Made by a program: the position numbers and the translations under genes
Shown: one piece after another, positions 1 to 64,000 of the stretch
How positions within the stretch are numbered: position 1 is the stretch's first letter
Layout: each line of letters opens with the position of its first letter
Notes under the pieces: generated by a model
Seen by the model: the letters and a program-made list of their open reading frames with translations, nothing else
The model's database searches: none
What the model was told of the DNA's origin: nothing
Source of the DNA: Candidatus Saccharimonadota bacterium
Lineage (GTDB): Bacteria > Patescibacteriota > Saccharimonadia > Saccharimonadales > UBA10212
Length of the DNA stretch: 64,000 nucleotides
Direction of reading: 5' to 3'
Assembly: GCA_022841445.1 (NCBI GenBank)
Contig: JALHRM010000001.1
Coordinates: 259,777-323,776 of the forward strand

Positions 1-271
1 AAGTGCCGGCAGTATCACGCTAAAAATTAATGACAATAAAGTGAGTATTACATCTGTTGCTTCTCAGCTTGGCGAAAACACTGCCGAAGCAAACGCAGAA
101 GTAACGGGCGGCGGCGAGGTAACACTAAATTCAAGGTACCTCGCCGATGCGCTAAATGTTATGAGTGGTGACGAAGTGGAATTTTGCTTTAACGGCAAAC
201 TAGAACCCTGCCTGCTACGCGATACTGCAGATTCTGAGTATAATCACGTCATCATGCCCCTCCGTACGTAG
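1..271 (+). CDS. dnaN: DNA polymerase III beta subunit (sliding clamp), C-terminal fragment; the 5' end lies upstream of the window
   Basis: The frame is open from nt 2 to TAG at 269-271. The tail ...EVTLNSRYLADALNVMSGDEVEFCFNGKLEPCLLRD...HVIMPLRT looks like the DnaN domain III end. It is followed by recF, as in the conserved dnaN-recF arrangement. Confidence 0.85.
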   Translation, partial: SAGSITLKINDNKVSITSVASQLGENTAEANAEVTGGGEVTLNSRYLADALNVMSGDEVEFCFNGKLEPCLLRDTADSEYNHVIMPLRT

Positions 272-433
272 AGACAAAACGTCTCACTTGCCCTACAAAA
301 CCCAACCACTTTCGCCTCAGCTAGTTATTTCATTTGTCACAATATATACGAATATGTCTACACCCGAAAAAGCTGGCTGGAACTAAATTGACTAGCTTTT
401 ATTTAGAGGCATTTGAAAGTGTTTTGTCCCTAG

Positions 434-1504
434 TTGTTTATACTTAAGCAAGTGATTAGTAATATTCGCTTGCAAAACTTTCGCTCGTATATGGATGAAT
501 CATTCGAGTTTAGTGGTGACGTCAATATAATAGTTGGCCCAAATGGCGTTGGTAAGACAAATCTATTAGAAGCAGTTCTTTTTCTAGCTCGTGGACAATC
601 ATATCGCGCAAAACCTGCCGACTTAGTAAGATTTGAACAAGAGTGGGCACGACTAGAAGCTGATTTTGGCAGCGGCCAGCGAATAGTAAAAGTTAAAGCC
701 GACGAGGGTGTAGTGAAGCCCGAATACGAAATAGACGGCAAAAAGTATAAACGGCTAGGGATGGGAAAGTTTGTACCGGCAGTATTATTCGAACCTAATG
801 ATCTGCAGCTTCTCATTCGTAGTCCGGAATCACGACGTGAATATATCGATGGGTTGTTAGCCCGCACTGACCCAGAATTTAGCGGAACTAAAAACACGTA
901 CATCAGAACCCTGCGTCAGCGAAATGCTCTATTGAAACGCCCTCAGAACTCGCAGGATGAACTGTTCGTTTGGAATGTGCAGCTCAGTGAGTCGGGTGCT
1001 AGGCTGGCGCAAAAACGACTCCTACTAATCAACGAAATCAATAGTGTCATCGCCAAACATTACCAAAACATTGCCCAGAAACCGACAAAGCTGTCCCTGC
1101 ACTACCTAACAGCACTCAATCCAGAAAACTACGGGAGTAGTTTCTTGAAAAAGCTTGAAGCGAGCGAACAACTCGACTATTTACGTGGCTTCACAGGTTC
1201 TGGCCCCCACCGTGACGACGTAGGGTTTGAAATTAACAGCCAGTCAGCAGCTTTGTCAGCCTCCCGAGGAGAAACGCGCACCATACTACTCGCACTTAAG
1301 ATTTTTGAGATGGAACTCCTTGAAAAAGTTTTTCAAAGCACGCCCATATTGCTGTTAGATGATGTTTTTAGCGAGCTTGACGGCAAGCGTCGGCGATACC
1401 TGGTAGAAAGCTTGAAACAACACCAGGTTTTTATCACCACCACGGACGCGGATGCCGTCATCGAACATTTCACTACCGGCCACAACCTCATCGCCCTATC
1501 GTAA
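434..1504 (+). CDS. recF: DNA replication/repair protein RecF
   Basis: N-terminus IRLQNFRSY plus Walker A GPNGVGKTNLLEA. C-terminal SMC-type signature SRGETRTILLALK and Walker B ILLLDDVFSELD. The start is uncertain: TTG at 434, or GTG at 452 giving MISNIRLQNFRSY. Confidence 0.9.
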   Translation: MFILKQVISNIRLQNFRSYMDESFEFSGDVNIIVGPNGVGKTNLLEAVLFLARGQSYRAKPADLVRFEQEWARLEADFGSGQRIVKVKADEGVVKPEYEIDGKKYKRLGMGKFVPAVLFEPNDLQLLIRSPESRREYIDGLLARTDPEFSGTKNTYIRTLRQRNALLKRPQNSQDELFVWNVQLSESGARLAQKRLLLINEINSVIAKHYQNIAQKPTKLSLHYLTALNPENYGSSFLKKLEASEQLDYLRGFTGSGPHRDDVGFEINSQSAALSASRGETRTILLALKIFEMELLEKVFQSTPILLLDDVFSELDGKRRRYLVESLKQHQVFITTTDADAVIEHFTTGHNLIALS

Positions 1505-1506
1505 AA

Positions 1507-2001
1507 CTATTGAGCTGGGTCTTGTTCGGCGGCCTCTTCTTGAACTGCATCAGTATAAACAAGAATTGTTTTTTTATAGTCTGTGCCCACGATGCTAAAC
1601 CCAAGTTTATCAAAATCAACGGTTCGGTCTACTTCAACAGTAAAGTTCTTCTTTGGGTTCTTCGTCTCTACTTTGAAATTAATTAAGCCACTTTTAGGAA
1701 CAGTGGGATTACCAAGCATTGTGGCTGCTTGGACGTCTTCTCCAATTCTTGAAACGATGTAATCGCTTACTGCCTGCTGCACTGCAAAGTACTGCTCGTC
1801 AAAAAGCAGATCCTGTAAGCGACCTTCATCGTTTAGGTATATTCGGTGAGAGTCACCATCTTCCACTGATTGGTTACGTAAAGTGCCGGTATTACCAATA
1901 ATAGCGATAAGGATGAATAATCCAACGCCTAACATTAACAGAAGTAGAATTAATTTTTGCTTTGGAGTTAAGTTTGAAAAGCGATTCTTTATATTTTGCA
2001 T
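1507..2001 (-). CDS. Bitopic membrane protein, last gene of the T4SS-like operon (positional analogue of VirB8/PrgL-type components; no motif recognised)
   Basis: 164-aa ORF with one N-terminal TM helix (LILLLLMLGVGLFILIAIIG) followed by a ~120-aa soluble domain. It starts 14 nt downstream of the 698-aa hydrolase gene on the same strand. Confidence 0.6.
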   Translation of the reverse strand: MQNIKNRFSNLTPKQKLILLLLMLGVGLFILIAIIGNTGTLRNQSVEDGDSHRIYLNDEGRLQDLLFDEQYFAVQQAVSDYIVSRIGEDVQAATMLGNPTVPKSGLINFKVETKNPKKNFTVEVDRTVDFDKLGFSIVGTDYKKTILVYTDAVQEEAAEQDPAQ

Positions 2002-2014
2002 AATTTAAGCGCCT

Positions 2015-4111
2015 TTAGTTACATTGCCTACATTCTACGTCAGTGAGCAGACCGACAGCCTGGTAGGCTTGTATTGGGTTTATTGCTTTTTCGACGCTGT
2101 ATTCTCTATCATCCGAGCCTGGACCATATAGTTCGAGGTGAATGTGTGTTGGCCCTGCCCAGTCTTTGACACCTCCAATTACATCTCCGGCATTCACGGT
2201 TTGCCCTTCACTGATGGTATCTGAAGGTGATATATGACGAAGTGTCCATAAGCGACCTTCGGTATCACGAACGCTTATCGTACCTCCGAACACCTGCCCG
2301 GTCGCCTTTTGACCAGGGTTTGGGTCGGGGCTTAGCCTTGCGATTTTACCGCTTGCAGGCGCCTTTACGGGACTGTTCGCTGGCGCGAACCAGTCAATTG
2401 CCATATGGAACTTCTGCCCCGAGCTGTTTGGTTGTCCCTCTGCATCGGCGTAGCCGTAACTTCCTCCAGGAGGTTTTGTGTGCAAGATAGGCACAAGACC
2501 ACCTATTGCACTAGCAGACCCACAGCCACTATCGTCGCCCGTTGCACTCGCTGGAGTGTCTGCGCTTGCACCTCCACCCCCGCTGACGCCTGCGTCACCT
2601 AGCAGTTTACGGACACCGTCTTCGATAGTTCTTATATATCTCGGTGTGTCATTCTCAACTGAGGGGGCGTAACGGTTCATGATTTGGCTTATGGTTGTGA
2701 AGTTCGATGGTGGTCCGAGGTACAGCCTTCCCGAAAGAAGCTTGTAATGCTCTTCCATGGCTACGATGATACTGGGATACGGCCCAAATCGTGTTGAAGC
2801 GTTTGAATTATGAGTAACCGCCCAAAAGTTGTATTGTCCCGGCCCTCCCGGCCCGACCAGATCGGTGCGTACGGTGCCAAACTGATACTCTACCTGTGCA
2901 ATAACAACGGGGATGGTTGGGTTAATGTCGTACTGTTGACCAAAACGCACAAAATCATCAGCAAAAGGTATGAGTGGCGAAGAAGGCCATCCTTTTTGTA
3001 TGTATTCTTTTATGGCGGCAGAAAGCGCTGCGGTATCATCAAGCGCAGGGAATCGTACTCCGGTTAATGGCCCTCCGTCGGATGGTCCCCCCAGGCTGGC
3101 ATCACAACAAGCGGGTCCGTCTGGGTCATACAAGGGCGCTTCTAATTCCAAAAGAATGTCGTTTATATTGCTATTTGCGGCAGCCCCCTGCGCTGATTCT
3201 GCGGAAGCTTCGGGTGCGCAGGTGCTATTTGCTGGATCATCACTAGCAACTCCTTGTGCAATAAATTCATAAACCTGTTTAGATAGTCCGGCAATGCGCT
3301 GTTTTGTGGTGGCGAGGTCGGGGTTTTTATTGGTTAAAACCACCAATACGTAGGTTTTATCCCCTGCTTTTACAATTGCTGCATCATGAGACTTACCATT
3401 GCTTACCGAATGAATTTCACCGGTTTTGTTACCAAATTCGGTACCCGGCGGCAGCCCGGCAGGTATTTTTTCTTTATGGTACTGCTGCTTTAAAAGTGCA
3501 TACATCTCTTGTGATGCTCCCTTGCTTAACCACGTTTCTTTGGCGATGTCGCTCATTAGTTTGGCGACATCGTTAGCATTGGTTCTAAGTGGTGAAAAAA
3601 ACGTGCCGGTATAGCCGGGTACTTTTGAATACTTCTTGCGCGCCTCATCTAAAAAGGTCTTGCCACAAATATTGTCGGAGTAAATGACCATTTTATTTAA
3701 ACATTCAGCTACCGTTGCCGACTGGCCGGTGGGAATGCTAGGCCAGATAGCATTTACACAAGCCTGGTTGCCATTGCAGTCACTTACGTTTTCTTCATGC
3801 TGTTCGGCAACATCTTTTAATACAAAACTTTGATTGAAGCGCAAGTTACCGGCCTCCCGTTCTTTGAACAGGTATTCAGCAACAAACAGTTTATACAGAC
3901 TAGCGCTCGTAAAAGACGTACCACCGTTTAGGCGGGCTTCTGAATTGTCGGTTAGGTTGCTAACCACTACTGCGGATCCTGGGTTGTTCCTGCCAAATTG
4001 AGTCACGATTTCGTTTAATGACCCAGGTGCGGCTTCGATTACGACAGTCCCTAAAAGCGTTAACATAGCAGCCGAAAATACAACTACCAAATATTTTTTT
4101 ATACGTTTCAT
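2015..4111 (-). CDS. Secreted three-module cell-wall hydrolase: class-A beta-lactamase/DD-peptidase-like domain, glucosaminidase-like domain, M23 (LytM) metallopeptidase domain
   Basis: Signal peptide MKRIKKYLVVVFSAAMLTLLGTVVIEAAPG. Serine-hydrolase triad of motifs S71-LY-K74, S145-D-N147, K229-T-G231. The central segment YDINPTIPVVIAQVEYQFGT...YNFWAVT resembles the glucosaminidase/FlgJ family. The C-terminus has M23 motifs H569-MAI-D573 and H656-I-H658. Its start overlaps the stop of the upstream gene (ATGA). Confidence 0.8.
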   Translation of the reverse strand: MKRIKKYLVVVFSAAMLTLLGTVVIEAAPGSLNEIVTQFGRNNPGSAVVVSNLTDNSEARLNGGTSFTSASLYKLFVAEYLFKEREAGNLRFNQSFVLKDVAEQHEENVSDCNGNQACVNAIWPSIPTGQSATVAECLNKMVIYSDNICGKTFLDEARKKYSKVPGYTGTFFSPLRTNANDVAKLMSDIAKETWLSKGASQEMYALLKQQYHKEKIPAGLPPGTEFGNKTGEIHSVSNGKSHDAAIVKAGDKTYVLVVLTNKNPDLATTKQRIAGLSKQVYEFIAQGVASDDPANSTCAPEASAESAQGAAANSNINDILLELEAPLYDPDGPACCDASLGGPSDGGPLTGVRFPALDDTAALSAAIKEYIQKGWPSSPLIPFADDFVRFGQQYDINPTIPVVIAQVEYQFGTVRTDLVGPGGPGQYNFWAVTHNSNASTRFGPYPSIIVAMEEHYKLLSGRLYLGPPSNFTTISQIMNRYAPSVENDTPRYIRTIEDGVRKLLGDAGVSGGGGASADTPASATGDDSGCGSASAIGGLVPILHTKPPGGSYGYADAEGQPNSSGQKFHMAIDWFAPANSPVKAPASGKIARLSPDPNPGQKATGQVFGGTISVRDTEGRLWTLRHISPSDTISEGQTVNAGDVIGGVKDWAGPTHIHLELYGPGSDDREYSVEKAINPIQAYQAVGLLTDVECRQCN

Positions 4112-7100
4112 TGTGGGCAGTCCGCCACTGTCGTTAGCCTGTATTGGTCGGCTATCCGAACATGGAAGTGATGATGGTGATTATCTTCGTATTGCATTAC
4201 GCCGGGCAACCCTTTGCTTCTAACATATGTATTAAAATCACTTTGAACAGCAGGGTCATTATAGAATATATACTTTATAATTCCAGTGTCTGCAAACATT
4301 CTGCCCAGGTCTTTACTGGCTTGCACGCTACCGGCAGTATTGGCCGCTATTTGTCCTTGGGTGGTGATGTCTACATCCACACCGTTTTCGTGACTGGCAT
4401 GCCCAGCCGCCGCGTTAAGGTCGCCAACTATAAGTTTATTACTCGGGTATTTTTGATTCCAGGCCTTAGACACTGTATAAATTGCATTTACCAGTTCTTT
4501 GCTACCACAGCGCTCAGTAGGCGGTGTGTTGGGGCTAAAGACGTATTCTCCCCCTGGGGCTTCGGGCATTCTGTAATAATTTGTGCCGGCAACCTGCGTA
4601 GCACCCGGCAAGGATGATAAGCCAACAGAGCCCTTAAAGTAAGGGGTTAGCTCATCATTTACGACTTTTAATGCAACGGCAGGACTGGCTGCTATGTTAT
4701 TTGTTGAATCATACCCATCGCAGAAAGGCGCAAATGTTCCACTAAGGCACTCTGGTGTGACATTACGGTCAACAAGAGTAAACCCTGTAGCTGGATCTCT
4801 CATCAGCAGTGATTTGCGCAGTGGCCCTGTTGCATTAATAATGGTGTTGTATTCACTTGAACCCTGGTTGTGGCCAACCAGAACGGCAACATCGGCTAGG
4901 ATTTCTTGGATGGTCTTATCTGGGTTGCGTTGTCTCGCTACAGCTTCAACTTGAGCGAGGTTAAAATTGGCGAACTGCACGCCGGCCATCCCAATTTGCC
5001 AGAGACCGGCGCTACAAAGCTCAAGAATATTACTCTTTTGCCCTTGACTGCCACAGTTTGAATTACGGTGTGGGTTGCCACCGGGAATGATATTTCCGTT
5101 AAGTATTCCTTCCTTTAGCGACCACCAGGTGACGCGCGCTGCCATTGCTGCTTGTTCATTTGCGCTGCCAGGAAGCCGCGCCATCACATCGTCTTTTATG
5201 TACTTCACCCACCTTACCTCATTAGGATTTAGCGTATAGCCGTTTAGTGAAGTCAGGCTTACATCTCCCGTAGACTCTTCGGCTGTGTCGGCGGCTGGCT
5301 GGCTATTATCGCTGTAACCATCGTCGTCGGTGTACCCAAACCGCGTACCTATGCCACCGCGGACGGCATTGTCTCTTAACCAGCAGTTATGGATTGTTTT
5401 TGCAGTGGTGTCTTCTTGGTCGGGGTCACCAACGGCGGCACCCACTTTCTCGTATACGTAGTCATACCAGTCATTGCTGTTTGTCATAAGTTCCCACGTA
5501 AGTTCAGTGTCTGGTACTCGTGCAACTCCCAGAACCGCTTGGATATTGCTCCCTTGTTTTGGCTGGCTCGTTATGGGTTTAAGCTGGTCACATTCTGGCG
5601 GCCAGTCATAGCTGTCAATGGCGGCTACTTTTGCCCCAGCGTAGGAGTCATTAGTGACCGGCTGGGCGCCGACTCGATTAAATAACATACCTGGTAGTAC
5701 ATTTTTGATGTTAGACAGACTAGAACCTACTACGCTAAAAACGTCCGGCGTGTCGTTTATTCCGTCTGCTGTGCTAAACAAAGTTCTTGAAGCGAGTGAG
5801 TCGTACTGATTAAGTGAAAAGTACCTTTCATTAAAACTCAGGCTGCGGTCGGCCTCGGCGCCAGCAAGGAGCTGTTGAGCATGGTTGGCGCTGGTTGCGG
5901 TTGTGACGGCTGCTCCGAGCATGCGGCTAGTGGATTCGGCGGTATAGGCGGCACCCTGCACGATGTAGTTCATGAACACCCCCCCGGGTTCTAGGCCACT
6001 CAAGATTGGACCCGCACCCAAAAATGCTGCAATCTTGTTGGCGATAATTGACATAAGTCGAGCAAGGTCATCATCAAGACCTAGAACTGCAATAAATTTT
6101 TCAACCACAAAATTTACGGCTCCACCAAAGACTTCAGCTATCTTTAAAATTCCATCGAATATTTTCCCAAAAAACGAATCCCTTGCTGCCCGTACAGCTT
6201 CCGCAATCGGGCCTGTAATTTTGCCGATGGTACTCAGGTAGGCATCTTCCAGTTGTTCGGCGCGATTTGCTGATCCAATAACCGCATCCGGACAGAGGTA
6301 GTGGTACTGCTTATCGTTTTCAATGATTTCTTTTTCGTTTTCAGGGTTAGAAAGTTTAGCTTGATGGTCTGGTTCGCAGTAAGCCGTCCTTCCGAGATTA
6401 CTTGGTCCAGCCGCATATACCTTGCCGGGTTCTGATGCTTCAGCGGATCGAACCGGAGAACTACCAGCCACCGCCACCGCCCAGGCTTCACTATTTGATG
6501 CATTCCCGAGTACTTGCATAAAAGCATCAAATTCTTCTGGAGTGACGTCGCCCTTTATAATTTGGTCTCTGGATGTTTTCATCACCTGATACAAGCCGAC
6601 GGCTTGCGTTGCTTTAGCGACTTGGACGGTTTTGGCGATTGCTCCGCTTCGTATGTTGCTGTCGATTTTTTCGATAAGGTCGACGGTCGCTGCAATGTTT
6701 ACGACACTGAATGCGACGCCGGTGCGTTTAAGTATTTCGCTCAGGAACTCGGCGGTTTTATACGTCTCCGTACCAGTTGTGGTGGTTTGGGTACCGTCTG
6801 GGTTATCGGTTGTCCGAGACGTAGTAATGCTCTGGTCGTTTGTTCCGTTATCACCCACCACTGTTGTGGTGTCTGCTCTATGCTGTGGATCACTCGGGTC
6901 GTCACTCTTTTTACAATCAGACAATCCAAACAGGCAACGGACTAGCTTGCCGTTCTTTGTGCTTTCTGGCAGGGCTTTGTCGAGTATTTTGTTGCGGATA
7001 TTGGTGCGTCTTTCTTCTAGATTGCTACGTGTTTTTTCAAAAAACCGCCAGTCCCTGACACCGGTCATATTTTGAATCGACTTTCTAAGCATGCGCCGCT

Positions 7101-8121
7101 CAAACACTTTATAGAACCGGGTTTCGTCGTGCACAATTTGTTTTATTTGTTTTCTGGCGGCTTTATCATCATTAAAAACCGAAGCATTAACAAACTCGCG
7201 GAGTCTACCATTCATTTGATTGACATCAATATCTGCTACACCTTGGCGTTGAGCTGGAGTTAATCCCAGTTGGTCTGGCCCAAGCACTGCACGGGCTGTT
7301 TTGAACCTTGTATCAAATGTAACTACGGCTGGCCTGAATATAATCTGATTGCCTTCCCTCCTAGCCACGCTAGCAAATTTTATTCCATGCTTTTCAAAAA
7401 CCTGCCGCTCAAACGCCGAAGTCTTTGTGTTTGAACCACGTAGTACCCTGTACCACTTGTAAACGGGGTTGCCTGTATCAACGTTATTTGCACGGAGTAT
7501 TAGGTTGTCAGGGTCGTTGGGTCTGTCTAGGTTTGGGCTGTCGCCTATATCGGCAAGGCGCATTATCATATACGTTCGTATGTATTCATTCGATCTGCCG
7601 TCTAGGTTCCCATTCAGCCTCGCAAACGTACGGGCATCGATATTTTGCAGTAGCGTATCTAATTTGAAAACGTTCAAAAAACCTAAAATTGCAGCTAAAA
7701 CAATAATCAGCGATATTCCGCCGGCACCCAAACTTACAAGCAAACCACGCCGCTTAAGGAAGCTGCGTTTTTCGCCTTTTTTTTCGTCCGAGGCGGTGTA
7801 GTTTATCTGTTCTTCGGGCGGTGTATTTTCCGCATCGCCGTCTTCGTTTTCTTTTTGGTCTAGTTCGTCTGGGTCAAGGTGCTTTTTATCTTTCAGCCCA
7901 GCACCTTCGTTCTCGGTCTCGGCCTGTCTTTTGGCTACTGCTGGGTGGGCAGCATCATCGTATACTTGCTGGCCTGATGGCTTTACTGCACCTGGCTGGC
8001 TTTGTTTTGAACGAAGATGGTCAATTCCCTCTTGACTTGCGGTCGGGATTTGCTCCAACGGATCCTCGGACTTTCTCAGTCTTCCTTGTTTTGATCGAGG
8101 GTCTTGCGTTGACTGAGCCAT
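4108..8121 (-). CDS. Giant (1337 aa) membrane-anchored T4SS-associated protein with a C-terminal LAS/M15-type (VanY-like) peptidase domain; PrgK/TraG-type wall-remodelling analogue
   Basis: Acidic N-terminal ~130 aa, then a single TM (LLVSLGAGGISLIIVLAAILGFLNVF) and a >1100-aa extracytoplasmic region. The C-terminus carries GHASHENGVDVDI ... HHHHFHVRI (H-x-D and H-x-H zinc ligands of M15/LAS peptidases). A weak SLT-like stretch WWSLKEG...SAGLWQIG is tentative only. Confidence 0.75.
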   Translation of the reverse strand: MAQSTQDPRSKQGRLRKSEDPLEQIPTASQEGIDHLRSKQSQPGAVKPSGQQVYDDAAHPAVAKRQAETENEGAGLKDKKHLDPDELDQKENEDGDAENTPPEEQINYTASDEKKGEKRSFLKRRGLLVSLGAGGISLIIVLAAILGFLNVFKLDTLLQNIDARTFARLNGNLDGRSNEYIRTYMIMRLADIGDSPNLDRPNDPDNLILRANNVDTGNPVYKWYRVLRGSNTKTSAFERQVFEKHGIKFASVARREGNQIIFRPAVVTFDTRFKTARAVLGPDQLGLTPAQRQGVADIDVNQMNGRLREFVNASVFNDDKAARKQIKQIVHDETRFYKVFERRMLRKSIQNMTGVRDWRFFEKTRSNLEERRTNIRNKILDKALPESTKNGKLVRCLFGLSDCKKSDDPSDPQHRADTTTVVGDNGTNDQSITTSRTTDNPDGTQTTTTGTETYKTAEFLSEILKRTGVAFSVVNIAATVDLIEKIDSNIRSGAIAKTVQVAKATQAVGLYQVMKTSRDQIIKGDVTPEEFDAFMQVLGNASNSEAWAVAVAGSSPVRSAEASEPGKVYAAGPSNLGRTAYCEPDHQAKLSNPENEKEIIENDKQYHYLCPDAVIGSANRAEQLEDAYLSTIGKITGPIAEAVRAARDSFFGKIFDGILKIAEVFGGAVNFVVEKFIAVLGLDDDLARLMSIIANKIAAFLGAGPILSGLEPGGVFMNYIVQGAAYTAESTSRMLGAAVTTATSANHAQQLLAGAEADRSLSFNERYFSLNQYDSLASRTLFSTADGINDTPDVFSVVGSSLSNIKNVLPGMLFNRVGAQPVTNDSYAGAKVAAIDSYDWPPECDQLKPITSQPKQGSNIQAVLGVARVPDTELTWELMTNSNDWYDYVYEKVGAAVGDPDQEDTTAKTIHNCWLRDNAVRGGIGTRFGYTDDDGYSDNSQPAADTAEESTGDVSLTSLNGYTLNPNEVRWVKYIKDDVMARLPGSANEQAAMAARVTWWSLKEGILNGNIIPGGNPHRNSNCGSQGQKSNILELCSAGLWQIGMAGVQFANFNLAQVEAVARQRNPDKTIQEILADVAVLVGHNQGSSEYNTIINATGPLRKSLLMRDPATGFTLVDRNVTPECLSGTFAPFCDGYDSTNNIAASPAVALKVVNDELTPYFKGSVGLSSLPGATQVAGTNYYRMPEAPGGEYVFSPNTPPTERCGSKELVNAIYTVSKAWNQKYPSNKLIVGDLNAAAGHASHENGVDVDITTQGQIAANTAGSVQASKDLGRMFADTGIIKYIFYNDPAVQSDFNTYVRSKGLPGVMQYEDNHHHHFHVRIADQYRLTTVADCPQ

Positions 8122-8133
8122 CGTTTATTCTTT

Positions 8134-10035
8134 CTATACTCCTGGTGCTAGCGGATTTTGTAGATCTATGGAACCTTGTCCGGCATTAATCTCACCTTGT
8201 TTGATGGCTTGCACCTCGCCAGGGTTAGTGGTTATCAGGCTGGCTTCGGTTGGGCTTGGCACAATCTGAATATGCACATGGTTCTGACCGGCAAAGAATA
8301 ATCCCTGCCCGACAGGGAATTGGCTGAGGCGTTTGCGCTCTTCGCTGGTGAGTTTGAACACATCGGCCAGTACATCCACTGCACTGCTGGATTGCTTCAG
8401 TAGTAGCTGCATAGAGGCGTTGGCGACAATGGCGCGCCCCATGCGTGAGCCGATAAAGTCTTCTACGTCCTGGGTGATAGTGGTAATCCCAAGGTTGTAC
8501 TTGCGAGCGCGCTTGGCAAGTGAAAACAAAAAGTTCGCGCTGTCTTCATATTTCATAAGCTGCCAAGCCTCATCAACGATCAGAATTCGCCGCTTTTGGT
8601 CGCTCTTTGTTTTGTTCCAGATGTAATTGAGCACTATGTACATGGCTACCGGGCGCAACTCGTCTTCAAGGTCACGAATATTAAAAACGACTAACGGATT
8701 ATTAACGCTCACATTGCTCGGCTGGCTGAATATCCCCGCAAACGTACCTGTGGTGTACTTGCGGAGCCGCTGTGATAGCTGCGGGCCAGTTCCTCCCATA
8801 TGGAGCAGTGTGTTGTACAGGTCGGCAATAGTCGGCGGCGGTGAGCCGTGAGTCAGCGGATCATTAGTGATGCCGGCTTTGGCATATGTTTCAATCAGTG
8901 CGGCGTCGAGGTCGGCCTCTTCAACTGGAGTCATAGCCGGAACTGTTGCCATACCCCCGCCCTGCATCTGAGCTTGCGCACCACCCATCATCAATCGTAG
9001 TAAACCGTGCAGGGTTATGAGGTTTGAGCGTAGGGCGTTATCGGCTTCTTCAGAATCCACAACTTGCGGGAGGTCAAATGGGTTGATCCGTGTCGCGCTG
9101 TTGAGGCTGAGCCGAACGTACGCCCCGCCAACGGCGTCACACATGCGCTGATATTCGTTTTCAGGGTCGATAATAAATATCTCAGTACCCATCATTAGGC
9201 TGCGCAGGGCTTCTAGTTTTACGGTAAAGCTCTTGCCCGCACCAGACTTGGCAAAGACAACACTATTGCCGTTTTCTAAGGAAAAGCGATCAAAAATAAC
9301 CAATCCGGAGTTGTGCATGTTGATGCCGTAAAGGATTCCCTTGTCGTCCGACAAATCGGCACTAGTAAACGGAAACGTGGTGCTTAGTGCTCCGGTGTTC
9401 ATGTTGCGGTAAATCTTTAGTTGGTCGGCAAATTGTGGAATCGTACTGTTCAGCCCCTGTTCCTGCTGTGCTGTTGCCGGCTTAGAGTAAACCAGCTGCT
9501 GCCCAAGCAGGGACTCAACCTTATTGCTGACAAACTCCAATTCTTCTTCGGAGTTGCCATACAGCGTAAAGTAAAAACCAAATCGGAAGAATCGTTCTTC
9601 GCCAACCTGCAACTTATCCCGCATTTCCTCGGCGTCGAGGATCTGAGCTTGCTTGCCCGGATCTCGCACTCTCCCCTTTTCGGCATCAATCTGAATGCCG
9701 GCTTCCAGTTGGGTCACTTTCTTTCGGAGGTTATCCAGAACAATTTCGGACCTCACAGGGTAAACCATTAGTGATATGTCCACAATCTCATCCAAATTAA
9801 TCATGCTGCCCAGCCATCCAGTAAATATTTGGCGTGGGTAGCCGTAAACGTAGTATGTTCTGGCAAAGCGGGTTCCTAGCTGGAATAAGTTGCCTTTGAA
9901 CTCGAGAGAACTTGGAGCAATAAAGTCACGCAGCGCCGTGATGCCTTTTTGGAAGGCGGCCTGCACTTCTTGTTGTTCACGGACTTGCTGTTGCTGGGCG
10001 AGCAACACCGGGTCAATCTTTTTTTGCTTAGCCAC
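8134..10035 (-). CDS. virB4: VirB4/TrbE/PrgJ-family type IV secretion ATPase
   Basis: 633 aa. Walker A VVFAKSGAGKSFTVK and Walker B RRILIVDEAWQLM. The N-terminal domain pattern FQLGTRFARTYYVYGYPRQIFTGWL is typical of Gram-positive VirB4 homologues. C-terminal motif GITTITQDVEDF. Confidence 0.85.
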   Translation of the reverse strand: MAKQKKIDPVLLAQQQQVREQQEVQAAFQKGITALRDFIAPSSLEFKGNLFQLGTRFARTYYVYGYPRQIFTGWLGSMINLDEIVDISLMVYPVRSEIVLDNLRKKVTQLEAGIQIDAEKGRVRDPGKQAQILDAEEMRDKLQVGEERFFRFGFYFTLYGNSEEELEFVSNKVESLLGQQLVYSKPATAQQEQGLNSTIPQFADQLKIYRNMNTGALSTTFPFTSADLSDDKGILYGINMHNSGLVIFDRFSLENGNSVVFAKSGAGKSFTVKLEALRSLMMGTEIFIIDPENEYQRMCDAVGGAYVRLSLNSATRINPFDLPQVVDSEEADNALRSNLITLHGLLRLMMGGAQAQMQGGGMATVPAMTPVEEADLDAALIETYAKAGITNDPLTHGSPPPTIADLYNTLLHMGGTGPQLSQRLRKYTTGTFAGIFSQPSNVSVNNPLVVFNIRDLEDELRPVAMYIVLNYIWNKTKSDQKRRILIVDEAWQLMKYEDSANFLFSLAKRARKYNLGITTITQDVEDFIGSRMGRAIVANASMQLLLKQSSSAVDVLADVFKLTSEERKRLSQFPVGQGLFFAGQNHVHIQIVPSPTEASLITTNPGEVQAIKQGEINAGQGSIDLQNPLAPGV

Positions 10036-10056
10036 AATTTACTCCAAAGTTTGTGT

Positions 10057-11064
10057 TCATAGTAGGTTTATCTCTCGGTCAAGGTGTGGCGATGGCGCGA
10101 CCCCCTCGCCTTTAGTTACAATCGGCACGGTTAGATCATTAAAGTTCTTCAATTGTTGGCGGGTAGCCGTATCCGGATTGTAGGCGTCGTAGTACAGCTC
10201 AATAAGTTCTTGAGTATCCAGCGGCAAACCCTGGACGCCGCACTGCATAAGTCCCTGTAAAACGGCCTGCACACGGTTACGAAGTTCGGTTTTTGCTTGC
10301 TCTAGTGTCGCCTCATTGATAACTACTTTTGTTTCTTTGTTTTGGAAAAGTCCCATAAAGTTACTGACGAATCCAGTGCTTTGCTTAACGGCTTTTCTAA
10401 TGTCGTCGTCCGGATCGGGATATGTGATAACGACATAAAATTTCTTGTCCATGATGTTGGTTTGCTGCGAAATATCCGACAAAAAGGCAATGTAGTCTTC
10501 CATCAGCAGAGCAAGCAGCATGTTGTCATGCTCGCTGCGAATTTTGTCCAGTTTCTCTAAGTATGGCCTGATATCAATTCGCTGACTGCGGATAAATATC
10601 TGAATTGGGTAGTACAGCGAATTCAAAAAACCTTGATAGCTAAACTCGACCGCTTCTCGTTCCTGCGGGCTCATAAGATCAAAGTTAATTGCCTTACACA
10701 TCATTACCGCCCGGAATGTGCCATCGCTCATTATTACAATGCCGTCACGAATTTCGGCAATCTGCAGTGTGTTTTGAGTGCTATTCGGGTTCGATTTAGG
10801 CGGCGGGGGTTGCAGGTGCGGAGGCAATGTACCGCCAGGCATCATCTGCTGTCCAGGCATTGGTTGTCCGGGCATTTGCTGCATCGGTGGGTGACCAAAC
10901 TGTGCCGGTTGTGTTGCCCCGGGAGCGGTGCCGTATCCATAAGTCGGCACCGCTTGCGGTATGCTGGCAGCTTGTCCTGTGCCGGTAGTTTGTGGCGCGG
11001 TCATCGGCCTCGTAGGCGGCTGCCCGGGGGGCATAGGCTGTGGTGTTGGCTGCGTCGGATTCAT
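10057..11064 (-). CDS. T4SS-locus protein: Pro/Gln/Met-rich disordered N-terminus plus a ~240-aa domain resembling a VirB4 N-terminal domain without an ATPase
   Basis: 335 aa. Residues 1-95 are low complexity (PMPPGQPPTRP...MPGQPMPGQQMMPGG). The remainder (IAEIRDGIVIMSDGTFRAVMMCKAINFDLMSPQEREAVEFSYQGFLNSLYYPIQIFIRSQ...KKFYVVITYP) parallels, by eye, the N-domain of the adjacent VirB4. No Walker motifs. Confidence 0.6.
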   Translation of the reverse strand: MNPTQPTPQPMPPGQPPTRPMTAPQTTGTGQAASIPQAVPTYGYGTAPGATQPAQFGHPPMQQMPGQPMPGQQMMPGGTLPPHLQPPPPKSNPNSTQNTLQIAEIRDGIVIMSDGTFRAVMMCKAINFDLMSPQEREAVEFSYQGFLNSLYYPIQIFIRSQRIDIRPYLEKLDKIRSEHDNMLLALLMEDYIAFLSDISQQTNIMDKKFYVVITYPDPDDDIRKAVKQSTGFVSNFMGLFQNKETKVVINEATLEQAKTELRNRVQAVLQGLMQCGVQGLPLDTQELIELYYDAYNPDTATRQQLKNFNDLTVPIVTKGEGVAPSPHLDREINLL

Positions 11065-11090
11065 AAATAATTACCCACCTTAGATCACGC

Positions 11091-12521
11091 TTAATGAAGT
11101 GATATGACGACCTCGCCATCGTCATTGACCTGGACTTGCTTTAACTTTCGCTCGGCTTCTTTTGACAGCGTTGCGACGGTAATTTCCTGGTTCAGATCCC
11201 TGTTCTCTGCTAAGTCCATTATAGCAGCTTGGTGGCCTTCGGAAGGAGTATTTTGTTGCTCACCTGTTGACATTGCTGTGACAATATCTAGTTCCTCGGA
11301 CGGTTGGGTTCTGGTGGTTTGTGTCGGCTCGCTTGGTGCCATATCGGGCATAGGAACCGGTGGCAGAACTGCTTGTGGTGAGCTATCTGCTGGCGCGGTG
11401 TCTCGAATAGCCGTATTTACAAGTTCTGGTTCTTGGGGTGGTGTCGCTACGACTGCGGTTGCTGGTTGCTGCATCGGCGGTGGAGTCGCCGGTAGTGGTG
11501 CTTGTTGCGGCGTGGTTACTGCCGGGTCTTGTGGTTGATTGTCGGCTGGCGGAGTTCCGGTGACCAACTGACCGGAGTCAGGCAGTACTGTGTTTAAGTG
11601 AGAACTCAGCCTCGCTTTTTGTTCCTGATCAAGCTGCTGGTGTTTGTGGATTTCTTCAAGTATGGCTTGTTCTTCTGGGTTGTACTGCGACACAACCGAC
11701 GATACGGCGGGGGGCTCTTGCTTGTTTAGGTAGGCCGGTGGTTTGGGTGCTTTAGGCGCCTTTCGAGCAACAGTACCCGTAGTGGGCTGAGTGAGGACAC
11801 CTGCTTGGTTTTGTTGTTTTAGTGTTTCTAGGTCGCTCGGCGCATCAAGCACTGCTTGCCGAGCGGCATCAATTTTACGCAGAATCTCTTTCTTGTAGGC
11901 GGCAGTTTTTTGTTGCACCATGGCATCAACCTGGTGGGCTTTGACGTTACGGTTAGGGTCAAGCATATCGTCTTCGGCTCGTACGGCTATCGTCGGCACG
12001 GCCTGGGGCAAGCTGGCCGAGCGTACTAGTCTATCAGAACCTTGGTCGGTCGGCGGTCCGGAGTATGTGTTTACATTTACATTCTTAACTGCCCAACCGC
12101 GGCTATCTAGTGTGGCGGCCAGTGCTTCGAGCCTGCTTTTTACTTCGTTTTGGCTAAGACCGTCAGTGTAATGTTTTTCTTCGGTTTTAGGAGCGGTTAT
12201 GGTCACTAATTCTTTTAGGCCGGATTGATCCCAGGTATGTCGCTGCGGCTTAAAGTAAAAACTGAGCCGTGCTATCAGCCAGTCTTCTGTTGACTGCACT
12301 CCCCCTAAAGGTGTTGCTAATAATCCAAACAAAAGCATCGGCGGAGTAAAAATAAGCACAAACGGCCACCGAAGCGGACCAAGCCCGGTGGCGGTAACCA
12401 GTTTGAAATTTATAAAAGCAAATATAAGCGCTATTGCCGCATAGACAAAGCCCTTGAGTGTCAAAAACCCGATTAATCGGTCTTCGGACTCAATGTCCTG
12501 AATAACCTTATACACCGCCAT
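11091..12521 (-). CDS. PrgI/VirB3-like T4SS membrane protein with a long Pro/Gln/Thr-rich C-terminal extension
   Basis: The N-terminus MAVYKVIQDIESEDRLIGFLTLKGFVYAAIALIFAFINF... has two TM helices followed by EDWLIARLSFYFKPQRHTW. This matches the PrgI-family layout as I remember it. It sits immediately upstream of VirB4-type genes, as in Gram-positive T4SS. The C-terminal ~300 aa are disordered. Confidence 0.65.
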   Translation of the reverse strand: MAVYKVIQDIESEDRLIGFLTLKGFVYAAIALIFAFINFKLVTATGLGPLRWPFVLIFTPPMLLFGLLATPLGGVQSTEDWLIARLSFYFKPQRHTWDQSGLKELVTITAPKTEEKHYTDGLSQNEVKSRLEALAATLDSRGWAVKNVNVNTYSGPPTDQGSDRLVRSASLPQAVPTIAVRAEDDMLDPNRNVKAHQVDAMVQQKTAAYKKEILRKIDAARQAVLDAPSDLETLKQQNQAGVLTQPTTGTVARKAPKAPKPPAYLNKQEPPAVSSVVSQYNPEEQAILEEIHKHQQLDQEQKARLSSHLNTVLPDSGQLVTGTPPADNQPQDPAVTTPQQAPLPATPPPMQQPATAVVATPPQEPELVNTAIRDTAPADSSPQAVLPPVPMPDMAPSEPTQTTRTQPSEELDIVTAMSTGEQQNTPSEGHQAAIMDLAENRDLNQEITVATLSKEAERKLKQVQVNDDGEVVISLH

Positions 12522-12581
12522 ACCCTACTAGTATCTGACAGATGACCGCTTATGGCAATATGGCGCTACATATTTTTCAAT

Positions 12582-12615
12582 AAAAACAGCCCGGTATGTG
12601 CGACGGGCTGTTTTA
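12582..12615 (-). terminator. Rho-independent terminator (bidirectional hairpin) between the 473-aa gene and the PrgI-like gene
   Basis: AAAAACAGCCCG-gtatgtgcga-CGGGCTGTTTTA: a 7-bp GC stem flanked by an A-run and a T-run, 19 nt downstream of the stop at 12634. Confidence 0.7.
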
Positions 12616-12633
12616 TCTGATCAGTGCAGTGCT

Positions 12634-14055
12634 CTAGGGGACGAGCTTTGAGATGTCTTTTCGAAGTTGTTTTAGCTTGTCCTTATTTTTTTGAATCTCT
12701 TCGGCAAGTCTTTGCTTGCCGTTTTCGCCAGCCTTAATTCGGTTCATTGCTCTGCTGTCTATGCTGTTTCGCTGCAGCTCCTCGAGTCTACTCAGGGTTT
12801 CTTCGTACGAAGCTCTCATTCGAGCGCCTTCCGCCGAAATCCTAGTGGCTTCGCTACTACCGCCAAGTGACTGAGCTGCCTTTACTTCTGCTGCTACCAT
12901 ATCGTCAATTTTTTCAAGAGGTGCAGCCCCAAATATCACCTTTTCGCGTTCACTTTTACCTGACATCATAGCTTTCATGACAACTTTGGTCTTGCCTTTT
13001 CGCATCCATTCCGCTGTCTTGCTGCCCTTTTCGCCGTTTGTTTGCAGCATACCGTTAAACTTTGCTTCGTTTATGGTGGCTTCGGTTTTAAAACCACCGA
13101 TGTCACTCGTCTTATTTTCTTTATAGCGCTTGGGAGTTGCTTTGGCAAAGGCTAACGCTTTGTTGCCTAGTTTGCGCGCCAGTTTTTTAGCGCGTGCAAC
13201 CTGCTCACCCCCGGCAGATTCTTCGTAATGAGGGCCATTTTTCAGACTTTCTACAGGCATGCGGACTGTTTCGTCGACACCCTGAATTCTTACAAACATA
13301 GCGTCGCTGGCTTCGTCTATCGTGAAGTCGATAATCTCGCCTTCACCCCCGTCGTAAGGTATTTTGTCGCCCTTTTTCCAGCCTTTTTCTCCGGCTGCTT
13401 TTTCGGCAGCATTTACTTCGGCCGGTTCGGGTGCATCTTCAGCTTCGGCACCAACTACTCTTTCGCCCGCAGCTGGGATCGGCGTGGTTGGTTCGGCATC
13501 TTCTGGGCTCGGTGCAGCTTCAGCTGCTGGAGTTTCTCCTAGCAAACCTTTGACTCTCCCATCAGGTGTAAAGACTTCGTTCCAGGGGTCGTTTACGGCA
13601 GGTCTTTCAGCGGGTTCTTCTCCGCCTGTGCCTGCCGCAGGTTTAGCTCGCTCGGAGTCACCCCCCACAATTCGATTACCGCGTACACTCAGAGGCTTTC
13701 GGATTGGGGGCGCAGCTGGCTGAGGTGTGTCTGGTGATGGTTCAGGCACCTCGCGAGTACCAGCGGTTAGTTCAAGTGGGCGTTGTGGCGCTTCGCCGCC
13801 GATAACAAAATCGCTGCCAGGTGTTGGGGTTTCTACTGCAGCACCGCTGGCCGTCCAGTCTATGTCATTTGGCGCGCCAAATGATCGCTCGGATGTCTCT
13901 GGCGGAGCGACTGATTCCCCAGGTTCGAGGTCACTTGCAAGCCCTTCACGATCAACCCCAAGCTGGTGCGCAAGAGCGTCTATTGCATCTGAATCAATAC
14001 CCTCTTGTGGGGCTCGAAATGACTGTCCGTCTTGTCCGGGGGCTTCTGCACTCAT
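12634..14055 (-). CDS. Hypothetical acidic Pro/Ala/Glu-rich protein with a Lys-rich coiled-coil C-terminus (T4SS-locus associated)
   Basis: 473-aa ORF with coding-like composition and no TM segment or catalytic motif. It lies between the VirB6-like and PrgI-like genes on the same strand. The C-terminus reads KQRLAEEIQKNKDKLKQLRKDISKL. Confidence 0.6.
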   Translation of the reverse strand: MSAEAPGQDGQSFRAPQEGIDSDAIDALAHQLGVDREGLASDLEPGESVAPPETSERSFGAPNDIDWTASGAAVETPTPGSDFVIGGEAPQRPLELTAGTREVPEPSPDTPQPAAPPIRKPLSVRGNRIVGGDSERAKPAAGTGGEEPAERPAVNDPWNEVFTPDGRVKGLLGETPAAEAAPSPEDAEPTTPIPAAGERVVGAEAEDAPEPAEVNAAEKAAGEKGWKKGDKIPYDGGEGEIIDFTIDEASDAMFVRIQGVDETVRMPVESLKNGPHYEESAGGEQVARAKKLARKLGNKALAFAKATPKRYKENKTSDIGGFKTEATINEAKFNGMLQTNGEKGSKTAEWMRKGKTKVVMKAMMSGKSEREKVIFGAAPLEKIDDMVAAEVKAAQSLGGSSEATRISAEGARMRASYEETLSRLEELQRNSIDSRAMNRIKAGENGKQRLAEEIQKNKDKLKQLRKDISKLVP

Positions 14056-14206
14056 AGTATTTATAAAATCCTTTTGTAGTATCTTTGTTTTTGTTGTTTG
14101 ATGATACTAAATTAGCACAGATTATGTAAATTGTCAATATTGTTTACTGGAATAAACAAAAAACAGCAGATTTTAAAGTATGAGTCGCAATTCTATAAAT
14201 TTATGC

Positions 14207-16447
14207 CTAGTACGGTTTTCTTCGGTCTTGTTGTCTTCTTTTTGCTTCCTGGGAAGCAGAGGGACGTCCGGCGAGGGGGTCTGACGGTGGTGGTGCAACG
14301 CCACCTGGAGACCCATAACCCCCTCCAGGGATGCCGCCACTTGCAGTTGGTGTTGTGCCTCGACCGTAAAGCTCCTTGGTCTTTACATCAACCAGTTCTC
14401 GGTAGTCTTTCACAGTTCGTGGACCATCTACGGTATCTACAGCATGCCCAGCATACAGTTTTGCAAGACCATCCCCTATTCCCCCATTCTTTTTTGGATC
14501 GCCGAGTTCTGATTTACTACCAAACAGACCTGCCGCCGCCTGTGGGTTAAGCGCCACAAATTGGTCTATTACTTTGCGGGCGGATTCTTGCGTGTCATCA
14601 TCTAGAGTCGTTAAGCTACGTACAAAGCCGTGGTGTGAGCCAAGCATTTCTTGAGCCGTCATCGCATTGAGGCCTACTCCACCCTCAATGCCGTTTCTAT
14701 CTAGTACTGCTTGAGTCCTGGCGTCTCCATCACCATACATGGCAACTTGCATAGCATCTTCTCGTGACATTTTCATTAGTTGCGGAACCATGTCACGGGC
14801 ACTGGAGTGAACGGCTTTATAGAGTCGATCATCCCTACCAAGTGCTGCCCTGTACGCCTCTACTGTACCTTCTTGATCGTCCCTTAACTTCCCTTTATCG
14901 TCATACATTAAATCTCTCAATGTGCCGAATTCACCATTTTGAATAAGCTGAGCAATTGCTGCTTCTTTTTGCTCGTGATCGCCGTTTCTTGCCAAATCAA
15001 CTAATGCATCCGCAGACCTGCCTCCGTGCTTGACGGTTTGTGCACCAGCTTGTGACGCCAAAGCTGCCTTGCGCTTGCTCTCTTCTTCGTTGTGGTGAAT
15101 AACTGAATCTTGCAGACCTCTCTCCGTAAACTTACCGCTAGTAGCCCTGGCTCGTAGGTTTTGCATGCTGTATTTCTTTTTCCTCGGGTCGTATAGCTCG
15201 GTACCTCGTTCTGCGCGGTTTCGGTCTCTGCGCCCTTCAAGCGCTTTGCGGCCTTTGCCGGATAAGCCTTGGCTCGCGCCGTTAGCAACGTTGGCCAAGG
15301 CGCCGAGTGCTTGGCCGCCCAGGGCGAATGTTTTGGATATCAAAAAGAACGGTGCGAAAAATCCGACGAATATAAACAGTGTTTTTAGTATTCCAAAGGA
15401 TGCATCTACTTCACCAAATACCGCTCCGGGCCATAGTGCAAACATACCTACGTCCACATCAGTAAGAGTGCTTGATGTAGAAATCTTGGCAAATATCCGA
15501 CCAGCAGCAATCATCGCAATAATAAGCGGGAACATAATTAGTAATTTGGTAAATGTTTCGTACCATAACTTCCAGTATTTGCTAGTACCGGGTAGTATCC
15601 AAAAGGCTAAAGCTAGCGGAGCGAAAATAAGGCTCAGAATAATAAGGATTTGTCGGAGTACAAGCACAAAATAGCCGATTATCAGCGCGACTACTGCGCC
15701 AAACGCTACAGGTGTCAAAAACCCGAATAGTAGCGCAGCTGCTGCTACTCCAAGCCCGCCAACAAGCAGGATTGATTGGAATACTCCACCACTACTTTCA
15801 TACGTATCTGTACCTACAAGATTCTTGAGGGTCATTTCCTGCGGCCCCCCGAACGGGGCATACATAAGGTCACCAATACCGTTACCTACGGCATTTACCA
15901 TGTCAATAACGAATATAAGCAACGGCCAAGAAACCTGTATCAGTATTACGGCAATCAGTAGTTTAGGAAGCGCTCGTTTGAGTGAATAGGCATCGAATGG
16001 CCCCCAATCCACCGCCTGAGAAATTACCATAACCAGCATTACTATTATCAGTACTACTGTAGTAAGGTTTCTGATAATGCTCCATGCTCTCTGTATGCTG
16101 TTAACATCATCCGTTTTATAGCTATTTATGTCGAAATCAAGAATTTTGGTAATACCAGCATCGAGAGTATCAATCGTGCCGTCCAATCCTCTTAGCGCGC
16201 CGCAAAGCAGGAATCCAAATCCAAAAGTGGCTTTGGATTCACAGGTTTCGTCTTCTGGTGCGTCTTCGGGCGGGTCGGCAGGTGGAGTTTGTGCAAAGTG
16301 GACACCGACGGGGTTGCTTAAAGCGACAGAAGTGACCGGTTCGCTGCCTTGTGCTTTAGCTGTAGCCGGATTTATGAACGAAGGCATCAGACTCAAAGTC
16401 AGCACGGGCAAAAAAAGCCCAAGCATGATTTTGAAGCGAGTACTCAT
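14207..16447 (-). CDS. VirB6/TrbL/PrgH-like polytopic T4SS membrane protein with a ~330-aa hydrophilic C-terminal domain
   Basis: 746 aa. Signal-like N-terminus, then at least 6 TM helices between aa ~130 and 400 (e.g. LLIAVILIQVSWPLLIFVIDMV, FGAVVALIIGYFVLVLRQILIILSLIFAPLALAFWILP). The hydrophilic tail ends in the Gly-rich GGIPGGGYGSPGGVAPPPSD. It is the first gene of the minus-strand T4SS set. Confidence 0.7.
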   Translation of the reverse strand: MSTRFKIMLGLFLPVLTLSLMPSFINPATAKAQGSEPVTSVALSNPVGVHFAQTPPADPPEDAPEDETCESKATFGFGFLLCGALRGLDGTIDTLDAGITKILDFDINSYKTDDVNSIQRAWSIIRNLTTVVLIIVMLVMVISQAVDWGPFDAYSLKRALPKLLIAVILIQVSWPLLIFVIDMVNAVGNGIGDLMYAPFGGPQEMTLKNLVGTDTYESSGGVFQSILLVGGLGVAAAALLFGFLTPVAFGAVVALIIGYFVLVLRQILIILSLIFAPLALAFWILPGTSKYWKLWYETFTKLLIMFPLIIAMIAAGRIFAKISTSSTLTDVDVGMFALWPGAVFGEVDASFGILKTLFIFVGFFAPFFLISKTFALGGQALGALANVANGASQGLSGKGRKALEGRRDRNRAERGTELYDPRKKKYSMQNLRARATSGKFTERGLQDSVIHHNEEESKRKAALASQAGAQTVKHGGRSADALVDLARNGDHEQKEAAIAQLIQNGEFGTLRDLMYDDKGKLRDDQEGTVEAYRAALGRDDRLYKAVHSSARDMVPQLMKMSREDAMQVAMYGDGDARTQAVLDRNGIEGGVGLNAMTAQEMLGSHHGFVRSLTTLDDDTQESARKVIDQFVALNPQAAAGLFGSKSELGDPKKNGGIGDGLAKLYAGHAVDTVDGPRTVKDYRELVDVKTKELYGRGTTPTASGGIPGGGYGSPGGVAPPPSDPLAGRPSASQEAKRRQQDRRKPY

Positions 16448-16455
16448 TTGTTTTG

Positions 16456-16514
16456 ACTATAGCACAACAGTTTTGAGCGGACAATTTACCGGCTACAGTA
16501 AATTTTGGTATAGT
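16456..16514. promoter_or_regulatory. Back-to-back divergent promoters for the T4SS machinery genes (minus) and the pilin operon (plus)
   Basis: Plus strand: TTTACC (16485-16490), 18-nt spacer, extended -10 TGgTATAGT (16506-16514), 11 nt before ATG 16526. Minus strand: TTGTCC (rc of 16479-16484), 17-nt spacer, TGcTATAGT (hexamer rc of 16456-16461), 8 nt before ATG 16447. Neither ATG has an obvious SD. Confidence 0.45.
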
Positions 16515-16525
16515 TAGCCATTAGA

Positions 16526-17173
16526 ATGTTGCTTAATAAAATATGGGCACGAAATTTTATGAACGTTGTACTGGCGGTGCTGCTTGTGGCCGGCTTTACT
16601 GCCACAGCAGTAACGTTTCAAATGGGGCTTGCTGAAGCCGCACCTTCGAAATGCTATGCCAGAAACGCGGCGGGTAAAGTCCAGCACTCTTCTTGTAATG
16701 GCTTAACGGCAGCCCAGCGCCGCATAAATGACAAATGCTTTTTAGCGCAAACAATCGGTGGTGCATATACCCAGGCGGGTGATCTTGGTAGTGGAGTCTG
16801 TAATTCTCTGCAACGGCAGGCTCAAGCCGCACCAGCACCTGGAGGAGGTGCTCCAGACGAAGATCAAACGTTGGGTGCAGGTGGCACTGCTGGCTGTAGT
16901 GGCACGGTAAATTTACAGAACTGCGTAAAAAATAATCCAATTGTTACTAAAGTGCTTCGCCCCTTGGTGTTGTTTTTGAGTGCGGTGGTTGCGATTGTAA
17001 TCATAGGTAGTTTAATTGTTGCGGGTATCCAGTATTCTGCAGCACAGGACAACCCTCAGATGGTTCAAAAATCGAAAGATCGTATCCGTAATGCGCTTAT
17101 TGCGCTTGGAGCGTTTATGTTCGCTCTTGCCGGTTTACAGTACTTAATCCCCGGGGGCATAATTAGCTTATGA
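16526..17173 (+). CDS. VirB2/TrbC-like T4SS pilin paralog 1 of 7 (largest, 6 Cys)
   Basis: Signal/TM segment FMNVVLAVLLVAGFTATAVTFQMGLAEA. A 6-Cys, Gly/Ala-rich exposed segment. C-terminal two-helix core LVLFLSAVVAIVIIGSLIVAGIQYSAAQDNPQMVQKSKDRIRNALIALGAFMFALAGL. Confidence 0.65.
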   Translation: MLLNKIWARNFMNVVLAVLLVAGFTATAVTFQMGLAEAAPSKCYARNAAGKVQHSSCNGLTAAQRRINDKCFLAQTIGGAYTQAGDLGSGVCNSLQRQAQAAPAPGGGAPDEDQTLGAGGTAGCSGTVNLQNCVKNNPIVTKVLRPLVLFLSAVVAIVIIGSLIVAGIQYSAAQDNPQMVQKSKDRIRNALIALGAFMFALAGLQYLIPGGIISL

Positions 17174-17589
17174 TCACGTACGCTTTGGCCTGGCTGGTCA
17201 CCACTTTCCCAAGTTTTGCTCAGACTCCGGCGGTATGTGAGAAAAAAGGTTTTCTTGGACTGCCGGCGTGGTATGAATATCTACCCGATGCCGCCTTCAA
17301 GGCGGACGGCGTGGGGGGGTGCTTAATTGATTTAAAGTTCGATGGTCCGGCTGGTCCGAATGTGCTTATACCTATTGGGTTAGCCGTACTAGATGGCTTG
17401 CTAAGAATAGCTGGAGTCGTGGCTGTTATTTTTGTAATCGTTGCTGGATTTAACTTCATAACTTCGGCTGGTAGTCCAGATAAAGCCGCTTCAGCACGGC
17501 AACAAGCTATTAATGCTCTTGTTGGTGCGGCAATTGCCATTAGCGCAGCAGCAATCGTGCAGTTTGTCGGTGGAAGGATTGCTGGATGA
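17170..17589 (+). CDS. VirB2/TrbC-like T4SS pilin paralog 2 of 7
   Basis: ATGA overlap with paralog 1. Signal peptide ...FPSFAQ/T, then 2 Cys. Core GVVAVIFVIVAGFNFITSAGSPDKAASARQQAINALVGAAIAISAAAIVQFV. Confidence 0.7.
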   Translation: MITYALAWLVTTFPSFAQTPAVCEKKGFLGLPAWYEYLPDAAFKADGVGGCLIDLKFDGPAGPNVLIPIGLAVLDGLLRIAGVVAVIFVIVAGFNFITSAGSPDKAASARQQAINALVGAAIAISAAAIVQFVGGRIAG

Positions 17590-17873
17590 TTGAATACTTG
17601 GCGTACCAGATATTTTTTGGAGGCCCAATTAAAGACTCTCTGCCGCAAGTTGCTGCCGACGAAGGAGCATTCGCCAGAGGCCTTAATATTATTTTTGTTC
17701 TGGCGGGTGCAATCACTGTTTTGGTCATAACTGTAGCCGGGCTATTCTACGTACTTTCTCAGGGCGACCCAAGCAAAACATCGCGTGCTAAAAATGCCAT
17801 TATTTACGCAGCGGTCGGGTTGGTTATTATTGTTCTATCTGGAGTCATCGTTAACTTTGTGTTTCAGTTTTAA
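17586..17873 (+). CDS. VirB2/TrbC-like T4SS pilin paralog 3 of 7 (short; no signal peptide, no Cys)
   Basis: ATGA overlap with paralog 2. The 95-aa product is essentially the core only: LNIIFVLAGAITVLVITVAGLFYVLSQGDPSKTSRAKNAIIYAAVGLVIIVLSGVIVNFV. Confidence 0.65.
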   Translation: MIEYLAYQIFFGGPIKDSLPQVAADEGAFARGLNIIFVLAGAITVLVITVAGLFYVLSQGDPSKTSRAKNAIIYAAVGLVIIVLSGVIVNFVFQF

Positions 17874-18283
17874 TGATGAGATGGATAACTAAAAAACTAG
17901 CCATCGTTTTAGCAGCAGTGTTCAGTTTATTGTGTTTATCTGGGTCGGTCGCCTATGCTGGTTTTAACCCTTTGCAAGATGCCTGTAGTGTCCCAAACTC
18001 CGATCAAAGTGCTGTCTGTAAAGAAAAAACTCGCACTGGTAACGATGATCCCATTGCTGGGGATGATGGCATTTTGATAAGAGGCACTCGCGTCATTGCT
18101 ATTGTTGTTGGAGTAGCTGCTACCATCATGATTATTGTTGGCGGCCTAATGTTCATACTGTCCGACGGTAATAGTGATAAGGCGGCGAATGGTAGAAAAA
18201 CTATCATTTACGCAATTGTTGGTATTGTTATTGCGGTGCTCGCCGGCCCTGTTACGCAATTTTTGACAAATCGGGCTCTTTAG
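17873..18283 (+). CDS. VirB2/TrbC-like T4SS pilin paralog 4 of 7
   Basis: TAATG overlap with paralog 3. Signal peptide ending VAYA/G, with Cys pair ACSVPNSDQSAVC. Core IAIVVGVAATIMIIVGGLMFILSDGNSDKAANGRKTIIYAIVGIVIAVLAGPV. Confidence 0.75.
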   Translation: MMRWITKKLAIVLAAVFSLLCLSGSVAYAGFNPLQDACSVPNSDQSAVCKEKTRTGNDDPIAGDDGILIRGTRVIAIVVGVAATIMIIVGGLMFILSDGNSDKAANGRKTIIYAIVGIVIAVLAGPVTQFLTNRAL

Positions 18284-18329
18284 ACATAAGCTACTACAGT
18301 AAACCTAAAAAGTGTAATTTTAAGTAACT

Positions 18330-18728
18330 ATGCGAAACAAAACACTCACAATTTTTGCAACCTTAGCACTTATCGCGACTGTATTGTTCCCCGTTTTCAA
18401 TTACGGGATGGCTAATGCTGGATGCCCGGCGAACGCCAGCCCAAAGGATGCCGTTAATTGTGGTGTACAGGCGGCTGGGGGTGATACTTCTGACCCTGAG
18501 ACAAAGATAAATAGTGCCATTGCAGCTGCTATAAACATTTTTTCTTTCGTGGTTGGTTTTGCAGCAGTCATCATGATTATTGTTGGCGGCTTACGGTACA
18601 TCTTGAGCAACGGCGATAGTCAAAAAGTTTCCAGTGCTAAAAACGCTATTATTTACGCCATTGTTGGTCTGGTTATCGTAGCCTTGGCACAAGTGATTGT
18701 GCGGTACGTTTTTAGCCGGGCAACTTAA
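18330..18728 (+). CDS. VirB2/TrbC-like T4SS pilin paralog 5 of 7
   Basis: Signal peptide ending MANA/G, with Cys pair GCPANASPKDAVNC. Core INIFSFVVGFAAVIMIIVGGLRYILSNGDSQKVSSAKNAIIYAIVGLVIVALAQVIVRYV. Confidence 0.75.
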   Translation: MRNKTLTIFATLALIATVLFPVFNYGMANAGCPANASPKDAVNCGVQAAGGDTSDPETKINSAIAAAINIFSFVVGFAAVIMIIVGGLRYILSNGDSQKVSSAKNAIIYAIVGLVIVALAQVIVRYVFSRAT

Positions 18729-18804
18729 AGCCTCTCCGCCATTGCTTAGCATAGGCGTGTTGTGATATAAGTGTTGTCAGAAGTTAATAAATAAGGAACT
18801 TTAT

Positions 18805-19254
18805 ATGCAAAAAATAAAACAATTTGCAGCCATGGTTGCCGCAAGTATCGCACTTGTTGGGGCTTCCCTGTTTGGGGTAGTGGCTGTTGCTTACGCTGGC
18901 TCAGGCGCCAATATTGATGCCAACCTATGTCAAGGAATAAGTCTTGATGCTAACACCGTGAATACCGCAGGTACTGCACCGGCGGACACATGTAGCGAAG
19001 CGGGCGCCAATGATCGTGTTAACAATATCATCAAAACGATCATAAATATCTTTTCACTAGTTGTGGGTGTTGTATCCGTCATCATGATCATTATTGGTGG
19101 CTTTAAGTACATTACCAGTGGTGGTGAAAGCAGTAACGTTACAAGTGCCAAGAATACTATCCTCTACGCTATCATTGGCCTTGTCGTCGTAGCATTGGCA
19201 CAGATTCTCGTACGATTCGTCTTTAGTCGGGCTACTTCAACTGCTGGACCATAA
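18805..19254 (+). CDS. VirB2/TrbC-like T4SS pilin paralog 6 of 7
   Basis: SD AAGGA lies 8 nt upstream. Signal peptide ending VAYA/G, with Cys pair LCQGISLD...ADTC. Core INIFSLVVGVVSVIMIIIGGFKYITSGGESSNVTSAKNTILYAIIGLVVVALAQILVRFV. Confidence 0.75.
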   Translation: MQKIKQFAAMVAASIALVGASLFGVVAVAYAGSGANIDANLCQGISLDANTVNTAGTAPADTCSEAGANDRVNNIIKTIINIFSLVVGVVSVIMIIIGGFKYITSGGESSNVTSAKNTILYAIIGLVVVALAQILVRFVFSRATSTAGP

Positions 19255-19281
19255 GCTAACAAAAGTGGTATAATATATTTT

Positions 19282-19755
19282 ATGCCCAATAAAATACGAA
19301 ATTTCTTGGTTGGCACAACGACCGTATTCATTATTGCCGCCCCTGTGGCTGCCTCTGCTCAGACTAATCCTACTACAACTCCTGCACCCCCGACGAATGA
19401 CCCAAACACTAGCCTAACTGTCGAGCAAGTTTCCCCTGATATTGTTCGCGGGCTGTGCCAAGGTATTAATTTGCAGGTAGGTACCGATTGCAGTCAAACC
19501 GAATTAAGTGATGAAGAAGCGACCGAGCGTGTTAACGCGCTCATACGCACGATAATTAATATCTTCTCACTGGTGGTTGGCGTGGTCGCGGTAATTATGA
19601 TCATTATCGGCGGCCTTAAATACATTACCAGCGGTGGTGATAGTAGTAATGTAACGGGCGCCAAAAACACCATCTTGTACGCTATCATTGGCCTTGTAAT
19701 TGTGGCGCTATCTCAGGTTATTGTTAGGTTTGTGCTCAGTCGAGTGACGCAGTAG
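19282..19755 (+). CDS. VirB2/TrbC-like T4SS pilin paralog 7 of 7
   Basis: It has its own extended -10, TGgTATAAT (hexamer 19269-19274), 7 nt before the ATG, suggesting a leaderless transcript. Signal peptide ending AASA/Q, with Cys pair LCQGINLQVGTDC. The core is 60/72 identical to paralog 6 by hand alignment. Confidence 0.75.
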   Translation: MPNKIRNFLVGTTTVFIIAAPVAASAQTNPTTTPAPPTNDPNTSLTVEQVSPDIVRGLCQGINLQVGTDCSQTELSDEEATERVNALIRTIINIFSLVVGVVAVIMIIIGGLKYITSGGDSSNVTGAKNTILYAIIGLVIVALSQVIVRFVLSRVTQ

Positions 19756-19856
19756 GGACCTTGATAAAAAGACTTAGATTATTGATCTAGTATTTAAGAA
19801 AATCTTAACTACAAATAACATCCATAGCCTAAGCTCGAAGACTAGAATCCTTAAGT

Positions 19857-20333
19857 CTAAAGGACTTGGATTTTTTTAACAGTGTCTTGCTTGAGTTTTG
19901 TGAACGAAATAGTGAGTACGCCGTCTTTTAGCATGGCTTCAATTTCATCTTCTTTTACCGGAACCGGCAAGACGATACTTCGGCTGAATTCTCCCCAGTA
20001 GCATTCTTGTACGAAGTAGTTCTCTACCCCATCTTCTGTGCCGGCACTTAAAGTACCACGAATGCTAAGCGTGTTGTCGGAAATGCTGACGTCTAACTCG
20101 CTTTTGTTAACGCCGGCCGTGCGAGCTTTGACTACTAGTTTTTCACGTGTTTCATAAACATCAACCGCTAACTGACCAGCAACGGGCTCTTCTTCGTCCC
20201 ATTCACCTTGAACTTGCTGGGCTGGGTCTGGAGCTCCGGTAACACCTGCTTGGGGCGTATCATCACCTAAAAATGCAGCTGTAAGTTCGTCATCCATGAG
20301 TAGATTGTCGTCTTGGTGGCCTTTACGCGCCAT
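19857..20333 (-). CDS. Hsp20/alpha-crystallin family small heat-shock protein
   Basis: I place the start at ATG 20333 (MARKGHQDDN...), preceded by GGAGG. The alpha-crystallin domain reads AVDVYETREKLVVKARTAGVNKSELDVSISDNTLSIRG...GEFSRSIVLPVPVKEDEIEAMLKDGVLTISF. The upstream 100 codons of the long ORF overlap comF and look non-coding. Confidence 0.85.
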   Translation of the reverse strand: MARKGHQDDNLLMDDELTAAFLGDDTPQAGVTGAPDPAQQVQGEWDEEEPVAGQLAVDVYETREKLVVKARTAGVNKSELDVSISDNTLSIRGTLSAGTEDGVENYFVQECYWGEFSRSIVLPVPVKEDEIEAMLKDGVLTISFTKLKQDTVKKIQVL

Positions 20334-20454
20334 GTTCCCCTCCAAAGGTTTAACTTTCGTTACAAAACTTTTTATCTTAGAGCCAGTATAGCTTAGTATT
20401 ATCAGAGAGCGCAAGGTGGGTGCGCTGTTATTTACAACAGTAATCCTATGCGAT

Positions 20455-21156
20455 ATGAGCCTATTAGATAATCTTCTTAGCCTGGTTGCTCCACATAAAT
20501 GTGTGGGTTGTGAGTGCGAAGGTGCGGCACTATGTACAATGTGCCGTACCCATTGTATCAAGCCGTTTGCTATGGCTTGTTTTTGGTGTAATGCGCTAAC
20601 TGAGGACGCAAGATTTTGCGTAAAATGTCGCAAACGCAGCCAGCTAACAGGGGCGTACGCTGTTTCGGAATATTCAGAAGTTGTTAAAAGTTTGCTCAGA
20701 GACTACAAGTATCATCACTTTCGCGGTGCTGCACCAGATGTGGCTAAGCTTCTAATCGAAGGAAGTTCTTCTTTTCGCCAACTTATTTTTGGTAAATATA
20801 TTGTTGTTCCAGTTCCCTCAACCGTCAAAAGAATACGTAAACGGAGCTTTGACCATTCACTACTAATGGCGCGTGAGTTTAGCAGACGCACAAGTGGCAA
20901 TCTTGTTCCAGCGCTAAGACGCAGTGGTTCATTGCATCAAGTTGGTTCTAGTCGCCAAGCTCGACTTAGCCAATTAAATAATCTGATGCATGTTCCTGGA
21001 CGGTACGCACAAAGTGTTGATAGGGCTACCATACTACTCATAGACGATGTGGTCACGACGGGGGCAAGTTTGGAAGAATCTGCTCGGGCGCTCAAGCAAG
21101 CTGGTGCAAAGCATATTTTTGGGGTTGTATTGGCTAAGAAGAAGCTCGGAGGCTAG
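20455..21156 (+). CDS. comF: ComF-family protein (phosphoribosyltransferase-like competence protein)
   Basis: N-terminal Cys-rich zinc-finger pattern CVGCECEGAALCTMC and CFWCN...FCVKC. PRPP-binding loop ILLIDDVVTTGASL. Start is ATG 20455 (MSLLDNLL), or alternatively GTG 20416. Confidence 0.8.
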   Translation: MSLLDNLLSLVAPHKCVGCECEGAALCTMCRTHCIKPFAMACFWCNALTEDARFCVKCRKRSQLTGAYAVSEYSEVVKSLLRDYKYHHFRGAAPDVAKLLIEGSSSFRQLIFGKYIVVPVPSTVKRIRKRSFDHSLLMAREFSRRTSGNLVPALRRSGSLHQVGSSRQARLSQLNNLMHVPGRYAQSVDRATILLIDDVVTTGASLEESARALKQAGAKHIFGVVLAKKKLGG

Positions 21157-21207
21157 TTTCCGACGATCACCTCTGTTATACTAGCTTTACTCGTGGTCTT
21201 AAATTAA

Positions 21208-21297
21208 GGAAGGGTGTCCGAGCGGTTTAAGGAAACGGTCTTGAAAACCGTCGTACCGGCAACGGTACCGTGGGTTCGAATCCCACCCCTTCCGCCA
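21208..21297 (+). tRNA. tRNA-Ser (anticodon UGA), CCA encoded
   Basis: Hand-folded cloverleaf: acceptor GGAAGGG/CCCTTCC, anticodon stem-loop ACGGT-CTTGAAA-ACCGT, long variable arm CGTACCGGCAACGGTACC, T arm GTGGG-TTCGAAT-CCCAC, then G-CCA. Confidence 0.9.
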
Positions 21298-21455
21298 ATT
21301 TTTGCATCGACCTTCATGGTCGTGGCAAAAATTAGTGAAGGCAAGATGCGAACCCAAAAAAAGGTTCGGGCGCCAAGAAGACGCGCGCAGAAGTTTACTT
21401 CGAGCACGTTGACTGCGCATTCGCGTTAGCGAATCATCCCACCCCTTCCGCCAAT
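21298..21455 (+). repeat. tRNA-3'-flanking conserved module, copy A (158 nt): AU-rich hairpin, conserved hairpins, 35-nt core, then a 20-nt duplicate of the tRNA-Ser(UGA) 3' end
   Basis: The core GCGCGCAGAAGTTTACTTCGAGCACGTTGACTGCG (21383-21417) is 34/35 identical to 25264-25298. Hairpins: ATTTTTGC...GCAAAAAT (21298-21333), CGAACC-n8-GGTTCG, GCGCAG-n22-CTGCGC, ATTCGC-gtta-GCGAAT. ATCCCACCCCTTCCGCCAAT at 21436-21455 repeats 21280-21299. Confidence 0.7.
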
Positions 21456-21493
21456 CTGTAGCTAAGTGTTATGATTGGATAGTTCTAAAATTA

Positions 21494-21586
21494 GGAGAGG
21501 TACCCAAGAGGCTGAAGGGGGCGGTTTGCTAAATCGCTAGGGGGGAGCAATCCCCCGCGAGGGTTCGAATCCCTCTCTCTCCGCCA
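21494..21586 (+). tRNA. tRNA-Ser (anticodon GCU), CCA encoded
   Basis: Acceptor GGAGAGG/CTCTCTC(C), anticodon stem-loop GCGGT-TTGCTAA-ATCGC, long variable arm TAGGGGGGAGCAATCCCCCGC, T arm GAGGG-TTCGAAT-CCCTC, then G-CCA. Confidence 0.9.
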
Positions 21587-21587
21587 A

Positions 21588-21615
21588 GAAAAAGCACCCT
21601 ACTAGGGTGTTTTTT
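21588..21615. terminator. Bidirectional rho-independent terminator shared by tRNA-Ser(GCU) (plus) and the Clp-type ATPase gene (minus)
   Basis: AGAAAAA-GCACCCT-act-AGGGTGT-TTTTT: a hairpin flanked by an A-run and a T-run. The Clp gene's stop codon (21602-21604) lies in the loop. Confidence 0.7.
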
Positions 21616-23992
21616 CTTGTGTCGAATGATGCTCAAGGTCTTTGACGTCAAGCGTTATGACGCTGCCGGGCTGAGCAGTACCTTGCAATATTCGCGTGGC
21701 AACAGCGTCTTCCACAGTTTTTTGGATGACGCGGCGCATTGGACGAGTTCCAAATTGCGGATCGTATCCTGCTTTGACGATGTAAGATAAAGCCTCGTCG
21801 GTAATCTGTACATGAATGTTCCGCTTGGACAGATTAGAGCCAACTTTTCTAAGCATGATCTTGGCAACTTGAGTAAGTTCTTCTTCGTTGAGCGAACGAA
21901 ACAGCACCACTTCATCAAAACGGTTGATGAGTTCTGGTCTGAACTGGCCGTCTTTAATAAGTTTTTCTACCAGCGGTCGCTCAAACGACTCCAAAGAAAT
22001 ACCGGCCTGGACTGCTTCGGCAATATCACCAGCACCAGCGTTGGATGTGCAGATAATAATGGCGTTTTTGAATGACGCGGGTTTGCCGGCATTGTCAGTG
22101 AGCTGGCCTTCGTCGAGCATTTGAAGTAACAAATTGAGAATGTTGGGGTGGGCTTTTTCGATTTCATCAAGCAAGACTACCGAAAACGGCTGCTGGCGTA
22201 TTCCCATTAAAAGATTTTGATCACCACTGCGACCATCTGCTAGTAGTCTGGTAACGTCAGAAACTTGCTGGTATTCGCTCATATCAAGCCGAATCATGCG
22301 GTGTTCGTCCTTAAAGTATGTGGCTGCAAGCGATCGTGCCAATTCGGTTTTTCCGACCCCTGTCGGCCCAAGAAACAAAAAACTGCCGATTGGTTTGTTG
22401 GGGCTTGATACTCCTGCCCTGCCGCGTCTAAGTGCCGAAGCGACAACTTCGACTGCCCGGTTTTGATTTACCATGCGTTCGTGAATGTGATCTTCGAGAT
22501 GCAGCAGCACATCAGCTTCTGGGGCAGCTGCTGCACCGACTTTGACGCCGAGGCTTTTTTCGACTGCCTGCTGGACTGATTCTTCAGATAGTACTTTGTT
22601 GGTTGCAAACGGTACAGCCTGTTCAAGTAGCGTGATGGCTTTGCCGGGATACGCCTGATCCTGCATGAACTGACCGCTTAGCCGCACTGCTTCCTTGATT
22701 GATTCGTACGGGATGAGTAGATTTGCGCGGTGCTCAAGTATAAGCGCAAAATCCTCTAATATTTTGTAGGTGTCGGGGAGCTCAGGCTCATTTACGTTAA
22801 TGACATTAAAGCCACTGATTAACGATTCGTTAGTGGCTTTAAGTCGTTGAAAATCCCCCGGAGTAAAAGCGGCAATTATTTTGAGGCGGTTATTGCGCAT
22901 AATTGGGAGCAGTATCTGTGATAAATCAAACGCCCCTGTTCCCTGCCCAAAAAACAGCTGAGCATCGTCAAAGAACAAGATGATGTTTTTGGCGTGAATA
23001 GCTTCGGCAAGCAGCGTTAATATGATGCGTTCGAGGTTTCCGCCGCTTCTAGACAAAATCGAAGAAGCATTTAAGCTGACAATTTGGTAGTATCTGAGTC
23101 GGCTGTCACCGCCAGTGATTAGCTTCTCGGCTACGCCGTAAATAAGAGATGTTTTGCCAGTACCCGCCGAGCCAACTAAAGCGACGTTGGCGCTGCCTTC
23201 CGCAAGGTCGTGAACAATCAGATTAACCTTGTCATTACTGGCCAGGTTGTGCCCACCGCCCCTGCCCCTTTCGATGCCTCGACTGATGTTCTGACCAAAT
23301 TCGTCAAGAGTAGGGGTAAAACCAGTTGCCCAGTCTCTACCGACACCTCCAAAGTATGGTTTTGGCTGGTCAAGGTACTGGGACAATCGCTGCAGCCAGG
23401 CGTGGACTTCCACTACTTCATCATCATTAATTTTGAGACGCTCCAAATACTTCATGGCATCAGGCGAAGTAAGGAGCAATGCTGCCGCCAATGTACCGGC
23501 ATTAATTAAGGGGCTGTTTGTCTTCTCGCGTAAATAATCAGCGGCTTTCCATATTGTTTCGGCGGATTTTTCATCATTGCCCAGAAGTCCGCTTACTTCT
23601 TTAGCCGATATATATAGGTGGTTGCAGATAAAGCGCCCTTCTCCGAGGTTTGTTGACGCAATCCACATAGTATGTGGATCAACTTGTCCAGGCAGTTTGG
23701 CGAGCAGGCGAGGTTCCAGTATGTCGTCCAGTGTGCTTGGCACTTTGGGTGCCGGGATGTTCGATAGATCGTATCGATACCACAGCGCAATGACAAGTAG
23801 CAGCAAAGACACGCTCATACATAGGTAAGAAAGCTGGTTGAGTTGGTTATCGTTGGCGATGGCAAGGTAAAGACCTAAAAGCGAGAATCCTGCGGCGGTT
23901 AAGAGTAGCAGCCATAGACCAGTTGGTTTAATGAGGTTTGCCAGCCTCGCCTTTTTGCTGCGAAGACTGTGAAAATGCACTTCAAACTTCAT
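21602..23992 (-). CDS. Membrane-anchored Clp/Hsp100-family double AAA+ ATPase (ClpA/B/C-like, no long middle coiled coil evident)
   Basis: I place the start at ATG 23992 (MKFEVHF...), which overlaps the upstream stop (ATGA). Two N-terminal TM helices (LWLLLLTAAGFSLLGLYLAIA; LCMSVSLLLLVIALWY). NBD1 has Walker A GSAGTGKTSL and an atypical Walker B ILFFDDAQ. NBD2 has Walker A GPTGVGKTELA and Walker B VVLLDEIEKAHPNILNLLLQMLDEGQLTD, then RPELINRFDEVVLF. Confidence 0.85.
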   Translation of the reverse strand: MKFEVHFHSLRSKKARLANLIKPTGLWLLLLTAAGFSLLGLYLAIANDNQLNQLSYLCMSVSLLLLVIALWYRYDLSNIPAPKVPSTLDDILEPRLLAKLPGQVDPHTMWIASTNLGEGRFICNHLYISAKEVSGLLGNDEKSAETIWKAADYLREKTNSPLINAGTLAAALLLTSPDAMKYLERLKINDDEVVEVHAWLQRLSQYLDQPKPYFGGVGRDWATGFTPTLDEFGQNISRGIERGRGGGHNLASNDKVNLIVHDLAEGSANVALVGSAGTGKTSLIYGVAEKLITGGDSRLRYYQIVSLNASSILSRSGGNLERIILTLLAEAIHAKNIILFFDDAQLFFGQGTGAFDLSQILLPIMRNNRLKIIAAFTPGDFQRLKATNESLISGFNVINVNEPELPDTYKILEDFALILEHRANLLIPYESIKEAVRLSGQFMQDQAYPGKAITLLEQAVPFATNKVLSEESVQQAVEKSLGVKVGAAAAPEADVLLHLEDHIHERMVNQNRAVEVVASALRRGRAGVSSPNKPIGSFLFLGPTGVGKTELARSLAATYFKDEHRMIRLDMSEYQQVSDVTRLLADGRSGDQNLLMGIRQQPFSVVLLDEIEKAHPNILNLLLQMLDEGQLTDNAGKPASFKNAIIICTSNAGAGDIAEAVQAGISLESFERPLVEKLIKDGQFRPELINRFDEVVLFRSLNEEELTQVAKIMLRKVGSNLSKRNIHVQITDEALSYIVKAGYDPQFGTRPMRRVIQKTVEDAVATRILQGTAQPGSVITLDVKDLEHHSTQEKTP

Positions 23993-24348
23993 CCGATAAT
24001 TCCTCGAATCAAAAAGTAAATAACTCCTACTGGCAGGAGCGGCCATATAATTGCGCTAATCAGTCCAAAAACTCCGGCGACTGCTGTTAGAAATAGAGCT
24101 GTCAGTAGGACAATAAACCGTACAAAAAAACCTATGACGCGCGAAACAAAGTTATCAACTAAAGCTCTAAATTTTGCATCCAAAGATTTGCCAGGTAGTG
24201 AAATTATTTGTTTCCACGGTGAAAACAATGTGGTAAACAAAATTCCAATAGAAAACGAACGCTCTACGCTTGCCGTCCATGTTACGACTGCACGTAGGGC
24301 TCGAGACCAGCCTGGCCCGTACCACCAACGGATGAAGGCTACAAACAT
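23989..24348 (-). CDS. Small two-TM membrane protein, translationally coupled to the Clp-type ATPase
   Basis: 119-aa ORF. TM helices FIVLLTALFLTAVAGVFGLISAIIWPLLPVGVIYFLI. Its stop overlaps the start of the downstream gene (ATGA at 23989-23992). Confidence 0.6.
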   Translation of the reverse strand: MFVAFIRWWYGPGWSRALRAVVTWTASVERSFSIGILFTTLFSPWKQIISLPGKSLDAKFRALVDNFVSRVIGFFVRFIVLLTALFLTAVAGVFGLISAIIWPLLPVGVIYFLIRGIIG

Positions 24349-24466
24349 AACCCTATTGTACTGGCAGATTACATCGGTTACTAGAGGTACTGCGCGAATC
24401 GTATCTAGAGTCGTTGTATTGCGCCAGGATAACCACTAGAATATAAGAATAAAGCGAGTACTTACT

Positions 24467-25033
24467 GTGGCTGAAGATCAAGGTAGTTGGACGTACAATT
24501 CAGGCAACGAACAACCCAACCAAGCTGGCGGTGATGCGGTTCAAGCCGCTGAAGCTTCTCCGGCATTGCCTCGGCCTGCTGATGTTATATGGTCGGCATC
24601 TGAATATGTGCAACATCACCATGGTGCAACATGGTACGGCGCACTAGGTGTCGGAGCCGTTGGTGTCGGGATTGTTTTATATGTTCTAACCCGCAGCATT
24701 TTCTCAGCTGCAATAGTTCCGGTACTGGCGATTATTATCGGGGTATTCGCCAGCAGACCACCAAGAACCATACAATATGGACTTTCTGACAGCGGGCTCA
24801 GCATAGGCAGTCGATTATATTCGTATAGCAACTTTAAGTCTTTTTCAGTAATCGATGAGGGCGCCGTGCAAAGCATTCTCCTGATGCCTATTAAACGTTT
24901 TATGCCACCGGTATCAGCTTATTTTTCTGATGCCGATGGTGACAAAATCGTTAATAAGCTTGGCGATTATCTGCCATTTGAGACGGCTGAACTAGATGGC
25001 ACGCAGCGCCTTGCCCGTAAGCTACGATTCTAG
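24467..25033 (+). CDS. Hypothetical membrane protein (two TM helices plus a C-terminal soluble domain)
   Basis: 188-aa ORF starting with GTG. Disordered N-terminus, then TM pair WYGALGVGAVGVGIVLYVL / IFSAAIVPVLAIIIGVFA. No motif recognised. Confidence 0.55.
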   Translation: MAEDQGSWTYNSGNEQPNQAGGDAVQAAEASPALPRPADVIWSASEYVQHHHGATWYGALGVGAVGVGIVLYVLTRSIFSAAIVPVLAIIIGVFASRPPRTIQYGLSDSGLSIGSRLYSYSNFKSFSVIDEGAVQSILLMPIKRFMPPVSAYFSDADGDKIVNKLGDYLPFETAELDGTQRLARKLRF

Positions 25034-25094
25034 TCCACCGGCAAGAGACTGGTAAAAGAACGCCAAAAATGTTACAATTACCCCTGTTGTTCGT

Positions 25095-25171
25095 GCACCC
25101 GTAGCTCAGCTGGATAGAGCGTTGGCTTGCGGAGCCAAAGGTCGTAGGTTCGAATCCTGTCGGGTGTACCA
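25095..25171 (+). tRNA. tRNA-Arg (anticodon GCG), CCA encoded
   Basis: GCACCCG-TA-GCTC-AGCTGGATA-GAGC-G-TTGGC-TTGCGGA-GCCAA-AGGTC-GTAGG-TTCGAAT-CCTGT-CGGGTGT-A-CCA. The 5' half closely resembles E. coli tRNA-Arg as I recall it. The fold has a G1-U72 wobble. Confidence 0.85.
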
Positions 25172-25328
25172 AAATAAAATCCTCAGCAAAGCTGGGGTTT
25201 TTATTTTGGTAGATTCGCTAAGCGAATCCGAACCTACGCAGCAGGTCGGACGCCAAGGAGCCTGCGCGCAGAAGTTTACTTCGAGCACGGTGACTGCGTG
25301 TTCACTGCAGTGAACCATCCTGTCGGGT
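25172..25328 (+). repeat. tRNA-3'-flanking conserved module, copy B (157 nt): terminator-like hairpin, conserved hairpins, 35-nt core, then a 12-nt duplicate of the tRNA-Arg 3' region
   Basis: Terminator-like hairpin CCAAAATAAAATCCTCAGC-aaa-GCTGGGGTTTTTATTTTGG (25169-25209). Further hairpins GATTCGC-taa-GCGAATC and CCGAACCT-n7-AGGTCGG. Core 25264-25298. Hairpin GTTCAC-tgca-GTGAAC. ATCCTGTCGGGT at 25317-25328 repeats 25155-25166. Confidence 0.7.
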
Positions 25329-25332
25329 AAGT

Positions 25333-25935
25333 CTAAAATCCTAATGCAGCACGTACAGAGTCGAAAGTGGGCTCATTGTAGGCAACGTACTTCCCTATCG
25401 AGTTGCCGGCGCTATCCAGTTTCACGAATGTTGTTTGCAAAGTTATCCCATATTTTTGTCGCAGACTTTGTGCGGTGTCGTAATCAACTTTAAAAACTGT
25501 TACGCCCGAGGGGACTCCATCGTTTTTGATGTCGGCGTCAACTTTTTGGCACTGTGGGCACCAGCTAGCATGGAAGAATAATACTCGCTGCCCTGATGTT
25601 GAAGCTAGCGCGCTGTCAGTGTAGCTAATATATGAGCCAGTAGCAGGTGCTGGCGGAACGGACTTTGGTTGAGCTTGCGGTTGCACAGCGGGTGCAGCAG
25701 CAGGTGCTGGAGGAGTACTGGGGGTTGCTTGGGCTGGAGGAGCTACAGCTGCGCTCTCCGTTGTTGGTTTCAAAATCTTTTCATTGTCGGTTTTTATGTC
25801 ACTCGTTTTTTTGGTAATGACGGAAATTTCTTGATTCTGCCTACCGGATCGTGCCAGGGTCCATGTGCCGACTATAGTTAACAGTGCAAAGAACACAACA
25901 ACCCATACTCGAAAGGCCGGGATTTTTTTCAGCAC
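25333..25935 (-). CDS. Membrane-anchored extracytoplasmic thioredoxin-like protein (paralog 1)
   Basis: N-terminal TM (VWVVVFFALLTIVGTWTLA), a Pro/Ala-rich linker, and a thioredoxin fold with the active site FFHASWCPQCQ. GTG start directly abuts the stop of the upstream NrdH-like gene. Confidence 0.8.
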   Translation of the reverse strand: MLKKIPAFRVWVVVFFALLTIVGTWTLARSGRQNQEISVITKKTSDIKTDNEKILKPTTESAAVAPPAQATPSTPPAPAAAPAVQPQAQPKSVPPAPATGSYISYTDSALASTSGQRVLFFHASWCPQCQKVDADIKNDGVPSGVTVFKVDYDTAQSLRQKYGITLQTTFVKLDSAGNSIGKYVAYNEPTFDSVRAALGF

Positions 25936-26184
25936 CTAAATGCCGAGTACTTTCTTAAATTTGCCTTGGTCAAAACCAAGGATTTTAGTGATGTTGCCGG
26001 CATCATCTTCAATAACACTGAAAGGTACGCCAAAGTTACCATCATTAACACTCATGAATTCAGCCATTCCAGCCGGGTCATCATCAGTAACAACTTTCTT
26101 GAATGGAATATTTTGTTTATCCAGCCATGAGTACAGCGCATGACAAAAGCTGCACGTGGTTGTTGAGTAAATAGTAATGTTCAT
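25936..26184 (-). CDS. Glutaredoxin/NrdH-like small redoxin
   Basis: 82 aa. MNITIYSTTTCSFCHALYSWLDKQNIPFKK carries a CxxC motif in the typical glutaredoxin-fold N-terminal position. Confidence 0.75.
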   Translation of the reverse strand: MNITIYSTTTCSFCHALYSWLDKQNIPFKKVVTDDDPAGMAEFMSVNDGNFGVPFSVIEDDAGNITKILGFDQGKFKKVLGI

Positions 26185-26210
26185 CGATTTTCTCCCTCTG
26201 TTATTTTAAA

Positions 26211-27935
26211 CTAGCTGCCAAACGTAAACGCATTAACCGTTACTCCGCTCGGAAACGTTAGTGTTAGTGTTGAGCCGTCTAAGAATGAATCTGCATTTAT
26301 AATTTTATATAATCTGGCGGAATCAATTGTTATGGTACCGTCACTGCCTACATCTTTCCCGCTAAGTACTCCTGGCTTGTCGTCGATACTCACTCTTACT
26401 TTTAAGCCCGCTTCTCCGTCCATGACTAAGTACACTTCTTTGGCCGAATACCTGAACCTGAGCGTTGAACCATCGGCGTTACTAGTTGATGATTCTTTGC
26501 CGATAGTCCAAGTGCCGCCGAGTGACCATTCATGATTCTTTAGATTATTCTTGAGTAAATAATTAACGGATTTATCAGCTTCAAATTCGTTTATGTTGGC
26601 GAACCGTTCTCCGCGGCTGTAGCTCAGATAAGTCTCATGCGTTTGCTTGCGACTAACTAGTGAATTTTGTCCGTTTTTGGTAATTTTTTCGCTAACTGTT
26701 TTACCTGCTTCCTTGAGCAGTATTTGAATCGCCTCTTCAGTTTCTGCATACTCACCTTCTCCAAAGTGCGTGTAGCGAACAGCACCTTCTTTATCAATTA
26801 GGTATTTGGCTGGCCAAAAGCGGTTGTCGTACGCCTGCCAAGTTGCAAAATCGTTGTCCAACCCAACCGGATATTTGATTTTTGCATCATCGACTGCGTC
26901 TTGAACATTTTTAGTTACTTTCTCGAATGCGAATTCTGGTGCATGTACACCGAGAATTACAAGGCCTTTGTCGCTGTATTTATTGTGCCAGTCGTTGAGA
27001 TACGGTTGTGTTCGCTGACAGTTGATGCAAGAGTACGTCCAGAAATCAATGAGCACTACCTTGCCTTTTAGCTTTTGCAGTGTTTCGCCATCGGAGTTAA
27101 TCCAATTTTGTATGCTGCGTAGCTCAGGTGCTTGGTATGGCTGATCAATATTTAACACAGTACTGTCGCCCTCTTTCTTCGGGGATGACCGATTAGAATC
27201 TTCTTTGAGGAGCAATCTTTGCTCGATGTCGGTAACGTCAAACGGTAGTTTTTCTATCACAAATGTTTGGAATTTTTTATCATAACCTGTGATGATCATC
27301 AGCCCGACAGCGATAAGCAGTATTGCTAATGCCCGGTTAAACCATCCGGTAGGCGAAATTACCCAGCCGAGTTTACTAATTAGCCGTCTCCCGCCGAGCG
27401 AAATAGCAAGCAGAGCAAGTCCCAAGCCAAGCGCAAAAGCAATTATGTAAACAAGCCCAAGCGCTAAATTGACCGGTAAAACAGTTGCTAGCACTAGTGC
27501 ATACACGGGACTACAGCTGGCAAATACTGGCCCAAGCGCTGCACCGGTCATGATCTGGCCTATAAGTCCGGAATTTTTATTAGCCCGAGCCAAGAATTTG
27601 TTCGAGGTGTGTTCTAGTCCTGTGCCTGCACTTACTCGAACCCACAAACTAGGGAACAGTAAACTTATGCCAAGTAATATGACAATGCCACCCGAAACAT
27701 AGAGCCAAAACTGCGGATCAACGCCTATCAGCGCAGTCGTAGCCTTGAGTAGTACGGTAAACAGGATGACCGAAACAACCAAGCTGGCGGTGATGATGTA
27801 GGGCTTTTTGCGGTCAAACTTCTTGTCCGTACCGGGGATTACAGAATTACCGACAATAACTGGCAATAGCGTGATCATGCAAGGAGCCAGAGACGTCAAC
27901 ATACCGGCGATAAACGATGAAAGCAGTAAAAGCAT
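26211..27935 (-). CDS. DipZ-like fusion: CcdA/DsbD-type thiol-disulfide transporter, thioredoxin-like (redoxin) domain, and a C-terminal beta-rich domain
   Basis: The polytopic N-terminal half has the two conserved membrane Cys (SLAPCMITLLP; FASCSPVYALV). The middle domain has VVLIDFWTYSCINCQRT (CxxC). The ~170-aa C-terminal domain and overall layout match the mycobacterial DipZ architecture as I remember it. Confidence 0.8.
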   Translation of the reverse strand: MLLLLSSFIAGMLTSLAPCMITLLPVIVGNSVIPGTDKKFDRKKPYIITASLVVSVILFTVLLKATTALIGVDPQFWLYVSGGIVILLGISLLFPSLWVRVSAGTGLEHTSNKFLARANKNSGLIGQIMTGAALGPVFASCSPVYALVLATVLPVNLALGLVYIIAFALGLGLALLAISLGGRRLISKLGWVISPTGWFNRALAILLIAVGLMIITGYDKKFQTFVIEKLPFDVTDIEQRLLLKEDSNRSSPKKEGDSTVLNIDQPYQAPELRSIQNWINSDGETLQKLKGKVVLIDFWTYSCINCQRTQPYLNDWHNKYSDKGLVILGVHAPEFAFEKVTKNVQDAVDDAKIKYPVGLDNDFATWQAYDNRFWPAKYLIDKEGAVRYTHFGEGEYAETEEAIQILLKEAGKTVSEKITKNGQNSLVSRKQTHETYLSYSRGERFANINEFEADKSVNYLLKNNLKNHEWSLGGTWTIGKESSTSNADGSTLRFRYSAKEVYLVMDGEAGLKVRVSIDDKPGVLSGKDVGSDGTITIDSARLYKIINADSFLDGSTLTLTFPSGVTVNAFTFGS

Positions 27936-27954
27936 TTTTATTAGTTTAAGCGAG

Positions 27955-28479
27955 CTAGTTCAGCTGCGTTTTAAGCTCATCGTAACTGTAGCTGCCGTTC
28001 CATTGCTTCAGTTCGTTGCCATCTTTGTCTACTTGCACAAAAGTATGTTGAATTGTCACGCCATATTTTTGCTTGAGTTCTGTTGAATCGTCGTAGTCAA
28101 CTTTAAGCAAAGTCAGACCATCTGGTGTTGATGAGCTGGTAAAATTCTTTTCAGACTCCTGACACTTAGGGCACCAGCTAGCGTGGAAGAACAGTACAAC
28201 ATCGCCCTTTTCGGCATTGGCTAGTTTCGCTTGATCGTAGGCAGTATAACTGCCTTTTACACTCATGGCATCACCGGCTTTTTCCATGGCGTCATCTTCT
28301 TTTGCCATTTTATCCTTTTCCATCGCCTCTCTTTCCATGGCAGCAGTTTCATTCTTCTTTTCCATGGCCATGCGCTCAGCTTCAGCATTTTCGTTATTAG
28401 TTGATTGACTGAATGCAAATGCACCTCCCGCTAAAACGACAACAGCAATTATTGCTGCAACGATATAGTTCTTGTTCAT
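27955..28479 (-). CDS. Membrane-anchored extracytoplasmic thioredoxin-like protein (paralog 2) with a Met/Glu/Lys-rich linker
   Basis: Start at ATG 28479 (MNKNYIVAAIIAVVVLAGGAFA), preceded by AAGGAG. Linker ERMAMEKKNETAAMEREAMEKDKMAKEDDAMEKAGDAM. Active site FFHASWCPKCQ. The C-terminal ~110 aa are clearly paralogous to 25333-25935. Confidence 0.8.
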   Translation of the reverse strand: MNKNYIVAAIIAVVVLAGGAFAFSQSTNNENAEAERMAMEKKNETAAMEREAMEKDKMAKEDDAMEKAGDAMSVKGSYTAYDQAKLANAEKGDVVLFFHASWCPKCQESEKNFTSSSTPDGLTLLKVDYDDSTELKQKYGVTIQHTFVQVDKDGNELKQWNGSYSYDELKTQLN

Positions 28480-28562
28480 TGTTTCATGCTCCTTAGTTAT
28501 TACCACTAACAGCATAGCGGCACGGCCGCGTTAATGTCAAGTCAACTTAACATTTTATGAAA

Positions 28563-28940
28563 TTACTTTACGATATATTTACCTAATAACTTAGCGAGTA
28601 TCATTACCATTAGGGCAACGATAAGCAGTGTTGGGTGTTCGTGTCTTATCGTCTGCACAACTACAGCAATTGACAAAAATATTGCTCCAGCAAGGAACCC
28701 CAGTCGATCCGCTGCTAGCACTATTTGCGTTTCTCGTTCATCCCTTGGCTGCTCTCTCCATACCAACACCGCAAAAAGTGCAAAGGCTGCTATGAATAAA
28801 CCTATTGCTAGCATGACTATTGAGCTGGGCATAAACGGGGATATCAGGTCAGAACAGAGTATAAGGGATGTTATTACTAAAATACCTATGATTAACGCGC
28901 TGTTGTTATTGTCATGTGATAAGAAATTTTTCATAACCAA
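28563..28940 (-). CDS. Small polytopic membrane protein paired with an XRE regulator
   Basis: 125 aa with 4 predicted TM helices. It overlaps the upstream HTH gene by 10 nt, so the two are likely co-transcribed. Confidence 0.6.
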   Translation of the reverse strand: MVMKNFLSHDNNNSALIIGILVITSLILCSDLISPFMPSSIVMLAIGLFIAAFALFAVLVWREQPRDERETQIVLAADRLGFLAGAIFLSIAVVVQTIRHEHPTLLIVALMVMILAKLLGKYIVK

Positions 28941-29143
28941 AATAGCTCCCCTATCGGCACTTTTAGTACTTGTGCTAATTTTAATGCAAGCAATACGCTC
29001 GGCGTATAATTACCCTTTTCAATAGCTATAACCGTCTGCCGTGTAATGCCAACTTTCAGCGCTAATTCTTCTTGCGTCAAACCGGTAGTCTTGCGGTGTT
29101 TGCTTACCGAATTCTTTGGTGTTTCAGTTATTTTGATAAACAT
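28931..29143 (-). CDS. XRE-family helix-turn-helix transcriptional regulator
   Basis: 70 aa. LTQEELALKVGITRQTVIAIEKGNYTPSVLLALKLAQVLKVPIGELF is a canonical Cro/C1-type HTH. Confidence 0.85.
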   Translation of the reverse strand: MFIKITETPKNSVSKHRKTTGLTQEELALKVGITRQTVIAIEKGNYTPSVLLALKLAQVLKVPIGELFWL

Positions 29144-29315
29144 AATGTATAGCCAACTTTACAAAGTAATTATCGTCGTTTACTGGAATTGTGTCAATAC
29201 ACACGTAATATTGTAATTATTGTAAGAATCTATACAGCTATTGCTTATGTGTGGCAATATAGTAAGCGTAACCTGCTTTAGTAGGTGAAGTATTAACACG
29301 TAATCGGGGGTATGT

Positions 29316-30437
29316 ATGGTAAAGAAGTATATTCGATATGGAGCAGCTGGAGCTACATCGTTAGTTATGGTGGCATTTGGGTTTGGAGGTGTTGCATCTG
29401 CCGCTAGCATAAGTATGACCGGCCCAGGATCAACTAACTACATTAGCGGCGGTCACTCAGGATCAATCTATTTGACCGGCCCCGGCTCTACAAATGTCAT
29501 CCGTGGTGGCTATGGCGGCGGAAGTATCCACACTACCGGTCCCGGTTCAACTAATTACGTGAGTAGTGGCCATGGTTACTCCAAGTACAAAAAAGTTAAC
29601 TATGTAAAGTACGACTACGCTTGTGAGTCAGGCAATTCACACAAGTGGAGTGACAAATCTAAATGGCACACCGATTGTTGTGATGTCTATAACCAAGGCA
29701 GTTGGTATAGCTGGAACAGCCACAAGTACGCCTGCCAAGACCACTCATCTCACGAAGCTAAAGACTGCGGGTATCACCACGTCAAGGCTAACTCATGGGT
29801 GAATCACGGCTATAAAAAAGTCAGCCATCACTACGACTACGACCATGATCGTGACTACAAAAAAGATGATCACAAAGTCAAATGGTCGGTGAAGCACGAC
29901 TACGATCATAAACAGAAAAATCACCACGATGACAAGAAGGACTATCGTGATCACAACAACTATAACAAGCACGACAACAACGATGATCACAAAGACTATA
30001 GCCGAAACCACGACTACAAGCCGTCGCATGGCTCAAGCCACGGCTATAGTGTCGACAACGACAATGACGTGAAGGTTCGTAATAATACTTCTCAGTCAGC
30101 AGTAACTGGTGATGCAAAAGTTTACGGTAACACCCACGGCGGCAACGCCACATCCGGCGATGCAACTAATGAAGCAGAAACTAGCACGAACGTAAATATT
30201 TCAAATCACTATGGCTCAAACACGACTTCTTCACACGAAGATGACGATGCAAATCACCACAGCAAGAGCTATTACTCACACGAAAACAACAACAATGTAA
30301 GTGTCAGCAATAACACTTCACAGTATGCTCGTAGTGGTAATGCAACTGTCAGCCACAACACTCACGGTGGCAACGCTACATCTGGCAACGCCAGTAATTA
30401 CAGCAGCACATCCACGTCGGTAAGTATCGATAACTAG
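29316..30437 (+). CDS. Secreted His/Asp/Lys/Tyr/Asn-rich repeat protein (unknown function)
   Basis: Signal peptide ...FGFGGVASAA/S. Three TGPGSTN(Y/V) repeats and a 6-Cys block. A His-rich low-complexity core (HHYDYDHDRDYKKDDHK...HDNNDDHKDY). Two ~40-aa repeats NNTSQ.A.(T/S)G(D/N)A.V..NTHGGNATSG(D/N)A(T/S)N...TS(T/V)..I(S/D)N. Confidence 0.7.
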   Translation: MVKKYIRYGAAGATSLVMVAFGFGGVASAASISMTGPGSTNYISGGHSGSIYLTGPGSTNVIRGGYGGGSIHTTGPGSTNYVSSGHGYSKYKKVNYVKYDYACESGNSHKWSDKSKWHTDCCDVYNQGSWYSWNSHKYACQDHSSHEAKDCGYHHVKANSWVNHGYKKVSHHYDYDHDRDYKKDDHKVKWSVKHDYDHKQKNHHDDKKDYRDHNNYNKHDNNDDHKDYSRNHDYKPSHGSSHGYSVDNDNDVKVRNNTSQSAVTGDAKVYGNTHGGNATSGDATNEAETSTNVNISNHYGSNTTSSHEDDDANHHSKSYYSHENNNNVSVSNNTSQYARSGNATVSHNTHGGNATSGNASNYSSTSTSVSIDN

Positions 30438-30454
30438 TAGTAGAGTGTAGTACA

Positions 30455-30493
30455 GTAGGATTGGTCGTAATATAGCGACCAATCCTACTATTT
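30455..30493 (+). terminator. Rho-independent terminator after the His-rich protein gene
   Basis: AGTAGGATTGGTCG-taatata-GCGACCAATCCTACT-ATTT: a 13-14-bp perfect stem 18 nt after the stop codon. Confidence 0.75.
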
Positions 30494-30519
30494 GTAGGTA
30501 AAGATATATGGAGAGCAAC

Positions 30520-30573
30520 ATGTCGAAAGACAAAGGCCGAAAAGAAAAGAAAAAACCCAAGAAACAAGCCTAG
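30520..30573 (+). CDS. Possible 17-aa lysine-rich micropeptide (MSKDKGRKEKKKPKKQA)
   Basis: ATG is preceded by GGAGAG at a 6-nt spacing, in an otherwise empty 110-nt gap. It is too short to judge by composition. Confidence 0.2.
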   Translation: MSKDKGRKEKKKPKKQA

Positions 30574-30603
30574 TTTCAAAATAAGTGGCGTTATAATGTT
30601 TTT

Positions 30604-31422
30604 ATGAGGGTAGAAGTACGGGGCGTGCAAAGCCAGTCATGGCGAGGACTAAGTCCCCTACTCTATGTCATAGTTTTTTCACTGCTTGGCCTGGCGTTTT
30701 CAGTTTCAACATATTTGAGCAGCCAACATATTTTATTATCTGAACAAAGTCTTGTTCCAAAGATCCAAGCAGAAGCGGTGAATAGTACTTGGCACGAGCC
30801 CCTTCCACTACTACCCGACATCGTGATTACAAGTATAAAACCAGGTATTAGTGCACCGGTGGTGTCACATATTCCCACAAATCAACCAGTAGTGTTTTTG
30901 GGTATTGATGACGGCTGGGATCATTTGCCCGAAGCAAAAGAATGGTTTGCTGCAACCCAGCTGCCAATAAGCTTTTTCTTGACGCATGACGCTGTAAAGG
31001 GCAATCAACAGTACTTTAGAGATTTACAAAGCGGTGGGTTGAACATCCAAAATCATACCGTCAACCATCCGCACTTGCCAGACTTAACGCGCGATCAGCA
31101 AAAAGCCGAAATTTGCGGAGCTTCAAATCAGTTTGCGGCCGACTACGGAAAACAGCCAACACTATTCAGGCCACCTTATGGTCAGTATAATGAGGATACT
31201 TATTCGGTGGTTGCTGAGTGCGGGATGAAAGCCATCGTCACATGGATGGCATATGTTGAAGACGGCAAGATGCACTACCATAAAGGCGTCGACAAGCTCA
31301 ACCCGGGTGACATCGTGCTCATGCACCTAAAAGGTAGCTTTATGCAAGACATTCAGGTCTTTATGGACGAAGCCAACAAACAAGGCCTCACCGTCGCAAA
31401 CCTCGAAGACTGGCTCAAATAA
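30604..31422 (+). CDS. Polysaccharide deacetylase (NodB homology domain, CE4 family)
   Basis: N-terminal TM, then the NodB motifs FLGIDDGW, NHTVNHPHL and FRPPYG. TATAAT at 30592-30597 lies 6 nt before the ATG. Confidence 0.85.
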   Translation: MRVEVRGVQSQSWRGLSPLLYVIVFSLLGLAFSVSTYLSSQHILLSEQSLVPKIQAEAVNSTWHEPLPLLPDIVITSIKPGISAPVVSHIPTNQPVVFLGIDDGWDHLPEAKEWFAATQLPISFFLTHDAVKGNQQYFRDLQSGGLNIQNHTVNHPHLPDLTRDQQKAEICGASNQFAADYGKQPTLFRPPYGQYNEDTYSVVAECGMKAIVTWMAYVEDGKMHYHKGVDKLNPGDIVLMHLKGSFMQDIQVFMDEANKQGLTVANLEDWLK

Positions 31423-31466
31423 TCAAACAAGATTAGCGCAGATCATCTATAATTACGAATTATTAT

Positions 31467-31556
31467 GGAAGAGTGCAGGAGTGGTTTAACTGGCTTGTCT
31501 CGAAAACAAGTGTGCCGGCAACGGTACCGAGGGTTCGAATCCCTCCTCTTCCGCCA
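31467..31556 (+). tRNA. tRNA-Ser (anticodon CGA), CCA encoded
   Basis: Acceptor GGAAGAG/CTCTTCC, anticodon stem-loop CTTGT-CTCGAAA-ACAAG, long variable arm TGTGCCGGCAACGGTACC, T arm GAGGG-TTCGAAT-CCCTC, then G-CCA. Confidence 0.9.
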
Positions 31557-31641
31557 TTATTGACGAATAATCAACTAAATGTTAAATTAATAGATAACGT
31601 AGTTGAGGTGAGCATGCGAACAGCATGTTCTTTTCATAATA

Positions 31642-32157
31642 ATGAGCATGAATCCAAACCAGTCAGGACGTCCGTTAGATGGGGATAGTCTGTCAAAGTA
31701 TCTGCCGACACGTCCGGGTGAAGCAACAGATTCTATTTCTGCCGCAGGAGGAGTGCTTCATGTCTTTTTTGAAGGAGCAAAATCCCCTCAAGACATGATT
31801 CTGAAGACTCCGTTACATATTTGTATGAATAAAGAGTGCTGCCAACCCAGCGTAGTGAGGCATCCGGCGATTTATCGAATTAACGGTGACATGGACGAGG
31901 TGTCTGTATATCTTCGGTGTGTGAACTGTGACACGCGGTATTCGCGCGTTTGTAGCCCAGGAGAAGTTTTCGAATTGGATGAACGAATTGCAGAGGCACA
32001 GCGAGGACTAGAACAAACGATAGAGAGAGTTGCACGAGAAAACATGGCCTTAGACGTAGAGAATTTAATATCGGCTCTTGATAAGGAGCTAGTTGGTCCG
32101 GATGATTTTGCTACTCCAAGAACGTCTTGGGTCGATATGCAGCCACCAATTAACTAG
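31642..32157 (+). CDS. Hypothetical protein with Cys-rich (zinc-ribbon-like) segment
   Basis: 171-aa ORF. Contains ICMNKECCQP ... LRCVNCDTRYSRVC. No family recognised. Confidence 0.5.
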   Translation: MSMNPNQSGRPLDGDSLSKYLPTRPGEATDSISAAGGVLHVFFEGAKSPQDMILKTPLHICMNKECCQPSVVRHPAIYRINGDMDEVSVYLRCVNCDTRYSRVCSPGEVFELDERIAEAQRGLEQTIERVARENMALDVENLISALDKELVGPDDFATPRTSWVDMQPPIN

Positions 32158-32184
32158 CCAAGCTGCGGTTGATATAATTGTTAC

Positions 32185-32817
32185 ATGAAGGTAACAAAAC
32201 TCCCGCAGTCAGGGCTTTTGCTTGAAAAAGATGGGCAACGCATTGTTTTTGACCCGGTCAGATTCCTTGGTTTTGATCTTGAGGTTGAATCACTAAACTC
32301 GCCTCAAGCAGTTATTTACACTCACAGTCATCCTGATCACCTCAATATCAAGATAGCAACCGCGCTTCAAGAAAACGGTTCCCTGCTCTATGGCAATGAC
32401 GACGTTATCGAAAAAGCTGATGGCATCGCGATTGAACCATTCAGTACTGGTGATGTAAAAAACCTAGCCGGCTTTGAGCTGAAGTCATACTACCTTGAAC
32501 ATTGCTTGATGGTGGATGGGTCTAAAGCGACCGTGCCGAATAATGGCTATATCATTGACGGCAAATTACTTATCCCCGGCGACAGCACTGAATCAACTGG
32601 TCAAGAGCTCGAGGTTGTGGCGGTGCCGATCTTTGGGCCGGATGTGAGTTTTCATGATGCCTACCGCCTAGCGATGAACCATAAAGCCAAAAAAGTCATA
32701 CCGATCCATAATGATATTGTTGGCTTACACCCGGAAGCGTTTGCCCGTTTTTGCGCCTACTTCAAAGTGCCTTTTGAGGTAATCCCCATTCACATCGGCG
32801 AATCTACCGAAATTTAG
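32185..32817 (+). CDS. MBL-fold metallo-hydrolase
   Basis: 210 aa. YTHSHPDH (the HxHxDH metallo-beta-lactamase motif) with later His/Asp ligands (IPIHND). Confidence 0.75.
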   Translation: MKVTKLPQSGLLLEKDGQRIVFDPVRFLGFDLEVESLNSPQAVIYTHSHPDHLNIKIATALQENGSLLYGNDDVIEKADGIAIEPFSTGDVKNLAGFELKSYYLEHCLMVDGSKATVPNNGYIIDGKLLIPGDSTESTGQELEVVAVPIFGPDVSFHDAYRLAMNHKAKKVIPIHNDIVGLHPEAFARFCAYFKVPFEVIPIHIGESTEI

Positions 32818-32864
32818 TAGTATCTACCCTGCCCTAAACCTGAGCTTTTTGCTACTATTAGCAC

Positions 32865-33041
32865 ATGAGTAATTTTGTTGTAAGTCTTATTGCTGCGGTT
32901 GGCATCAGCGCCTGGTTGTACAACAGAGTACAGCGCTACAATGGCGGCCAAACCAAACAGTCCATAACTGTTGCGGGTATTTGCGCAGTGCTATTGTTTT
33001 TGGTGATTTTCACGGCAATGAACATCTTTTTCGGAAGTTAA
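32865..33041 (+). CDS. Possible 58-aa two-TM membrane peptide (below the ORF-track cutoff)
   Basis: My translation is MSNFVVSLIAAVGISAWLYNRVQRYNGGQTKQSITVAGICAVLLFLVIFTAMNIFFGS. It has two hydrophobic helices and fills an otherwise empty 230-nt gap. Confidence 0.4.
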   Translation: MSNFVVSLIAAVGISAWLYNRVQRYNGGQTKQSITVAGICAVLLFLVIFTAMNIFFGS

Positions 33042-33047
33042 ATCACG

Positions 33048-33440
33048 GTGCCGTCAATCTTCACAAAAATCATCAACGGAGAGGTTCCTTCCTACAAGAT
33101 TTTTGAAGATGAGCGGACATATGCCTTTTTGGACATTCACCCTATTCAACAAGGGCAAGTATTAGTAGTACCGAAAGTTGAGTTAGACCACATATGGGAT
33201 TTGGGAGCCGATGACTATCAGGCACTTTGGTCTACGGTTCAAAAAGTTGGGAAGCGATTGCGAGAAGTATTCCCTGATGTCAAAAGAGTTGGCGTGATTG
33301 TCGAAGGTTTTGATGTGCCACATGTGCATGTCAAAGTTTTTCCTGTCAATTCCGGGGATGAACTTAGGCAAAGACCTGACATGACGGCAGACCCAGACCA
33401 CGCAGAGCTAAAAAGTATAGCTGAAAAACTAGCCTTTTAG
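33048..33440 (+). CDS. HIT-family (histidine triad) nucleotide hydrolase
   Basis: N-terminus SIFTKIINGEVPSYKIFEDERTYAFLDIHP, with the triad motif VPHVHVKVFP. GTG start. Confidence 0.85.
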   Translation: MPSIFTKIINGEVPSYKIFEDERTYAFLDIHPIQQGQVLVVPKVELDHIWDLGADDYQALWSTVQKVGKRLREVFPDVKRVGVIVEGFDVPHVHVKVFPVNSGDELRQRPDMTADPDHAELKSIAEKLAF

Positions 33441-33491
33441 TATTAGTCTGCTAGGCGTTTTTACATATATCTGGTACTATGTGGCTATAAG

Positions 33492-34349
33492 GTGGAGTAT
33501 AATTTGAACGAAAAAGAACTCGGTAAGCGACTACAAGTTGCTCGCCAAAAGGCCGGTTTAACACAGCAAGAACTTTGCGCCAAAGCTAGTTTGTCCATAT
33601 CAACCTTGGCTAAAATTGAGCGAGGCGCAATAAAAGCGCCGTCGATTTTCACTGTGTCGGCGATTGCCTCAGCCGTGCAAGTCCCCCTCCAAGACCTAAT
33701 CGGTCGACCGGGAATTTTACCATCCAAAAGTGTTCCTAAGAAGCAGTCAAAAACAGGGGTTCGATTCGTGTTTTTCGACGTCAACGGAGTAATGATACGC
33801 TTTTTCCATCGGGCGTTTGCTAAGATTGCCGAAGCCACAAACGTACCCGCCGACATCATCGAAACAGCTTTTTGGCATTATAACGATGCCGCTTGTTCTG
33901 GAGAACTGTCGGTCGCAGAGTTCGATCGACTATTTGCTGACAAAGTAGGAGTGAAACATATTGATTGGGAATCTTACTATTTCGAAAATATTGAGTCAAT
34001 AACCGACATGCATGATGTAGCAAAATGGGCATCCGAACATTATCGCATTGGGCTACTGACTAATATCATGCCGGGGTTCCTAGACAGGTTAATCAAAGAA
34101 GGGTTTGTTCCCAACTTAGACTACGAAGTCATTGGTGATTCTTCTGTGGTGGGTGCAGTAAAGCCACAGTCTCGAATATTTGAATACGGACAGGCCGCAG
34201 TTAATTTGCCTCCAAATGAAATACTACTTGTTGATGATAGTCGTGGAGTTGTGACGGCTGCCGGTCATGCTGGTTGGCGGGTGCTGTGGTTTGATGACTA
34301 CTCACCAATAGAGGGCGCCGAACGAGTTCGTGTCGCGCTTGAGTTCTAG
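33492..34349 (+). CDS. Fusion protein: N-terminal XRE-type HTH domain plus a C-terminal HAD-superfamily hydrolase domain
   Basis: HTH LGKRLQVARQKAGLTQQELCAKASLSISTLAKIERG. HAD motif I FVFFDVNGVM, motif II LLTN, motif IV LLVDDS. Confidence 0.7.
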   Translation: MEYNLNEKELGKRLQVARQKAGLTQQELCAKASLSISTLAKIERGAIKAPSIFTVSAIASAVQVPLQDLIGRPGILPSKSVPKKQSKTGVRFVFFDVNGVMIRFFHRAFAKIAEATNVPADIIETAFWHYNDAACSGELSVAEFDRLFADKVGVKHIDWESYYFENIESITDMHDVAKWASEHYRIGLLTNIMPGFLDRLIKEGFVPNLDYEVIGDSSVVGAVKPQSRIFEYGQAAVNLPPNEILLVDDSRGVVTAAGHAGWRVLWFDDYSPIEGAERVRVALEF

Positions 34350-36937
34350 TCTGGTAACTCCCCTGCTTCGTTTCGGGCAACCTCGCTAAAAGTTTCGATT
34401 TGCTTATTTATGTTTGCGAGAAGAGTTTGTGCTTCCAAGAGCTGCTGCCTGGTCTGATCTATTACATCTTTTGGAGCATGTGATACATAAGACTTGTTGG
34501 CGAGTCGTTGCTCAAACCTTGTAACAGCGGTCTGCTGCTCTGTCTGCTGAGCTTTTAGTTTATCGAGGTAATGAAGCGCTGTTTCTTTATCGATATCCAG
34601 CCAGCAGGTATAAGTGGTTTGAGTCAAGAATAGCCCGTGACCATCACGCACTTCATTTACTCCGCCAAGTCCGGCAAGTTGTATGAGTAGCTCAGCATTA
34701 TCCTGAATGAACGGCACATTGGTGTAGTACAGCTGGGGTCGAGTAGTCTGTAATTGACTAATAATTAATCGTGCTTCGGAAACAATATTTTTAATTTCTT
34801 CAAAATCAGCTGCTAACTTTTTTTCTCCAGATGCCGCTTTTGGCCAATCACTGGCTGCTAGAATGGTATTTTTCTTCCATGGTAACGTTTGCCATATTGT
34901 CTCTGTTACAAACGGCGCAAAGGGGTGTGCAATACCGAGCACTGTTTCCAATACATACGCTAGTAAACTTTCGTTGGTCTGGACTTTGCTGGCTTCGATG
35001 TACCAGTCGGCGAAATCATCCCAGATAAATCGGTATAGTGTTTCGTATGCTTCAGATAGACGGTATTGTTCGATTTCCTTTTCGACTTTTTTAAGGCATT
35101 GTTCCAGTTGTAGCAATATCCAATGATCTGCTGATGAATTTGGCTTGGCCTCGGGTTTGAGTGAGGAGTTGTCGCCTACTTTTGATTCTATGAAACGGGC
35201 AACGTTCCATAGTTTGTTGCAAAAATTTCGTGCTCCAACTACTTTCATCGGTGCATAGGCTGCACTGTAACCAGGACTTCTTCCGGCTAGTATACCCATG
35301 CGTAGCGCATCAGAACCGTGCTCGTCGATGACTTCTTCAAGTGCGACTGTATTACCAAGACTTTTACTCATTTTGCGGCCATCCGGACTGCGCACCATCC
35401 CGTGCAGGTACACAGTCTTAAACGGGATATCATCCGTTATGTATAGGCCGAGACAAATCATTCTTGCCACCCATTGGAACAGGATATCAATACCCGTTTC
35501 CATAAGATCTGTGGGGTAAAAGTGCTTATAATCTTTGCTATCAGGATAACCAAGCGTTACAAAGGGCCATTGCCCGCTACTAAACCACGTATCAAAAACG
35601 TCCGGATCGCGACGGTATTTTTTACCATCGACTTCAATTTCCGTTTGTTTTACTTCGGTATTAAAGATCCAATCGTTGGGGTCTTCAACATTCTGGAAGG
35701 CTGGTATTGGTATTCCCCAGGCAATTTGCCGACTGATGTTCCAGTCGCGGACTGATTCGAGATATCTAACGACTTCTTTCTTTTTTGAAGCCGGATAGAA
35801 AGTTATTTTGTTGTCGTTAAGTTTCTTTATGGCCTCTTTGGCGAGGGGCTTCATGTTTATGAACCACTGATCGCGAACGAGCGGTTCGATGACAGTACCG
35901 CATTTGTAGCAGACGCCTACGCTGTGGGTATAGTCTTCTGTACTTTGCAGTGCACTCTCGGCTTCAAGTGCTGCCACGACGGCATCTCGTGCCTCAACTA
36001 CAGTAAGTCCACGGAACTTTTCTGGTGCGTTTTGCCCCAATTTACCATCTGGATCAATGACTTCGATCATGGAGAGTTTATGGCGTGTTCCAATATCGAA
36101 GTCGTTCGGATCATGAGCCGGAGTTATTTTGACCGCACCACTGCCAAAATCTTTGTCGACGTAATCATCTGCGATAATCGGCACTTCCCTGCCAGTTATC
36201 GGCAGCACCACTGTTTTCCCAACCATGTCCTTGTACCGAGCATCTTTAGGATTAACTGCTACAGCCGTGTCCCCTAACATCGTTTCTGGCCTGGTGGTTG
36301 CCACAACAACCGACTCTTTACTGTCTTTGATGGGGTACCGAATGTGCCAGAGCTTTGAGGGCTCTTCTTTGTAGACTACTTCGATATCTGCGAAGCTTGT
36401 TCCATGGAACGTGCAAAAATTAACTATACGCTCACCTCTGTATATGAGTTTGTCATCCCACATTTTTCGAAACGTTTCGTAGGCGGTTTCAATTACTTGG
36501 TTGTCGAGCGTAAAAGTAAACCGGCTCCAGTCACAGCTGGCACCAAGTCGGCGGAGTTGCCTTTCAAAGCCACCCTTATTTTTTTGAACAAAGTCCCAAA
36601 CCAGACCATAAAGTTCATCTCGGCTGAAGTCAAAACGACTCTTACCTTCTTTGGCAAGGTGTTTTTCGAACACTACTTGGGTTTCGAACCCGGCGTGATC
36701 TGCTCCTGGAACATACAGTGCTGCCCTGCCCTTCAATCTGTAATAGCGCACAAGCGTGTCTTGAACGGCGTTCATGTAGGCATGACCAAGGTGTAGGTCG
36801 GCGTTTGCGTTTGGCGGCGGCATGATAACCGTAAAGGTTTCTTTGCTGTCTCTTGGCACGAAGACGTTATTCCCTTCCCATAGGGCGTAGATGTTGTCTT
36901 CGTATTCCTTGGGATCGTACACGCTCGGTAACTTCAT
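34346..36937 (-). CDS. valS: Valine--tRNA ligase
   Basis: Start at ATG 36937 (MKLPSVYDPKEYE), preceded by GGAG. HIGH motif PNANADLHLGHAY and KMSKS motif RKMSKSLGN. C-terminal coiled coil. The length of ~863 aa fits ValRS. Confidence 0.92.
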   Translation of the reverse strand: MKLPSVYDPKEYEDNIYALWEGNNVFVPRDSKETFTVIMPPPNANADLHLGHAYMNAVQDTLVRYYRLKGRAALYVPGADHAGFETQVVFEKHLAKEGKSRFDFSRDELYGLVWDFVQKNKGGFERQLRRLGASCDWSRFTFTLDNQVIETAYETFRKMWDDKLIYRGERIVNFCTFHGTSFADIEVVYKEEPSKLWHIRYPIKDSKESVVVATTRPETMLGDTAVAVNPKDARYKDMVGKTVVLPITGREVPIIADDYVDKDFGSGAVKITPAHDPNDFDIGTRHKLSMIEVIDPDGKLGQNAPEKFRGLTVVEARDAVVAALEAESALQSTEDYTHSVGVCYKCGTVIEPLVRDQWFINMKPLAKEAIKKLNDNKITFYPASKKKEVVRYLESVRDWNISRQIAWGIPIPAFQNVEDPNDWIFNTEVKQTEIEVDGKKYRRDPDVFDTWFSSGQWPFVTLGYPDSKDYKHFYPTDLMETGIDILFQWVARMICLGLYITDDIPFKTVYLHGMVRSPDGRKMSKSLGNTVALEEVIDEHGSDALRMGILAGRSPGYSAAYAPMKVVGARNFCNKLWNVARFIESKVGDNSSLKPEAKPNSSADHWILLQLEQCLKKVEKEIEQYRLSEAYETLYRFIWDDFADWYIEASKVQTNESLLAYVLETVLGIAHPFAPFVTETIWQTLPWKKNTILAASDWPKAASGEKKLAADFEEIKNIVSEARLIISQLQTTRPQLYYTNVPFIQDNAELLIQLAGLGGVNEVRDGHGLFLTQTTYTCWLDIDKETALHYLDKLKAQQTEQQTAVTRFEQRLANKSYVSHAPKDVIDQTRQQLLEAQTLLANINKQIETFSEVARNEAGELPD

Positions 36938-37269
36938 TGTTTCTCCTCGTATGGATACAAGTATACCAGTGCTTACAGGGGTAGCCAAAGTATTGACCTT
37001 TGGCTCTATCGCAACATCGTAACACTCTGTTCCGAAGAGGTTACTTCACAGTAGATTAAGTATGTTTTCACATGAAAAATAACGCAATAAACAAGAAGAC
37101 TTTTCACGCGAAAAGCATTCATGAATACGTATTATTCCCACCCGTTTTGTATTTGGTGCAAGCTCAATTACTGAGCCGTCAAAACGGTTTTTGTTTTTGT
37201 ATTTTAAAGACTACCAGACGATAGCAGGCATTACCAGAATGAAATCTCTGTGGGGCTTGCTAGTCGCAG

Positions 37270-38331
37270 CTACATTGAAAGGGAAGTGTCGGTTGATAGT
37301 GTGTATGGATCATCGGGCTTGGTGCCGGCGTTAATCATCTGATACGCCAGTGCCGCAATCATTACAGCATTATCGGTGCAAAGCTTTATATCAGGAAACA
37401 CCACAGGAACGGGGAAGGTTCTTTCAAGTTGCTCACGCAATAGCCGATTGGCCGCAACACCACCCGCAACAACAACACTTTTAGGCTTGTACGTTTCATA
37501 GGCTTTTTTCGTTTTGCGAATCAGTGCTTCGATTGCGACATGCTCAAAACTTGCAGCAAGATTGGCCTTTTGAGCTTCTGTAAGCATGGCTGATAGCTTG
37601 TAGGATGGAAAAGTGAAGTCTTTACCGCACAGCTGCTGAGTCGCCCTCAAAACAGCTGTTTTTAAGCCTGAGAAGCTAAAGTCGTATTCTCCTGCCGTGT
37701 TGGCGATGGGAAGGCGAATGGCATTGGCATCTCCGCTCAAAGCCGCCTTAGAAACGTTCGGTCCTCCGGGGTAGGGAAGGCCAATAATTTTCGCTACCTT
37801 GTCGAAGGCTTCACCAACAGCATCATCAGTAGTTTGTCCCAGTAGCTCATAATCTGTAGCAGATTTGAAGATCACTAGCTGAGTGTGACCACCAGAGACA
37901 ATCAAGCTTAAAACTGGATAATCTGGCTGCTGAGCTGGCAGGGAATAGTTCTTTAATGGTGTACCTGTGATGAACGAAGCGAAAGGGTGCGCCATGACAT
38001 GATTTATCCCGTAAAGAGGCTTGTTCTTGATAATCGCCAGTGTTCTAGCCGTCATAACGCCAATCAAAAGGCTCCCACCAAGACCGGGACCGCGGGTGAC
38101 TGCTATTGCATCAATGTCATCCCAGTTTTTTTTTGCGCTGCTCAGCGCTTCTTCAACAACTGGAATGATAAGTTCAATATGGCTGCGTGCGGCAATCTCA
38201 GGAACGACACCGCCGTAAACGGTATGAAGGTCTACGCTGCTAGCAATGGCGTTGCTAAGCATTGTGTGGCCATCAACTACAACTGCGGCAGCGGTTTCAT
38301 CACAGCTTGATTCGATCCCAAGTATTGTCAC
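37270..38331 (-). CDS. tsaD: tRNA N6-adenosine threonylcarbamoyltransferase TsaD (Kae1/Gcp family)
   Basis: ILGIESSCDETAAAVV at the N-terminus. Also GVVPEIAARSH and SGGHTQL. GTG start. Confidence 0.9.
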   Translation of the reverse strand: MTILGIESSCDETAAAVVVDGHTMLSNAIASSVDLHTVYGGVVPEIAARSHIELIIPVVEEALSSAKKNWDDIDAIAVTRGPGLGGSLLIGVMTARTLAIIKNKPLYGINHVMAHPFASFITGTPLKNYSLPAQQPDYPVLSLIVSGGHTQLVIFKSATDYELLGQTTDDAVGEAFDKVAKIIGLPYPGGPNVSKAALSGDANAIRLPIANTAGEYDFSFSGLKTAVLRATQQLCGKDFTFPSYKLSAMLTEAQKANLAASFEHVAIEALIRKTKKAYETYKPKSVVVAGGVAANRLLREQLERTFPVPVVFPDIKLCTDNAVMIAALAYQMINAGTKPDDPYTLSTDTSLSM

Positions 38332-38355
38332 CCTGTTATTCTACATGAATTCTTA

Positions 38356-38925
38356 CTAAGGATTCGGACCTTCGTTAAGCATGTCTCGTATGTAGCTTGG
38401 TGCTTTATTATGAGTATAAAGAGCGCACGCTGCAGACCCCACTACAATAAAAACTGTCTTTCTGCCGACCTCTTCTTCGTATTCAACGGCATCCTCAAAG
38501 CATCCCTTCACAAAATTCGGGCTAGGCCCCCACTTCCTCGTTGTTTGAACGAGGTTTGGCGATTTACTCCATGGTATCACTAGTACTTTGCCTCGCTTTT
38601 TGAAATCGGCGTCTTTGATTGCTTGATTGCAGATAGCCACTTTTGTTTTAAAGAGGGGAGCCCTCGTGCTAAGACAGGTACGATATTTTAGTCCTGCCAA
38701 AGCGACAAGCGGCACTCCTTCACCCCTTGGCTGCAGGATACTAGCATCACTCATAACTTTATCGCCAGGCCAATCTACTGTAAGCTGGGGTACAGACCCG
38801 ACAGCAATTGAAGACTGGTCGACAATAGCTCCGCAGCTGAGCAGGATCGTACCTCCCACAGCTATACGTGCACCGATATTAAATCTTCTTCTTAAGGTAT
38901 CTACTCTTGGCTGTCGTACATCCAT
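38356..38925 (-). CDS. Hypothetical protein with N-terminal TM/signal anchor
   Basis: 189-aa ORF 24 nt downstream of tsaD on the same strand. No motif recognised. Confidence 0.5.
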   Translation of the reverse strand: MDVRQPRVDTLRRRFNIGARIAVGGTILLSCGAIVDQSSIAVGSVPQLTVDWPGDKVMSDASILQPRGEGVPLVALAGLKYRTCLSTRAPLFKTKVAICNQAIKDADFKKRGKVLVIPWSKSPNLVQTTRKWGPSPNFVKGCFEDAVEYEEEVGRKTVFIVVGSAACALYTHNKAPSYIRDMLNEGPNP

Positions 38926-39033
38926 AACTAAAGTCCATTATTTTACGCGACTGTATACTAATTTTGGTCTTGTATCAAGGCCCAGGGCTGCAGAAATTTT
39001 TTATATGACACCAACACCAACTACAATACCAGT

Positions 39034-40386
39034 ATGAATCCCAGGTCAATTGTCAAAAAGATTATTCCTGCAAATTTGTTTTTTAGGGTAGCTCCATATC
39101 TCCACCTAGTTGAGTCAGTTGTATTACAAATCAGACATGGATTTCCAGCACGCGGCATGAAAATTATCGGGGTGACTGGTACGGACGGCAAAACTTCTAC
39201 GTCATTTTTGATACATAGAATGCTGCACGAAGCAGGCTACAAGACCGGACTTATGACAACGGTCGGATACGGTGTCGGAGCGGACATAAAACCTCAGATA
39301 GAGCACATGACCACCGTACCAGTTGGGCAGTTGCTGCAGCGCATAAAGGCTATGAAGTCAGATGGTGTGCAGTGGCTGGTGTTAGAAACCACCAGTCATG
39401 CGTTGGCCCAGTTCCGTACATGGGGTATCCCATACAGCATCGTGGTGATGACTAATCTAAGCCATGAACACCTTGATTATCACAAGACTTTCGAGAATTA
39501 CCGAGCAGCTAAACGTCGACTGTTTGAACAGTGCAACAGCAACAAAAAGGGGTTGCGTATTGGTATCGTCAACGCTGATGATGCCAATGCCGAAGCGTTT
39601 TCGTCCGCGATAAAGAATCCGCTGCGATACGGCATAAAATCAGGTGATTTGCTCGCTAAAAACATCAAACTGACCACTTCGGGCAGTCGCTACGTCGCGG
39701 TCGCCGGAAGCGAAGAGTACCGAATAGAATGCCACTTGCCCGGTAGTTTCAATGTCTACAATTCGTTGGCGGCTGTTCAGGTGGGCAGAGCAGCTGGTCT
39801 TACAAAGCAACAGATTGAAAAAGGAATTGCTGCACTATCGGGGGTGGAAGGCCGCATGACTCGCATTGATGAAGGCCAAGAATTTGACGTCATTATCGAT
39901 TACGCCCACACGCCGGACAGTTTCAAGAAAATCCTTGAAGAAATTAAGCCGGTTGTCAAAGGGAAGATGATTGTAGTTTTTGGAAGTGCTGGCAGGCGGG
40001 ATGAGGCTAAGCGGGCGGTGCAGGGCAAAATTGCCGGAGAGCTGGCTGATGTTGTTATTGCAACCGAAGAAGACGACCGTGACATTGATGGCATAGAAAT
40101 TTTGCAACAAATTGCATCGGGCGCAAAACAGGCCGGCAAAGTTGAAAACAAAAACTTGTTCTTAGTCCACAAGCGAGAAGAAGCGATTGAAACTGCGTTC
40201 AAAATGGCAAAGGCCGGTGATCTTGTCGTGCTGCTAGGCAAGGGGCACGAAAAATCTATCCTAGGCAATGGCCCAGACGCGGCAAAACTCCGCCATTTAC
40301 CTCAGGACGACAAAGATTCTCGTCGGGTTGTTGAGCGTCCCTATAACGAGATTGAAGTCGCCCGAAAAATTATAAAATCTCTGTAA
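39034..40386 (+). CDS. murE: Mur ligase, MurE-like (UDP-N-acetylmuramoyl-tripeptide synthetase family)
   Basis: P-loop IIGVTGTDGKTSTSF. IIDYAHTPDS and VVFGSAGRRDEAKR resemble the MurE motifs DYAHTPDAL and VFGCGGDRD. The amino-acid substrate cannot be read from the sequence. Confidence 0.75.
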   Translation: MNPRSIVKKIIPANLFFRVAPYLHLVESVVLQIRHGFPARGMKIIGVTGTDGKTSTSFLIHRMLHEAGYKTGLMTTVGYGVGADIKPQIEHMTTVPVGQLLQRIKAMKSDGVQWLVLETTSHALAQFRTWGIPYSIVVMTNLSHEHLDYHKTFENYRAAKRRLFEQCNSNKKGLRIGIVNADDANAEAFSSAIKNPLRYGIKSGDLLAKNIKLTTSGSRYVAVAGSEEYRIECHLPGSFNVYNSLAAVQVGRAAGLTKQQIEKGIAALSGVEGRMTRIDEGQEFDVIIDYAHTPDSFKKILEEIKPVVKGKMIVVFGSAGRRDEAKRAVQGKIAGELADVVIATEEDDRDIDGIEILQQIASGAKQAGKVENKNLFLVHKREEAIETAFKMAKAGDLVVLLGKGHEKSILGNGPDAAKLRHLPQDDKDSRRVVERPYNEIEVARKIIKSL

Positions 40387-40398
40387 AATGGCGACGAG

Positions 40399-40797
40399 TT
40401 ATCGAAGACTTTCGTTGCGTTGCTTCCATTCTTCATCAGTGTAAAGCATGCCATCGGGGCCTAGATGTTGCCTCTCGGGGAGAGTACGCCCGCCAGTTAG
40501 CTCGTCAAGTCTAGCGCGAGCTTTTGCCTTTCGTCTGTCCAGGTCTTCTTGCTCGAGCACAAGTCCTTCCTCTACTTTAAGACCTGCTTTCTCGTTTCTA
40601 AGTTCATCCCTTTGACTTGTGATACCGTCCATCTCCATATCTAAGGCTTCGGGTGACCAAATGCCACCAGGGGCAGTAAATAGATCACCATTGGCTAATG
40701 TTACTCGGGCAATATCGGCCAGATCTCTTTGGCGTCTGGTTGCTGAGTCTATTTGATTTTGAATGTGCTCACTTGGTAAGTGGGTTGTTTCACTCAT
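40399..40797 (-). CDS. Hypothetical protein
   Basis: 132-aa ORF, charged and helical. No motif recognised. Confidence 0.45.
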   Translation of the reverse strand: MSETTHLPSEHIQNQIDSATRRQRDLADIARVTLANGDLFTAPGGIWSPEALDMEMDGITSQRDELRNEKAGLKVEEGLVLEQEDLDRRKAKARARLDELTGGRTLPERQHLGPDGMLYTDEEWKQRNESLR

Positions 40798-40905
40798 TAA
40801 ATTAAACCTGATTTATTTGTTTTTCAGAAAGTATTAATAATATTAGCATAGAGTTGACTATTAGTCAACTAGTGAATAAATTAGTAAACTGCTTTAAGTG
40901 GTGAT

Positions 40906-41154
40906 TTAAAGTGTTTTCTCGAGCGCTGCTACTTCACCGTCAACACGTACCAATAACTCATCCTCGCACGCTATGGCCGCCCTTCGCGCGGTTGTTGTTT
41001 GAGTTGGATCCGTAGCAACTGCACGTAAACCACCGAACATCACATCAAGCTCGCGTCCCAGCAGTTCTGCTGCTTGTTCAATGGCCGATGTATTTGCATC
41101 CAGCGCAATACCAGATATACGCCCCGGGTTCATATCGCATTCGTTGTCGCTCAT
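40906..41154 (-). CDS. Hypothetical small protein
   Basis: I place the start at ATG 41154 (MSDNECDMNPGR...). The longer ORF start would run into the groES promoter. No motif recognised. Confidence 0.4.
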   Translation of the reverse strand: MSDNECDMNPGRISGIALDANTSAIEQAAELLGRELDVMFGGLRAVATDPTQTTTARRAAIACEDELLVRVDGEVAALEKTL

Positions 41155-41187
41155 CAGTTTGTATTTTAGCAGAATTTTTATGCACTC

Positions 41188-41257
41188 TTGACACAAGTTT
41201 TAGCACTCGGGTATTATGAGTGCCAGAAGATTAGCACTCACAAGACGCTAGTGCTAA
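41188..41257 (+). promoter_or_regulatory. groESL promoter with two tandem CIRCE (HrcA operator) elements
   Basis: -35 TTGACA (41188-41193), 18-nt spacer, -10 TATTAT (41212-41217). CIRCE-1 is TTAGCACTC-n9-GAGTGCCAG (41200-41226) and overlaps the -10. CIRCE-2 is TTAGCACTC-n9-TAGTGCTAA (41231-41257). Consensus is TTAGCACTC-N9-GAGTGCTAA. Confidence 0.85.
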
Positions 41258-41292
41258 TCTAACATCTTATCAATTCATTAAAGGAGGAAGAA

Positions 41293-41586
41293 ATGGCAGT
41301 GAACCTGCAACCATTATCAGATTATGTTGTGGCAGAACAAGAAGAGGCCGTCACTAAGACCGCCAGTGGTCTATACTTGCCCGACAAGGCAACCGAAAAG
41401 CCAAAAGTGGCCAAAGTTCTAGCAGTCGGTCCAGGCAAAGTAGGCGACGATAACGAGCGCGTGCCGGTAGAAGTAAAAGTTGGTGACAAAATTGTTTACA
41501 AAAGCTATAGCACGACCGAAGTAAAAGTTGGCGACAAAGAGTACATCTTGGTCAAAGAAGAAGATATTCTAGCAATCGTTAAATAA
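41293..41586 (+). CDS. groES: Co-chaperonin GroES
   Basis: 97 aa. LQPLSDYVVAEQEE...ASGLYLPD...VLAVGPG...VGDKIVYKSY. SD AAGGAGG upstream. Immediately precedes groEL. Confidence 0.95.
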   Translation: MAVNLQPLSDYVVAEQEEAVTKTASGLYLPDKATEKPKVAKVLAVGPGKVGDDNERVPVEVKVGDKIVYKSYSTTEVKVGDKEYILVKEEDILAIVK

Positions 41587-41606
41587 TCGGAGAAATAAGA
41601 AGTATC

Positions 41607-43256
41607 ATGGCAAAGAAAGTATTTTATGATGACGATGCCCGCCGACGAGTGTTGGCTGGTGCGAAAGTTTTATACGACGCAGTGAAAACAACTATGGGCC
41701 CAAAGGGTCGCAATGTTGTGATCAGCAAAAGTTATGGCAACCCGACGGTGACACACGATGGCGTGACTGTTGCTAAGGGTGTTGAATTGGCCGACGTTGA
41801 TGATGAGACATTGGGCTACAAGGTTGGTGCTGAGCTGATCAAGCAAGCTGCCAGCAAGATGAACGATATGGCTGGTGATGGCACAACAACCGTTACGGTA
41901 CTGACCTATCACATTCTGAACGAGGCTAACCGCCTAATCGCTGCCGGTCACAACCCGATGTTGTTGCGAAAAGGTCTTGAAGCTGCTGCACACGATGTCA
42001 TCTCGAAGCTTGATGGCATGACTGAGGACATCGCCGGTAAGAAAAGCCGCATCGCCGAAGTAGCTACTATCAGTGCTGGAGATAGCGAAATCGGCACACT
42101 TATTGCCGATGTCATGGACAAGGTTGGTAAAGACGGTGTCGTGACTGTTGAAGAAGGTCAAGGCTTGGCGCTGGAAAGCGAAGTCGTGGAAGGCTTTACT
42201 GTCGACCGCGGTTACGTCAGCCCCTACATGGTTACCGATACCTCCCGCATGGAAGCTGTGTATGACAAGCCAGCCATTCTGATTACTGATAAAAAAATCA
42301 GTAGTGTTCAGGAATTCCTGCCTGTCCTTGAAAAGCTTGCTCAGTCTGGTAAAAAGGATTTGGTCATTGTGGCCGAAGATGTTGAAGGTGAAGCGCTCGG
42401 TACATTAGTACTTAACCGCCTCAAGGGTGTGTTCAACACTGTTGCCGTGAAGGCTCCTGCCTTCGGTGATCGCCGCAAGGACATCCTGGAGGACATGGCT
42501 ATTCTGACTGGTGCAACTGTCATTACAGAAGACCGTGGCTACACATTTGAAAACGCCGAACTGGAAATGATTGGGAGTGCCCGAAAAGTAATCGTTACTA
42601 AGGACGAGACCACCATTATCGAGGGTGCGGGAGACCACACAGCAGTCGCTGCCCGAGTCGACCAAATCAATAAACAGATTGCTGCCGCAACGAGCGAGTA
42701 CGACAAGGAAAACTTAGAAAAACGCCGCGCTGCACTATCCGGCAAAGTTGCCGTCATCAAAGTTGGCGGTGCTACAGAAACTGAAATCGAAGAAAAGAAG
42801 TTCCGTGTTGATGACGCCGTCGCTGCTGTAAAAGCCGCTATGGACGAGGGTGTCGTGCCTGGCGGTGGCGTGACGCTCATCAATCTTGCTTCTACCATTA
42901 CAACATCCCCAACCGATGATGCGTCAGTAGCGTCTGGCAAAATTATCTTGAAAAGCGCACTTGAACAGCCGTTCAGAATTTTGCTTACCAACGCTGGCCT
43001 GAATGCCGATGAGTGGTTGCCAAAGGTTCGTGATGCCAAGCCAGGGCAAGGTGTCGATGTAAATAGCCCAAGTAAGCTAGTGGATCTTAAATCACAGGGC
43101 GTTGTTGATCCGACTCGCGTTACCAAGGAAGCTTTACAGAACGCTTCTTCTATCGCGGGTACGGCAATGACAATGGGTGCGCTTGTTGTTGAAGTTCCTG
43201 AACCTAAAGCTGCTCCTGCCGCACCTGATATGGGTGGTATGGGCGGAATGATGTAG
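41607..43256 (+). CDS. groEL: Chaperonin GroEL
   Basis: 549 aa. AKKVFYDDDARRRVLAGAKVLYDAVKTTMGPKGRNVVI, DGTTT, and the C-terminal GGMGGMM tail. Confidence 0.97.
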   Translation: MAKKVFYDDDARRRVLAGAKVLYDAVKTTMGPKGRNVVISKSYGNPTVTHDGVTVAKGVELADVDDETLGYKVGAELIKQAASKMNDMAGDGTTTVTVLTYHILNEANRLIAAGHNPMLLRKGLEAAAHDVISKLDGMTEDIAGKKSRIAEVATISAGDSEIGTLIADVMDKVGKDGVVTVEEGQGLALESEVVEGFTVDRGYVSPYMVTDTSRMEAVYDKPAILITDKKISSVQEFLPVLEKLAQSGKKDLVIVAEDVEGEALGTLVLNRLKGVFNTVAVKAPAFGDRRKDILEDMAILTGATVITEDRGYTFENAELEMIGSARKVIVTKDETTIIEGAGDHTAVAARVDQINKQIAAATSEYDKENLEKRRAALSGKVAVIKVGGATETEIEEKKFRVDDAVAAVKAAMDEGVVPGGGVTLINLASTITTSPTDDASVASGKIILKSALEQPFRILLTNAGLNADEWLPKVRDAKPGQGVDVNSPSKLVDLKSQGVVDPTRVTKEALQNASSIAGTAMTMGALVVEVPEPKAAPAAPDMGGMGGMM

Positions 43257-43278
43257 CTTAATAGTTTTCTAAGCCAGG

Positions 43279-43306
43279 AAAGCGGCCTGTAGTGGCCGCT
43301 TTTTTG
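43279..43306 (+). terminator. Rho-independent terminator after groEL
   Basis: AAAGCGGCC-tgtagt-GGCCGCTTTTTTG, located 25 nt after the groEL stop. Confidence 0.75.
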
Positions 43307-43380
43307 TGCCCCGTAACATTATTGACTAATAAGCATAAGTATGATAAACTAAAATTAAGTTACTAAAAAACAAAAACATC

Positions 43381-43944
43381 ATGGCAAGTTCAGAAGAAAC
43401 AACCCCGAACCCTGAGTCCCTAGCTTCCCCGGCTTTTCGCAATAAAGTCGTGGATGTTTTTAACACGGGCATGGAGGGTGAGTATAAACGCTATCTTGAA
43501 CTCGAAAGAATCCGCCAGGAAGGCGAAAGCGTGCTTAGGAGTCCAACCGAATTAACGATGCTGCAGGGCATTATCGCGGGTGCATCCGCAGTAACACTTC
43601 ATCAGACAGGACAAGAAGAATACGTTGAGCAACAACTCAAAGTAACGATTGATTCAGCTGCATCGGTTTCGGGAATGTCGGGTGAGGTTCTTGATCGTGA
43701 ACGGCAAGTGGGCAGGGAAACACTACGAGAAATGTTAACCACTCCTACAAGAGGAATCGGCGGACTTCTGGGTAGGATTGATGGTCATCACTCCCCGTTT
43801 GCTGAGGCGCTCATGCCGGCAGCGTTGGAAATTGCTGCCACAAGATTTATAGCGGAAGATAGTGCTGGACAAAGCATCGCAATGCACTATCGTGCTGATG
43901 CATTGAAGCGTGCGGTTGACACCGTAACTAACGTTACTCAGTAA
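43381..43944 (+). CDS. Hypothetical protein
   Basis: 187-aa ORF. A candidate promoter TTGACT-n17-TAAACT lies at 43322-43350. No motif recognised. Confidence 0.5.
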   Translation: MASSEETTPNPESLASPAFRNKVVDVFNTGMEGEYKRYLELERIRQEGESVLRSPTELTMLQGIIAGASAVTLHQTGQEEYVEQQLKVTIDSAASVSGMSGEVLDRERQVGRETLREMLTTPTRGIGGLLGRIDGHHSPFAEALMPAALEIAATRFIAEDSAGQSIAMHYRADALKRAVDTVTNVTQ

Positions 43945-44021
43945 TTTTTTATACTGAATTTGAGTGTGCTAACACTTTATCGTATAATACTGAATAGCTA
44001 CGTAATGGGAGGCCAACTACA

Positions 44022-44603
44022 TTGGCTCTATTTAATCGCAATTCAAACGAATCAAACCAGCCAACCAGCCTGGAACAATATTACGCCACACAACGTCGCA
44101 GTAATGTCGCCAGCTGGGTGCTGACCGCCGGTGTCTTTATCGGCAGTGTCTTGATTGTGCTTGGGTTGGTGTTCGGCGGTCGTTACGCATATCGCCAGAT
44201 TGTTGATAATGATGATCAAATCCCTCCTGTTTCTCAGCAGGAAAGCGATGAATCTACTAATCAGGAACAGAGTACAGTTACCGATAAGCAGGATGACTCA
44301 GGCAGCAATTCCGGCACGACTACTACGCCTAGCACTCCCGCTCCTAGTCAACCAAACCCTGCACCAGCTATTCCTGCTCCCACTCCAAGTCCTAGCCCCA
44401 CGCCAGCTCCACAGCCGCAAACACTGCCACGCCCCACTCCTACAACACCTTCGACACCTGCCACAGGTAGCGCACAACCAGCTCAATTACCTAATAGCGG
44501 ACCGGAAAATTTGCCAGGTATCTTTGTAGTGATCAGCCTTTTGGCAGCAGCCTTACACCACGTTCATAGCCGCTTTAAACTGCGCTCAGCAAACAACGGG
44601 TAG
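44022..44603 (+). CDS. Pro/Thr/Ser-rich surface protein with an N-terminal TM anchor and a C-terminal LPxSG sortase-type sorting signal
   Basis: TTG start behind GGGAGG. TM WVLTAGVFIGSVLIVLGLVFGG. Linker rich in PTPSPSPTPAPQPQ. The C-terminus has LPNSG, a hydrophobic stretch (LPGIFVVISLLAAAL) and a basic tail (HSRFKLRSANNG). Confidence 0.65.
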   Translation: MALFNRNSNESNQPTSLEQYYATQRRSNVASWVLTAGVFIGSVLIVLGLVFGGRYAYRQIVDNDDQIPPVSQQESDESTNQEQSTVTDKQDDSGSNSGTTTTPSTPAPSQPNPAPAIPAPTPSPSPTPAPQPQTLPRPTPTTPSTPATGSAQPAQLPNSGPENLPGIFVVISLLAAALHHVHSRFKLRSANNG

Positions 44604-44631
44604 ATTGCTTAGCTTTTTAAAAAGTAGCTAA

Positions 44632-45108
44632 TCAAACTTTCTGGCGCTTTCGCTTGGTTTTAGCTGCACCTGTTGAAGTATCTTGTGGATTTTGTGACTT
44701 GTTCACGTTTCTCATGTATGCAACTGATGGGAGTTGTTCCCCCTCTTCATGCTTGTGTCCCCATTTTGTGTCTTCTCTGAGAAGCGTTTCTGCGGTCTGC
44801 GGGTCTTCAATAGTGAGGCGAGTGGCGGTATCTTGCATCCCAAAAGCAGGAGTAGATGTCACCACCCGTATTTCCCCGGCATTTTCTCCTGGCAGTACAG
44901 TATAATCAAGTCCCGATGAAAGTCTGGTTCCAAAATCATCTAGGTTGGCTCTAAGTATATGGACTGCATCCTGGAGAACTTTTCTTGCGGTTATCGTCGC
45001 ACCACCAAGGCTGGCTTCAACAATGAAGGCGGTAGATTTGCGGTAGTCGCCGGCATCAATAACTGAAAATCCTATTTCTGGCGTGGGTGTTAATCCTTCT
45101 CGTGCCAT
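44632..45108 (-). CDS. Hypothetical protein with a basic C-terminal tail
   Basis: 158-aa ORF ending AAKTKRKRQKV. No motif recognised. Confidence 0.45.
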   Translation of the reverse strand: MAREGLTPTPEIGFSVIDAGDYRKSTAFIVEASLGGATITARKVLQDAVHILRANLDDFGTRLSSGLDYTVLPGENAGEIRVVTSTPAFGMQDTATRLTIEDPQTAETLLREDTKWGHKHEEGEQLPSVAYMRNVNKSQNPQDTSTGAAKTKRKRQKV

Positions 45109-45210
45109 TTATAAAATCCTTTGCTATAAAAAAGCCCAATCGTCATGCGTTTGGGCGATTAGTATCAATAAGTCCACTTTACAACATAAGCTCTATGAAG
45201 TCAACAGGTT

Positions 45211-45618
45211 CTAGGAGTGGTTTTTTTGCTGGGTAAAGTAGTTTATCTCGTTTACAACATCGAGCAGCGCTTGAGCGCGGGCTTTTTCGTCTTCTATAGC
45301 GCGGGCTGCTTCGTAGGCGGCTTTTACAAAACTACTGTCATCGGTGGCTTGCAAAAGCATCATCGTAGTTTTGAATTTTTCTTCTGGGGACTGTTCAAGC
45401 TGGTCAACTAAAGGTGTTAACTGGTGTAAGGCCTGTTGTTTAATGTCGATAAGGTCTTGTTGATTACCAGAGGTTGAGCCCGTAGATGAGTGCGTATCAA
45501 CACTAGTGTTGCTGTGTGCGCTTGAGTTGTCGTCTATGGTCGAAGCATTATCGCCGTGACCTTGGTCAAGGTCACCATGTGTATCTTTTTTATCAGATTG
45601 ATCGTCGAGTCCGAACAT
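45211..45618 (-). CDS. Hypothetical acidic protein
   Basis: 135-aa ORF. The N-terminal half is Asp/Ser/His-rich low complexity and the C-terminal half is helical. No motif recognised. Confidence 0.45.
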   Translation of the reverse strand: MFGLDDQSDKKDTHGDLDQGHGDNASTIDDNSSAHSNTSVDTHSSTGSTSGNQQDLIDIKQQALHQLTPLVDQLEQSPEEKFKTTMMLLQATDDSSFVKAAYEAARAIEDEKARAQALLDVVNEINYFTQQKNHS

Positions 45619-45863
45619 TCCACCCCCTTGATTAGCAACGTATCGTTAATTGATAGTATAACCAGAATTTTCGCACCACACCAGTCTGCTTTTTGGCACA
45701 GCCAAAAATTCTCCTGGTGTTATTGGCCGATGACTTTGTTGCTTGCTGTGCTACTCCTTTATCGTATCAAAATACGCTTCAGTGCGTTGCTCGCAAGCGC
45801 CTAGTCATAGGCTCAATTGCATAACTTCTGGTACAGTTTAACTAAGTAAGGAGGATAAGTAGT

Positions 45864-46895
45864 ATGCTGGACGATCTTAAGTACATTCATGAATTAGATG
45901 CGGCGGATGCCCTCGGGGTCGCCGAGCGCCAATACCGTCAGCTGCAACACAGTTTTGAGCTACCCAAAATCAAGGGCAGTTTCGAAAACATCGTAGTAGC
46001 CGGCATGGGTGGTTCTGCACTTGCTGCACAGCTTAGTACGACTTGGCCGGGCTATAATGTTCCGTTTGAGATTTGTCGAAACTACACAATACCGAATTAT
46101 GTTTCGGCGCACACATTGTTTGTGGCATCGAGTTATTCTGGCAATACCGAGGAAACACTAGAAGCTTTGACACGCGCCGAAGAGCAGGGGGCAACCATTG
46201 CCGTCATTAGTGCGGGCGGTGAACTTGTGTTTCGTGCCCAGGAGAAAAATTATCCACTGGCCAGGTTGCCAAATGATTTTCAGCCTCGCCACGCTGTTTT
46301 ATATAACTTCGCTGCCCTCATGCAGATATTCAGCGCAGCAAGCATTTTTGATGCGGAGAAGATTAGGCCTGAAATTGAGCAGGCCGCAAACCACATAAAA
46401 GAGATCGCTCAAGATTGGCGAGCAGATGTGCCAACATCTAAAAACCGTGCCAAGCAAATCGCGCTAGAACTTGCAGGGAAGAGCCCGGTTATATATGGTA
46501 GTCCGTTAATGTTTCCGGCAGCATACAAATGGAAGATAAATTTTAATGAGAATGCCAAGAATGTTGCCTGGTGCAATCAAATTCCTGAATTTAACCATAA
46601 CGAGTTCTTAGGTTGGACAAGTCATCCAGTCGATAAACCCTATGGCGTAATCGATTTACGTAGTAGTTTTGATCATAGTAGGGTTGCGAAGCGATTTGAG
46701 GTAACAGCTCGCCTGTTGAGTGGTCGTAGACCAGAATCAATTGCACTACATGCCGAAGGCGAAACAGTCTTTCAGCAACTGGTATGGCATGTTGTGTTGG
46801 GTGATTTTGTGAGCTTGTACCTGGCACTACTCAACGGACTTAACCCGATGCCGGTAGACCTCATCGAAAAGTTCAAAAAATCCCTCGACGATTGA
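45864..46895 (+). CDS. SIS-domain bifunctional phosphoglucose/phosphomannose isomerase family protein
   Basis: SD AAGGAGGA. SIS motifs VAGMGGSALAAQL and ASSYSGNTEETL. The 343-aa length fits the archaeal/bacterial PGI-PMI family. Confidence 0.7.
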   Translation: MLDDLKYIHELDAADALGVAERQYRQLQHSFELPKIKGSFENIVVAGMGGSALAAQLSTTWPGYNVPFEICRNYTIPNYVSAHTLFVASSYSGNTEETLEALTRAEEQGATIAVISAGGELVFRAQEKNYPLARLPNDFQPRHAVLYNFAALMQIFSAASIFDAEKIRPEIEQAANHIKEIAQDWRADVPTSKNRAKQIALELAGKSPVIYGSPLMFPAAYKWKINFNENAKNVAWCNQIPEFNHNEFLGWTSHPVDKPYGVIDLRSSFDHSRVAKRFEVTARLLSGRRPESIALHAEGETVFQQLVWHVVLGDFVSLYLALLNGLNPMPVDLIEKFKKSLDD

Positions 46896-46958
46896 AGTAT
46901 TGCTTTGTGATAACAAAAGTACCCCATCATCGCTTTTGACAGCAAAAGAGGCAATAAG

Positions 46959-48188
46959 TTATTCGTTGCGAAGTGCTTCAATTGGATGCTTGCGGGCGGC
47001 CTGAAGGGCGGGCATGACCGCGAAAATAACACCAATTGTTACGGCTGTACCGAGTGCAATCAGGATGATGGAAGGGGTAATAACTGGCCTGAAATCAGTG
47101 TATATTCGCAGCAAGAAGTTCCCGGCAACTGCTAGTGCAATCCCGACAACTCCACCAACAAGAGACAAAACCAAACCTTCCATCAAAAACTGGCGTAGTA
47201 TCTGTCGATTTGTCGCACCAACAGCTTTCCGTATACCAATTTCGCGTGTACGTTCGCTCACACTGACCAATAGTGTATTCATGATTCCAATACCTCCAAC
47301 GATAAGTGATATTGCTGCAATACCGGATATAACCGCCGTGGCGGCATTGATGATGTCGTCCGACACATTAGCGAGCTCTTCTTGCTTTAAGATTGTGAAG
47401 TTGTTTTGGCCTTTATGATTAGTGCGAAGTTCGTGCTGGAGTTCTAGCAATACAACATCGAGACGCTTTTGGTCGGATACTTGAACGAGGATCTGGGCAA
47501 TTTGGGCTCGGTTTTCACTGATCCGTTTACCGGTTGCGGGCGGAATAATAATCGAGTAGTTTAGGTCGATACCAATAGTTGACAGCACTCCCGCCTGGAA
47601 TGGTTCGTGTACACCACGGACGAGGAAATTGGTGCCAGAAATGGTAAACGTCTGGCCTACTGGATTAACACCACCGAATAACTCTTCGGCGATCGAAGTA
47701 CCAATAACGGCGTAGTTTTCGTTTGTGTCTTCGGGGATAAAAAATGCTCCAAAGTTTACTTTGTCCTGCAGAACTACGTTTAAGTCCGGTGTGGATGATA
47801 CGACATAGACATTGTTCATTTCACGGTCTTCGTAGCCGATACTGTTGGTGATGAGGCTCATTGGTGCAACGGCGCTAACACCATCTAATTTTTGGATACT
47901 TGCCACATCTTGATCAGTTAAAGTACTCGCCGAAAAGAGTGCCAGTGGATTAACAGACGCCACACTTCCATCACTGTTTTTGCTGACCACATTTCCGGAT
48001 CGGATTGTTAAGACATTGCCGCCAAGTTGGTTTATCTGTTCAGAAACCTGCTTCTTTAAACCCTCACCGAGACTAGCAATAGTAACCACAGAGCTAATGC
48101 CGATAATTATCCCGAGCATTGTGAGGCTGCTGCGCCACCGCGCTGATCGTATGCTTGCCAAGGCCATTTTGTAGTCCGAAATAATCAT
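46959..48188 (-). CDS. ABC transporter permease, MacB/FtsX type
   Basis: 409 aa. N-terminal TM, a ~240-aa extracytoplasmic domain, and three C-terminal TMs with the FtsX-like motif REIGIRKAVGA. It overlaps the upstream ATPase gene by 4 nt. Confidence 0.85.
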   Translation of the reverse strand: MIISDYKMALASIRSARWRSSLTMLGIIIGISSVVTIASLGEGLKKQVSEQINQLGGNVLTIRSGNVVSKNSDGSVASVNPLALFSASTLTDQDVASIQKLDGVSAVAPMSLITNSIGYEDREMNNVYVVSSTPDLNVVLQDKVNFGAFFIPEDTNENYAVIGTSIAEELFGGVNPVGQTFTISGTNFLVRGVHEPFQAGVLSTIGIDLNYSIIIPPATGKRISENRAQIAQILVQVSDQKRLDVVLLELQHELRTNHKGQNNFTILKQEELANVSDDIINAATAVISGIAAISLIVGGIGIMNTLLVSVSERTREIGIRKAVGATNRQILRQFLMEGLVLSLVGGVVGIALAVAGNFLLRIYTDFRPVITPSIILIALGTAVTIGVIFAVMPALQAARKHPIEALRNE

Positions 48189-49066
48189 TTCTTTGACCTC
48201 TTGTAGCTGCGTTTTCTTGTTCGAGGTTTTTTGGTTTGAGCCTTTGGTAGTTTTGGCTTTTTGCTGCTGAGTTCTTTCGGCGGTACTTCGCGCATTATGG
48301 TGGCCACGCCGTGCGCAAGGTGTTCTTCAACACTCGATTCATCGGTAAAGTACACGTTCTTAATGCCTTTTGCGACTTCACCGAGTTTGGTCTTTTCATC
48401 ACCTACAATTGTTCCGTCATGCATGTACAGTAGTCGATTGGCGTAGCGGGTAAGTTCGGGGTTATGTGTGACCATGACGACCGTATTGCCACTGCGGTGT
48501 ATTTCGCTGAGCAATTCCATAACAATTTTGCTGTTGCCGCTGTCGAGGTTGCCGGTGGGCTCATCGGCAATAATAATGGTTGGATTATTAATGAGTGCCC
48601 TGGCAATTGCCACTCGCTGTATTTGTCCGCCACTGAGATGTTTTGGGTAAAAGTACTCTTTGTCACGTAGGCCGACTCGTTCCAGCATGTCACTGGCTAG
48701 TTTGAGGCGACGCACAGGAAGTGTGCCCTTGTAAGCAAGAGGCAGCGCAACGTTTTCGAGTACGTTTAGTCGAGGGAGCAAGTTAGCAGACTGAAATACG
48801 AACCCAATTTTATCGCGGCGGGCTCTAGCCTGTTGGCCGGATCTTAGCCGAGATACGTACCTGGTATCAAGAACATATTCACCATGTGTTGGTTTGTCGA
48901 GCAGACCAATGATATTCAGCAGGGTGGTCTTGCCACTACCCGAAGGACCCATGATCGCCACAAATTCACCGGTTTCGATGTGCAAGTCAACTTCATCAAG
49001 TGCCAGCGTTGTTGCATCGCCAAATCCATATAGTTTTGATACTTCTTGTAGCTCAATGACTGCCAA
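48185..49066 (-). CDS. ABC transporter ATP-binding protein (MacB/LolD-like) with a Lys/Arg-rich C-terminal tail
   Basis: Walker A GPSGSGKTTLLN, signature LSGGQIQRVAIARAL, Walker B IIIADEPTGNLD. C-terminal tail SSKKPKLPKAQTKKPRTRKRSYKRSKK. Confidence 0.9.
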   Translation of the reverse strand: MAVIELQEVSKLYGFGDATTLALDEVDLHIETGEFVAIMGPSGSGKTTLLNIIGLLDKPTHGEYVLDTRYVSRLRSGQQARARRDKIGFVFQSANLLPRLNVLENVALPLAYKGTLPVRRLKLASDMLERVGLRDKEYFYPKHLSGGQIQRVAIARALINNPTIIIADEPTGNLDSGNSKIVMELLSEIHRSGNTVVMVTHNPELTRYANRLLYMHDGTIVGDEKTKLGEVAKGIKNVYFTDESSVEEHLAHGVATIMREVPPKELSSKKPKLPKAQTKKPRTRKRSYKRSKK

Positions 49067-49280
49067 AAGTTCTAGTCCTTATTATTTTTTTGGTATTTTT
49101 AGCAGACCTTCTTACCTACGGAGAAAGAACAGGCCCACACTGTTTATTCTTTTTGTGTCAATCTTATTTGGCGTAAGAGAGTTCTGTTCATAATAGTGTA
49201 CGCTCTCATGGAGTTATCCGACAAGCTCTATAAAGTTGTAAAAAAGTCATTTACTGATTCTGCTAAAATAACGGAGACAT

Positions 49281-49371
49281 GGAAGGATCGCATAGTTGGT
49301 CTAGTGCGCCGTCTTGGAAAGGCGGTATGGGGGCAACTCCATCGAGGGTTCGAATCCCTCTCCTTCCGCCA
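49281..49371 (+). tRNA. tRNA-Ser (anticodon GGA), CCA encoded
   Basis: Acceptor GGAAGGA/TCCTTCC, anticodon stem-loop CCGTC-TTGGAAA-GGCGG, long variable arm ATGGGGGCAACTCCATC, T arm GAGGG-TTCGAAT-CCCTC, then G-CCA. The D arm GCAT-AGTTGGTCTA-GTGC is somewhat atypical for a class II tRNA. Confidence 0.8.
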
Positions 49372-49426
49372 GTATCCGATTTAACGAAATAGGGCAGAAA
49401 TTACGCAAAACCGATTTAACCAAAAC

Positions 49427-50296
49427 ATGTCTATTGATACGTGGCTGAACGCCAGGATGTTAGTTAGTGATGCGCGCTACTTGCAGCCGATGGGTATAAA
49501 TGCTTACGAAGACACTGGTAATCAGCCAGATATTGGCGAAGGTATTGCCGAGCACCAAGCCGCGGTTGAAGCCTACGAACAAGCTGGCATACATCTAGAA
49601 CAAGTTCCGAGCCCCGAAGGCTGTCAGGACGGTGTATTTACCGCCAACTGGGGTTTGGTGTGGGGTGGACGGGTACTATTGTCAAAATTGCCAAACTTGC
49701 GTCAAGCTGAAGAAGCATACGCCGAACAAGCTCTGAAAAACCTTGGTTTTGAAACACGTCGTGCAAGTGTCTTGTTCAGCGGTCAAGGCGACGCGCTGAT
49801 TATTGGTGGCAACCGTGTGATTATCGGTGACGGGTATCGTACCGACGCAACAGTTGCAAGTGAAATTCGCGAGTGGCTCGGCTTGGAGGTGATTGTCGCT
49901 CGGACAAAACCAAAACGCAGTTTTCCTTTCGGTCCACCGGTGCGAAACAAAGTCACTGGACTGTGGGATTCGTATTTTTATGACTTGGATCTGGCGGTTG
50001 GGGTAATTCGGCCGGGCTTACTTGCTGTTTGCTTTGACGCATTGACAGGCAAGGGTGAGGCTGCAATTAAAAATCTAAAAGATGTAGAGATTATTTCGGT
50101 CAGTGAGTATGAAGCAAAAGAGCAGTTGGCCTGCAATCTTGTGAGTAACGGCGAGACAGTAATTTTGTCTGGTGGAGCAAAGCAGCTGGCAGCTGATTTG
50201 CGTGCGAAGGGCTTAAAAGTTGTACCTCTGCCCAACCACCAGCTGCGCAAAAGTGGCGGAGGCTGGCGCTGCATCAGCCTTAGCTTGTACTCATAG
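49427..50296 (+). CDS. Guanidino-group-modifying enzyme superfamily protein (amidinotransferase/DDAH/arginine-deiminase-like)
   Basis: 289 aa. The C-terminal SGGGWRCISLSL resembles the GGG-x-x-C catalytic-Cys motif of this superfamily. Its 3' end overlaps pyrC convergently by 6 nt. Confidence 0.55.
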   Translation: MSIDTWLNARMLVSDARYLQPMGINAYEDTGNQPDIGEGIAEHQAAVEAYEQAGIHLEQVPSPEGCQDGVFTANWGLVWGGRVLLSKLPNLRQAEEAYAEQALKNLGFETRRASVLFSGQGDALIIGGNRVIIGDGYRTDATVASEIREWLGLEVIVARTKPKRSFPFGPPVRNKVTGLWDSYFYDLDLAVGVIRPGLLAVCFDALTGKGEAAIKNLKDVEIISVSEYEAKEQLACNLVSNGETVILSGGAKQLAADLRAKGLKVVPLPNHQLRKSGGGWRCISLSLYS

Positions 50297-51349
50297 GATG
50301 ATGCCGGAGCCAGGCAATGCTGATACTACACCGTTCTTGAACACTTCGTTGCTACGGATTGTAACCTGACTTACCTTGCCAACGACTCTGCGGCCGGCAA
50401 AAGGAGTCCAGCCAGCTTTGGTTTTTAGCTGGTCATTACTAAGTTCATATTCATCCATGTCTATGGTAACTACTGTGTCATCATCGATTGGCGTCTTAAA
50501 AATACGCGCCGGATTAGTGTGTAATTTTTCGATAAGCTGCTTCATGGTTAACCTGCCTTCGGCTTCCGCGGTGAGCATAAGCGGCAGAGTAGTTTCCAGG
50601 CCAGGTACCCCAAAAGGCGGTGTGTCGCTGTCTTTTTCGGCGCGAGTGTGCGGAGCATGGTCAGACTCGATAACATCGATGTAATCAAGATGTTGCCACA
50701 AAAAATCTTGATCTATCTGCGGTTTCAGGGAAGGCTTCATATGTCCGTAAGCACGGAGTCGCTCGGCATCTTTATCAGTCAAAAAGAGGTGATGCGGTGT
50801 AACACCGCAGGTGATTGGTAATCCTGCATCTTTGGAGCGAATAACAAGCTCTAATTCTGCCTGGCTGGAAACATGGCAGACGTGCGTCGCTTTTGGTACG
50901 GCACGCAGTGTTTTGCCAACTAGCTCCGAAACATCATCTTCGGCATGCAGCAAGATAGGCTTATTGCTTGGCCAGGCTCTGTAGATGTCAATCAGCCTTT
51001 CGGCGTCGATAATAAAGTTACCAGTGGTGACATTAAGATATACTTTGAGCCCACTGACTTTATCGATGACTTTGGGGAACTCATCGAAATTGTTACCGAG
51101 GGTTCCAAAATGAAAGCTAATATCACTTACAACCTGCTGCTTAGCACTGGCTATTTTTGCCTCTAGCCGCTCCAGCGTTGTGATTGGCTCAGCATTATTG
51201 GGCATGTCGAGAACCGTAGTAAATCCGCCAGCTAACGCTGCCGACGTACCAGTTAAAAAATCTTCCTTGTGAGTCTGGCCGGGATCACGTAAATGAACGT
51301 GTGGATCGACGAGACCGGGCAGTGTAATGGTTTTAGGCATTATTGCCAT
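50291..51349 (-). CDS. pyrC: Dihydroorotase
   Basis: LPGLVDPHVHLRDPG (HxH metal site). Later motifs HAED, HVCHVSS and ESDHAPH. The start is ambiguous: ATG at 51349 or 51340, or TTG at 51361. Confidence 0.85.
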   Translation of the reverse strand: MAIMPKTITLPGLVDPHVHLRDPGQTHKEDFLTGTSAALAGGFTTVLDMPNNAEPITTLERLEAKIASAKQQVVSDISFHFGTLGNNFDEFPKVIDKVSGLKVYLNVTTGNFIIDAERLIDIYRAWPSNKPILLHAEDDVSELVGKTLRAVPKATHVCHVSSQAELELVIRSKDAGLPITCGVTPHHLFLTDKDAERLRAYGHMKPSLKPQIDQDFLWQHLDYIDVIESDHAPHTRAEKDSDTPPFGVPGLETTLPLMLTAEAEGRLTMKQLIEKLHTNPARIFKTPIDDDTVVTIDMDEYELSNDQLKTKAGWTPFAGRRVVGKVSQVTIRSNEVFKNGVVSALPGSGIIL

Positions 51350-51398
51350 TATATAGCTCAATCATTAACACGCGTAGTGTAGTAATAAAAATATATTC

Positions 51399-51507
51399 TT
51401 GCATCAAAGTGCGATGTTTAGTAAATTCTATTGAGATGCAAAAAAAGCTGCGGGTCAAAGATCAATTAAATGTGCACGGAAATCGCTCCACTGGGAGCGA
51501 TTTTTTT
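51399..51507 (+). promoter_or_regulatory. carA-carB-pyrB promoter plus an intrinsic-terminator-like leader hairpin (candidate attenuator)
   Basis: -35 TTGCAT (51399-51404), 17-nt spacer, -10 TAAATT (51422-51427), 8 nt before ATG 51436. Hairpin AATCGCTCC-actg-GGAGCGATT followed by TTTTTTT (51481-51507). This lies upstream of the first CarA-homologous residues (...KLYLSDGAVFDG from ~51523). Confidence 0.5.
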
Positions 51508-52539
51508 AAGAAAAAGTATGCCAAGCTGTATTTGAGTGACGGTGCGGTATTTGATGGTCAAGTACCAGAGTGGCAATCTGGTGAGTACTTCGGAGAAGTT
51601 GTGTTCAATACTGGCATGAGTGGTTACGTAGAATCTTTGACCGATCCATCATACGCCAATCAAATACTAGTGTTTACGTATCCATTGATTGGTAATTACG
51701 GCGTACAAATGAACGATGTAGAGTCGGATAAAATACAGGTCAGCGGCGTAGTAGTTAGCCAAGTAGCGCTAATTGGCAGTCATAGCCAGTCTCAGCAGTC
51801 GCTGCTTGACTGGCTAAAAAGTCAGAGTATCCCGGTGCTATTGGGCGTGGATACCAGGGCACTTACTAAACATCTCCGAAGTATTGGGAGCATCACAGGC
51901 GTGATAAGCGAAAAACCACCAGTCGATAGAATTTTACCGCTACCGCCAAAGTTTGTGACTGTACCCAAACCGATTACTCACAATAAAAGAGGTGTCAAAA
52001 GAGTTATTTTGGTGGATTGCGGCTCAAAGGACAATATATTGCAGTCACTCTTGGCGCTAAACCTCGAAGTCACGCAGGTGCCTCGGGATTATGATTATTC
52101 GTCCGATAGTTACGACGGAGTAGTGCTTTCTAACGGGCCCGGTAACCCAACTGATTATGTAGACACCATATTCATAGCTAAAAAGGCTGTCAAAAAAGGC
52201 AAACCAATTTTTGGGATTTGTCTCGGTACGCAAATTATGGCGCTGGCTGCAGGCGCAGACACTTACAAATTACGATTTGGCCACCGTGGTCATAATCAGC
52301 CCTGCATGCAGTTAAAAACTAGGAAGTGTTACATTACCAGCCAGAATCATGGCTATGCTATTGATGAAAAGACCTTACCAAAAGACTGGGAAGTCTCGTT
52401 TCGCAACCTTAATGACCAATCGGTTGAAGGAATAAGGCATAAAACAAAACCATTTTTTTCGGTGCAGTTCCATCCCGAGGCTTGTCCTGGACCGACGGAC
52501 ACACAATGGCTGTTCAAGGAATTCGAGGCGCTGCTGTGA
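51436..52539 (+). CDS. carA: Carbamoyl-phosphate synthase small (glutaminase) subunit
   Basis: LSDGAVFDGQ...GEVVFNTGMSGYVESLTDPSY. GATase triad motifs GICLGTQIMA and VQFHPE. The start is uncertain: ATG 51436 gives a ~30-aa extension that reads through the leader hairpin, while in-frame TTG 51532 gives MSDGAVF. Confidence 0.88.
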   Translation: MQKKLRVKDQLNVHGNRSTGSDFFKKKYAKLYLSDGAVFDGQVPEWQSGEYFGEVVFNTGMSGYVESLTDPSYANQILVFTYPLIGNYGVQMNDVESDKIQVSGVVVSQVALIGSHSQSQQSLLDWLKSQSIPVLLGVDTRALTKHLRSIGSITGVISEKPPVDRILPLPPKFVTVPKPITHNKRGVKRVILVDCGSKDNILQSLLALNLEVTQVPRDYDYSSDSYDGVVLSNGPGNPTDYVDTIFIAKKAVKKGKPIFGICLGTQIMALAAGADTYKLRFGHRGHNQPCMQLKTRKCYITSQNHGYAIDEKTLPKDWEVSFRNLNDQSVEGIRHKTKPFFSVQFHPEACPGPTDTQWLFKEFEALL

Positions 52540-55500
52540 GTAAGTTACGAAAAGTTGTGATTTTGGGTTCCGGCGGGCTGCGTATCGGTCAGGCAGGTGA
52601 ATTTGATTATTCCGGTAGCCAGGCTATAAAAGCACTTAAAGAAGAGGGTATCAGAACAGTTTTGATTAACCCGAACATCGCCACGGTACAGACTGATAGC
52701 GATATGGCTGATGCAGTATACTTTCAACCGCTGAATGTAGAAACTGTTACAAAGATCTTGCAAAAAGAGAAGCCACAAGCTGTCCTGCTTAGTTTCGGTG
52801 GGCAGACTGCTCTTAATCTCGGACTCGAACTTCACGATCTTGGTGTGCTCAAGAAGCTTAATATCAAAGTTCTAGGTACATCCGTAGAAACAATAAAAAC
52901 TACAGAAGATCGCGACCTATTCAAAGCCGCCCTTGATGAAATTGCCGTTAACACAGCCCGCAGTCAAGCAGTAAATTCCATAAAGGAAGCCGTGGTTGCT
53001 GCCAAAAAAATAGGCTATCCTATCATGTTGCGTGCCGCGTATAGTCTCGGCGGCCTGGGCTCCGGTCGTGTTAATAACGAAACTGAGCTTCGCGCTAAGG
53101 CTGAGGCCGCGCTTTATGCTGTACCACAAATACTGGTTGAAGAATATTTAGAAGGTTGGAAAGAAATTGAGTACGAAGTTGTTCGGGACATCGACGGCAA
53201 TACTATAACGGTTTGCAACATGGAAAACTTTGATCCGATGGGTGTTCATACAGGCGAAAGTATCGTTATCGCGCCATCACAGACACTGACGAATGAGGAA
53301 TACCACCGACTCAGGGAGGTTGCCATTAAAACTATCAATCACCTGGGCATTGTCGGCGAATGCAACATTCAATATGCGCTTGATCCGAAGACAGGTGACT
53401 ACCGTGTAATCGAAGTCAACGCCCGTTTAAGTCGCAGTAGCGCGTTAGCTTCCAAGGCAACAGGCTATCCTTTAGCTTTTGTGGCAGCAAAGCTTGTCTT
53501 GGGCAAACGGCTTCATGAACTAAAAAATTCGGTGACGGGTACAACATCAGCCTTTTTTGAACCTGCGCTTGATTATGTCGCTGTTAAAATGCCTCGCTGG
53601 GATCTTAATAAGCTCAAGTCAAGTGACCGGCATATCGGTTCTGAAATGAAAAGTGTCGGCGAAGTGATGGGGCTGGGACGATCTTTCCCGGAAGCACTGC
53701 AGAAGGCAATCCGGATGCTCAACATAGGGGCTGAGGGTCTGACTCAGCATCAATTTGATATTGATCAACCACTCGATGAGATCAAATACCCAACCGACCG
53801 TCGTTTGTTTGCAATTGCCGAGGCGTTCAAGCAAGGAACGACCGTAGAAAAAGTTCATAAACTATCTAAAATTGATTATTGGTTTCTGAGACACCTAGCA
53901 GATATTGTGGGTACAGCCAACGACCTACAAACTAAATCACTGGATACTGGTAATCTGCTTCAAGCCAAGCAAATGGGCTTTTCAGATGCATCGATTGCTT
54001 TAATTAAAAATGTTTCGGTAGGCTCGGTTCGTGCAAAGCGTATAAGGTTCGGTATTACTCCGTTCATCAAGCAAATCGATACCTTGGCTGGCGAGTTTGA
54101 TGCCACTACCAACTACCTTTACATGACGTATTTTGGTTCGGTGCATGATGTTAGTTCGCTGGGGAATAAATCAGTTATTGTGATCGGTTCTGGGCCTTAT
54201 TCGATAGGCTCGTCGGTTGAGTTTGATTGGAGCGCTATTAATACGGCGATGACTTTGCGGTCTCATGGAAAGAAAACGGTAATTGTAAATTCTAATCCGG
54301 AGACAGTTTCTACTGATTTTGACCGGTCTGACCGATTGTATTTTGAGGAATTAAGTGAGGAGCGTGTTCAGGATATAGCCGATTTTGAAAAAACGGGTGG
54401 AATAGTAGTTTCGGTTGGTGGTCAGATTGCAAATAATCTGGCGCTGCCACTAATGAAAGCGGGTAATACGGTTCTTGGCACATCACCAAAACAAATCGAC
54501 CGCGCCGAAGATCGTCAAAAGTTTTCATCAATGCTGAGTAAGTTACATATAGACCAACCTGCTTGGATTGAAGTAAGCAACTTCAGTTCAGCTAAAAAAT
54601 TTGCCAAGCAAGTCGGCTACCCGGTCTTGATTAGGCCATCTTACGTGTTATCGGGTGGTGCGATGAATGTTGTTAGCAATGATGCTGACCTTGAGTATTA
54701 CCTGCGCGACGCCGCAAGACTATCCCCGGATCATCCAGTCGTTATCTCGCAGTTCATATTAAATGCTAAAGAACTTGAGATTGACGGCGTCGCAAAAGAC
54801 GGCGAGCTACTTATATATGCCATCTCGGAGCATATCGAAAATGCGGGTGTGCATTCGGGTGACGCTACGGTGGTCTATCCCGCACAAAACCTTTATCTTG
54901 AAACAGTCCGACGGGCGAAAAATATTGCTAAAGATATAGTAAAAAATCTAGATATCACAGGACCTTTCAATGTCCAATTTATTGCCAAGGACAACGAACT
55001 AAAGGTTATCGAGTGTAATGTGCGAGCGTCACGGTCATTCCCGTTTGTTTCCAAGGTCTCCGGGCATAACTTTATTGAAATTGCGACTGAAGCCATGCTT
55101 GGATTGAAACGTGACACTACGTACCAAACTCTTGAACTAGACCACGTAGGCGTAAAGTCGCCGCAGTTTTCGTACAATCGCCTAAAGGGCGCTGACCCGG
55201 TGGCTGGGGTAGAAATGGCTTCAACTGGAGAAGTAGCGTGCATCGGCGATACATTGGCCGAAGCATTCTATAATTCATGGCTAGCAACTGATCAAAAAAT
55301 TTCTGCCAAAACACTATTCCTTAGTATCCCCGATGAGCAAAAGCATAAATTTATAACTGAAGCAGCAGACTTAGTGAAAAAGGGCTGGAAAATCTATACT
55401 ACTGCCGGAACGCATCAGTACTTAAATGAACATGGTGTCACATCAACCAAGCTCCATAAAATCCAAGAACGCCGGGAACCAAGTGCCAAGACCGTCATTA

Positions 55501-55724
55501 TGAAACAGCAAGTTGCGCTTGTTGTTAACGTGCCCTCGAGCGACAAAGACACCAAGGATGCATATGTAATTCGTCGTTTAGCAATTGACAGCCATATACC
55601 GCTGCTTACCAATGCCGAAACCGGAAGGTTGCTGTTGCGATGTCTGGGCGATAGCAATGCTAGTGGCGATGAGCCAAAGTCTTGGCAAGAATACGTAGAA
55701 ATTAAGCAAAGGAGTTCAAAATGA
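52536..55724 (+). CDS. carB: Carbamoyl-phosphate synthase large subunit
   Basis: GTG start overlaps the carA stop (GTGA) and gives VSKLRKVVILGSGGLRIGQAGEFDYSG. Two ATP-grasp halves (second: VIVIGSGPYSIGSSVEFDW). About 1062 aa. Confidence 0.95.
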   Translation: MSKLRKVVILGSGGLRIGQAGEFDYSGSQAIKALKEEGIRTVLINPNIATVQTDSDMADAVYFQPLNVETVTKILQKEKPQAVLLSFGGQTALNLGLELHDLGVLKKLNIKVLGTSVETIKTTEDRDLFKAALDEIAVNTARSQAVNSIKEAVVAAKKIGYPIMLRAAYSLGGLGSGRVNNETELRAKAEAALYAVPQILVEEYLEGWKEIEYEVVRDIDGNTITVCNMENFDPMGVHTGESIVIAPSQTLTNEEYHRLREVAIKTINHLGIVGECNIQYALDPKTGDYRVIEVNARLSRSSALASKATGYPLAFVAAKLVLGKRLHELKNSVTGTTSAFFEPALDYVAVKMPRWDLNKLKSSDRHIGSEMKSVGEVMGLGRSFPEALQKAIRMLNIGAEGLTQHQFDIDQPLDEIKYPTDRRLFAIAEAFKQGTTVEKVHKLSKIDYWFLRHLADIVGTANDLQTKSLDTGNLLQAKQMGFSDASIALIKNVSVGSVRAKRIRFGITPFIKQIDTLAGEFDATTNYLYMTYFGSVHDVSSLGNKSVIVIGSGPYSIGSSVEFDWSAINTAMTLRSHGKKTVIVNSNPETVSTDFDRSDRLYFEELSEERVQDIADFEKTGGIVVSVGGQIANNLALPLMKAGNTVLGTSPKQIDRAEDRQKFSSMLSKLHIDQPAWIEVSNFSSAKKFAKQVGYPVLIRPSYVLSGGAMNVVSNDADLEYYLRDAARLSPDHPVVISQFILNAKELEIDGVAKDGELLIYAISEHIENAGVHSGDATVVYPAQNLYLETVRRAKNIAKDIVKNLDITGPFNVQFIAKDNELKVIECNVRASRSFPFVSKVSGHNFIEIATEAMLGLKRDTTYQTLELDHVGVKSPQFSYNRLKGADPVAGVEMASTGEVACIGDTLAEAFYNSWLATDQKISAKTLFLSIPDEQKHKFITEAADLVKKGWKIYTTAGTHQYLNEHGVTSTKLHKIQERREPSAKTVIMKQQVALVVNVPSSDKDTKDAYVIRRLAIDSHIPLLTNAETGRLLLRCLGDSNASGDEPKSWQEYVEIKQRSSK

Positions 55725-56650
55725 ATAACAAACACTTACTAACCGCAGACGAATTTAGCCCAGAGCAGCTTAAAGCTTTGTTCGAACATGCTGATGCGAT
55801 GCGAACAACACTTACCGATGAAAAAGCCCGGAAAGAGCTTGCCACCAAGCACATAGACAAACAGGTGTGCAGCCTGTTTTATGAGCCTTCAACCCGTACT
55901 CGCAGTAGCTTTGAGGCCGCCGCCATGAAGCTGGGTATGGGGGTGGTCAGTACCGAAAACGCCAGCGAGTTTTCTTCTGCGGCGAAAGGTGAAACGATTA
56001 CTGACACAACTCAAGTTCTAAACCAGTACGGATTTTCGGCGATTATCATAAGGCACCCCCAGACGGGTGCGGTCGCAGAAGCGGCGAGTGTAAGCGAAGC
56101 GCCGATTATCAATGCCGGAGACGGTAAGGGTGACCATCCTTCCCAGAGCCTGCTGGATACTTACACTATTTACCGTAAGTTTGGACGGCTTAATAATCTG
56201 AGGGTCGTAATGGGTGGCGATTTGCGCAATGGACGGACGGTTCGCTCGCTCGCCAAAATATTGGCCAAATACCAAGGCAACCACTTGGTTTTTGTTTCGT
56301 TACCAGAATTACAAATGGCGGATGATATAAAAGAAATTCTTACGGCTACTGGTACAACGTTTGAGGAATCTAGTGAGATGGAACAGGCCTTTAAGAATGC
56401 CGACGTCATTTACTGGACCCGGCTACAGAAGGAGCGTCTGCAAGGTGATGCCAGCATATCAAGCGGCGGGTTCGTAATCGATAAGAATTCCTTAAAATAT
56501 ATCGACGAGCATGCAATTATCATGCATCCGCTGCCTAGGGTTGGCGAAATAACCGAAGAAGTAGATGCTGATCCTCGAGCGATATACTTTGAGCAGGCAG
56601 GTAATGGGCTTTATATTCGTATGGCGCTGCTTGATGGTATGGTTTGTTAG
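55721..56650 (+). CDS. pyrB: Aspartate carbamoyltransferase catalytic subunit
   Basis: ATGA overlap with carB. Motifs FYEPSTRTRSSFE, HPSQSLLD and HPLPR. Confidence 0.93.
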   Translation: MNNKHLLTADEFSPEQLKALFEHADAMRTTLTDEKARKELATKHIDKQVCSLFYEPSTRTRSSFEAAAMKLGMGVVSTENASEFSSAAKGETITDTTQVLNQYGFSAIIIRHPQTGAVAEAASVSEAPIINAGDGKGDHPSQSLLDTYTIYRKFGRLNNLRVVMGGDLRNGRTVRSLAKILAKYQGNHLVFVSLPELQMADDIKEILTATGTTFEESSEMEQAFKNADVIYWTRLQKERLQGDASISSGGFVIDKNSLKYIDEHAIIMHPLPRVGEITEEVDADPRAIYFEQAGNGLYIRMALLDGMVC

Positions 56651-56723
56651 AGAGACATATTTGTATTTTTAAAAAAATAGTGTATAGTACGAAATAAGGG
56701 AAAATCTAATTAGGAGATACGAA

Positions 56724-57065
56724 ATGCCATTATTTGGTATGGCCGCTTTACGCGCCAGAGAAGCTGAACGAGAAGTGCTAGGTGTTTTAGCCAAGAAAGG
56801 TCCAACTACGCTTGAAACAGCTACGAGAATTGCATCCGAAAGTGGAGTTCAGGACGCAGGGATACGGCCTCTCACAGTCGCGATACTTAGTATAAGGGGT
56901 GGAATCTCACCACGCGTTGAAGGGCGCAGTCGGGAAGGTGAACCAATCATCGTGCATGAAGTTACGCCACTCGGACAAGAATTAATCGCAGGTGCAAAGC
57001 CGCCTCGTCTTGATATGATTCGTCAAATGGCTAGTAACGTTATGGCGGCGGCATTTCGTCGGTAA
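56724..57065 (+). CDS. Hypothetical small protein (possible winged-helix fold)
   Basis: 113-aa ORF behind AGGAGA. The segment EVLGVLAKKGPTTLETATRIASESG looks wHTH-like, but this is a weak impression only. Confidence 0.45.
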   Translation: MPLFGMAALRAREAEREVLGVLAKKGPTTLETATRIASESGVQDAGIRPLTVAILSIRGGISPRVEGRSREGEPIIVHEVTPLGQELIAGAKPPRLDMIRQMASNVMAAAFRR

Positions 57066-57093
57066 TAAAACACAAAACTTGACGACTTTGTCT

Positions 57094-57126
57094 AAACTCC
57101 TTCAGAATAGTTCTGAAGGAGTTTTT
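57094..57126 (+). terminator. Strong hairpin plus T-run between the 113-aa gene and purA; the 3' arm contains the purA Shine-Dalgarno sequence
   Basis: AAACTCCTTCAGAA-tag-TTCTGAAGGAGTTT-TTG is a 14-bp stem. AAGGAG (57116-57121) lies inside the descending arm, 7 nt before ATG 57129. Confidence 0.7.
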
Positions 57127-57128
57127 GT

Positions 57129-58424
57129 ATGGCAGACGGCGGCGTAGTAGCGGTTATTGGTACTCAGTTTGGCGACGAAGGTAAGGGGCGGTTCATCGAC
57201 AACCTTATCGAATCCGAAAGCATTTCGGTCGTTGCTCGTTTTAATGGTGGGCCTAACGCAGGGCACAGAATCGTTTATCAGGGTAAGTCAATTAGTCTGC
57301 ATCTGATGCCATCTGGCGTATTTAGCGACGGTGTCATGAACGTTATTGGTAACGGAACAGTAGTTAATCCGATCAAACTAGTAGCAGAAATTGACGAGCT
57401 GATTGCTGCTGGCCGCACAATTGATAAAAATTGTCTGCTACTAAGCAATGCAGCCGCGTTAATTCTACCAAGTCATATCATTGAAGATATAGTTACCGGT
57501 GGCAAAGTTGGAACTACCGGGCAGGGGATTGGTCCAGCTTATATGGCAAAAGTCGGTCGACATGGAGTGCGCACAAACTTGCTCGCCAACCCAGCAATCT
57601 ACGAAAAAACTCTGCGTGATGACTTAGAACAGTCTCTGAAAATTCATGGAAAAACCGTCGAACAATGGCTGGGTATGTCTACTGAAGAATACATGGTGGC
57701 GAGTGTATCGGCCGCGAAGCGTCTCGCCCCGCTAGTTAATGACGCGGGCGTATATTTGCGCGCCCAGATTGCTAGTGGTAAAAAGATTTTGGCTGAGGGC
57801 GCTCAGGCAACTTTACTCGACATCAATCACGGAACGTACCCGTTTGTCACATCTTCAAGCACTACCAGTGCGGGTGTGGCATCTGGCTTAGGTATCCCGC
57901 CTACTGCCATTAATGATGTATTTGGAGTAGCCAAGCTGACAATGAGTCGAGTTGGTGAAGGCCCGTTCCCAACAGAAATTGACCAAGGTGAGCTGGCCGA
58001 TAAAATGCGCGGTCAAAAAGGTACAGTAGATGGTGAATATGGTGGCACGACTGGCCGGTCACGTCGGATAGGGTGGTTTGACGCAGTTGTTATTAAGTAC
58101 GCAGCTGAGATTAATGGTCTGACACGTTTGGGGCTAACCAAGCTGGACAGACTATCTGGGTATCCAGAACTGAAAATCGCGGTCGCATATTCTTACAAGG
58201 GTAAGAGGTTAGACGGCTTTACTGGTGATATTGAGGTACTGGCCGAATGTGAAGTCGAGTACGAAACTTTCGCCGGTTGGGATGATGATCTGTCTGGTAT
58301 TCGAACATACGATGAGCTTCCGCAAAACGCCAGAACTTATATCGAAAGAATTGAAGAACTCGCGGGCATACCAGTTGCCATGATCGGCGTTGGTCCTGAA
58401 CGCGAACAGATGATTATTCGCTAA
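57129..58424 (+). CDS. purA: Adenylosuccinate synthetase
   Basis: GTQFGDEGKGR (P-loop), GTTGQGIGPAY and GTTGRSRRIGW. 431 aa. Confidence 0.95.
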   Translation: MADGGVVAVIGTQFGDEGKGRFIDNLIESESISVVARFNGGPNAGHRIVYQGKSISLHLMPSGVFSDGVMNVIGNGTVVNPIKLVAEIDELIAAGRTIDKNCLLLSNAAALILPSHIIEDIVTGGKVGTTGQGIGPAYMAKVGRHGVRTNLLANPAIYEKTLRDDLEQSLKIHGKTVEQWLGMSTEEYMVASVSAAKRLAPLVNDAGVYLRAQIASGKKILAEGAQATLLDINHGTYPFVTSSSTTSAGVASGLGIPPTAINDVFGVAKLTMSRVGEGPFPTEIDQGELADKMRGQKGTVDGEYGGTTGRSRRIGWFDAVVIKYAAEINGLTRLGLTKLDRLSGYPELKIAVAYSYKGKRLDGFTGDIEVLAECEVEYETFAGWDDDLSGIRTYDELPQNARTYIERIEELAGIPVAMIGVGPEREQMIIR

Positions 58425-58447
58425 ATATTTCGGTATAATTAATTCAA

Positions 58448-58870
58448 ATGAAGCCGAAGACAAAAGCTAGTACAGTCGAACAGTATCTCGCAGAGGCGAC
58501 TCCAGAACGGCGCGAAATTCTTGAAAAGTTGGTGCATGTCATCAGTGGGGCGGTGCCGGAAATCAACAAGCATTTTTACTACAACATGATCAGCTGGGGA
58601 CTCTACAAGTACAAATATGCTAGCGGCAGGGAAGGCGAGTGGCCACTTATAATGCTGGCGAACCAAAAGAACTACATTAGTGTATATGTCTGTGCGGCAG
58701 AAAAAGGTAAGGGCTATCTGGCCGAAAATAACAAAGAACGATTGGGCAAAGTATCAGTTGGCAAAAGCTGTATCCGTTTCCAGAAACTGAATGATATAAA
58801 TCTGGATGTTTTGGCTGAACTATGCAAAAAAGCTGAGCGGCTAGTCAAAGACGGCAACTTTGCAATGTAG
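58448..58870 (+). CDS. DUF1801-like (YdhG-type) small protein
   Basis: 140 aa. The N-terminal STVEQYLAEATPERREILEKLVHVI pattern resembles the DUF1801 family as I remember it. Confidence 0.55.
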   Translation: MKPKTKASTVEQYLAEATPERREILEKLVHVISGAVPEINKHFYYNMISWGLYKYKYASGREGEWPLIMLANQKNYISVYVCAAEKGKGYLAENNKERLGKVSVGKSCIRFQKLNDINLDVLAELCKKAERLVKDGNFAM

Positions 58871-58873
58871 TTA

Positions 58874-60019
58874 TCACCAGTTGAACGGGTGATTGCTAGA
58901 AAGTGGCCGCCGACAAGGGTTTTGAGGGCCCTGATTTACTTCGAAATTTACAAATGAGGTTGCTGGTAGTGGCTCCACGATACGTGCCACCGCTATACCG
59001 CCTGGTGTTATAACTACTGGTAGCCTGCGTGGTCGTAAGCAAGTCTCTATGTAGTCTTCAATACTAATTACGTTGCCAGCTTTGGCTTGACGACGACATT
59101 CTAGTACATAACCTATAACGTCTGCTTGCGCAGTCTTCCCCCCATCACCAATAAGCTTTGCGACATTAATAAGATCCCCATACTCCTCCGCTTCGATCAT
59201 TAAAGTAGCGTTTTCTTCGCGGTAGCCCTTATCTATAGCACGAAGAAAGGTGCTTGTAATTTGTGCTTTTTGTAGCGCCGTTCCTGCGAGGCCGTCCCAT
59301 TGATCGCCACAAGAAATCAATACATCAAAGGGTACTCCTGGAGCACTTTTTGCCACTTGCCCGCCATCGATGATCATTGTGCGTCCGTGAATATCTATAC
59401 CTAGATCGCTGTCATCAATTGCGATGCGGTGTTCCAATAACTGAGCAAATGCAAAGCCGAGTGTCTGCCCAAGGGCAGCGTCGCTAGGCTCATGAAAATT
59501 GACAAAATCAACTTTATCCATGATTAGCACCGGAAGTCTGCCTTCGCGGGTAACTCGTGGTATGGGAGTATCCCGGAACATTACACGAGGGGGCGTTTTC
59601 GCTGGTTCGCGTTTGTATTCACGAGGCACATCAACGTAAAGTCTTGCCACTGGACCAATCCCTAATTCTCCGAGGCACCGGACTGCACGCATTTGACTAT
59701 GCCAGCGGCTTGGCATTCCTTCATGGCGGGGGACTTCAAATACTAGCTTACCGGCTTCATCTTGCAGTATGACGCCAGTAGATCCTATGTCAGAAAGCTC
59801 CGTAAGAGGCACGCCAGGAAAAAGTTGTCTAGCGTATGAAAGCGCCTCGGGGAAGCCGCCATCTTGAGGTAGGCCACTTTTCAATAAATCTGTAATCGGC
59901 GCAGTGGGAAGTGTATTATCTACATAGCGAACAAATTCAACTTCACCGTCTCGTACTATGCCGAGCTCTCTTACTGGGTCTAATAATGCGGATTCACCCG
60001 ATATGTACTGCGAGGACAT
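58874..60019 (-). CDS. Hypothetical protein (381 aa)
   Basis: Long ORF with coding-like composition. I had a faint kinase-like impression (VLIMDKVD ... IAIDDSDLGIDIHGRTMIIDGG), but no motif I can defend. Confidence 0.5.
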   Translation of the reverse strand: MSSQYISGESALLDPVRELGIVRDGEVEFVRYVDNTLPTAPITDLLKSGLPQDGGFPEALSYARQLFPGVPLTELSDIGSTGVILQDEAGKLVFEVPRHEGMPSRWHSQMRAVRCLGELGIGPVARLYVDVPREYKREPAKTPPRVMFRDTPIPRVTREGRLPVLIMDKVDFVNFHEPSDAALGQTLGFAFAQLLEHRIAIDDSDLGIDIHGRTMIIDGGQVAKSAPGVPFDVLISCGDQWDGLAGTALQKAQITSTFLRAIDKGYREENATLMIEAEEYGDLINVAKLIGDGGKTAQADVIGYVLECRRQAKAGNVISIEDYIETCLRPRRLPVVITPGGIAVARIVEPLPATSFVNFEVNQGPQNPCRRPLSSNHPFNW

Positions 60020-60170
60020 TTCTTGGGACGCCTTAACTATAAACTTTAGTTATTTTATAACTTAATTTATTAATAGTCAAGCATTTGGTGAAACGTGTTT
60101 TTGTTTGCGCCAGGTGCTTAGTCTCACGCTACGCCTACGTATCATGTATGTCAACTGTTTTTATATTGAA

Positions 60171-60638
60171 TCATTCATGATGGTATTTGCCATTATTGAT
60201 AATGCTAAACGCGCGATATAGCTGTTCGGCGATCAGCAAGCGAACAAGCATATGGGGCAGAGTGAGCTTACTAAGCGCCCAGGTTTTACTGGCGAGCTGC
60301 TTAATTGATTGATTTACGCCGTATGATCCTCCAATAATAATGCAAATCTGCTCCGAATGGGCACTAAGTTCTTCCAAGTGGGCACTTAATACCTTAGTAT
60401 TCAGTTGTTCACCGGTCTCATCGAGCAAGATCGGGTATGAGCCGGCCGAAATTGCTTTTATAATTGTAGCGGCTTCAATATCGAGCCGCCGTTGTTGCGG
60501 CAAACTAGGGTTGGCCGACTTCACAATCGTCCAAGTAACTTGAACATTATATGCACTGAGCCGCCTCTCGTAATCATTTATCAGAGGTTCGATCTCTGTC
60601 GAAGTAGATTTACCCACAGAAACAATAGTTATTTTCAT
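60171..60638 (-). CDS. rlmH: 23S rRNA (pseudouridine1915-N3)-methyltransferase RlmH (SPOUT family)
   Basis: 155 aa. MKITIVSVGK..., IIIGGSYGV, and LSKLTLPHMLVRLLIAEQLYRAFSIINNGKYH at the C-terminus. Confidence 0.88.
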   Translation of the reverse strand: MKITIVSVGKSTSTEIEPLINDYERRLSAYNVQVTWTIVKSANPSLPQQRRLDIEAATIIKAISAGSYPILLDETGEQLNTKVLSAHLEELSAHSEQICIIIGGSYGVNQSIKQLASKTWALSKLTLPHMLVRLLIAEQLYRAFSIINNGKYHHE

Positions 60639-60677
60639 TAGCCAATTCTAACAGAGTAAGTGACTATCAATTACAGA

Positions 60678-60704
60678 TTAGCACTCTCACTTGCAGAGTG
60701 CTAA
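60678..60704. promoter_or_regulatory. Perfect consensus CIRCE element (HrcA operator) not associated with a chaperone gene
   Basis: TTAGCACTC-tcacttgca-GAGTGCTAA matches the consensus 18/18. It lies 40 nt upstream of the rlmH start on the minus strand and 420 nt upstream of the next plus-strand gene. Confidence 0.8.
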
Positions 60705-61123
60705 TTCGCCATGCTATGCTGAACTTACAGTGAAAAATAACGACTCACTACACCACTACCCAAGCTCTGAAAAAGTAAGGTATCTTGTTTGCTTACCCTT
60801 GCAACAGTGCAATGCGTTACTGCTTTATTTTGCTTCGCTGGCAGAGTCACTGCTTCTTATCGGCGAACTGTTCCGTAAAGACGAAGTTGGCCGTAATTGG
60901 ACTGGATTGCTTTGGACAAGAATTAGCCATAAGTCACTGCCAAGCATGCCAGAACTTACTACGCATATTCGACCATTATTTAGGCGATTCGAGCAAAGTA
61001 TTTACTGGCTTCACGCTGCAGACCCCTTTGCCAAATGTCCGGCAGTATAAAATTTCACAGCTTTATCTAAGCTAGCTAAGCTTTACTACTAATACAATTT
61101 GATATTCAAAAGGGGTAATATCC

Positions 61124-61579
61124 ATGACTGATAAGCAACAAATCAAAGACGTCGTCCAGACTGTCGCAGAATTACAAGACATGAAGCAGTGGGAGCGACT
61201 CGAAAACTATTTTGTTGAAAAGCCGTTTGTCGATGTGAAGGCTCTGAGCGGTGAAATGCCAGCGGTAATTACTAAGCGCAGTCTGATAGACGGCTGGCGA
61301 CGCGAGATAGGGAGTTACTTTTACTCAACACGGCATTTTATTCGCCGTTTGGCGGTACGGATGCTCAATTCTCGTCGCGCCAAAGTGACAACCAATGTCG
61401 AGCACGTTCATTATGTGGCCGACAAAGGCGAGCGCTACGCCTGGACAGTGAAGGGGACTATCGAATATATTGTCGTCAAATCGGCCAATGGTACATGGAA
61501 AATCAGCCAAATGATATTCAAGCTGACCGACCAAGCAGTTCGACCTGTTGGGCTTGCTGCTCCACAAGCTGCGTTCTAA
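61124..61579 (+). CDS. SnoaL/NTF2-like fold protein
   Basis: 151 aa. The N-terminal pattern DKQQIKDVVQTVAELQDMKQWERLENYFVEKPFVD is typical of NTF2-like/SnoaL-type small proteins. Confidence 0.5.
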   Translation: MTDKQQIKDVVQTVAELQDMKQWERLENYFVEKPFVDVKALSGEMPAVITKRSLIDGWRREIGSYFYSTRHFIRRLAVRMLNSRRAKVTTNVEHVHYVADKGERYAWTVKGTIEYIVVKSANGTWKISQMIFKLTDQAVRPVGLAAPQAAF

Positions 61580-61633
61580 GCACAAGTATTTTGTTCTCAA
61601 CCAAGCTATAATCAGGCGTGTGGAATATCACGC

Positions 61634-62302
61634 ATGAAAGTACTTGTTGTTTACGCCCATCACGAACCATCTTCGTTAACGGCAAGCATGAAAAACATTG
61701 CTGTGCAGCAATTAACATCTCAAGGACATGAGGTGGTTATTAGTGACCTGTATGCTCAAGGATTTAATGCCGTCGCTCAAAAGTGGGATTTTGTTACAAC
61801 CACAGGGGGGCATTTCAACTATATGCTTGAGCAGCGCCACGCTGCTCGGCTTGGGATGTCTTTTGCGCCGGATATAACATCTGAAATTGAAAAGCTTGCC
61901 ACCGCTGAACTGGTGGTAATTGCTACTCCGATATGGTGGTTCAGTGTACCGGCGGTTTTGAAGGGTTGGTTTGACCGAGTGCTCGCCATGGGCGTGACCT
62001 GGGACGGTGGCAAAATCTATGAAAACGGCCTGATGAGGGGCAAGCAGGCGATGATGCTGGTAAGTGCTGGTGGACCGAAAGAATATTACAGCAAAGAAGG
62101 GAAGCACAAGGCGTCAATGACCGAAATACTGCACCCGATTAACCACGGTACGCTCGCTTTTTGCGGTTACGATGTTCACGAACCATTTTGCGCAATTAAT
62201 ACGCTTGGGCAAACCAAAGAAGAACTAGACACAACAATGAATGACCTCCGTTTCAGACTCCAGAATCTGACCACCAGCCCAAACTGGCTCACTAAGTACT
62301 AG
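61634..62302 (+). CDS. Flavodoxin-like fold NAD(P)H dehydrogenase (quinone), NQO1/MdaB-type
   Basis: MKVLVVYAHHEPSSLTASMKN...VISDLYAQGFN...PIWWFSVPAVLKGWFDRV matches the Flavodoxin_2 family pattern. Confidence 0.75.
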   Translation: MKVLVVYAHHEPSSLTASMKNIAVQQLTSQGHEVVISDLYAQGFNAVAQKWDFVTTTGGHFNYMLEQRHAARLGMSFAPDITSEIEKLATAELVVIATPIWWFSVPAVLKGWFDRVLAMGVTWDGGKIYENGLMRGKQAMMLVSAGGPKEYYSKEGKHKASMTEILHPINHGTLAFCGYDVHEPFCAINTLGQTKEELDTTMNDLRFRLQNLTTSPNWLTKY

Positions 62303-62313
62303 CATCTACTCCC

Positions 62314-62420
62314 CTGACCAGTACTCACTTTTCCCCTCTCCAGAGCACTTTGCCCTTGAAGTAGCAACAAAGGGCGGCGTTCGCATAACTCTTGCGATTG
62401 AAAAAGTAAGTACTGGTCAG
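62314..62420 (+). repeat. 19-bp inverted repeat enclosing two small hairpins (107-nt three-way-junction-like element) between the quinone reductase gene and argS
   Basis: CTGACCAGTACTCACTTTT (62314-62332) pairs with AAAAGTAAGTACTGGTCAG (62402-62420) at 18 of 19 positions. The inner hairpins are GCCCTT-n12-AAGGGC and TCGCA-n7-TGCGA. No T-run follows. Confidence 0.5.
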
Positions 62421-62465
62421 ATCTACCACTGATTGTGTTCCTTAAACTGTTATACTGGTGCTCAA

Positions 62466-64000
62466 ATGGAGCCAGTTAAAGAATCAATTTCAGCTATCTG
62501 TAAAAAGTTGTTCAGTGTTGATGCTACCCCCGAAATCACTCGCCCGGCCGAACAATTTGGTGATTTTTCTACCAATGTTGCTTTGACATTGGCCGCTAAA
62601 CTTGGCAAGAATCCCCGAGAAGTGGCCAATAAAATTAGCACTGAACTAGCAGCGGTTTCAGGAATCGTTTCAGCCGAAGTTGCTGGCCCGGGCTTTATTA
62701 ACATCGCCCTTGAAGATTCTACGCTCATAACCGCCATAAAGTCGGCGGTAGACGGAGACAGTAATTTTGGTCGCAGCAAAGCACTAGACAACCAGACGGT
62801 AGTTGTTGAGTATTCTGATCCAAATCCGTTCAAGGTGTTGCATGCCGGTCACCTATACACCAGCGTAGTAGGGGATGCGATTGCCAACCTGCTCGAAGCA
62901 TCTGGTGCAAGAGTCCATCGCGTAAATTACGGTGGCGATGTTGGCAGGCATGTTGCAATCACGCTTTGGGCCATGCTTCAGAAGTTGGGCGGGGAATACC
63001 CACAAAAGCTGGACGAAATAGATGAACATGCAAGAGCTGAATGGATGGCCGAGTGTTATATAGAAGGAACTTCTGCCTACGACACAAACCCTAAGGCAAA
63101 AGCAGAGATCACGGATTTGAACAAGCGGGTATATGAGTTTCATGCCAAGAATGATCAGGATTCACCATTAGCTAAAATCTACTGGACAACCCGATCGTGG
63201 AGTTATGAGTATTTCGAGTATTTCTATTCACAGATAGGGACGAAGTTTGAAAAATTTTATCCGGAAAGCGATGTTGCCGAGCTCGGTATTGCTACGGTTC
63301 GCGAGCAGCTAGGCAAAGGAGTGTTCCAAGAATCAGACGGTGCAGTTGTCTTTGATGGTGACAAGCACGGACTTCATACCAGGGTGTTCATTAATTCGCA
63401 GGGTTTGCCGACGTACGAAGCCAAAGAAGTAGGCTTAATCAAGCAAAAAGCCAAAGACTATGATTTTGATAAATCGGTAGTCATAACTGGTAGCGAACAA
63501 GAACAATATATGGCCGTCGTACTTAAGGCTGTAGAACAATTCTTACCCGATTTAGCTCAAAAAACCACCCATCTTACCCACGGCATGGTGAAACTACTGG
63601 GCGGTGTCAAGATGAGTAGCAGAAAGGGCAATATTCTGCGCGCGCTCGATGTAATCGATGCAGCGGCTGAGGCAAATCGATCTATGACTGGTAAAGACAA
63701 CGATGACGTAGCCCTTGGGGCGGTCAAGTATTCATTTTTGAAACAGCGCCTTGGACCCGATGTTGTTTATGATCCCGAGGAATCGGTCAGTTTGACTGGT
63801 AATAGCGGGCCGTATCTACAGTACGCCTTGGTGCGCGCTAAAAGTATCTGGCGAAACGCTCCGTCTAATGTAGTTTGCAGCATAGAAAGTAGTCATGTAT
63901 TGCAGCCCGCAGAACGGTCTTTAATCCGTAAAATTGGTGAATATCCAGAAGTTATTGAAAAAGCATCGGCCGAACTACTACCACATCATCTAGCGACGTA
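62466..64000 (+). CDS. argS: Arginine--tRNA ligase, 5' portion (runs off the window end; absent from the ORF track because no stop is reached)
   Basis: My translation from ATG 62466 is MEPVKESISAICKKLFSVDATPEITRPAEQFGDFSTNVALTLAAKLGKNPREVANKI...AGPGFINI...VVVEYSDPNPFKVLHAGHLYTSVVGDAI (HIGH-type HAGH). Later comes GGVKMSSRKGN (the MSxRxG variant of KMSKS typical of ArgRS). Confidence 0.88.
   Translation, partial: MEPVKESISAICKKLFSVDATPEITRPAEQFGDFSTNVALTLAAKLGKNPREVANKISTELAAVSGIVSAEVAGPGFINIALEDSTLITAIKSAVDGDSNFGRSKALDNQTVVVEYSDPNPFKVLHAGHLYTSVVGDAIANLLEASGARVHRVNYGGDVGRHVAITLWAMLQKLGGEYPQKLDEIDEHARAEWMAECYIEGTSAYDTNPKAKAEITDLNKRVYEFHAKNDQDSPLAKIYWTTRSWSYEYFEYFYSQIGTKFEKFYPESDVAELGIATVREQLGKGVFQESDGAVVFDGDKHGLHTRVFINSQGLPTYEAKEVGLIKQKAKDYDFDKSVVITGSEQEQYMAVVLKAVEQFLPDLAQKTTHLTHGMVKLLGGVKMSSRKGNILRALDVIDAAAEANRSMTGKDNDDVALGAVKYSFLKQRLGPDVVYDPEESVSLTGNSGPYLQYALVRAKSIWRNAPSNVVCSIESSHVLQPAERSLIRKIGEYPEVIEKASAELLPHHLAT

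What the first reader, a model, noticed from the sequence alone, without database searches (positions are those of the whole stretch)
1507..19755. Resident, origin-proximal Gram-positive-type T4SS-like locus with no coupling protein, relaxase or integrase in view
Sequence shows the following. Eight co-oriented minus-strand genes are present: VirB6-like 746 aa, an acidic 473 aa protein, PrgI/VirB3-like 476 aa, a 335 aa protein, VirB4 633 aa, a 1337-aa hydrolase, a 698-aa hydrolase and a 164-aa bitopic protein. They diverge from a seven-gene pilin operon. VirB4 has Walker A GAGKS and Walker B ILIVDEAW. The genes from the PrgI-like gene to the 164-aa gene are tightly packed (gaps 12-26 nt, one ATGA overlap). 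Established knowledge: the order polytopic protein, VirB3-like, VirB4, multi-domain wall hydrolase, small bitopic protein mirrors prgH-I-J-K-L of pCF10 and related monoderm conjugation systems. Those systems also need a VirD4-type coupling ATPase and a relaxase. Neither is present here, nor is any integrase, transposase or att-type boundary. The flanks are housekeeping genes: dnaN-recF directly on one side, and hsp20, comF and tRNAs on the other. Inference: this is a domesticated chromosomal apparatus doing something other than plasmid/ICE transfer. Candidate roles are cell-cell contact, a filament for attachment, effector or hydrolase delivery, or DNA/nutrient uptake (comF lies 700 nt beyond the pilin operon). 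If the organism is an epibiotic CPR bacterium, this would be a prime candidate for the host-interaction machine.
Basis: partly seen in the sequence, partly recalled or inferred. Interest (0 to 1): 0.85.

Follow-up and report, generated by a model that had tools for sequence, protein, structure and literature searches.

The report
Saccharibacterial chromosomal type IV secretion locus
This is the origin-proximal type IV secretion and pilin gene cluster found throughout Saccharibacteria. It has already been described and shown essential for epibiotic growth in a cultured relative, so the finding is real and correctly read but not new.

Summary
Eight co-oriented minus-strand genes (1507-16447) diverge from seven VirB2-like pilin genes (16526-19755). 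They lie between dnaN-recF on one side and hsp20-comF-tRNA-Ser on the other. No coupling ATPase, relaxase, integrase or bracketing repeat occurs anywhere in the 64 kb.

Profile and structure tests support VirB4, a detached VirB4 N-domain (TrsD-like, 335 aa), PrgI/VirB3, VirB6 and the pilins. The 164-aa protein could not be shown to be PrgL/VirB8-like.

The organism is a Saccharimonadales (Saccharibacteria) bacterium. Gene order matches SEML1_0003-0022 of Southlakia epibionticum ML1 gene for gene. That T4SS was shown to be essential by Tn-seq (Wang 2023) and surveyed across Patescibacteria by Quinonero-Coronel 2025. That survey already reported the missing relaxase, the origin proximity and the pilin arrays. 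McLean 2020 had reported the locus earlier.

One thing I did not find in the papers I searched: VirB4 is 81-85% identical across 80 species, yet the genes just downstream of it are a hypervariable, domain-shuffled set of envelope-degrading enzymes. This window carries a beta-lactamase-fold + M23 combination seen in only 1 of 89 proteins.

The parts
1..430 (+). 3' end of dnaN (flank, origin marker)
   Evidence: PF02768 DNA_pol3_beta_3, 3.3e-16. Found next to recF in 61/80 related loci. dnaA follows dnaN in 5/6 loci with enough flank.
434..1504 (+). recF (flank), convergent with the last T4SS-operon gene, 2 nt apart
   Evidence: SMC_N 1.9e-20. Present in 66/80 loci, 6.6-10.6 kb downstream of the virB4 start.
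1507..2001 (-). 164-aa bitopic protein with one N-terminal TM helix; lineage-specific accessory; PrgL/VirB8 likeness not shown
   Evidence: TM helix at 17-35. No Pfam or NCBIfam hit. Only itself among 5.8e9 proteins. One homologue in 65 loci. AF2 single-sequence model has pLDDT 51 and is uninformative.
2015..4111 (-). 698-aa exported three-part cell-wall enzyme: class-A beta-lactamase/PBP-like fold, a middle domain, and M23 metallopeptidase
   Evidence: Beta-lactamase2 1.6e-28 (residues 48-260) and Peptidase_M23 1.5e-10 (568-663). Motifs S71xxK, S145DN, K229TG, H569xxxD, H656xH. The middle region 319-536 is shared with neighbours of Phage_lysozyme2-type proteins. The lysozyme assignment of the middle domain is inferred.
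4108..8121 (-). 1337-aa bitopic protein directly after virB4: cytoplasmic N-tail, one TM helix, about 1000-aa scaffold of unknown fold, C-terminal LAS-type (M15/M74-like) peptidase head
   Evidence: TM helix at 127-145. Peptidase_M74 2e-4 at 1206-1257, below cutoff. HxH at 1318. C-terminal 175 aa are 60% identical to L072, whose body is only 20% identical. The ML1 orthologue SEML1_0007 has a C-terminal Hedgehog/DD-peptidase domain.
8134..10035 (-). VirB4 ATPase, lacking the usual N-terminal domain
   Evidence: NCBIfam conju_CD1110, 349.5 bits against a cutoff of 325, covering profile positions 176-733 of 752. P-loop_TraG 1e-27. PDB 4AG5 VirB4, 6.7e-52. 81-85% identical in 80 species.
10057..11064 (-). 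335-aa TrsD-like protein: P/Q-rich tail plus the detached VirB4 N-terminal domain
   Evidence: NCBIfam TrsD 5e-7 (residues 96-215). It also matches positions 2-132 of the CD1110 VirB4 profile, 1.8e-6. This complements the VirB4 match, which starts at profile position 176. 57-68% identical in 39 orthologues.
11091..12521 (-). 476-aa PrgI/VirB3-like membrane protein with a long P/Q-rich C-terminal extension
   Evidence: PrgI PF12666: window E 0.0096 for the full protein and 5e-4 for the N-terminal 120 aa, both below cutoff. All 71/71 orthologue N-termini match, best 3.9e-14. Two TM helices at 19-68.
12634..14055 (-). 473-aa acidic protein in a variable accessory slot; function unknown
   Evidence: Net charge -16 and no TM helix. 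No family hit. No homologue in 80 loci. The slot between the VirB6-like and PrgI-like genes is empty in 22 of 52 loci and holds unrelated ORFs in the rest.
14207..16447 (-). 746-aa extended VirB6-like polytopic protein: signal/TM helix, short ectodomain, about 5-6 TM core, cytoplasmic tail
   Evidence: The core profile's only PDB hit is TrwI/VirB6 (7O3V_F), E 0.0099. TrbL PF04610 is found in 10/53 orthologues. AF2 model pLDDT 76; the top six Foldseek PDB hits are all TrwI, prob up to 0.99, TM 0.36-0.44. The window protein itself has no Pfam hit.
16448..16525 (.). 78-nt divergent intergenic region with back-to-back promoter-like sites
   Evidence: Minus strand 16484-16456 TTGTCC-17-TATAGT (TG) and plus strand 16485-16514 TTTACC-18-TATAGT (TG). 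These are consensus matches only. The region as a whole is not enriched for such sites.
16526..19755 (+). Array of seven VirB2-like T4SS pilin genes: 16526-17173, 17170-17589, 17586-17873, 17873-18283, 18330-18728, 18805-19254, 19282-19755
   Evidence: All seven exceed the PF18895 gathering score. Each ends in two TM helices. C-terminal 75-aa identity ranges from 23 to 77%; the last three are tandem paralogues at 61-77%. Weak match to the Mycoplasma ICE pilin-like family Mbov_0395, 8.6e-8.
19857..20633 (-). Hsp20 (conserved flank)
   Evidence: HSP20 7.8e-18. Same position in 31/80 loci; the count is limited by flank length. Corresponds to SEML1_0020.
20416..21156 (+). ComF/GntX-family phosphoribosyltransferase (conserved flank)
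   Evidence: TIGR00201 comF 3.9e-21, below cutoff. Same position as SEML1_0021. Followed by tRNA-Ser at 21208-21297.

Best explanation
This is the chromosomal, vertically inherited type IV secretion system of Saccharibacteria, the orthologue of SEML1_0004-0019 of Southlakia epibionticum. It derives from the monoderm (MPF-FATA, CD1110-like) conjugation machinery but has lost the link to DNA processing.

Shown by sequence:
- A split VirB4 ATPase: the TrsD-like 335-aa protein plus the 633-aa protein.
- A PrgI/VirB3-like anchor and an extended VirB6-like polytopic protein. Together with VirB4 these form the cytoplasmic-membrane platform.
- Seven Sec-type VirB2-like pilins, transcribed divergently.
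- Two large exported or bitopic multi-domain cell-wall enzymes and a small bitopic protein, co-transcribed after virB4.

Inferred mechanism: VirB4 powers extraction and polymerisation of the pilins on the VirB3/VirB6 platform into a short pilus or conduit at the epibiont-host contact. The attached hydrolases open the epibiont's own peptidoglycan, and probably the host's, so that the conduit can reach the host envelope. The apparatus then passes material between epibiont and host. This could be Sec-dependent proteins going outward, in the Ptl manner, or host-derived molecules coming inward. It does not transfer a relaxase-bound plasmid strand.

Origin proximity gives high gene dosage. The function is indispensable in the one relative tested.
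For: Component assignments:
- VirB4.
- TrsD/VirB4 N-domain.
- PrgI.
- VirB6.
- Pilins.
- Hydrolase domains and motifs.

Taxon and conservation: 573 tblastn-confirmed VirB4 relatives. The best 80 species are all Saccharimonadales/Saccharibacteria or unclassified MAGs at 81-85% identity.

Synteny: dnaN-recF ... virB4, p335, PrgI, VirB6, pilins, hsp20, comF is conserved, with dnaA next to dnaN.

Purifying selection: VirB4 (about 83%) is far more conserved than RecF (about 50%) in the same genomes.

No mobility or DNA-processing genes: none in the window and none among the families returned for 131 ORFs surveyed from the variable slot downstream of virB4 in the related loci.

Literature:
- The ML1 locus has identical gene order and nearly all genes are essential (PMC10633639).
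- The Patescibacteria-wide survey reports a distinct VirB4 clade sister to MPF-FATA, rare relaxases, a distant and non-essential T4CP, pilin arrays of 2-11 genes and dnaA/dnaN proximity (PMC12102498).
- Reviews propose a conduit role.
Against: - No experiment exists for this organism, and the substrate is unknown even in ML1 ('completely unknown', PMC11665869).
- A VirD4-like gene may exist elsewhere in the genome. Only 64 kb of a contig of at least 464 kb was visible.
- No VirB8-like component was identified here.
- The PrgI and VirB6 assignments for the window proteins themselves fall below curated cutoffs and rest on orthologue profiles.
- Pilus formation has never been observed.
- The hydrolases could serve only the epibiont's own wall.
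Confidence: 0.8

Rival explanations
1. DNA or nucleotide uptake machine, analogous to the Helicobacter pylori ComB T4SS. The pilus and channel import host DNA, which feeds ComF/ComEC-type processing or nucleotide salvage.
For: - Like ComB, the system has VirB2/3/4/6-like parts but no T4CP or relaxase.
- comF is a conserved neighbour.
- The idea is raised in PMC11665869 and in McLean 2020.
Against: - In ML1, deleting comEC abolishes transformation but not viability, while the T4SS is essential. Its essential role is therefore not ComEC-dependent uptake.
- This organism encodes CarAB, PyrB, a dihydroorotase-like protein and PurA, which lessens the need for nucleotide import.
- comF is separated from the pilins by an oppositely oriented hsp20.
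Confidence: 0.15
2. An ordinary integrative conjugative element, or its recent remnant, whose coupling protein, relaxase and integrase lie outside the window.
For: - VirB4 belongs to a conjugative family: CD1110, with a second match to Mycoplasma ICE VirB4.
- GC content is slightly higher (0.49-0.51) than in the flanks (0.44).
- A tRNA-Ser 3'-end duplicate lies 1.7 kb beyond the pilins.
Against: - The insertion context is identical in about 60 species-level genomes whose RecF is only about 50% identical.
- No integrase or relaxase occurs in the 64 kb.
- The tRNA repeat brackets 138 nt, not the locus, and there is no copy on the recF side.
- Relaxases are rare in Patescibacteria (109 in 103 genomes).
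Confidence: 0.02
3. A surface filament and autolysin operon only. The pilins form an adhesive fibre and the hydrolases remodel the epibiont's own wall, with no translocation of substrates.
For: - The pilin array is variable, as expected for surface-exposed adhesins.
- No substrate-recognition ATPase (T4CP) is in view.
- The hydrolases carry their own Sec/TM signals.
Against: - Saccharibacteria already use two type IV pili for adhesion and motility (PMC12206443).
- Retention of the VirB6 channel component and extreme conservation of VirB4 suggest more than fibre assembly.
- The enzymatic heads in relatives include activities with no obvious role on the epibiont's own wall: EEP nuclease/phosphatase, GDPD, alginate lyase and tyrosine phosphatase.
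Confidence: 0.1

Closest known systems
T4SS of Southlakia epibionticum ML1 (SEML1_0004-0019; Wang et al. 2023, Cell) and the Patescibacteria VirB4 clade (Quinonero-Coronel et al. 2025, Microb Genom); also the TM7x locus (McLean et al. 2020)
   Same: Gene-for-gene order: dnaN, recF, small exported proteins, multi-domain lysozyme/peptidase, a protein of over 1000 aa with a C-terminal DD-peptidase-type head, VirB4, a protein of about 300 aa, PrgI, VirB6-like, pilin array, Hsp20, ComF, tRNA-Ser. Neither cluster has a relaxase or T4CP.
   Different: - One VirB6-like gene (746 aa) here, against two (999 and 1089 aa) in ML1.
- No NTF2/VirB8-like gene here, whereas ML1 has SEML1_0012. An unrelated acidic 473-aa protein occupies that slot.
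- Seven pilins against six.
- The mid-size hydrolase carries a beta-lactamase-fold domain plus M23, instead of two lysozyme-like domains plus a cysteine protease.
- One 164-aa orphan instead of two PEGA/Ig-like proteins.
Monoderm conjugative T4SS, MPF-FATA class (pCF10 PrgH-I-J-K-L; C. difficile CTn2 CD1110 type; pGO1 TrsD)
   Same: VirB4 passes the CD1110 equivalog cutoff. It also has a TrsD-like protein, PrgI/VirB3, a polytopic VirB6/PrgH analogue and a large bitopic multi-domain wall hydrolase after virB4, like PrgK.
   Different: No T4CP (PcfC), relaxase, oriT, adhesin (PrgB) or mobile-element context. It carries VirB2-like pilins, which these systems are said to lack. It is chromosomal, fixed and essential.
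T4CP-less T4SSs: Bordetella Ptl (Sec-dependent toxin export) and Helicobacter ComB (DNA uptake)
   Same: They work without a coupling protein or relaxase. Ptl exports Sec-delivered substrates. ComB uses VirB2/3/4/6-like parts for import.
   Different: Both are diderm systems with a VirB7/9/10 outer-membrane core. Ptl also has a VirB11 ATPase. None of these is present here.
Mycoplasma ICE conjugation module (Mbov_0395 pilin-like, Mbov_0397 VirB4)
   Same: VirB4 matches VirB4_plasma at 1.4e-74. The pilin matches the Mbov_0395 pilin-like family at 8.6e-8. This is a wall-less monoderm T4SS that also pairs VirB4 with a small two-TM pilin-like protein.
   Different: Both scores are below the equivalog cutoffs. 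The Mycoplasma modules are mobile ICEs with relaxase-type functions.

Membership tests
Patescibacterial/Saccharimonadia chromosomal T4SS (SEML1_0004-0019 type) | VirB4 of the monoderm-related clade, highly conserved within the class | tested here: met
   conju_CD1110 349.5 bits (cutoff 325). 4AG5 6.7e-52. 81-85% identity to 80 Saccharimonadales species.
Patescibacterial/Saccharimonadia chromosomal T4SS (SEML1_0004-0019 type) | TrsD-like protein encoded next to virB4 | tested here: met
   p335 matches NCBIfam TrsD at 5e-7 and VirB4 profile positions 2-132 at 1.8e-6. Both are below curated cutoffs. Present in 79/80 loci.
Patescibacterial/Saccharimonadia chromosomal T4SS (SEML1_0004-0019 type) | PrgI/VirB3 family membrane protein | tested here: met
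   71/71 orthologue N-termini hit PF12666, best 3.9e-14. The window protein scores 5e-4, below the gathering score.
Patescibacterial/Saccharimonadia chromosomal T4SS (SEML1_0004-0019 type) | VirB6/TrbL-like polytopic protein | tested here: met
   Weak but consistent. The only PDB profile hit is TrwI, E 0.0099. TrbL is found in 10/53 orthologues. The top six Foldseek hits are all TrwI.
Patescibacterial/Saccharimonadia chromosomal T4SS (SEML1_0004-0019 type) | Array of sequence-divergent VirB2-like pilins within the cluster | tested here: met
   Seven of seven ORFs exceed the PF18895 cutoff. Pairwise identity is 23-77%.
Patescibacterial/Saccharimonadia chromosomal T4SS (SEML1_0004-0019 type) | Fixed chromosomal position next to dnaA-dnaN-recF, with no relaxase or T4CP in the cluster | tested here: met
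Patescibacterial/Saccharimonadia chromosomal T4SS (SEML1_0004-0019 type) | Required for epibiotic growth | not testable with these tools
   Shown only for ML1 by Tn-seq (PMC10633639).
Conjugative MPF-FATA T4SS (pCF10/CTn2/pGO1 type) | VirD4/TcpA-type coupling ATPase | tested here: not met
   None among the ORFs scanned across the 64 kb. The rest of the genome was not visible.
Conjugative MPF-FATA T4SS (pCF10/CTn2/pGO1 type) | MOB relaxase and mobile-element context (integrase, att repeats) | tested here: not met
   No such families were found. No bracketing repeats. The context is conserved across species.
Conjugative MPF-FATA T4SS (pCF10/CTn2/pGO1 type) | VirB8-like NTF2-fold bitopic protein (PrgL/TraM/TcpC) | tested here: inconclusive
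   p164 has no family hit. Its AF2 model has pLDDT 51. Proteins at the same position in relatives are PEGA/Ig-like.
Conjugative MPF-FATA T4SS (pCF10/CTn2/pGO1 type) | Multi-domain cell-wall hydrolase (PrgK/TraG/CwlT analogue) | tested here: met
   p698 has Beta-lactamase2 + M23. p1337 has a LAS-type C-terminus. Relatives carry lysozyme, SLT, CHAP, amidase and NlpC/P60 domains.
Diderm T4CP-less T4SS (Ptl / ComB) | Outer-membrane core VirB7/9/10 (and VirB11 for Ptl) | tested here: not met
   No matching families in any scanned ORF.

The most novel reading that the evidence does not exclude
The genes immediately downstream of virB4 are not mere VirB1-type helpers. They form a polymorphic, recombining arsenal that adapts the apparatus to the envelope chemistry of particular hosts.

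The evidence has two parts:
- The large bitopic protein keeps a weakly conserved scaffold but swaps its C-terminal enzymatic head. Heads seen include LAS/VanY peptidase, EEP nuclease/phosphatase, GDSL esterase, GDPD, alginate lyase, tyrosine phosphatase, CHAP and M23.
- The next gene shuffles lysozyme, SLT, amidase, CHAP, NlpC/P60, GH3, M23 and, uniquely here, a class-A beta-lactamase/PBP-fold domain.

Heads and bodies are phylogenetically decoupled: 54 of 107 head-similar pairs lack strong body similarity.

If this is right, these proteins act on the host wall and are host-range determinants or delivered effectors of the essential T4SS.
Probability: 0.3. Interest if true: 0.55.

Novelty: already known. 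Interest (0 to 1): 0.25.

Why it matters
The Saccharibacterial T4SS is one of the few molecular handles on how ultrasmall CPR bacteria live on their hosts. It is the first T4SS reported as essential for its bearer, and its substrate is still unknown.

This window adds another well-preserved instance from an environmental Saccharimonadales genome that retains pyrimidine and purine synthesis genes. It does not add the concept.

The useful residue is comparative. The cytoplasmic motor is nearly frozen: VirB4 is about 83% identical, while RecF in the same genomes is about 50%. The extracellular parts turn over fast, and the hydrolase module is mosaic. That points experimenters to the proteins most likely to touch the host.

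Tried and rejected
- **p335 against VirB4.** hhalign of the p335 family against the window-type VirB4 family found no similarity. This is expected if p335 is the missing N-domain rather than a duplicate. The NCBIfam CD1110 profile resolved it.
- **PDB profile search with the p335 family.** No hit.
- **PDB sequence search with p1337.** Only chance-level kinase hits.
- **PDB sequence search with p698.** Only marginal hits.
- **AF2 of p164.** No alignment was possible because p164 is an orphan. The single-sequence model had pLDDT 51 and was unusable, so no fold search was run.
- **AF2 of p746 with locus-derived orthologues.** Redone with database homologues.
- **Pfam survey of all 65 large ORFs.** Exceeded the size limit. 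Redone on 44.
- **Recovering the source record and its dnaA side.** The look-up of encoding contigs failed for three proteins. dnaA adjacency was checked in related loci instead.
- **ICE hypothesis.** Tested through repeats and tRNA 3'-end copies and through synteny. Rejected.
- **p473 as a split-off C-terminus of an extended VirB6.** phmmer found no similarity to 52 orthologues. Rejected.
- **Genome-wide scan for VirD4 or relaxase.** Not possible, because only the window is available.

Full report
**Observation**

The ORF table reproduces every coordinate in the finding.
- Minus strand: 1507-2001 (164 aa), 2015-4111 (698), 4108-8121 (1337), 8134-10035 (633, GTG start), 10057-11064 (335), 11091-12521 (476), 12634-14055 (473), 14207-16447 (746).
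- Plus strand: seven ORFs from 16526 to 19755.
- Spacing from the PrgI-like gene to the 164-aa gene is 12-26 nt, with one 4-nt ATGA overlap.
- VirB4 carries AKSGAGKS and ILIVDEAW.
- Flanks are the DnaN C-terminal domain (window 1-430; PF02768, 3.3e-16), RecF, Hsp20, a ComF-family protein and two tRNA-Ser genes.
- Pfam scans of 30 further ORFs between 21 and 64 kb returned only housekeeping families: ClpB-type ATPase, a thioredoxin/DsbD cluster, ValRS, TsaD, a Mur ligase, GroEL, PGI, a MacB-type ABC pair, CarAB, PyrB and PurA. No coupling ATPase, relaxase, integrase, transposase or VirB11 appeared.

**Component identities**

- **VirB4 (633 aa).** It passes the NCBIfam equivalog cutoff for the CD1110 family of monoderm conjugative VirB4 (349.5 bits against 325). 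The match covers only profile positions 176-733 of 752. A family profile hits the crystal structure of Thermoanaerobacter VirB4 (4AG5) at 6.7e-52.
- **335-aa protein.** It matches NCBIfam TrsD (5e-7) and positions 2-132 of the same CD1110 profile (1.8e-6). Together the two genes make up one canonical VirB4, so the ATPase is split. This agrees with the published remark that TrsD resembles the VirB4 N-terminus.
- **476-aa protein.** Taken alone, it matches PrgI only below the gathering score. However, all 71 orthologue N-termini match PF12666, best 3.9e-14.
- **746-aa protein.** It has no Pfam hit itself. Three lines support a VirB6 assignment:
  - A profile of 53 orthologue cores finds exactly one PDB sequence at E below 10, the VirB6 homologue TrwI of R388 (E 0.0099).
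  - Ten orthologues hit TrbL/VirB6.
  - An AF2 model (pLDDT 76, pTM 0.66) returns TrwI chains as its six best Foldseek matches, with prob up to 0.99 and TM 0.36-0.44.
  The evidence is weak but unanimous.
- **Seven pilins.** All exceed the PF18895 cutoff.
- **698-aa protein.** It has a class-A beta-lactamase/PBP-like domain with intact SxxK, SDN and KTG motifs, plus an M23 domain with HxxxD and HxH.
- **1337-aa protein.** It has a cytoplasmic tail, one TM helix, a scaffold of about 1000 aa with no recognised fold, and a LAS-type C-terminal head.
- **164-aa protein.** It is an orphan: only itself among 5.8 billion proteins. Its AF2 model is unreliable. Proteins at the same position in relatives are PEGA/Ig-like, not VirB8-like. 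The proposed PrgL equivalence is unsupported.
- **Acidic 473-aa protein.** It has no homologue in 80 related loci. It sits in a slot that is empty in 22 of 52 relatives.

**Organism and conservation**

- A scan of species-representative genomes found 573 confirmed VirB4 relatives. The best 80 are all Saccharimonadales/Saccharibacteria or unclassified MAGs at 81-85% identity.
- I ran tblastn of every window protein against those loci. It shows one conserved layout:
  - dnaN and recF lie 6.6-11.7 kb downstream of the virB4 start, on the opposite strand (61 and 66 of 80 loci).
  - p335 (79 loci), PrgI-like (75) and VirB6-like (61) lie upstream.
  - The pilin array follows (about 50 loci), then hsp20 (31) and comF (17). 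These last counts are limited only by the 10-kb flank.
- dnaA follows dnaN in five of six loci with enough flank.
- In the same genomes RecF is only 40-58% identical, so VirB4 is under unusually strong purifying selection.
- No repeat brackets the locus.
- This refutes an ICE and confirms a resident, origin-proximal apparatus.

**Comparison with the literature**

- McLean et al. 2020 described the TM7x region with VirB4, VirB6, PrgI, a gntX/comF neighbour and an array of small Sec-signal proteins. They found it conserved across Saccharibacteria.
- Wang et al. 2023 showed by Tn-seq that SEML1_0006-0019 of S. epibionticum is essential. They noted the pilins and the lack of recognisable coupling and relaxase proteins.
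- Their Tables S1 and S2 give the order dnaA, dnaN, recF, 0004, 0005, 0006 (two lysozyme-like domains plus a cysteine protease), 0007 (1114 aa, C-terminal DD-peptidase fold), VirB4, 0009, PrgI, 0011 (VirB6-like), 0012 (NTF2-like, non-essential), 0013 (VirB6-like), six pilins, Hsp20, ComF, tRNA-Ser. This matches the window gene for gene.
- Quinonero-Coronel et al. 2025 analysed 2,474 virB4 genes across Patescibacteria. They reported a distinct clade sister to MPF-FATA, TrsD, PrgI, VirB6, VirB2 arrays of 2-11 genes, rare relaxases, T4CPs mostly far from virB4 and non-essential in ML1, proximity to dnaA/dnaN, and comF proximity in one class.
- Two later reviews call the function unknown. They speculate on effector delivery, a conduit or uptake.

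**Mechanism**

- Shown: the parts list, the operon structure, the fixed position and the conservation gradient.
- From the orthologue: essentiality.
- Inferred:
  - A split VirB4 motor on a VirB3/VirB6 platform assembles Sec-delivered VirB2-like pilins into a filament or conduit at the host contact.
  - The co-transcribed wall enzymes open peptidoglycan.
  - Material is exchanged with the host without a relaxase-bound DNA substrate.
- The ComB-like uptake rival stays open. It is weakened by the viability of the ML1 comEC mutant and by the CarAB/PyrB/PurA genes in this window.

**What may be new**

- The interval between virB4 and recF is always occupied by the same architecture. A large ORF of 808-1710 aa starts 7-115 nt after virB4. 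One or two ORFs of 390-1044 aa follow, then small ORFs.
- The sequences are barely alignable:
  - 13-33% identity for the large ORF and 8-33% for the next.
  - phmmer links p1337 to only 9 ORFs from the 65 loci.
- Pfam surveys show domain shuffling.
  - Among 88 mid-size ORFs from the related loci, plus the window's p698: Phage_lysozyme2 39, GDSL 13, M23 10, Amidase_3 9, CHAP 7, SLT_2 7, C39-like 6, NlpC/P60 6, SLT 5, GH3 4. Beta-lactamase2 occurs only in the window protein.
  - Among 43 large ORFs from the loci, plus p1337: VanY 8, Exo_endo_phos 5, GDSL 3, plus single alginate lyase, tyrosine phosphatase, GDPD, CHAP and M23.
- Heads and bodies are decoupled.
  - Of 107 pairs with strong similarity over the last 230 aa, only 53 also share strong body similarity.
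  - The window head is 60% identical to L072, whose body is 20% identical.
  - The window body is 31% identical to L078 and L007, which lack any similar head.
- The identity gradient runs from the cytoplasmic motor to the exposed parts: VirB4 about 83%, p335 about 63%, PrgI N-terminus about 49%, VirB6 core about 28%, hydrolases about 15%.
- I did not find this pattern described in the searchable library. That is not proof that it is unpublished.

**Verdict**

The system is already known, and this is one more member. Interest is low to moderate. The residual value lies in the polymorphic hydrolase module and the unusual beta-lactamase-fold domain.

Noticed in passing
L001-L080, interval between virB4 and recF; window 1507-8121: The module downstream of virB4 is hypervariable and domain-shuffled, with swapped C-terminal enzymatic heads. 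Meanwhile VirB4 stays 81-85% identical. The beta-lactamase-fold domain of the window's 698-aa protein occurs in 1 of 89 proteins surveyed.
   Followed up: partly
window 21298-21454 and 25172-25332: Each of two tRNA genes, Ser-tga and Arg-gcg, is followed within about 160 nt by three things. First, a shared 57-nt element (84% identical; the first 26 nt are identical). Second, a small hairpin whose stem sequence differs between the copies but still pairs. Third, a copy of that tRNA's own 3' end (18 nt exact for tRNA-Ser). These look like att-type scars of small tRNA-targeting elements, or an unknown tRNA-linked RNA. Rfam has no match, and the element is absent from the 80 related loci.
   Followed up: partly
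window 50291-58424: A dihydroorotase-like amidohydrolase, CarA, CarB, PyrB and PurA are present. Saccharibacteria are usually described as lacking de novo nucleotide synthesis, so this environmental lineage keeps at least part of it.
   Followed up: no
window 8134-10035 compared with 434-1504, across L001-L080: VirB4 (81-85% identity) is much more conserved than RecF (40-58%) or the DnaN C-terminus (44-67%) in the same genomes. Part of this may reflect selecting the loci by VirB4 similarity.
   Followed up: partly
window 18805-19254 and 8134-10035: The pilin weakly matches the Mycoplasma ICE 'Mbov_0395 pilin-like conjugal transfer protein' (8.6e-8). VirB4 matches the Mbov_0397 VirB4 family (1.4e-74). 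Pilin-like partners of VirB4 may therefore not be unique to Patescibacteria among monoderm systems.
   Followed up: no
window 25333-28515: A cluster of three exported thioredoxin-fold proteins, including a DsbD/CcdA-TM-redoxin fusion of 574 aa, lies 5.5 kb from the pilin array. Six of the seven pilins contain cysteines. No link was tested.
   Followed up: no
L066 (DALYDK010000005.1): This is the one locus where the pilin genes lie about 11 kb downstream of virB4 rather than upstream. No recF, dnaN or VirB6-like hit falls within the flank. It is a rearranged exception to the otherwise fixed synteny.
   Followed up: no
window 14207-16447 compared with orthologues in L001-L079: The VirB6-like protein keeps a conserved TM core of about 350 aa. 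Its N-terminal ectodomain varies from about 100 aa here to about 600 aa in relatives, and its cytoplasmic tail also varies. Orthologues are typically about 990 aa.
   Followed up: partly

What the first reader, a model, noticed from the sequence alone, without database searches (positions are those of the whole stretch)
10057..11064. Stand-alone VirB4-N-domain-like protein with a prion-like P/Q/M-rich head, encoded between VirB3-like and VirB4
The 335-aa product has a 95-aa low-complexity N-terminus (PQPMPPGQPPTRP...MPGQPMPGQQMMPGG). This is followed by ~240 aa whose sequence pattern tracks the N-terminal (non-ATPase) domain of the neighbouring VirB4. Matching stretches are: DGTFRAVMMCKAINFDLMSPQE vs GTRFARTYYVYGYPRQIFTGWL; FLNSLYYPIQIFIRSQRIDIRPYLEKL vs MINLDEIVDISLMVYPVRSEIVLDNLRKKV; KKFYVVITYP vs RFFRFGFYFTLYG. 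It has no Walker motifs. I am not aware of a described T4SS component consisting of a free VirB4 N-domain. It could cap or extend the VirB4 hexamer, or replace a missing inner-membrane-complex subunit.
Basis: inference. Interest (0 to 1): 0.55.

Follow-up and report, generated by a model that had tools for sequence, protein, structure and literature searches.

The report
Split-off first piece of VirB4 (TrsD-like)
This gene encodes the first ~200 residues of the type IV secretion ATPase VirB4 as a separate protein, an arrangement already described as "TrsD" in Gram-positive plasmids and in this bacterial phylum, so it is an ordinary member of a known family.

Summary
The 335-aa ORF (10057-11064, minus strand) and its ~95-aa P/Q-rich head are real. 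The claimed sequence likeness to the N-terminus of the neighbouring VirB4 is not above chance.

The ordered part (residues ~96-310) is homologous to the N-terminal ~200 residues of full-length VirB4 proteins. The 633-aa neighbour lacks that piece. The two window proteins align end to end, without overlap, on fused VirB4s of 788-867 aa. Their predicted folds match R388 TrwK/VirB4 residues 15-205 and 209-406. A complex prediction passes its controls (0.75 against 0.00).

This is the TrsD arrangement of pSK41. A match was found in 191 of 201 sampled genomes of the phylum. It is already published for Patescibacteria, where TrsD homologues sit next to virB4 with no assigned function (PMC12102498).

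The head varies in length and sequence among relatives and is proline-rich, so it is not prion-like.

One open point remains. The two halves of the VirB4 N-domain show the same order of secondary-structure elements, so they may be an ancient structural repeat. I could not test this by superposition.

The parts
10057..10779 (-). Ordered domain of the TrsD-like protein (residues 96-335 plus the stop codon). It is the first subdomain of the VirB4 N-terminal domain. Residues from about 310 onward are modelled with low confidence.
10780..11064 (-). P/Q/G/T/M-rich low-complexity head (residues 1-95), probably disordered. Its DNA is 62.5% GC against 45.2% for the rest of the gene.
   Evidence: Composition and comparison with the heads of relatives come, GC content. 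The head was left out of the fold, so disorder is inferred from composition and from its lack of conservation.
11075..11081 (-). AAGGTGG ribosome-binding site, 10 nt before the ATG at 11064. The stop codon of the upstream gene lies at 11091-11093.
   Evidence: Read directly from the sequence.
8134..10035 (-). Short-form VirB4 ATPase (633 aa, GTG start, GGAG at 10042-10045). It begins with the second subdomain of the N-domain.
11091..12521 (-). PrgI/VirB3-like membrane protein (476 aa) with a long P/Q-rich tail. It is the likely partner that wraps the TrsD-like domain.
   Evidence: Pfam PrgI is matched at E 0.0096, below the cut-off. Homologue P0121 is a PrgI plus TrsD-like fusion carrying a precomputed PF12666 label. 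The partner role is inferred from R388 VirB3-VirB4 (PMC9259494).
16526..19755 (+). Seven tandem T4SS pilin (VirB2-like) genes on the opposite strand, part of the same locus.
   Evidence: Pfam T4SS_pilin PF18895 is matched at E 1.5e-7 to 1.4e-14 in all 7 ORFs.
2015..8121 (-). Two large downstream genes. One is 1337 aa with a weak M74-like peptidase end. The other is 698 aa with Beta-lactamase2 and M23 peptidase domains. They are the likely cell-wall hydrolase (VirB1-like) part of the locus.
   Evidence: Pfam results are. The same order, VirB4 then a large protein then an M23 peptidase, is found on Geobacillus plasmid pGspE55-1.

Best explanation
The gene encodes a TrsD-like protein, which is the first of the two alpha/beta subdomains of the VirB4 N-terminal domain made as a separate polypeptide. 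The next gene encodes the rest of VirB4: the second subdomain plus the ATPase.

Shown here:
- Homology of the target to the N-terminus of full-length VirB4s.
- Absence of that piece from the neighbour.
- Wide conservation of the split arrangement.

Inferred:
- The two polypeptides assemble non-covalently into a normal VirB4 protomer. In the predicted complex, strand residues 64-70 of the domain model (protein residues 153-159) pair antiparallel with VirB4 residues 86-92.
- The reconstituted N-domain sits at the membrane face of the VirB4 hexamer. There the PrgI/VirB3-like protein encoded just upstream wraps it, as VirB3 wraps the TrwK N-domain in R388.
- The P/Q-rich head is a variable disordered tail or spacer, not a folded or prion-like module.
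For: 1. Family models place the two proteins end to end. NCBIfam: target 97-228 matches CD1110 VirB4 model positions 2-132, and the neighbour matches 176-733. With Mbov_0397 the ranges are 99-249 and 289-600. With TraC-F-type they are 118-183 and 301-781.
2. Fused homologues exist. Target 93-331 aligns to P0122 8-238 (35% identity, E 2e-43), and the neighbour's 25-611 aligns to P0122 288-860 (52% identity). Target 96-303 aligns to P0123 9-209, and the neighbour's 29-608 to 215-780. A PrgI+TrsD fusion (P0121) and a PrgI+TrsD+VirB4 fusion (P0126) also exist.
4. The complex prediction gives ipSAE 0.75, 0.74 and 0.75 in three runs, with a best control of 0.00. That mark was reached by 58 of 80 solved complexes and 2 of 110 mismatched pairs. 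The runs agree in at least 79% of contacts, and the partner's pLDDT is at least 68. Because full-length VirB4 is solved, this pass may reflect likeness to that structure.
5. The arrangement is conserved. 191 of 201 sampled genomes of the phylum have a match, and 168 of 174 high-quality ones do. Open frames in the listed rows are 206-437 aa, except one of 953 aa that resolves into two ORFs. VirB4 lies directly downstream on the same strand in 16 of 20 distant loci and in 9 of 11 close loci; the other 2 close loci end before it. At least 7,904 near-length homologues were found, and 2,248 clusters at 50% identity.
6. The same order occurs outside the phylum. pSK41 has a weak PrgI-like ORF (Pfam PrgI E 0.0011, below cut-off), then trsD (227 aa), then a DUF87 VirB4 (672 aa). 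hhalign of the target profile to TrsD gives probability 88%, E 3e-6, 175 columns. The VirB4 profile aligns to the pSK41 VirB4 from residue 33 of both. Geobacillus and C. perfringens plasmids have PrgI, then a 318- or 312-aa hypothetical protein, then a DUF87 protein of 636 or 641 aa.
7. Literature. TrsD homologues next to virB4 in Patescibacteria are reported as essential in Ca. S. epibionticum ML1 (PMC12102498, passages). VirB3 wraps the VirB4 N-terminal domain (PMC9259494, passages).
Against: - Binding of the two polypeptides is predicted, not measured, and the pass could come from the model's memory of full-length VirB4 structures.
- The NCBIfam TrsD/TraD model is matched far below its curated cut-off (29.7 against 200 bits). 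The tie to pSK41 TrsD is therefore remote: hhalign probability is 88%, not above 95%.
- In 4 of 20 distant loci no VirB4 lies within about 2.3 kb, under code 11 or code 4. The protein can therefore be encoded apart from VirB4.
- Local Pfam gives no hit for the target. The precomputed label PF26593 could not be inspected because the model is not in the local library.
- The role of the head is untested.
Confidence: 0.85

Rival explanations
1. One reading: an extra, paralogous free copy of the neighbour's own N-domain that caps or extends the VirB4 hexamer, or replaces a missing inner-membrane subunit.
For: Weak fold hits of both models include FAD-linked oxidase/dehydrogenase entries and OSCA1.2 (8t56_A).
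Against: No sequence or profile similarity was found. The neighbour lacks the region that the target supplies: alignments to fused VirB4s and to TrwK are colinear and do not overlap. The protein therefore completes the N-domain and does not duplicate it.
Confidence: 0.04
2. Artefact: a full-length virB4 broken in this assembly by a frameshift or a nonsense error.
For: The two ORFs are only 21 nt apart on one strand, and fused forms exist elsewhere.
Against: The split is the rule: 191 of 201 genomes have short open frames, and 25 loci have separate ORFs. Each ORF has its own ribosome-binding site and start codon. The MNP... start recurs in most of the 25 close homologues printed. The same split occurs in pSK41 and in Bacillota plasmids.
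Confidence: 0.01
3. A VirB4-derived domain that has taken on a separate role, such as an assembly chaperone, a dosage or regulatory subunit, or an adaptor that uses the P/Q-rich head. It would bind VirB4 or PrgI only transiently and would not be a fixed part of each protomer.
For: In 4 of 20 distant loci it is not next to VirB4, and the paper notes the same for Gracilibacteria. Heads vary from about 0 to 214 aa. In R388 only the six central VirB4 subunits bind VirB3, so unequal stoichiometry is conceivable. The literature assigns no function.
Against: The predicted interface is large: 323-333 contacts, including a shared beta-sheet. That is typical of a permanent domain-domain contact. Fused forms show the same piece working as a covalent part of VirB4. 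The domain is highly conserved, at 73-81% identity among the 119 other close homologues listed.
Confidence: 0.1

Closest known systems
TrsD of pSK41/pGO1 (NCBIfam NF041427, TrsD/TraD family conjugative transfer protein)
   Same: - It is a small ATPase-less protein encoded between a weak PrgI-like ORF (the position of TrsC) and a short-form VirB4 of 672 aa.
- It shows profile-profile homology over 175 columns (probability 88%, E 3e-6).
- The VirB4 partner starts at the same point as the window's VirB4.
   Different: - The similarity is remote: 21% identity in the alignment, and the NCBIfam score is far below the cut-off (29.7 against 200 bits).
- pSK41 TrsD has no long P/Q-rich head (227 aa in total).
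- It serves plasmid conjugation, whereas the Patescibacteria system is chromosomal and reported as needed for epibiotic growth (PMC12102498 and PMC12857230, passages).
Patescibacteria TrsD homologues (Microb Genom 2025, PMC12102498)
   Same: Same phylum-wide family. It lies next to virB4 and is described as remotely homologous to the VirB4 N-terminal portion. The window gene is 73-81% identical to the 119 other homologues listed, some of them named Saccharimonadales or Saccharibacteria.
   Different: Nothing substantive. In the passages I read, the paper assigns no function and does not state that TrsD and short VirB4 are complementary pieces. I did not see its Table S3, so I cannot say whether this very gene is listed there.
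N-terminal domain of full-length VirB4 (R388 TrwK, PDB 7o42/8rtb; CD1110-family VirB4 of Bacillota ICEs)
   Different: Here it is a separate polypeptide with an added disordered head, and identity to TrwK is only 10-12%.

Membership tests
TrsD/TraD family (NCBIfam NF041427) | Score at or above the curated cut-off of the NF041427 model (200 bits) | tested here: not met
   The score is 29.7 bits, E 5e-7, with residues 96-215 matching model positions 15-144 of 201. It is a remote relative, not a member of this NCBIfam subfamily in the strict sense.
TrsD/TraD family (NCBIfam NF041427) | Homology to the prototype pSK41 TrsD over most of its length | tested here: met
   hhalign of A1 against pSK41 TrsD gives probability 88.2%, E 3e-6, 175 columns, TrsD residues 31-216 of 227.
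TrsD/TraD family (NCBIfam NF041427) | Gene placed between a VirB3-like gene (TrsC/PrgI) and a short-form VirB4 gene (TrsE) | tested here: met
   The window order is a PrgI-like gene (weak), the target, then a 633-aa VirB4. pSK41 has a weak PrgI-like ORF (E 0.0011), trsD, then a 672-aa DUF87 protein.
VirB4 N-terminal domain, first subdomain (precomputed label PF26593) | Sequence homology to the N-terminus of full-length VirB4 proteins | tested here: met
   E 2e-43 to P0122 residues 8-238 and E 2e-40 to P0123 residues 9-209. NCBIfam CD1110 model positions 2-132 are matched.
VirB4 N-terminal domain, first subdomain (precomputed label PF26593) | Fold matches the solved VirB4 N-domain | tested here: met
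VirB4 N-terminal domain, first subdomain (precomputed label PF26593) | Match to the Pfam model PF26593 itself | not testable with these tools
   The label is listed as precomputed for the identical protein P0001 and for all 120 listed homologues. The model is absent from the local Pfam copy. I do not know its name.
VirB4 ATPase (whole protein) | Walker A and Walker B motifs and the P-loop domain | tested here: not met
   The target has no Walker A or B motif and no P-loop family hit. The neighbour has both.
Prion-like domain (definition recalled: Q/N-rich, proline-poor, usually conserved as a module) | Q/N-rich and proline-poor composition, conserved among orthologues | tested here: not met
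   The head has P 28%, Q 15% and 3 N in 95 residues. Head length measured by one rule is 79 for the target, with a median of 27 in 120 close homologues and a median of 5 (maximum 214) in 129 cluster representatives. No prion predictor was available.
   No such family appeared in Pfam, NCBIfam or PHROGs or among the fold matches. Absence from these lists does not exclude them, but the VirB4 match explains the whole ordered domain.

The most novel reading that the evidence does not exclude
The membrane-proximal N-domain of VirB4 may be an ancient tandem repeat of one alpha/beta fold forming a pseudo-dimer. The two halves share the element order three strands, (helix), strand, two helices, strand, helix, strand, helix. 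In the predicted complex the equivalent fourth strands pair antiparallel. In TrsD-type systems the first repeat has become a separately encoded subunit that could be dosed separately. Its variable P/Q-rich head, which forms the linker to PrgI in the fusion P0121, would then act as a tether or spacer. That would let the cell complete only some VirB4 protomers, for example central against outer ones. I found no mention of such a repeat in the R388 structure paper: the words 'duplication' and 'subdomain' each occur 0 times.
Probability: 0.2. Interest if true: 0.45.

Novelty: already known. Interest (0 to 1): 0.2.

Why it matters
The T4SS of Saccharibacteria is reported as essential for their epibiotic growth, and the literature gives TrsD no function (PMC12102498 and PMC12857230, passages). 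Reading TrsD as the detached first half of the VirB4 N-domain gives that orphan protein a concrete structural role: it completes the surface that binds VirB3. The reading also makes a simple prediction, that the short VirB4 should be incomplete without it. This clarifies a known component and does not reveal a new kind of component.

Tried and rejected
- **Direct paralogy with the neighbour's N-terminus.** BLASTP, hhalign and a block-permutation test of my own profile aligner were all negative. An hhalign '-glob' run gave only a trivial 2-column alignment and was discarded.
- **Sequence search of the PDB.** The target alone and its 57-sequence profile each gave 0 hits at E <= 10. The structural link came only from fold search.
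- **Local Pfam.** It gave no family for the target. The same was true for pSK41 TrsD and the Geobacillus homologue.
- **PHROGs.** It gave one weak hit, phrog_2666 terminase large subunit, at E 5.8e-5 over residues 116-217. I treat this as noise or as mislabelled VirB4-like sequence.
- **VirB8/PrgL or lipoprotein.** Nothing of the kind appeared.
- **Alternative genetic code.** I tried it to explain the 4 loci without an adjacent VirB4. tblastn with code 4 found none either.
- **PF26593.** It could not be looked up in the local library, and no paper in the library holds that term.
- **Literature on TrsD.** The NAR 2014 paper cited for the TrsD-VirB4 homology does not contain 'TrsD' in its main text as held. 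The J Mol Biol 2025 paper on Gram-positive T4SS predictions is not in the library. Either could already state the split-gene reading.

Full report
**1. What is there**

The minus strand carries an ATG-started 335-aa ORF at 10057-11064. An AAGGTGG site lies 10 nt upstream of the start, and the stop codon of the preceding gene lies 26 nt upstream.

The surrounding minus-strand genes, in order of transcription:
- a 746-aa protein and a 473-aa protein with no family match;
- a 476-aa PrgI/VirB3-like membrane protein (Pfam PrgI E 0.0096, below the cut-off);
- the target;
- 21 nt further on, a 633-aa VirB4 with a GTG start, a GGAG site, Walker A at residue 262 and Walker B at 484;
- a 1337-aa protein with a weak M74-like peptidase end;
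- a 698-aa protein with Beta-lactamase2 and M23 peptidase domains.

Seven T4SS-pilin genes lie on the other strand at 16526-19755.

The genome is 1.10 Mb in 37 contigs and holds one copy each of the target and of VirB4. The closest named homologues are from Candidatus Saccharimonadales and Saccharibacteria.

**2. The observation**

The low-complexity head is real. Residues 1-95 are P 28%, Q 15%, G 12%, T 12% and M 8%. The target has no Walker motifs.

The claimed tracking of the neighbour's N-terminal sequence does not hold:
- BLASTP gives a best E of 6.2.
- hhalign of a 57-sequence profile of the target domain against a 26-sequence profile of VirB4 residues 1-235 gives probability 0.15%.
- In my own profile-profile alignment, 114 of 150 permutations of the neighbour's secondary-structure blocks scored as well as the true order.

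**3. What it is**

NCBIfam models place the two window proteins end to end on full-length VirB4:

| Model | Target matches positions | Neighbour matches positions |
|---|---|---|
| CD1110 family | 2-132 | 176-733 |
| Mbov_0397 family | 99-249 | 289-600 |
| TraC-F-type | 118-183 | 301-781 |

A search for longer relatives found 6 proteins with E <= 0.001 among 1,072 candidates. Four are 775-867-aa VirB4s. One is a PrgI+domain fusion (P0121, 711 aa). One is a PrgI+domain+VirB4 fusion (P0126, 996 aa).

Pairwise BLASTP against two of the fused VirB4s shows the same end-to-end layout:

| Fused protein | Target residues → fused residues | Neighbour residues → fused residues |
|---|---|---|
| P0122 (867 aa) | 93-331 → 8-238 (E 2e-43) | 25-611 → 288-860 |
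| P0123 (788 aa) | 96-303 → 9-209 | 29-608 → 215-780 |

The two window proteins are therefore colinear, non-overlapping parts of one VirB4.

Structure agrees with this:
- The structure paper defines the TrwK N-terminal domain as residues 15-400 (PMC9259494, passage).

**4. Conservation**

- At least 7,904 near-length proteins match at E <= 0.001. The other 119 of the 120 listed are 73-81% identical and 246-324 aa long.
- An exhaustive HMMER search finds 2,248 clusters at 50% identity. Only 1 of the best 150 is longer than 600 aa.
- In a sample of the phylum, 191 of 201 genomes have a match, and 168 of 174 high-quality ones do. One of the 191 is the unpublished genome G154. Open frames in the listed rows are 206-437 aa, apart from one of 953 aa (G078). 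My ORF parse resolves that one into separate ORFs of 242 and 698 aa.
- VirB4 follows directly on the same strand in 16 of 20 distant loci. It also does so in 9 of 11 close loci; the other 2 close loci end before it.
- In 4 distant loci no VirB4 lies within about 2.3 kb under code 11 or code 4.

**5. Outside the phylum**

tblastn finds 109 plasmid records, led by Bacillus (42) and Clostridium (21), with a few haloarchaeal and actinomycete records, all below 60% identity.

Geobacillus pGspE55-1 and C. perfringens pJFP838A show this order: PrgI family protein, then a hypothetical protein of 318 or 312 aa, then a DUF87 VirB4 of 636 or 641 aa, then a large protein. In Geobacillus an M23 peptidase follows.

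pSK41 has a weak PrgI-like ORF, then trsD (227 aa), then a 672-aa DUF87 VirB4. The target profile aligns to TrsD with probability 88%, E 3e-6, over 175 columns. The VirB4 profile aligns to the pSK41 VirB4 from residue 33 of both. The NCBIfam TrsD model is matched only weakly, at 29.7 bits against a cut-off of 200.

**6. Literature**

PMC12102498 (passages read; supplements not seen) makes these statements:
- TrsD was the most abundant T4SS component found in Patescibacteria, with 2,272 homologues, of which 1,664 were associated with VirB4.
- It has no assigned function.
- It is listed as essential in Ca. S. epibionticum ML1.

The gene is therefore a member of a described family.

In the passages I read, the complementarity of TrsD and short VirB4 is not spelled out. 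I could not read the J Mol Biol 2025 paper on Gram-positive T4SS predictions, so I do not claim it is unpublished.

**7. Mechanism**

In R388, VirB3 wraps the N-terminal domain of the central VirB4 subunits, and the tails of VirB8 bind the outer ones (PMC9259494, passages). By homology, the TrsD-like domain would supply the first half of that surface.

The complex prediction supports docking onto the short VirB4. The scores are 0.75, 0.74 and 0.75 with a best control of 0.00. That mark was reached by 58 of 80 solved complexes and 2 of 110 mismatched pairs. The runs agree in at least 79% of contacts, and the partner's pLDDT is at least 68. The lowest-error contacts are an antiparallel pairing of domain-model residues 64-70 with VirB4 residues 86-92. 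Because full-length VirB4 structures exist, this pass may reflect likeness to them and is not independent evidence.

The natural fusions PrgI+TrsD, TrsD+VirB4 and PrgI+TrsD+VirB4 argue that the three act together.

**8. The head**

I measured head length by one rule: the start of the match to the domain profile. By that rule the target's head is 79 residues.
- It is the longest among the 120 close homologues (median 27; 22 of 120 reach 40 or more).
- Among 129 cluster representatives under 600 aa the median is 5 and the maximum 214, and 16 reach 80 or more.

Heads of 30 residues or more are P/Q/A/G-rich in both sets. In P0121 a P/Q/M-rich stretch links the PrgI part to the domain.

I read the head as a variable disordered tail. 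With 28% proline and no conservation it is not prion-like, by the recalled definition of that term.

**9. A loose end**

The two AF2 models show the same order of elements, apart from a long versus a short first helix and one extra, low-confidence helix in the target. The predicted interface pairs the two fourth strands antiparallel.

This pattern would fit an ancient internal repeat of the VirB4 N-domain. There is no sequence support for it, and I could not superpose the models.

**10. Verdict**

This is a real gene and an ordinary, already described component of this type of T4SS.

Noticed in passing
window 8134-11064; AF2 models: The first subdomain (the target) and the second subdomain (VirB4 residues 1-235) of the VirB4 N-domain have the same order of strands and helices. 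Their fourth strands pair antiparallel in the predicted complex. This may be an ancient tandem repeat, but there is no sequence signal for it.
   Followed up: partly
window 11055-11064 and homologues P0002-P0025: Most of the 25 close homologues printed start with MNP (often MNPNQ/MNPxQ), even though the rest of the head varies in length and sequence. This could be a short conserved N-terminal motif or just shared ancestry.
   Followed up: no
window 16526-19755 (+): There are seven consecutive T4SS-pilin (PF18895, VirB2-like) paralogues, divergent from the VirB4 operon. The review PMC12857230 mentions a cluster of 6 pilin genes in the S. epibionticum locus.
   Followed up: partly
window 434-1504 (+): A RecF-like gene (SMC_N, E 1.9e-20) lies about 0.5 kb from the end of the T4SS locus. 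This fits the published remark that the Patescibacteria T4SS often lies near the replication origin. No origin was looked for.
   Followed up: no
window 11091-12521 (-) and 12634-14055 (-): The PrgI-like protein carries about 370 residues of P/Q/A/T-rich low-complexity tail after its membrane hairpin and ends in a short conserved motif (...ISLH) that is also present in P0121. The 473-aa protein upstream is likewise mostly low-complexity (P/E/A-rich) and has no family match.
   Followed up: no
L017, L021, L024, L029 (genomes G060, G149, G167, G182): In these genomes the TrsD-like gene has no VirB4 within about 2.3 kb under code 11 or code 4. This echoes the published exception for Gracilibacteria. 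What lies next to the gene there was not examined.
   Followed up: partly
L037 (Salinigranum rubrum plasmid) and other haloarchaeal plasmids: Haloarchaeal plasmids encode stand-alone homologues of the domain at 23-25% identity over 83% of the query, annotated as hypothetical (336 aa in Salinigranum). The split form therefore also occurs in archaeal conjugation-like loci.
   Followed up: no
window 10057-11064, NCBIfam hit: There is a weak match of residues 251-301 to the actinobacterial SCO6880 family (E 0.0045), and a tblastn hit in an Embleya replicon. Actinomycete T4SS-like loci may have a related separate piece.
   Followed up: no

Follow-up and report, generated by a model that had tools for sequence, protein, structure and literature searches.

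Several described systems resemble the module reported here, each of them in part. In tRNA-integrating islands and their gene-less derivatives, the CIMEs (cis-mobilisable elements), a direct repeat of the tRNA 3' end likewise brackets the DNA behind an intact tRNA; both show tandem accretion at one tRNA, and islands occur at the same sites as the modules. Casposons, among other elements, duplicate the tRNA 3' end as their target-site duplication; in the module, too, the DNA is flanked by a direct repeat of 12-20 nt that stems from the tRNA 3' end of the target and by this origin will match whichever tRNA is hit. Integron attC sites and folded attP sites of the CTXphi type act, as the module would, as folded single strands in which structure and covariation are kept above sequence; they lie beside a fixed platform site, gene-module-gene arrays are seen here in loci L014 and L020, and the AAC...GTT of attC is present in the arms of one module hairpin (H1). 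With the PATEs of IS200/IS605 elements and TnpB omega RNA the module has in common that it is hairpin-rich and about 100 nt long and would be active as single-stranded DNA, that insertion would take place 3' of a short motif without duplicating this motif, and that a scaffold is followed by a flank-derived 'guide'. Finally, tRNA-like RNAs (the tmRNA domain, YrlA/Y-RNA-like and viral RNAs) also contain a T-arm-like GGTTCG...ATCC together with the 3' strand of an acceptor, in many cases including CCA, which derive from tRNA or mimic it. Weinberg et al. 2017 (PMC5737381) discuss attC-like motifs and single-stranded DNA, none of it tRNA-linked in TM7. A description of a tRNA-linked element of the present kind was not found in the literature searched.

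The DNA analysed here (the window) is a stretch of 64,000 nucleotides from a Candidatus Saccharimonadota bacterium, in which the original prediction had described a structured module directly behind tRNA-Ser(UGA) (copy A) and a second one behind tRNA-Arg(GCG) (copy B). Both segments are members of a Saccharibacteria-specific family of tRNA-linked modules. In copy A the tRNA, the hairpin behind it, the CGAACC/GGTTCG hairpin, the core, the hairpin H3 and the 20-nt repeat are all present where they had been placed. The parts of copy A are the following.

21208..21297, + strand: tRNA-Ser(UGA), the host tRNA of module A (ARAGORN; Rfam tRNA match of 57.5 bits)
21280..21299, + strand: S1, tRNA positions ~59-76 plus AT, recurring at the module end (exact 20-nt repeat)
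21298..21333, + strand: hp, a hairpin with an A/T-rich base (sequence and fold)
21332..21356, + strand: S', a degenerate antisense copy of the tRNA 3' third, ttagtgaaggcaagatgcgaaccca (local alignment)
21349..21368, + strand: H1, the hairpin CGAACC(C)-A7-GGTTCG
21369..21435, + strand: insert of the beta subtype at T-loop position 58 (consensus fold of 6 beta copies)
21383..21417, + strand: core, 35 nt, in the limits given by the original prediction (sequence match to copy B)
21419..21434, + strand: H3, the hairpin ATTCGC-GTTA-GCGAAT (sequence; beta consensus fold)
21436..21455, + strand: S2, a sense copy of tRNA positions 59-76 plus AT, ATCCCACCCCTTCCGCCAAT (exact repeat)
21494..21586, + strand: tRNA-Ser(GCU), the downstream neighbour of copy A (ARAGORN)

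The hairpin hp stands where other copies have a terminator hairpin; it lacks a following T-run, and the terminator scan detected nothing at 21298..21333. Without a terminator after tRNA-Ser(UGA) and flanked by two tRNAs, copy A is almost certainly transcribed. Its antisense arm S' aligns locally with the reverse complement of the tRNA 3' end at z = 2.8; its best-kept stretch, GATGCGAACCCA, is antisense to TGGGTTCGAATC apart from a single mismatch. The 3' strand of H1 is at the same time the T-loop start of the sense pseudo-copy. Within the insert, an outer stem CGC/GCG is followed by a stem GAC/GTT, the conserved core hairpin and H3; our own covariance model matches the core at 21374-21416. 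In the orthologue of copy A the H3 loop is changed from GTTA to GCAA while the stem is unchanged. The parts of copy B are as follows.

25095..25171, + strand: tRNA-Arg(GCG), the host tRNA of module B (ARAGORN; Rfam)
25172..25209, + strand: t1, the intrinsic terminator of tRNA-Arg (terminator scan: stem 25181-25197 plus T-run)
25213..25227, + strand: Hx, the hairpin ATTCGC-TAA-GCGAAT (sequence)
25226..25238, + strand: S', ATCCGAACCTACG, an antisense match to tRNA-Arg CGTAGGTTCGAAT with a single mismatch
25243..25249, + strand: AGGTCGG, a degenerate GGTTCG, the sense T-loop start (alignments)
25250..25316, + strand: insert of the beta subtype, including core and H3
25264..25298, + strand: core (34/35 positions as in copy A; covariance model match 25255-25297)
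25300..25315, + strand: H3, the hairpin GTTCAC-TGCA-GTGAAC (consensus fold)
25317..25328, + strand: S2, a 12-nt sense copy of tRNA-Arg positions 59-70, ATCCTGTCGGGT

The terminator t1 is kept in L066/L067 (alignment, BLAST), and the arms of Hx are identical to those of H3 in copy A. For S' of copy B a local alignment z of 3.6 was obtained, and for the proximal complement z = -3.9. The agreement of the two cores at 34/35 positions was confirmed. Two core matches were found in the window and none in 100 shuffles, so the core is not explained by chance. As predicted, copy B ends in the sequence of its own tRNA, in the form of a 12-nt copy rather than the full 3' end. The proposed GCGCAG...CTGCGC stem with its 22-nt loop holds for copy A and does not extend to the family, whose consensus is a nested stem with an internal loop.

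Beyond these two sites the 20-nt core was found at 65 further loci, nearly all of them from Saccharibacteria where the matches carried titles: the exact core occurs in 37 copies in 35 genome loci and in 30 metagenome loci, and about 9 more, diverged copies were obtained with our own covariance model. The expected position beside a tRNA was borne out for 25 of the 39 copies of the genome and window set, in which the core lies 82-124 nt past a tRNA and the module ends with 8-20 nt of this neighbouring tRNA, from the T-loop ATCC on. The tRNAs concerned span 14 amino acids. Among the retrieved loci more than half of the tRNAs bear a module, in a sample biased by the choice of loci through the core.

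The members of the family are hairpin-rich modules of about 150 nt without genes on the 3' flank of tRNA genes. Their 5' part is a hairpin or terminator, often followed by an antisense copy of tRNA positions ~46-60, which is present in about half of the copies and pairs with the sense 46-57 segment. The middle consists of this sense copy of positions 46-57, which ends in GGTTCG, and of the insert at T-loop position 58. The insert of about 65-75 nt is followed, after a small hairpin, by a sense copy of positions 59-7x, and is flanked on both sides by tRNA-derived sequence, e.g. GTCGCTGGTTCG before and ATCCAGTCC behind it. Each module is a pseudo-copy of the 3' third (~46-76) of the adjoining tRNA, split at position 58 by a common insert; the inverted copy of the T-arm region and the recognition of GGTTCG and the terminal copy as the two halves of a split tRNA 3' third were not part of the original prediction. 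The tRNA-derived arms always match the adjoining tRNA and the insert is common to all, its alpha subtype being found at at least 10 tRNAs and the beta subtype at 4. It always lies after GGTTCG(A) and before ATCC, where A58 is either replaced or present once and the insertion point itself is not duplicated. The CCA/acceptor end is absent from the terminal copy in at least 7 loci, copy B among these.

The module differs from each of the systems named above. The direct repeat of a tRNA-integrating island is present and measures 20 nt in copy A and 12 nt in copy B, with 8-20 nt in those other copies for which a tRNA was identified. Modules, however, lack an integrase and in most cases any cargo; a conserved structured insert at position 58 divides the repeat partner, an inverted tRNA copy is present as well, one insert serves tRNAs for 14 amino acids, and the module is under purifying selection. 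Neither a recombinase of its own nor an autonomous relative was found in the census of 143 neighbouring ORFs, among the 25 commonest families listed, or in the IMG/VR, phage and plasmid searches. Unlike casposons, the modules have no terminal inverted repeats, no Cas1 and a variable repeat length, and they contain extra tRNA-derived pieces (positions 46-57, sense and antisense) inside the unit. From attC they differ in that GTTCGAA of the module does not fit the crossover GTTRRRY, in that no association with IntI or Xer is known, and in that the arms derive from the host tRNA, the internal-loop core is highly conserved and most units are gene-less. Of the attC boxes RYYYAAC / GTTRRRY, the CGAACC/GGTTCG of H1 fits AAC/GTT only, and no integrase was seen among the 25 commonest families of the neighbouring ORFs. 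In comparison with tRNA-like RNAs a conserved acceptor-stem partner is missing, the T-loop is interrupted and CCA is often absent; ARAGORN and Rfam did not recognise the module as tRNA-like.

Database searches gave a consistent picture. With Rfam release 15 at the gathering threshold only 5 tRNAs were found in the window, and at E <= 1 in four module loci nothing was found at the modules, the matches elsewhere being tRNAs and chance-level matches; the known RNA family that the original prediction had named as its counter-evidence did not appear. An exact-core scan of IMG/VR returned 0 matches, and module BLAST searches of phage and plasmid collections no match. The Pfam census of the 143 ORFs within 3 kb of modules revealed no recurrent family, and specifically no recurrent integrase, transposase, HUH enzyme or reverse transcriptase, among the 25 commonest families listed. 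Likewise, no recombinase and no recurrent family was seen among the 25 families listed for 62 window ORFs. An autonomous form, i.e. a long T-loop insert with genes, was looked for and not found, and an exact-protein look-up of a flanking 200-aa gene gave no record. By these comparisons the module matches no RNA family or mobile element that we found.

The family consensus fold is nested, with an outer covarying stem (X stem), G-C/C-G pairs, the conserved internal loop GCRCAG / CGAGCAY and an apical 4-bp hairpin. The stems covary, as the original prediction had suggested from the two H3 hairpins: the X stem scores 0.204 versus 0.068 +/- 0.011, with 0/500 shuffles as high, pair 9-35 is standard in 50 of 52 sequences with 6 pair types, the apical stem covaries among diverged copies, and 4 pairs of the beta consensus fold (6 copies) are altered on both sides. 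The H1/Hx region is structured family-wide (median z -2.2). These features indicate that the single-strand structure is under selection. C(GNA)G hairpin loops occur 30 times on the + strand and 2 times on the - strand. Such triloops form extraordinarily stable DNA mini-hairpins; the loops of the terminators at module loci look different (by eye, uncounted).

Conservation at the level of individual modules was assessed with the orthologue of module A in L066, a close relative. Module A differs from it by 10%, with 0/35 differences in the core and 0/20 in S2, whereas the flanking intergenic DNA differs by 31-32%. This comparison indicates that module A is under purifying selection, functional and not decaying. 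Occupancy of the sites is variable. In L037 tRNA-Ser(GCU) follows 4 nt after tRNA-Ser(UGA) without a module, an empty site of the kind that the original prediction had advised to look for. At the tRNA-Arg site L066 carries a different, core-less insert and a 198-aa gene; homology to copy B breaks at ~25202, the 3' end of the t1 hairpin, and is found again from 25333 on, where the convergent gene has its stop codon, so that both breakpoints fall outside the tRNA. Tandem module units are found in L007, L018 and L020. Two modules surround a 327-aa ORF in L014, and three modules share L020 with a single ORF of 289 aa; the majority of modules stand alone and carry no gene. Copies A and B are as divergent from each other as beta copies are between genomes, and there is thus no sign of recent transposition. 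In about 10 loci a foreign island borders on the tRNA end or on the terminal copy, with L028 and L035 being >99% identical up to the island junction, and the ends of ordinary islands in the same genomes read GTGTTCCA..CGAG.. and then continue with the final 5-9 nt of the tRNA. A 3.9-kb segment of L012, which has genes for Mom-like, Ham1, YunG and guanylate-kinase proteins but none for an integrase, was considered as a full-length element and rejected: an ordinary island has here been inserted between the tRNA and a module that was present earlier.

Indirect signs suggest that the module acts as DNA rather than RNA. These are the + strand triloops, the lack of a G.U strand bias in the X stem (G.T = A.C = 18), equal minimum free energies of the + and - strands (among the strand comparisons only the loop census is asymmetric), the position of most copies directly behind strong intrinsic terminators, and the lack of a conserved promoter, the promoter scan being at chance level. 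The reading that we prefer, tentatively and at somewhat less than an even chance, is a non-autonomous recombination module of the attachment type that acts as folded single-stranded DNA. It would be attachment-like in the sense of integron attC or a hairpin attP, with the + strand folding as single-stranded DNA. The unit of 59-76 copy, hairpin, antisense arm, 46-57 copy and insert can be regarded as a circular permutation of a 'tRNA 3' third with insert', which could have entered by strand exchange at the boundary of positions 58 and 59 of the tRNA gene; after such an exchange an intact tRNA would stand to the left and the copy with the insert to its right. A putative trans-acting enzyme encoded elsewhere may use the conserved internal loop as its handle, and the terminal tRNA copy, once installed, may be a secondary docking site for integrating islands. 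Some observations fit this reading less well. That the same insert subtype is found at many tRNAs, yet with locally matched arms, is not predicted by simple site-specific recombination, and the right boundary of the terminal copy varies (8-20 nt), unlike a fixed crossover. Moreover, the terminator adjoining the tRNA appears to be original in most loci and is kept in L066 despite the different module, so insertion after the terminator fits better than an exchange within the tRNA. Also against the reading are the lack of a recurrent recombinase among the 25 commonest families of neighbouring ORFs, the absence of copies from the viral, phage and plasmid collections searched, with neither an excised nor an autonomous form known, and the missing signs of recent transposition. 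The miniature non-autonomous element at tRNA 3' ends, one of three explanations in the original prediction, came closest: the large family, the matched terminal copy, the variable occupancy and the tandems agree with it, while the tRNA pieces that flank the insert and are also inverted, the lack of a recombinase and the age and conservation of module A do not.

A structured RNA is a serious alternative, though somewhat less probable than the DNA reading. It would arise by co-transcription with the tRNA or from read-through, be freed by tRNA processing, and consist of a hairpin scaffold and a tail. For copy A, which no terminator separates from its tRNA and which lies between two tRNAs, the co-transcribed RNA proposed in the original prediction is more plausible than elsewhere; for the family in general the terminators, the missing promoter, the absent G.U over A.C excess and loops that are stable in DNA argue against it, as does the lack of an energy advantage of the + strand. 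The layout, with 3-4 hairpins, a protein-binding internal loop and a single-stranded tail equal to the tRNA 3' end, could likewise, with similar reservation, be that of a guide-like RNA or a mimic of the tRNA end. Strong purifying selection on core and tail, covarying stems and strand-specific loops all speak for such an RNA. Its tail has no partner in the module (the distal 15 nt of S2 against the rest of the module: median complement z +0.34, significant in 1 of 39) and would be free for pairing in trans. Some H3 loops are of the GNRA or UUCG type (GTAA, GCAA, TTCG), including the GCAA that replaces GTTA in the orthologue of copy A, but the dominant loops are GNA triloops and not GNRA tetraloops. 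The RNA reading is furthermore difficult to reconcile with the absence of CCA and acceptor end in a sizeable minority of copies, and no closing acceptor/T 'minihelix' is conserved: a tRNA-like rod in which the 5' arm pairs with the terminal copy was found in L025 only and was rejected. Rfam, as described, gave no match even at E <= 1. 

It is also conceivable, at a low probability, that the modules are programmable guides, in which the hairpin scaffold and the free tail of the tRNA 3' end are used by a putative trans-acting enzyme to find tRNA genes. GCRCAG/CGAGCAY would then be the protein handle and the T-loop TTCGA the adjacent motif, in RNA or in single-stranded DNA, assignments that we consider just as improbable. 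The purpose could be the insertion of DNA at safe sites or the shielding of essential single-copy tRNA genes from integrating elements.

A miniature IS200/IS605-type (palindrome-associated) element in the T-loop of a spare pseudo-tRNA copy appears unlikely. The insert lies behind a fixed motif, yet this motif belongs to a pseudo-copy whose own origin is left unexplained. The TAM-like GGTTCG(A) is followed by a structured insert and a flank of 12-20 nt, the insertion point is not duplicated with A58 replaced or single, the hairpins look suited to single-stranded DNA, identical insert subtypes are found at many tRNA types, and some subtypes have pairing between the insert and its GTTCG flank (P stems of delta and epsilon, read off the alignment). 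The further assignment of the left TTCGA as target/TAM, of the hairpins as ends and omega-RNA-like scaffold and of the 59-7x flank as guide is to be viewed with equal scepticism. In the Pfam census of neighbouring ORFs a TnpA/TnpB gene was seen near none of the copies among the 25 commonest families listed, and no paper treating Saccharibacteria and TnpB together was found in the literature searched. The insert of 65-75 nt is below the size of known omega RNA scaffolds, and the core hairpin and H3 are dissimilar, whereas the ends of IS200/IS605 elements resemble each other. An active nuclease with such a guide would cut the intact neighbouring tRNA gene that the guide matches, and the supposed targets, insert-less pseudo-copies, were not found among 87 tRNAs.

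Equally improbable is an inert by-product, arising from fold-back or template-switch errors at the T-loop palindrome (TTCGAA) and the terminator, or as decayed att remnants: the order sense, hairpin, antisense, loop, sense would be expected from two snap-back events, all hairpins (Hx, H1, core, H3) are composed of T-loop-like ATTCG/CGAAC motifs, the terminator is duplicated with the tRNA end in L024 (z = 10.7) and L037, and islands in these genomes use tRNA 3' ends for integration, but one insert with a conserved core of 20-25 nt at >60 loci in dozens of assemblies and metagenomes rules out independent errors as its source, purifying selection exceeds that on flanking DNA threefold, compensatory changes are found, the loops are strand-specific, and insert-less fold-backs as precursors were not found among the 87 tRNAs. 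For the same reasons of purifying selection, covarying stems and strand-specific loops, the collapsed attL-attR scars of the original prediction are disfavoured.

Further candidates were rejected. A joint duplication of terminator and tRNA end is not general, with z > 3 in 3 of 39 loci (L024, L027, L022). In L037 such a duplication appears similar by eye. Hammerhead or other small ribozymes and box C/D-like guides as well as parS, dif and DNA-uptake sequences were dropped for lack of their defining motifs, and a class C group II intron fragment, a type that inserts after terminators, because Rfam gave no group II match and the motifs of domain V are lacking; the spacing of GGTTCG to the core is only ~15-20 nt, versus group II domains I-IV upstream.

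Overall, arms copied from the host tRNA together with a common insert point to a templating mechanism that is not accounted for by any described element family. The genomes of Saccharibacteria, some of which can be transformed naturally, are tiny and contain each tRNA gene in a single copy. As a recombination site, the module would represent an unrecognised route of gene flow beside the tRNA genes of Candidate Phyla Radiation (CPR) bacteria, possibly with single-stranded DNA as the substrate. As an RNA, it would be a new, abundant and tRNA-linked class of non-coding RNA, and, should the programmable guide prove true, ultra-small bacteria would possess guide-encoding elements of a new class. 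The module also is a practical marker of island boundaries and for the annotation of Saccharibacteria genomes.

The original prediction of two related segments in the window, each extending about 157 nt past a host tRNA, tRNA-Ser(UGA) at 21208-21297 (copy A) and tRNA-Arg(GCG) at 25095-25171 (copy B), was borne out. The 35-nt core is found in both copies (21383-21417 and 25264-25298) with one mismatch, with none expected (100 shuffles). As claimed, copy A terminates in an exact 20-nt repeat (21436-21455 = 21280-21299) and copy B in a copy of its own tRNA, here 12 nt long (25317-25328). Rfam matches in the window are limited to five tRNAs, none of them at the modules.

The anatomy of the module was derived from copies read in register. 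The tRNA is followed by a hairpin, usually a bona fide terminator composed of A-tract, stem and T-tract, often by one small hairpin Hx (e.g. ATTCGC-GTA-GCGAAT), and then by S', in which tRNA positions ~46-60 are copied in antisense, and a short loop. The 3' part starts with positions 46-57 in sense orientation, whose last bases are GGTTCG; the insert and the small hairpin H3 come next, and S2, a sense copy of positions 59-7x, closes the module. The elements of the two window copies are:

21298-21333, copy A, first hairpin
21332-21356, copy A, S'
21349-21368, copy A, hairpin H1
21369-21435, copy A, insert
21419-21434, copy A, H3
21436-21455, copy A, S2
25172-25209, copy B, terminator
25213-25227, copy B, Hx
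25226-25238, copy B, S'
25243-25249, copy B, degenerate GGTTCG
25250-25316, copy B, insert
25300-25315, copy B, H3
25317-25328, copy B, S2

In many of the loci retrieved for comparison (L numbers) the 12 nt preceding the insert are identical to the tRNA, e.g. GTCGCTGGTTCG (L021, L026) and GTCGAAGGTTTG (L007). Thus, the right part of the module is the 3' third of a tRNA with ~65-75 nt inserted at T-loop position 58. In 18/39 copies, pairing of the antisense arm with 46-57 reaches z < -2. For the distal S2, comprising the 3' strands of T-stem and acceptor, a partner within the module was not found (median z +0.34). This rules out a conserved acceptor/T 'minihelix', and S2 is therefore a free tail.

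The insert forms a conserved structure that shows covariation. Its subtypes (alpha, beta, delta and 'other' from a classifier, gamma and epsilon assigned by eye) differ in basal stems and internal loops and have N-CGC-R-CAG, an apical hairpin and then CGAGCA-Y in common. Among 52 distinct sequences, the core-enclosing stem covaries with a score of 0.204 vs 0.068 +/- 0.011 (0/500 shuffles as high), 85% of the cells are paired for the structure as compared to 29-47% in slid controls, and 50 of them form a standard pair at the innermost variable position (six pair types). The apical stem is compensatory in diverged copies (GAAG/CTTC, GGAG/CTCC, GGAA/TTCC), and in one diverged copy it is replaced by a 29-nt hairpin with the flanking loop nucleotides kept. 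Six copies of the beta subtype, to which A and B belong, share a nested consensus fold in which both partners have changed at four pairs; the H3 arms in beta copies read ATTCGC/GCGAAT, GTTCAC/GTGAAC and GTTGC/GCAAC. Another conserved structured domain (TTCC-Y-TGCTTGR, accompanied by long hairpins) is absent from Rfam and occurs in tRNA-flank modules with or without the core, together with it in L018 and L034 and alone behind other tRNAs:

L018 ~4360-4450, - strand
L034 ~4700-4830
L017, - strand, 3' of tRNA-Pro(CGG) 2524-2598
L056 98-350
L041, 3' of tRNA-Ser(CGA)

The module family is large and restricted to Saccharibacteria. The core 20-mer CAGAAGTTTACTTCGAGCAC yielded 37 matches at 35 loci in bacteria (one genome per species), all except two labelled Saccharibacteria or Saccharimonadales, a further 30 in metagenome contigs and 0 in IMG/VR. 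One contig, CAYMKU010000056.1 (L028), is labelled Ignavibacteriaceae; it is >99% identical to Saccharibacteria contig L035 over >1.3 kb and probably mis-binned. A covariance model made here from 52 distinct core copies recovers all copies and ~9 diverged ones, with exactly two in the window. In 25/39 copies of the first set (genomes and window) the core lies 82-124 nt 3' of a + strand tRNA, and an 8-20-nt copy of the same tRNA's 3' part follows 18-35 nt past the core; this pattern is likewise present in metagenome loci. The host tRNAs represent 14 amino acids (Glu, Tyr, Leu, Arg, Gly, Met, Asn, Phe, Pro, Val, Ala, Ser, Asp, Trp). In a sample of 87 distinct tRNAs from the retrieved loci, which is biased towards module carriers, 45 are followed by a core-bearing module, 4 by a module of this architecture that has a different insert and 38 by nothing. 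One core copy (L008 7228-7247 = L044 7716-7735) immediately follows the stop codon that ends a prepilin-like gene (224 aa); GTTCG lies 22 nt upstream of this copy and tRNA arms are absent. It may be a remnant of epsilon-like type, or the core may serve another use here.

Selection and turnover were assessed in L066 and L067, which are closely related to the window (93% amino-acid identity for the adjacent ClpB-like protein, 80% nucleotide identity over 5 kb). Module A has an orthologue in both, which diverges by 10% overall as compared to 31-32% in the intergenic DNA on either side, by 0/35 in the core and by 0/20 in S2; change in H3 is confined to the loop. Upstream of tRNA-Ser(GCU), TATGATTGGATAG (21476-21488) is also kept, the remaining spacer being 32% diverged, and is a possible -10 region of a promoter specific to this tRNA. 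Five type IV secretion pilin-like genes clustered just upstream of the tRNA-Ser locus (16500-19800) are conserved in both relatives. Module B is not conserved in L066. Homology stops at ~25202, the terminator 3' end, and restarts at 25333, where the convergent gene has its stop codon; the site holds CGTAGGTTCGA, a 41-nt core-less alpha-like insert, ATCCCCGTCGGC and then a 198-aa gene, as well as two island-type att remnants. The ~3.8 kb 3' of module B (25397-29201), encoding thioredoxin-like and ResA-like (574 aa) proteins and small ORFs, are a variable island adjoining tRNA-Arg without counterpart in L066, in which the 198-aa gene is present and just 64 nt remain from the 3' end of the thioredoxin-like gene. 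The 373-aa ORF 29316-30437 contains imperfect 34-37-nt repeats, both tandem and dispersed (29416-30290), which point to a repetitive protein and have no relation to the module. The window may adjoin the replication origin, since it starts (1-1500) with the DnaN C-terminus and RecF/SMC-type proteins are among its matches; GC skew on the + strand increases from ~16 kb. In L037, tRNA-Ser(UGA) and tRNA-Ser(GCU) are separated by 4 nt and the module is absent. Units occur in tandem in L007, L018 and L020, and two copies flank a gene in L014. Where units abut (L007, L018), the later one is [46-57 copy]-insert-[59-7x copy] only.

In ~10 modules a foreign island lies between tRNA and terminator. At the right end of such islands a diverged T-arm of the form (G)GTGTTCCA(G/T)TTT...CGAG...TAG joins the final 5-9 nt of the tRNA; this signature probably represents attR in a family of Saccharibacteria islands that integrate at tRNAs, and recurs at:

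L028 ~880-910, just upstream of the pre-module terminator (also L040, L042, L050, L051, L053, L014, L020)
L066 ~3970-4010 and ~4640-4670

L028 and L035 are >99% identical from the island junction onward. Thus, recombination is active at these loci, and the islands differ in kind from the module. The island between tRNA-Ser(CGA) and module in L012 (2365-5878) carries genes for a 606-aa protein weakly matching the Mom family, a Ham1-type NTP pyrophosphatase, a YunG-family protein and a guanylate-kinase-like protein, and could be a nucleotide or DNA-modification cassette.

The best-supported reading, which we favour tentatively, is a non-autonomous recombination module acting as folded single-stranded DNA. 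Circular permutation of a tRNA 3' third with insert yields the unit [59-76, hairpin, S', 46-57, insert], and the order seen, the tandem units and the empty sites are exactly what strand exchange at 58|59 in the tRNA gene would produce. The same insert subtype is found at different tRNAs (alpha at least 10 types, beta 4), which site-specific exchange by itself would not predict. No recurrent protein family was found near the modules, no recombinase is among the 25 commonest families listed, and no autonomous, viral or plasmid version was found in IMG/VR, phage/plasmid collections or the module loci. The main rival, a structured RNA of scaffold and tRNA-like tail, is somewhat less likely. Copy A, exceptional in its first hairpin without T-run and its position between two tRNAs, is for these reasons very probably transcribed. 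The majority of modules begin right behind a strong terminator, and no conserved promoter was found at modules. Folding energies are equal on both strands, for the insert (-22.0 vs -22.6 kcal/mol) as well as over 135 nt (-42.8 vs -41.9 kcal/mol); G.U pairs amount to 10% vs 8%, and the enclosing stem has 18 each of G.T and A.C. C(GNA)G triloops number 30 on the + strand vs 2 on the - strand; terminator loops at module loci looked unlike them on inspection. In DNA, d(C-GNA-G) mini-hairpins are exceptionally stable. Overall, we modestly prefer a role of the + strand as single-stranded DNA. A miniature IS200/IS605-like element with omega-RNA-like layout is improbable, as is an inert fold-back or att scar. 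Some other explanation outside those considered has a similarly small chance.

Nothing of this kind is described in Rfam, the sequence collections or the full-text literature searched. Weinberg et al. 2017 (PMC5737381) treat single-stranded DNA and attC-like motifs, with nothing tRNA-linked in TM7. Single features are shared with IS200/IS605 miniatures, integron attC sites and the att repeats of islands that integrate at tRNAs; each of these has a defining feature that the module lacks. We file the module with the known kind of tRNA-flank-associated non-autonomous structured elements, with a smaller chance that it is a categorically new guide-encoding module.
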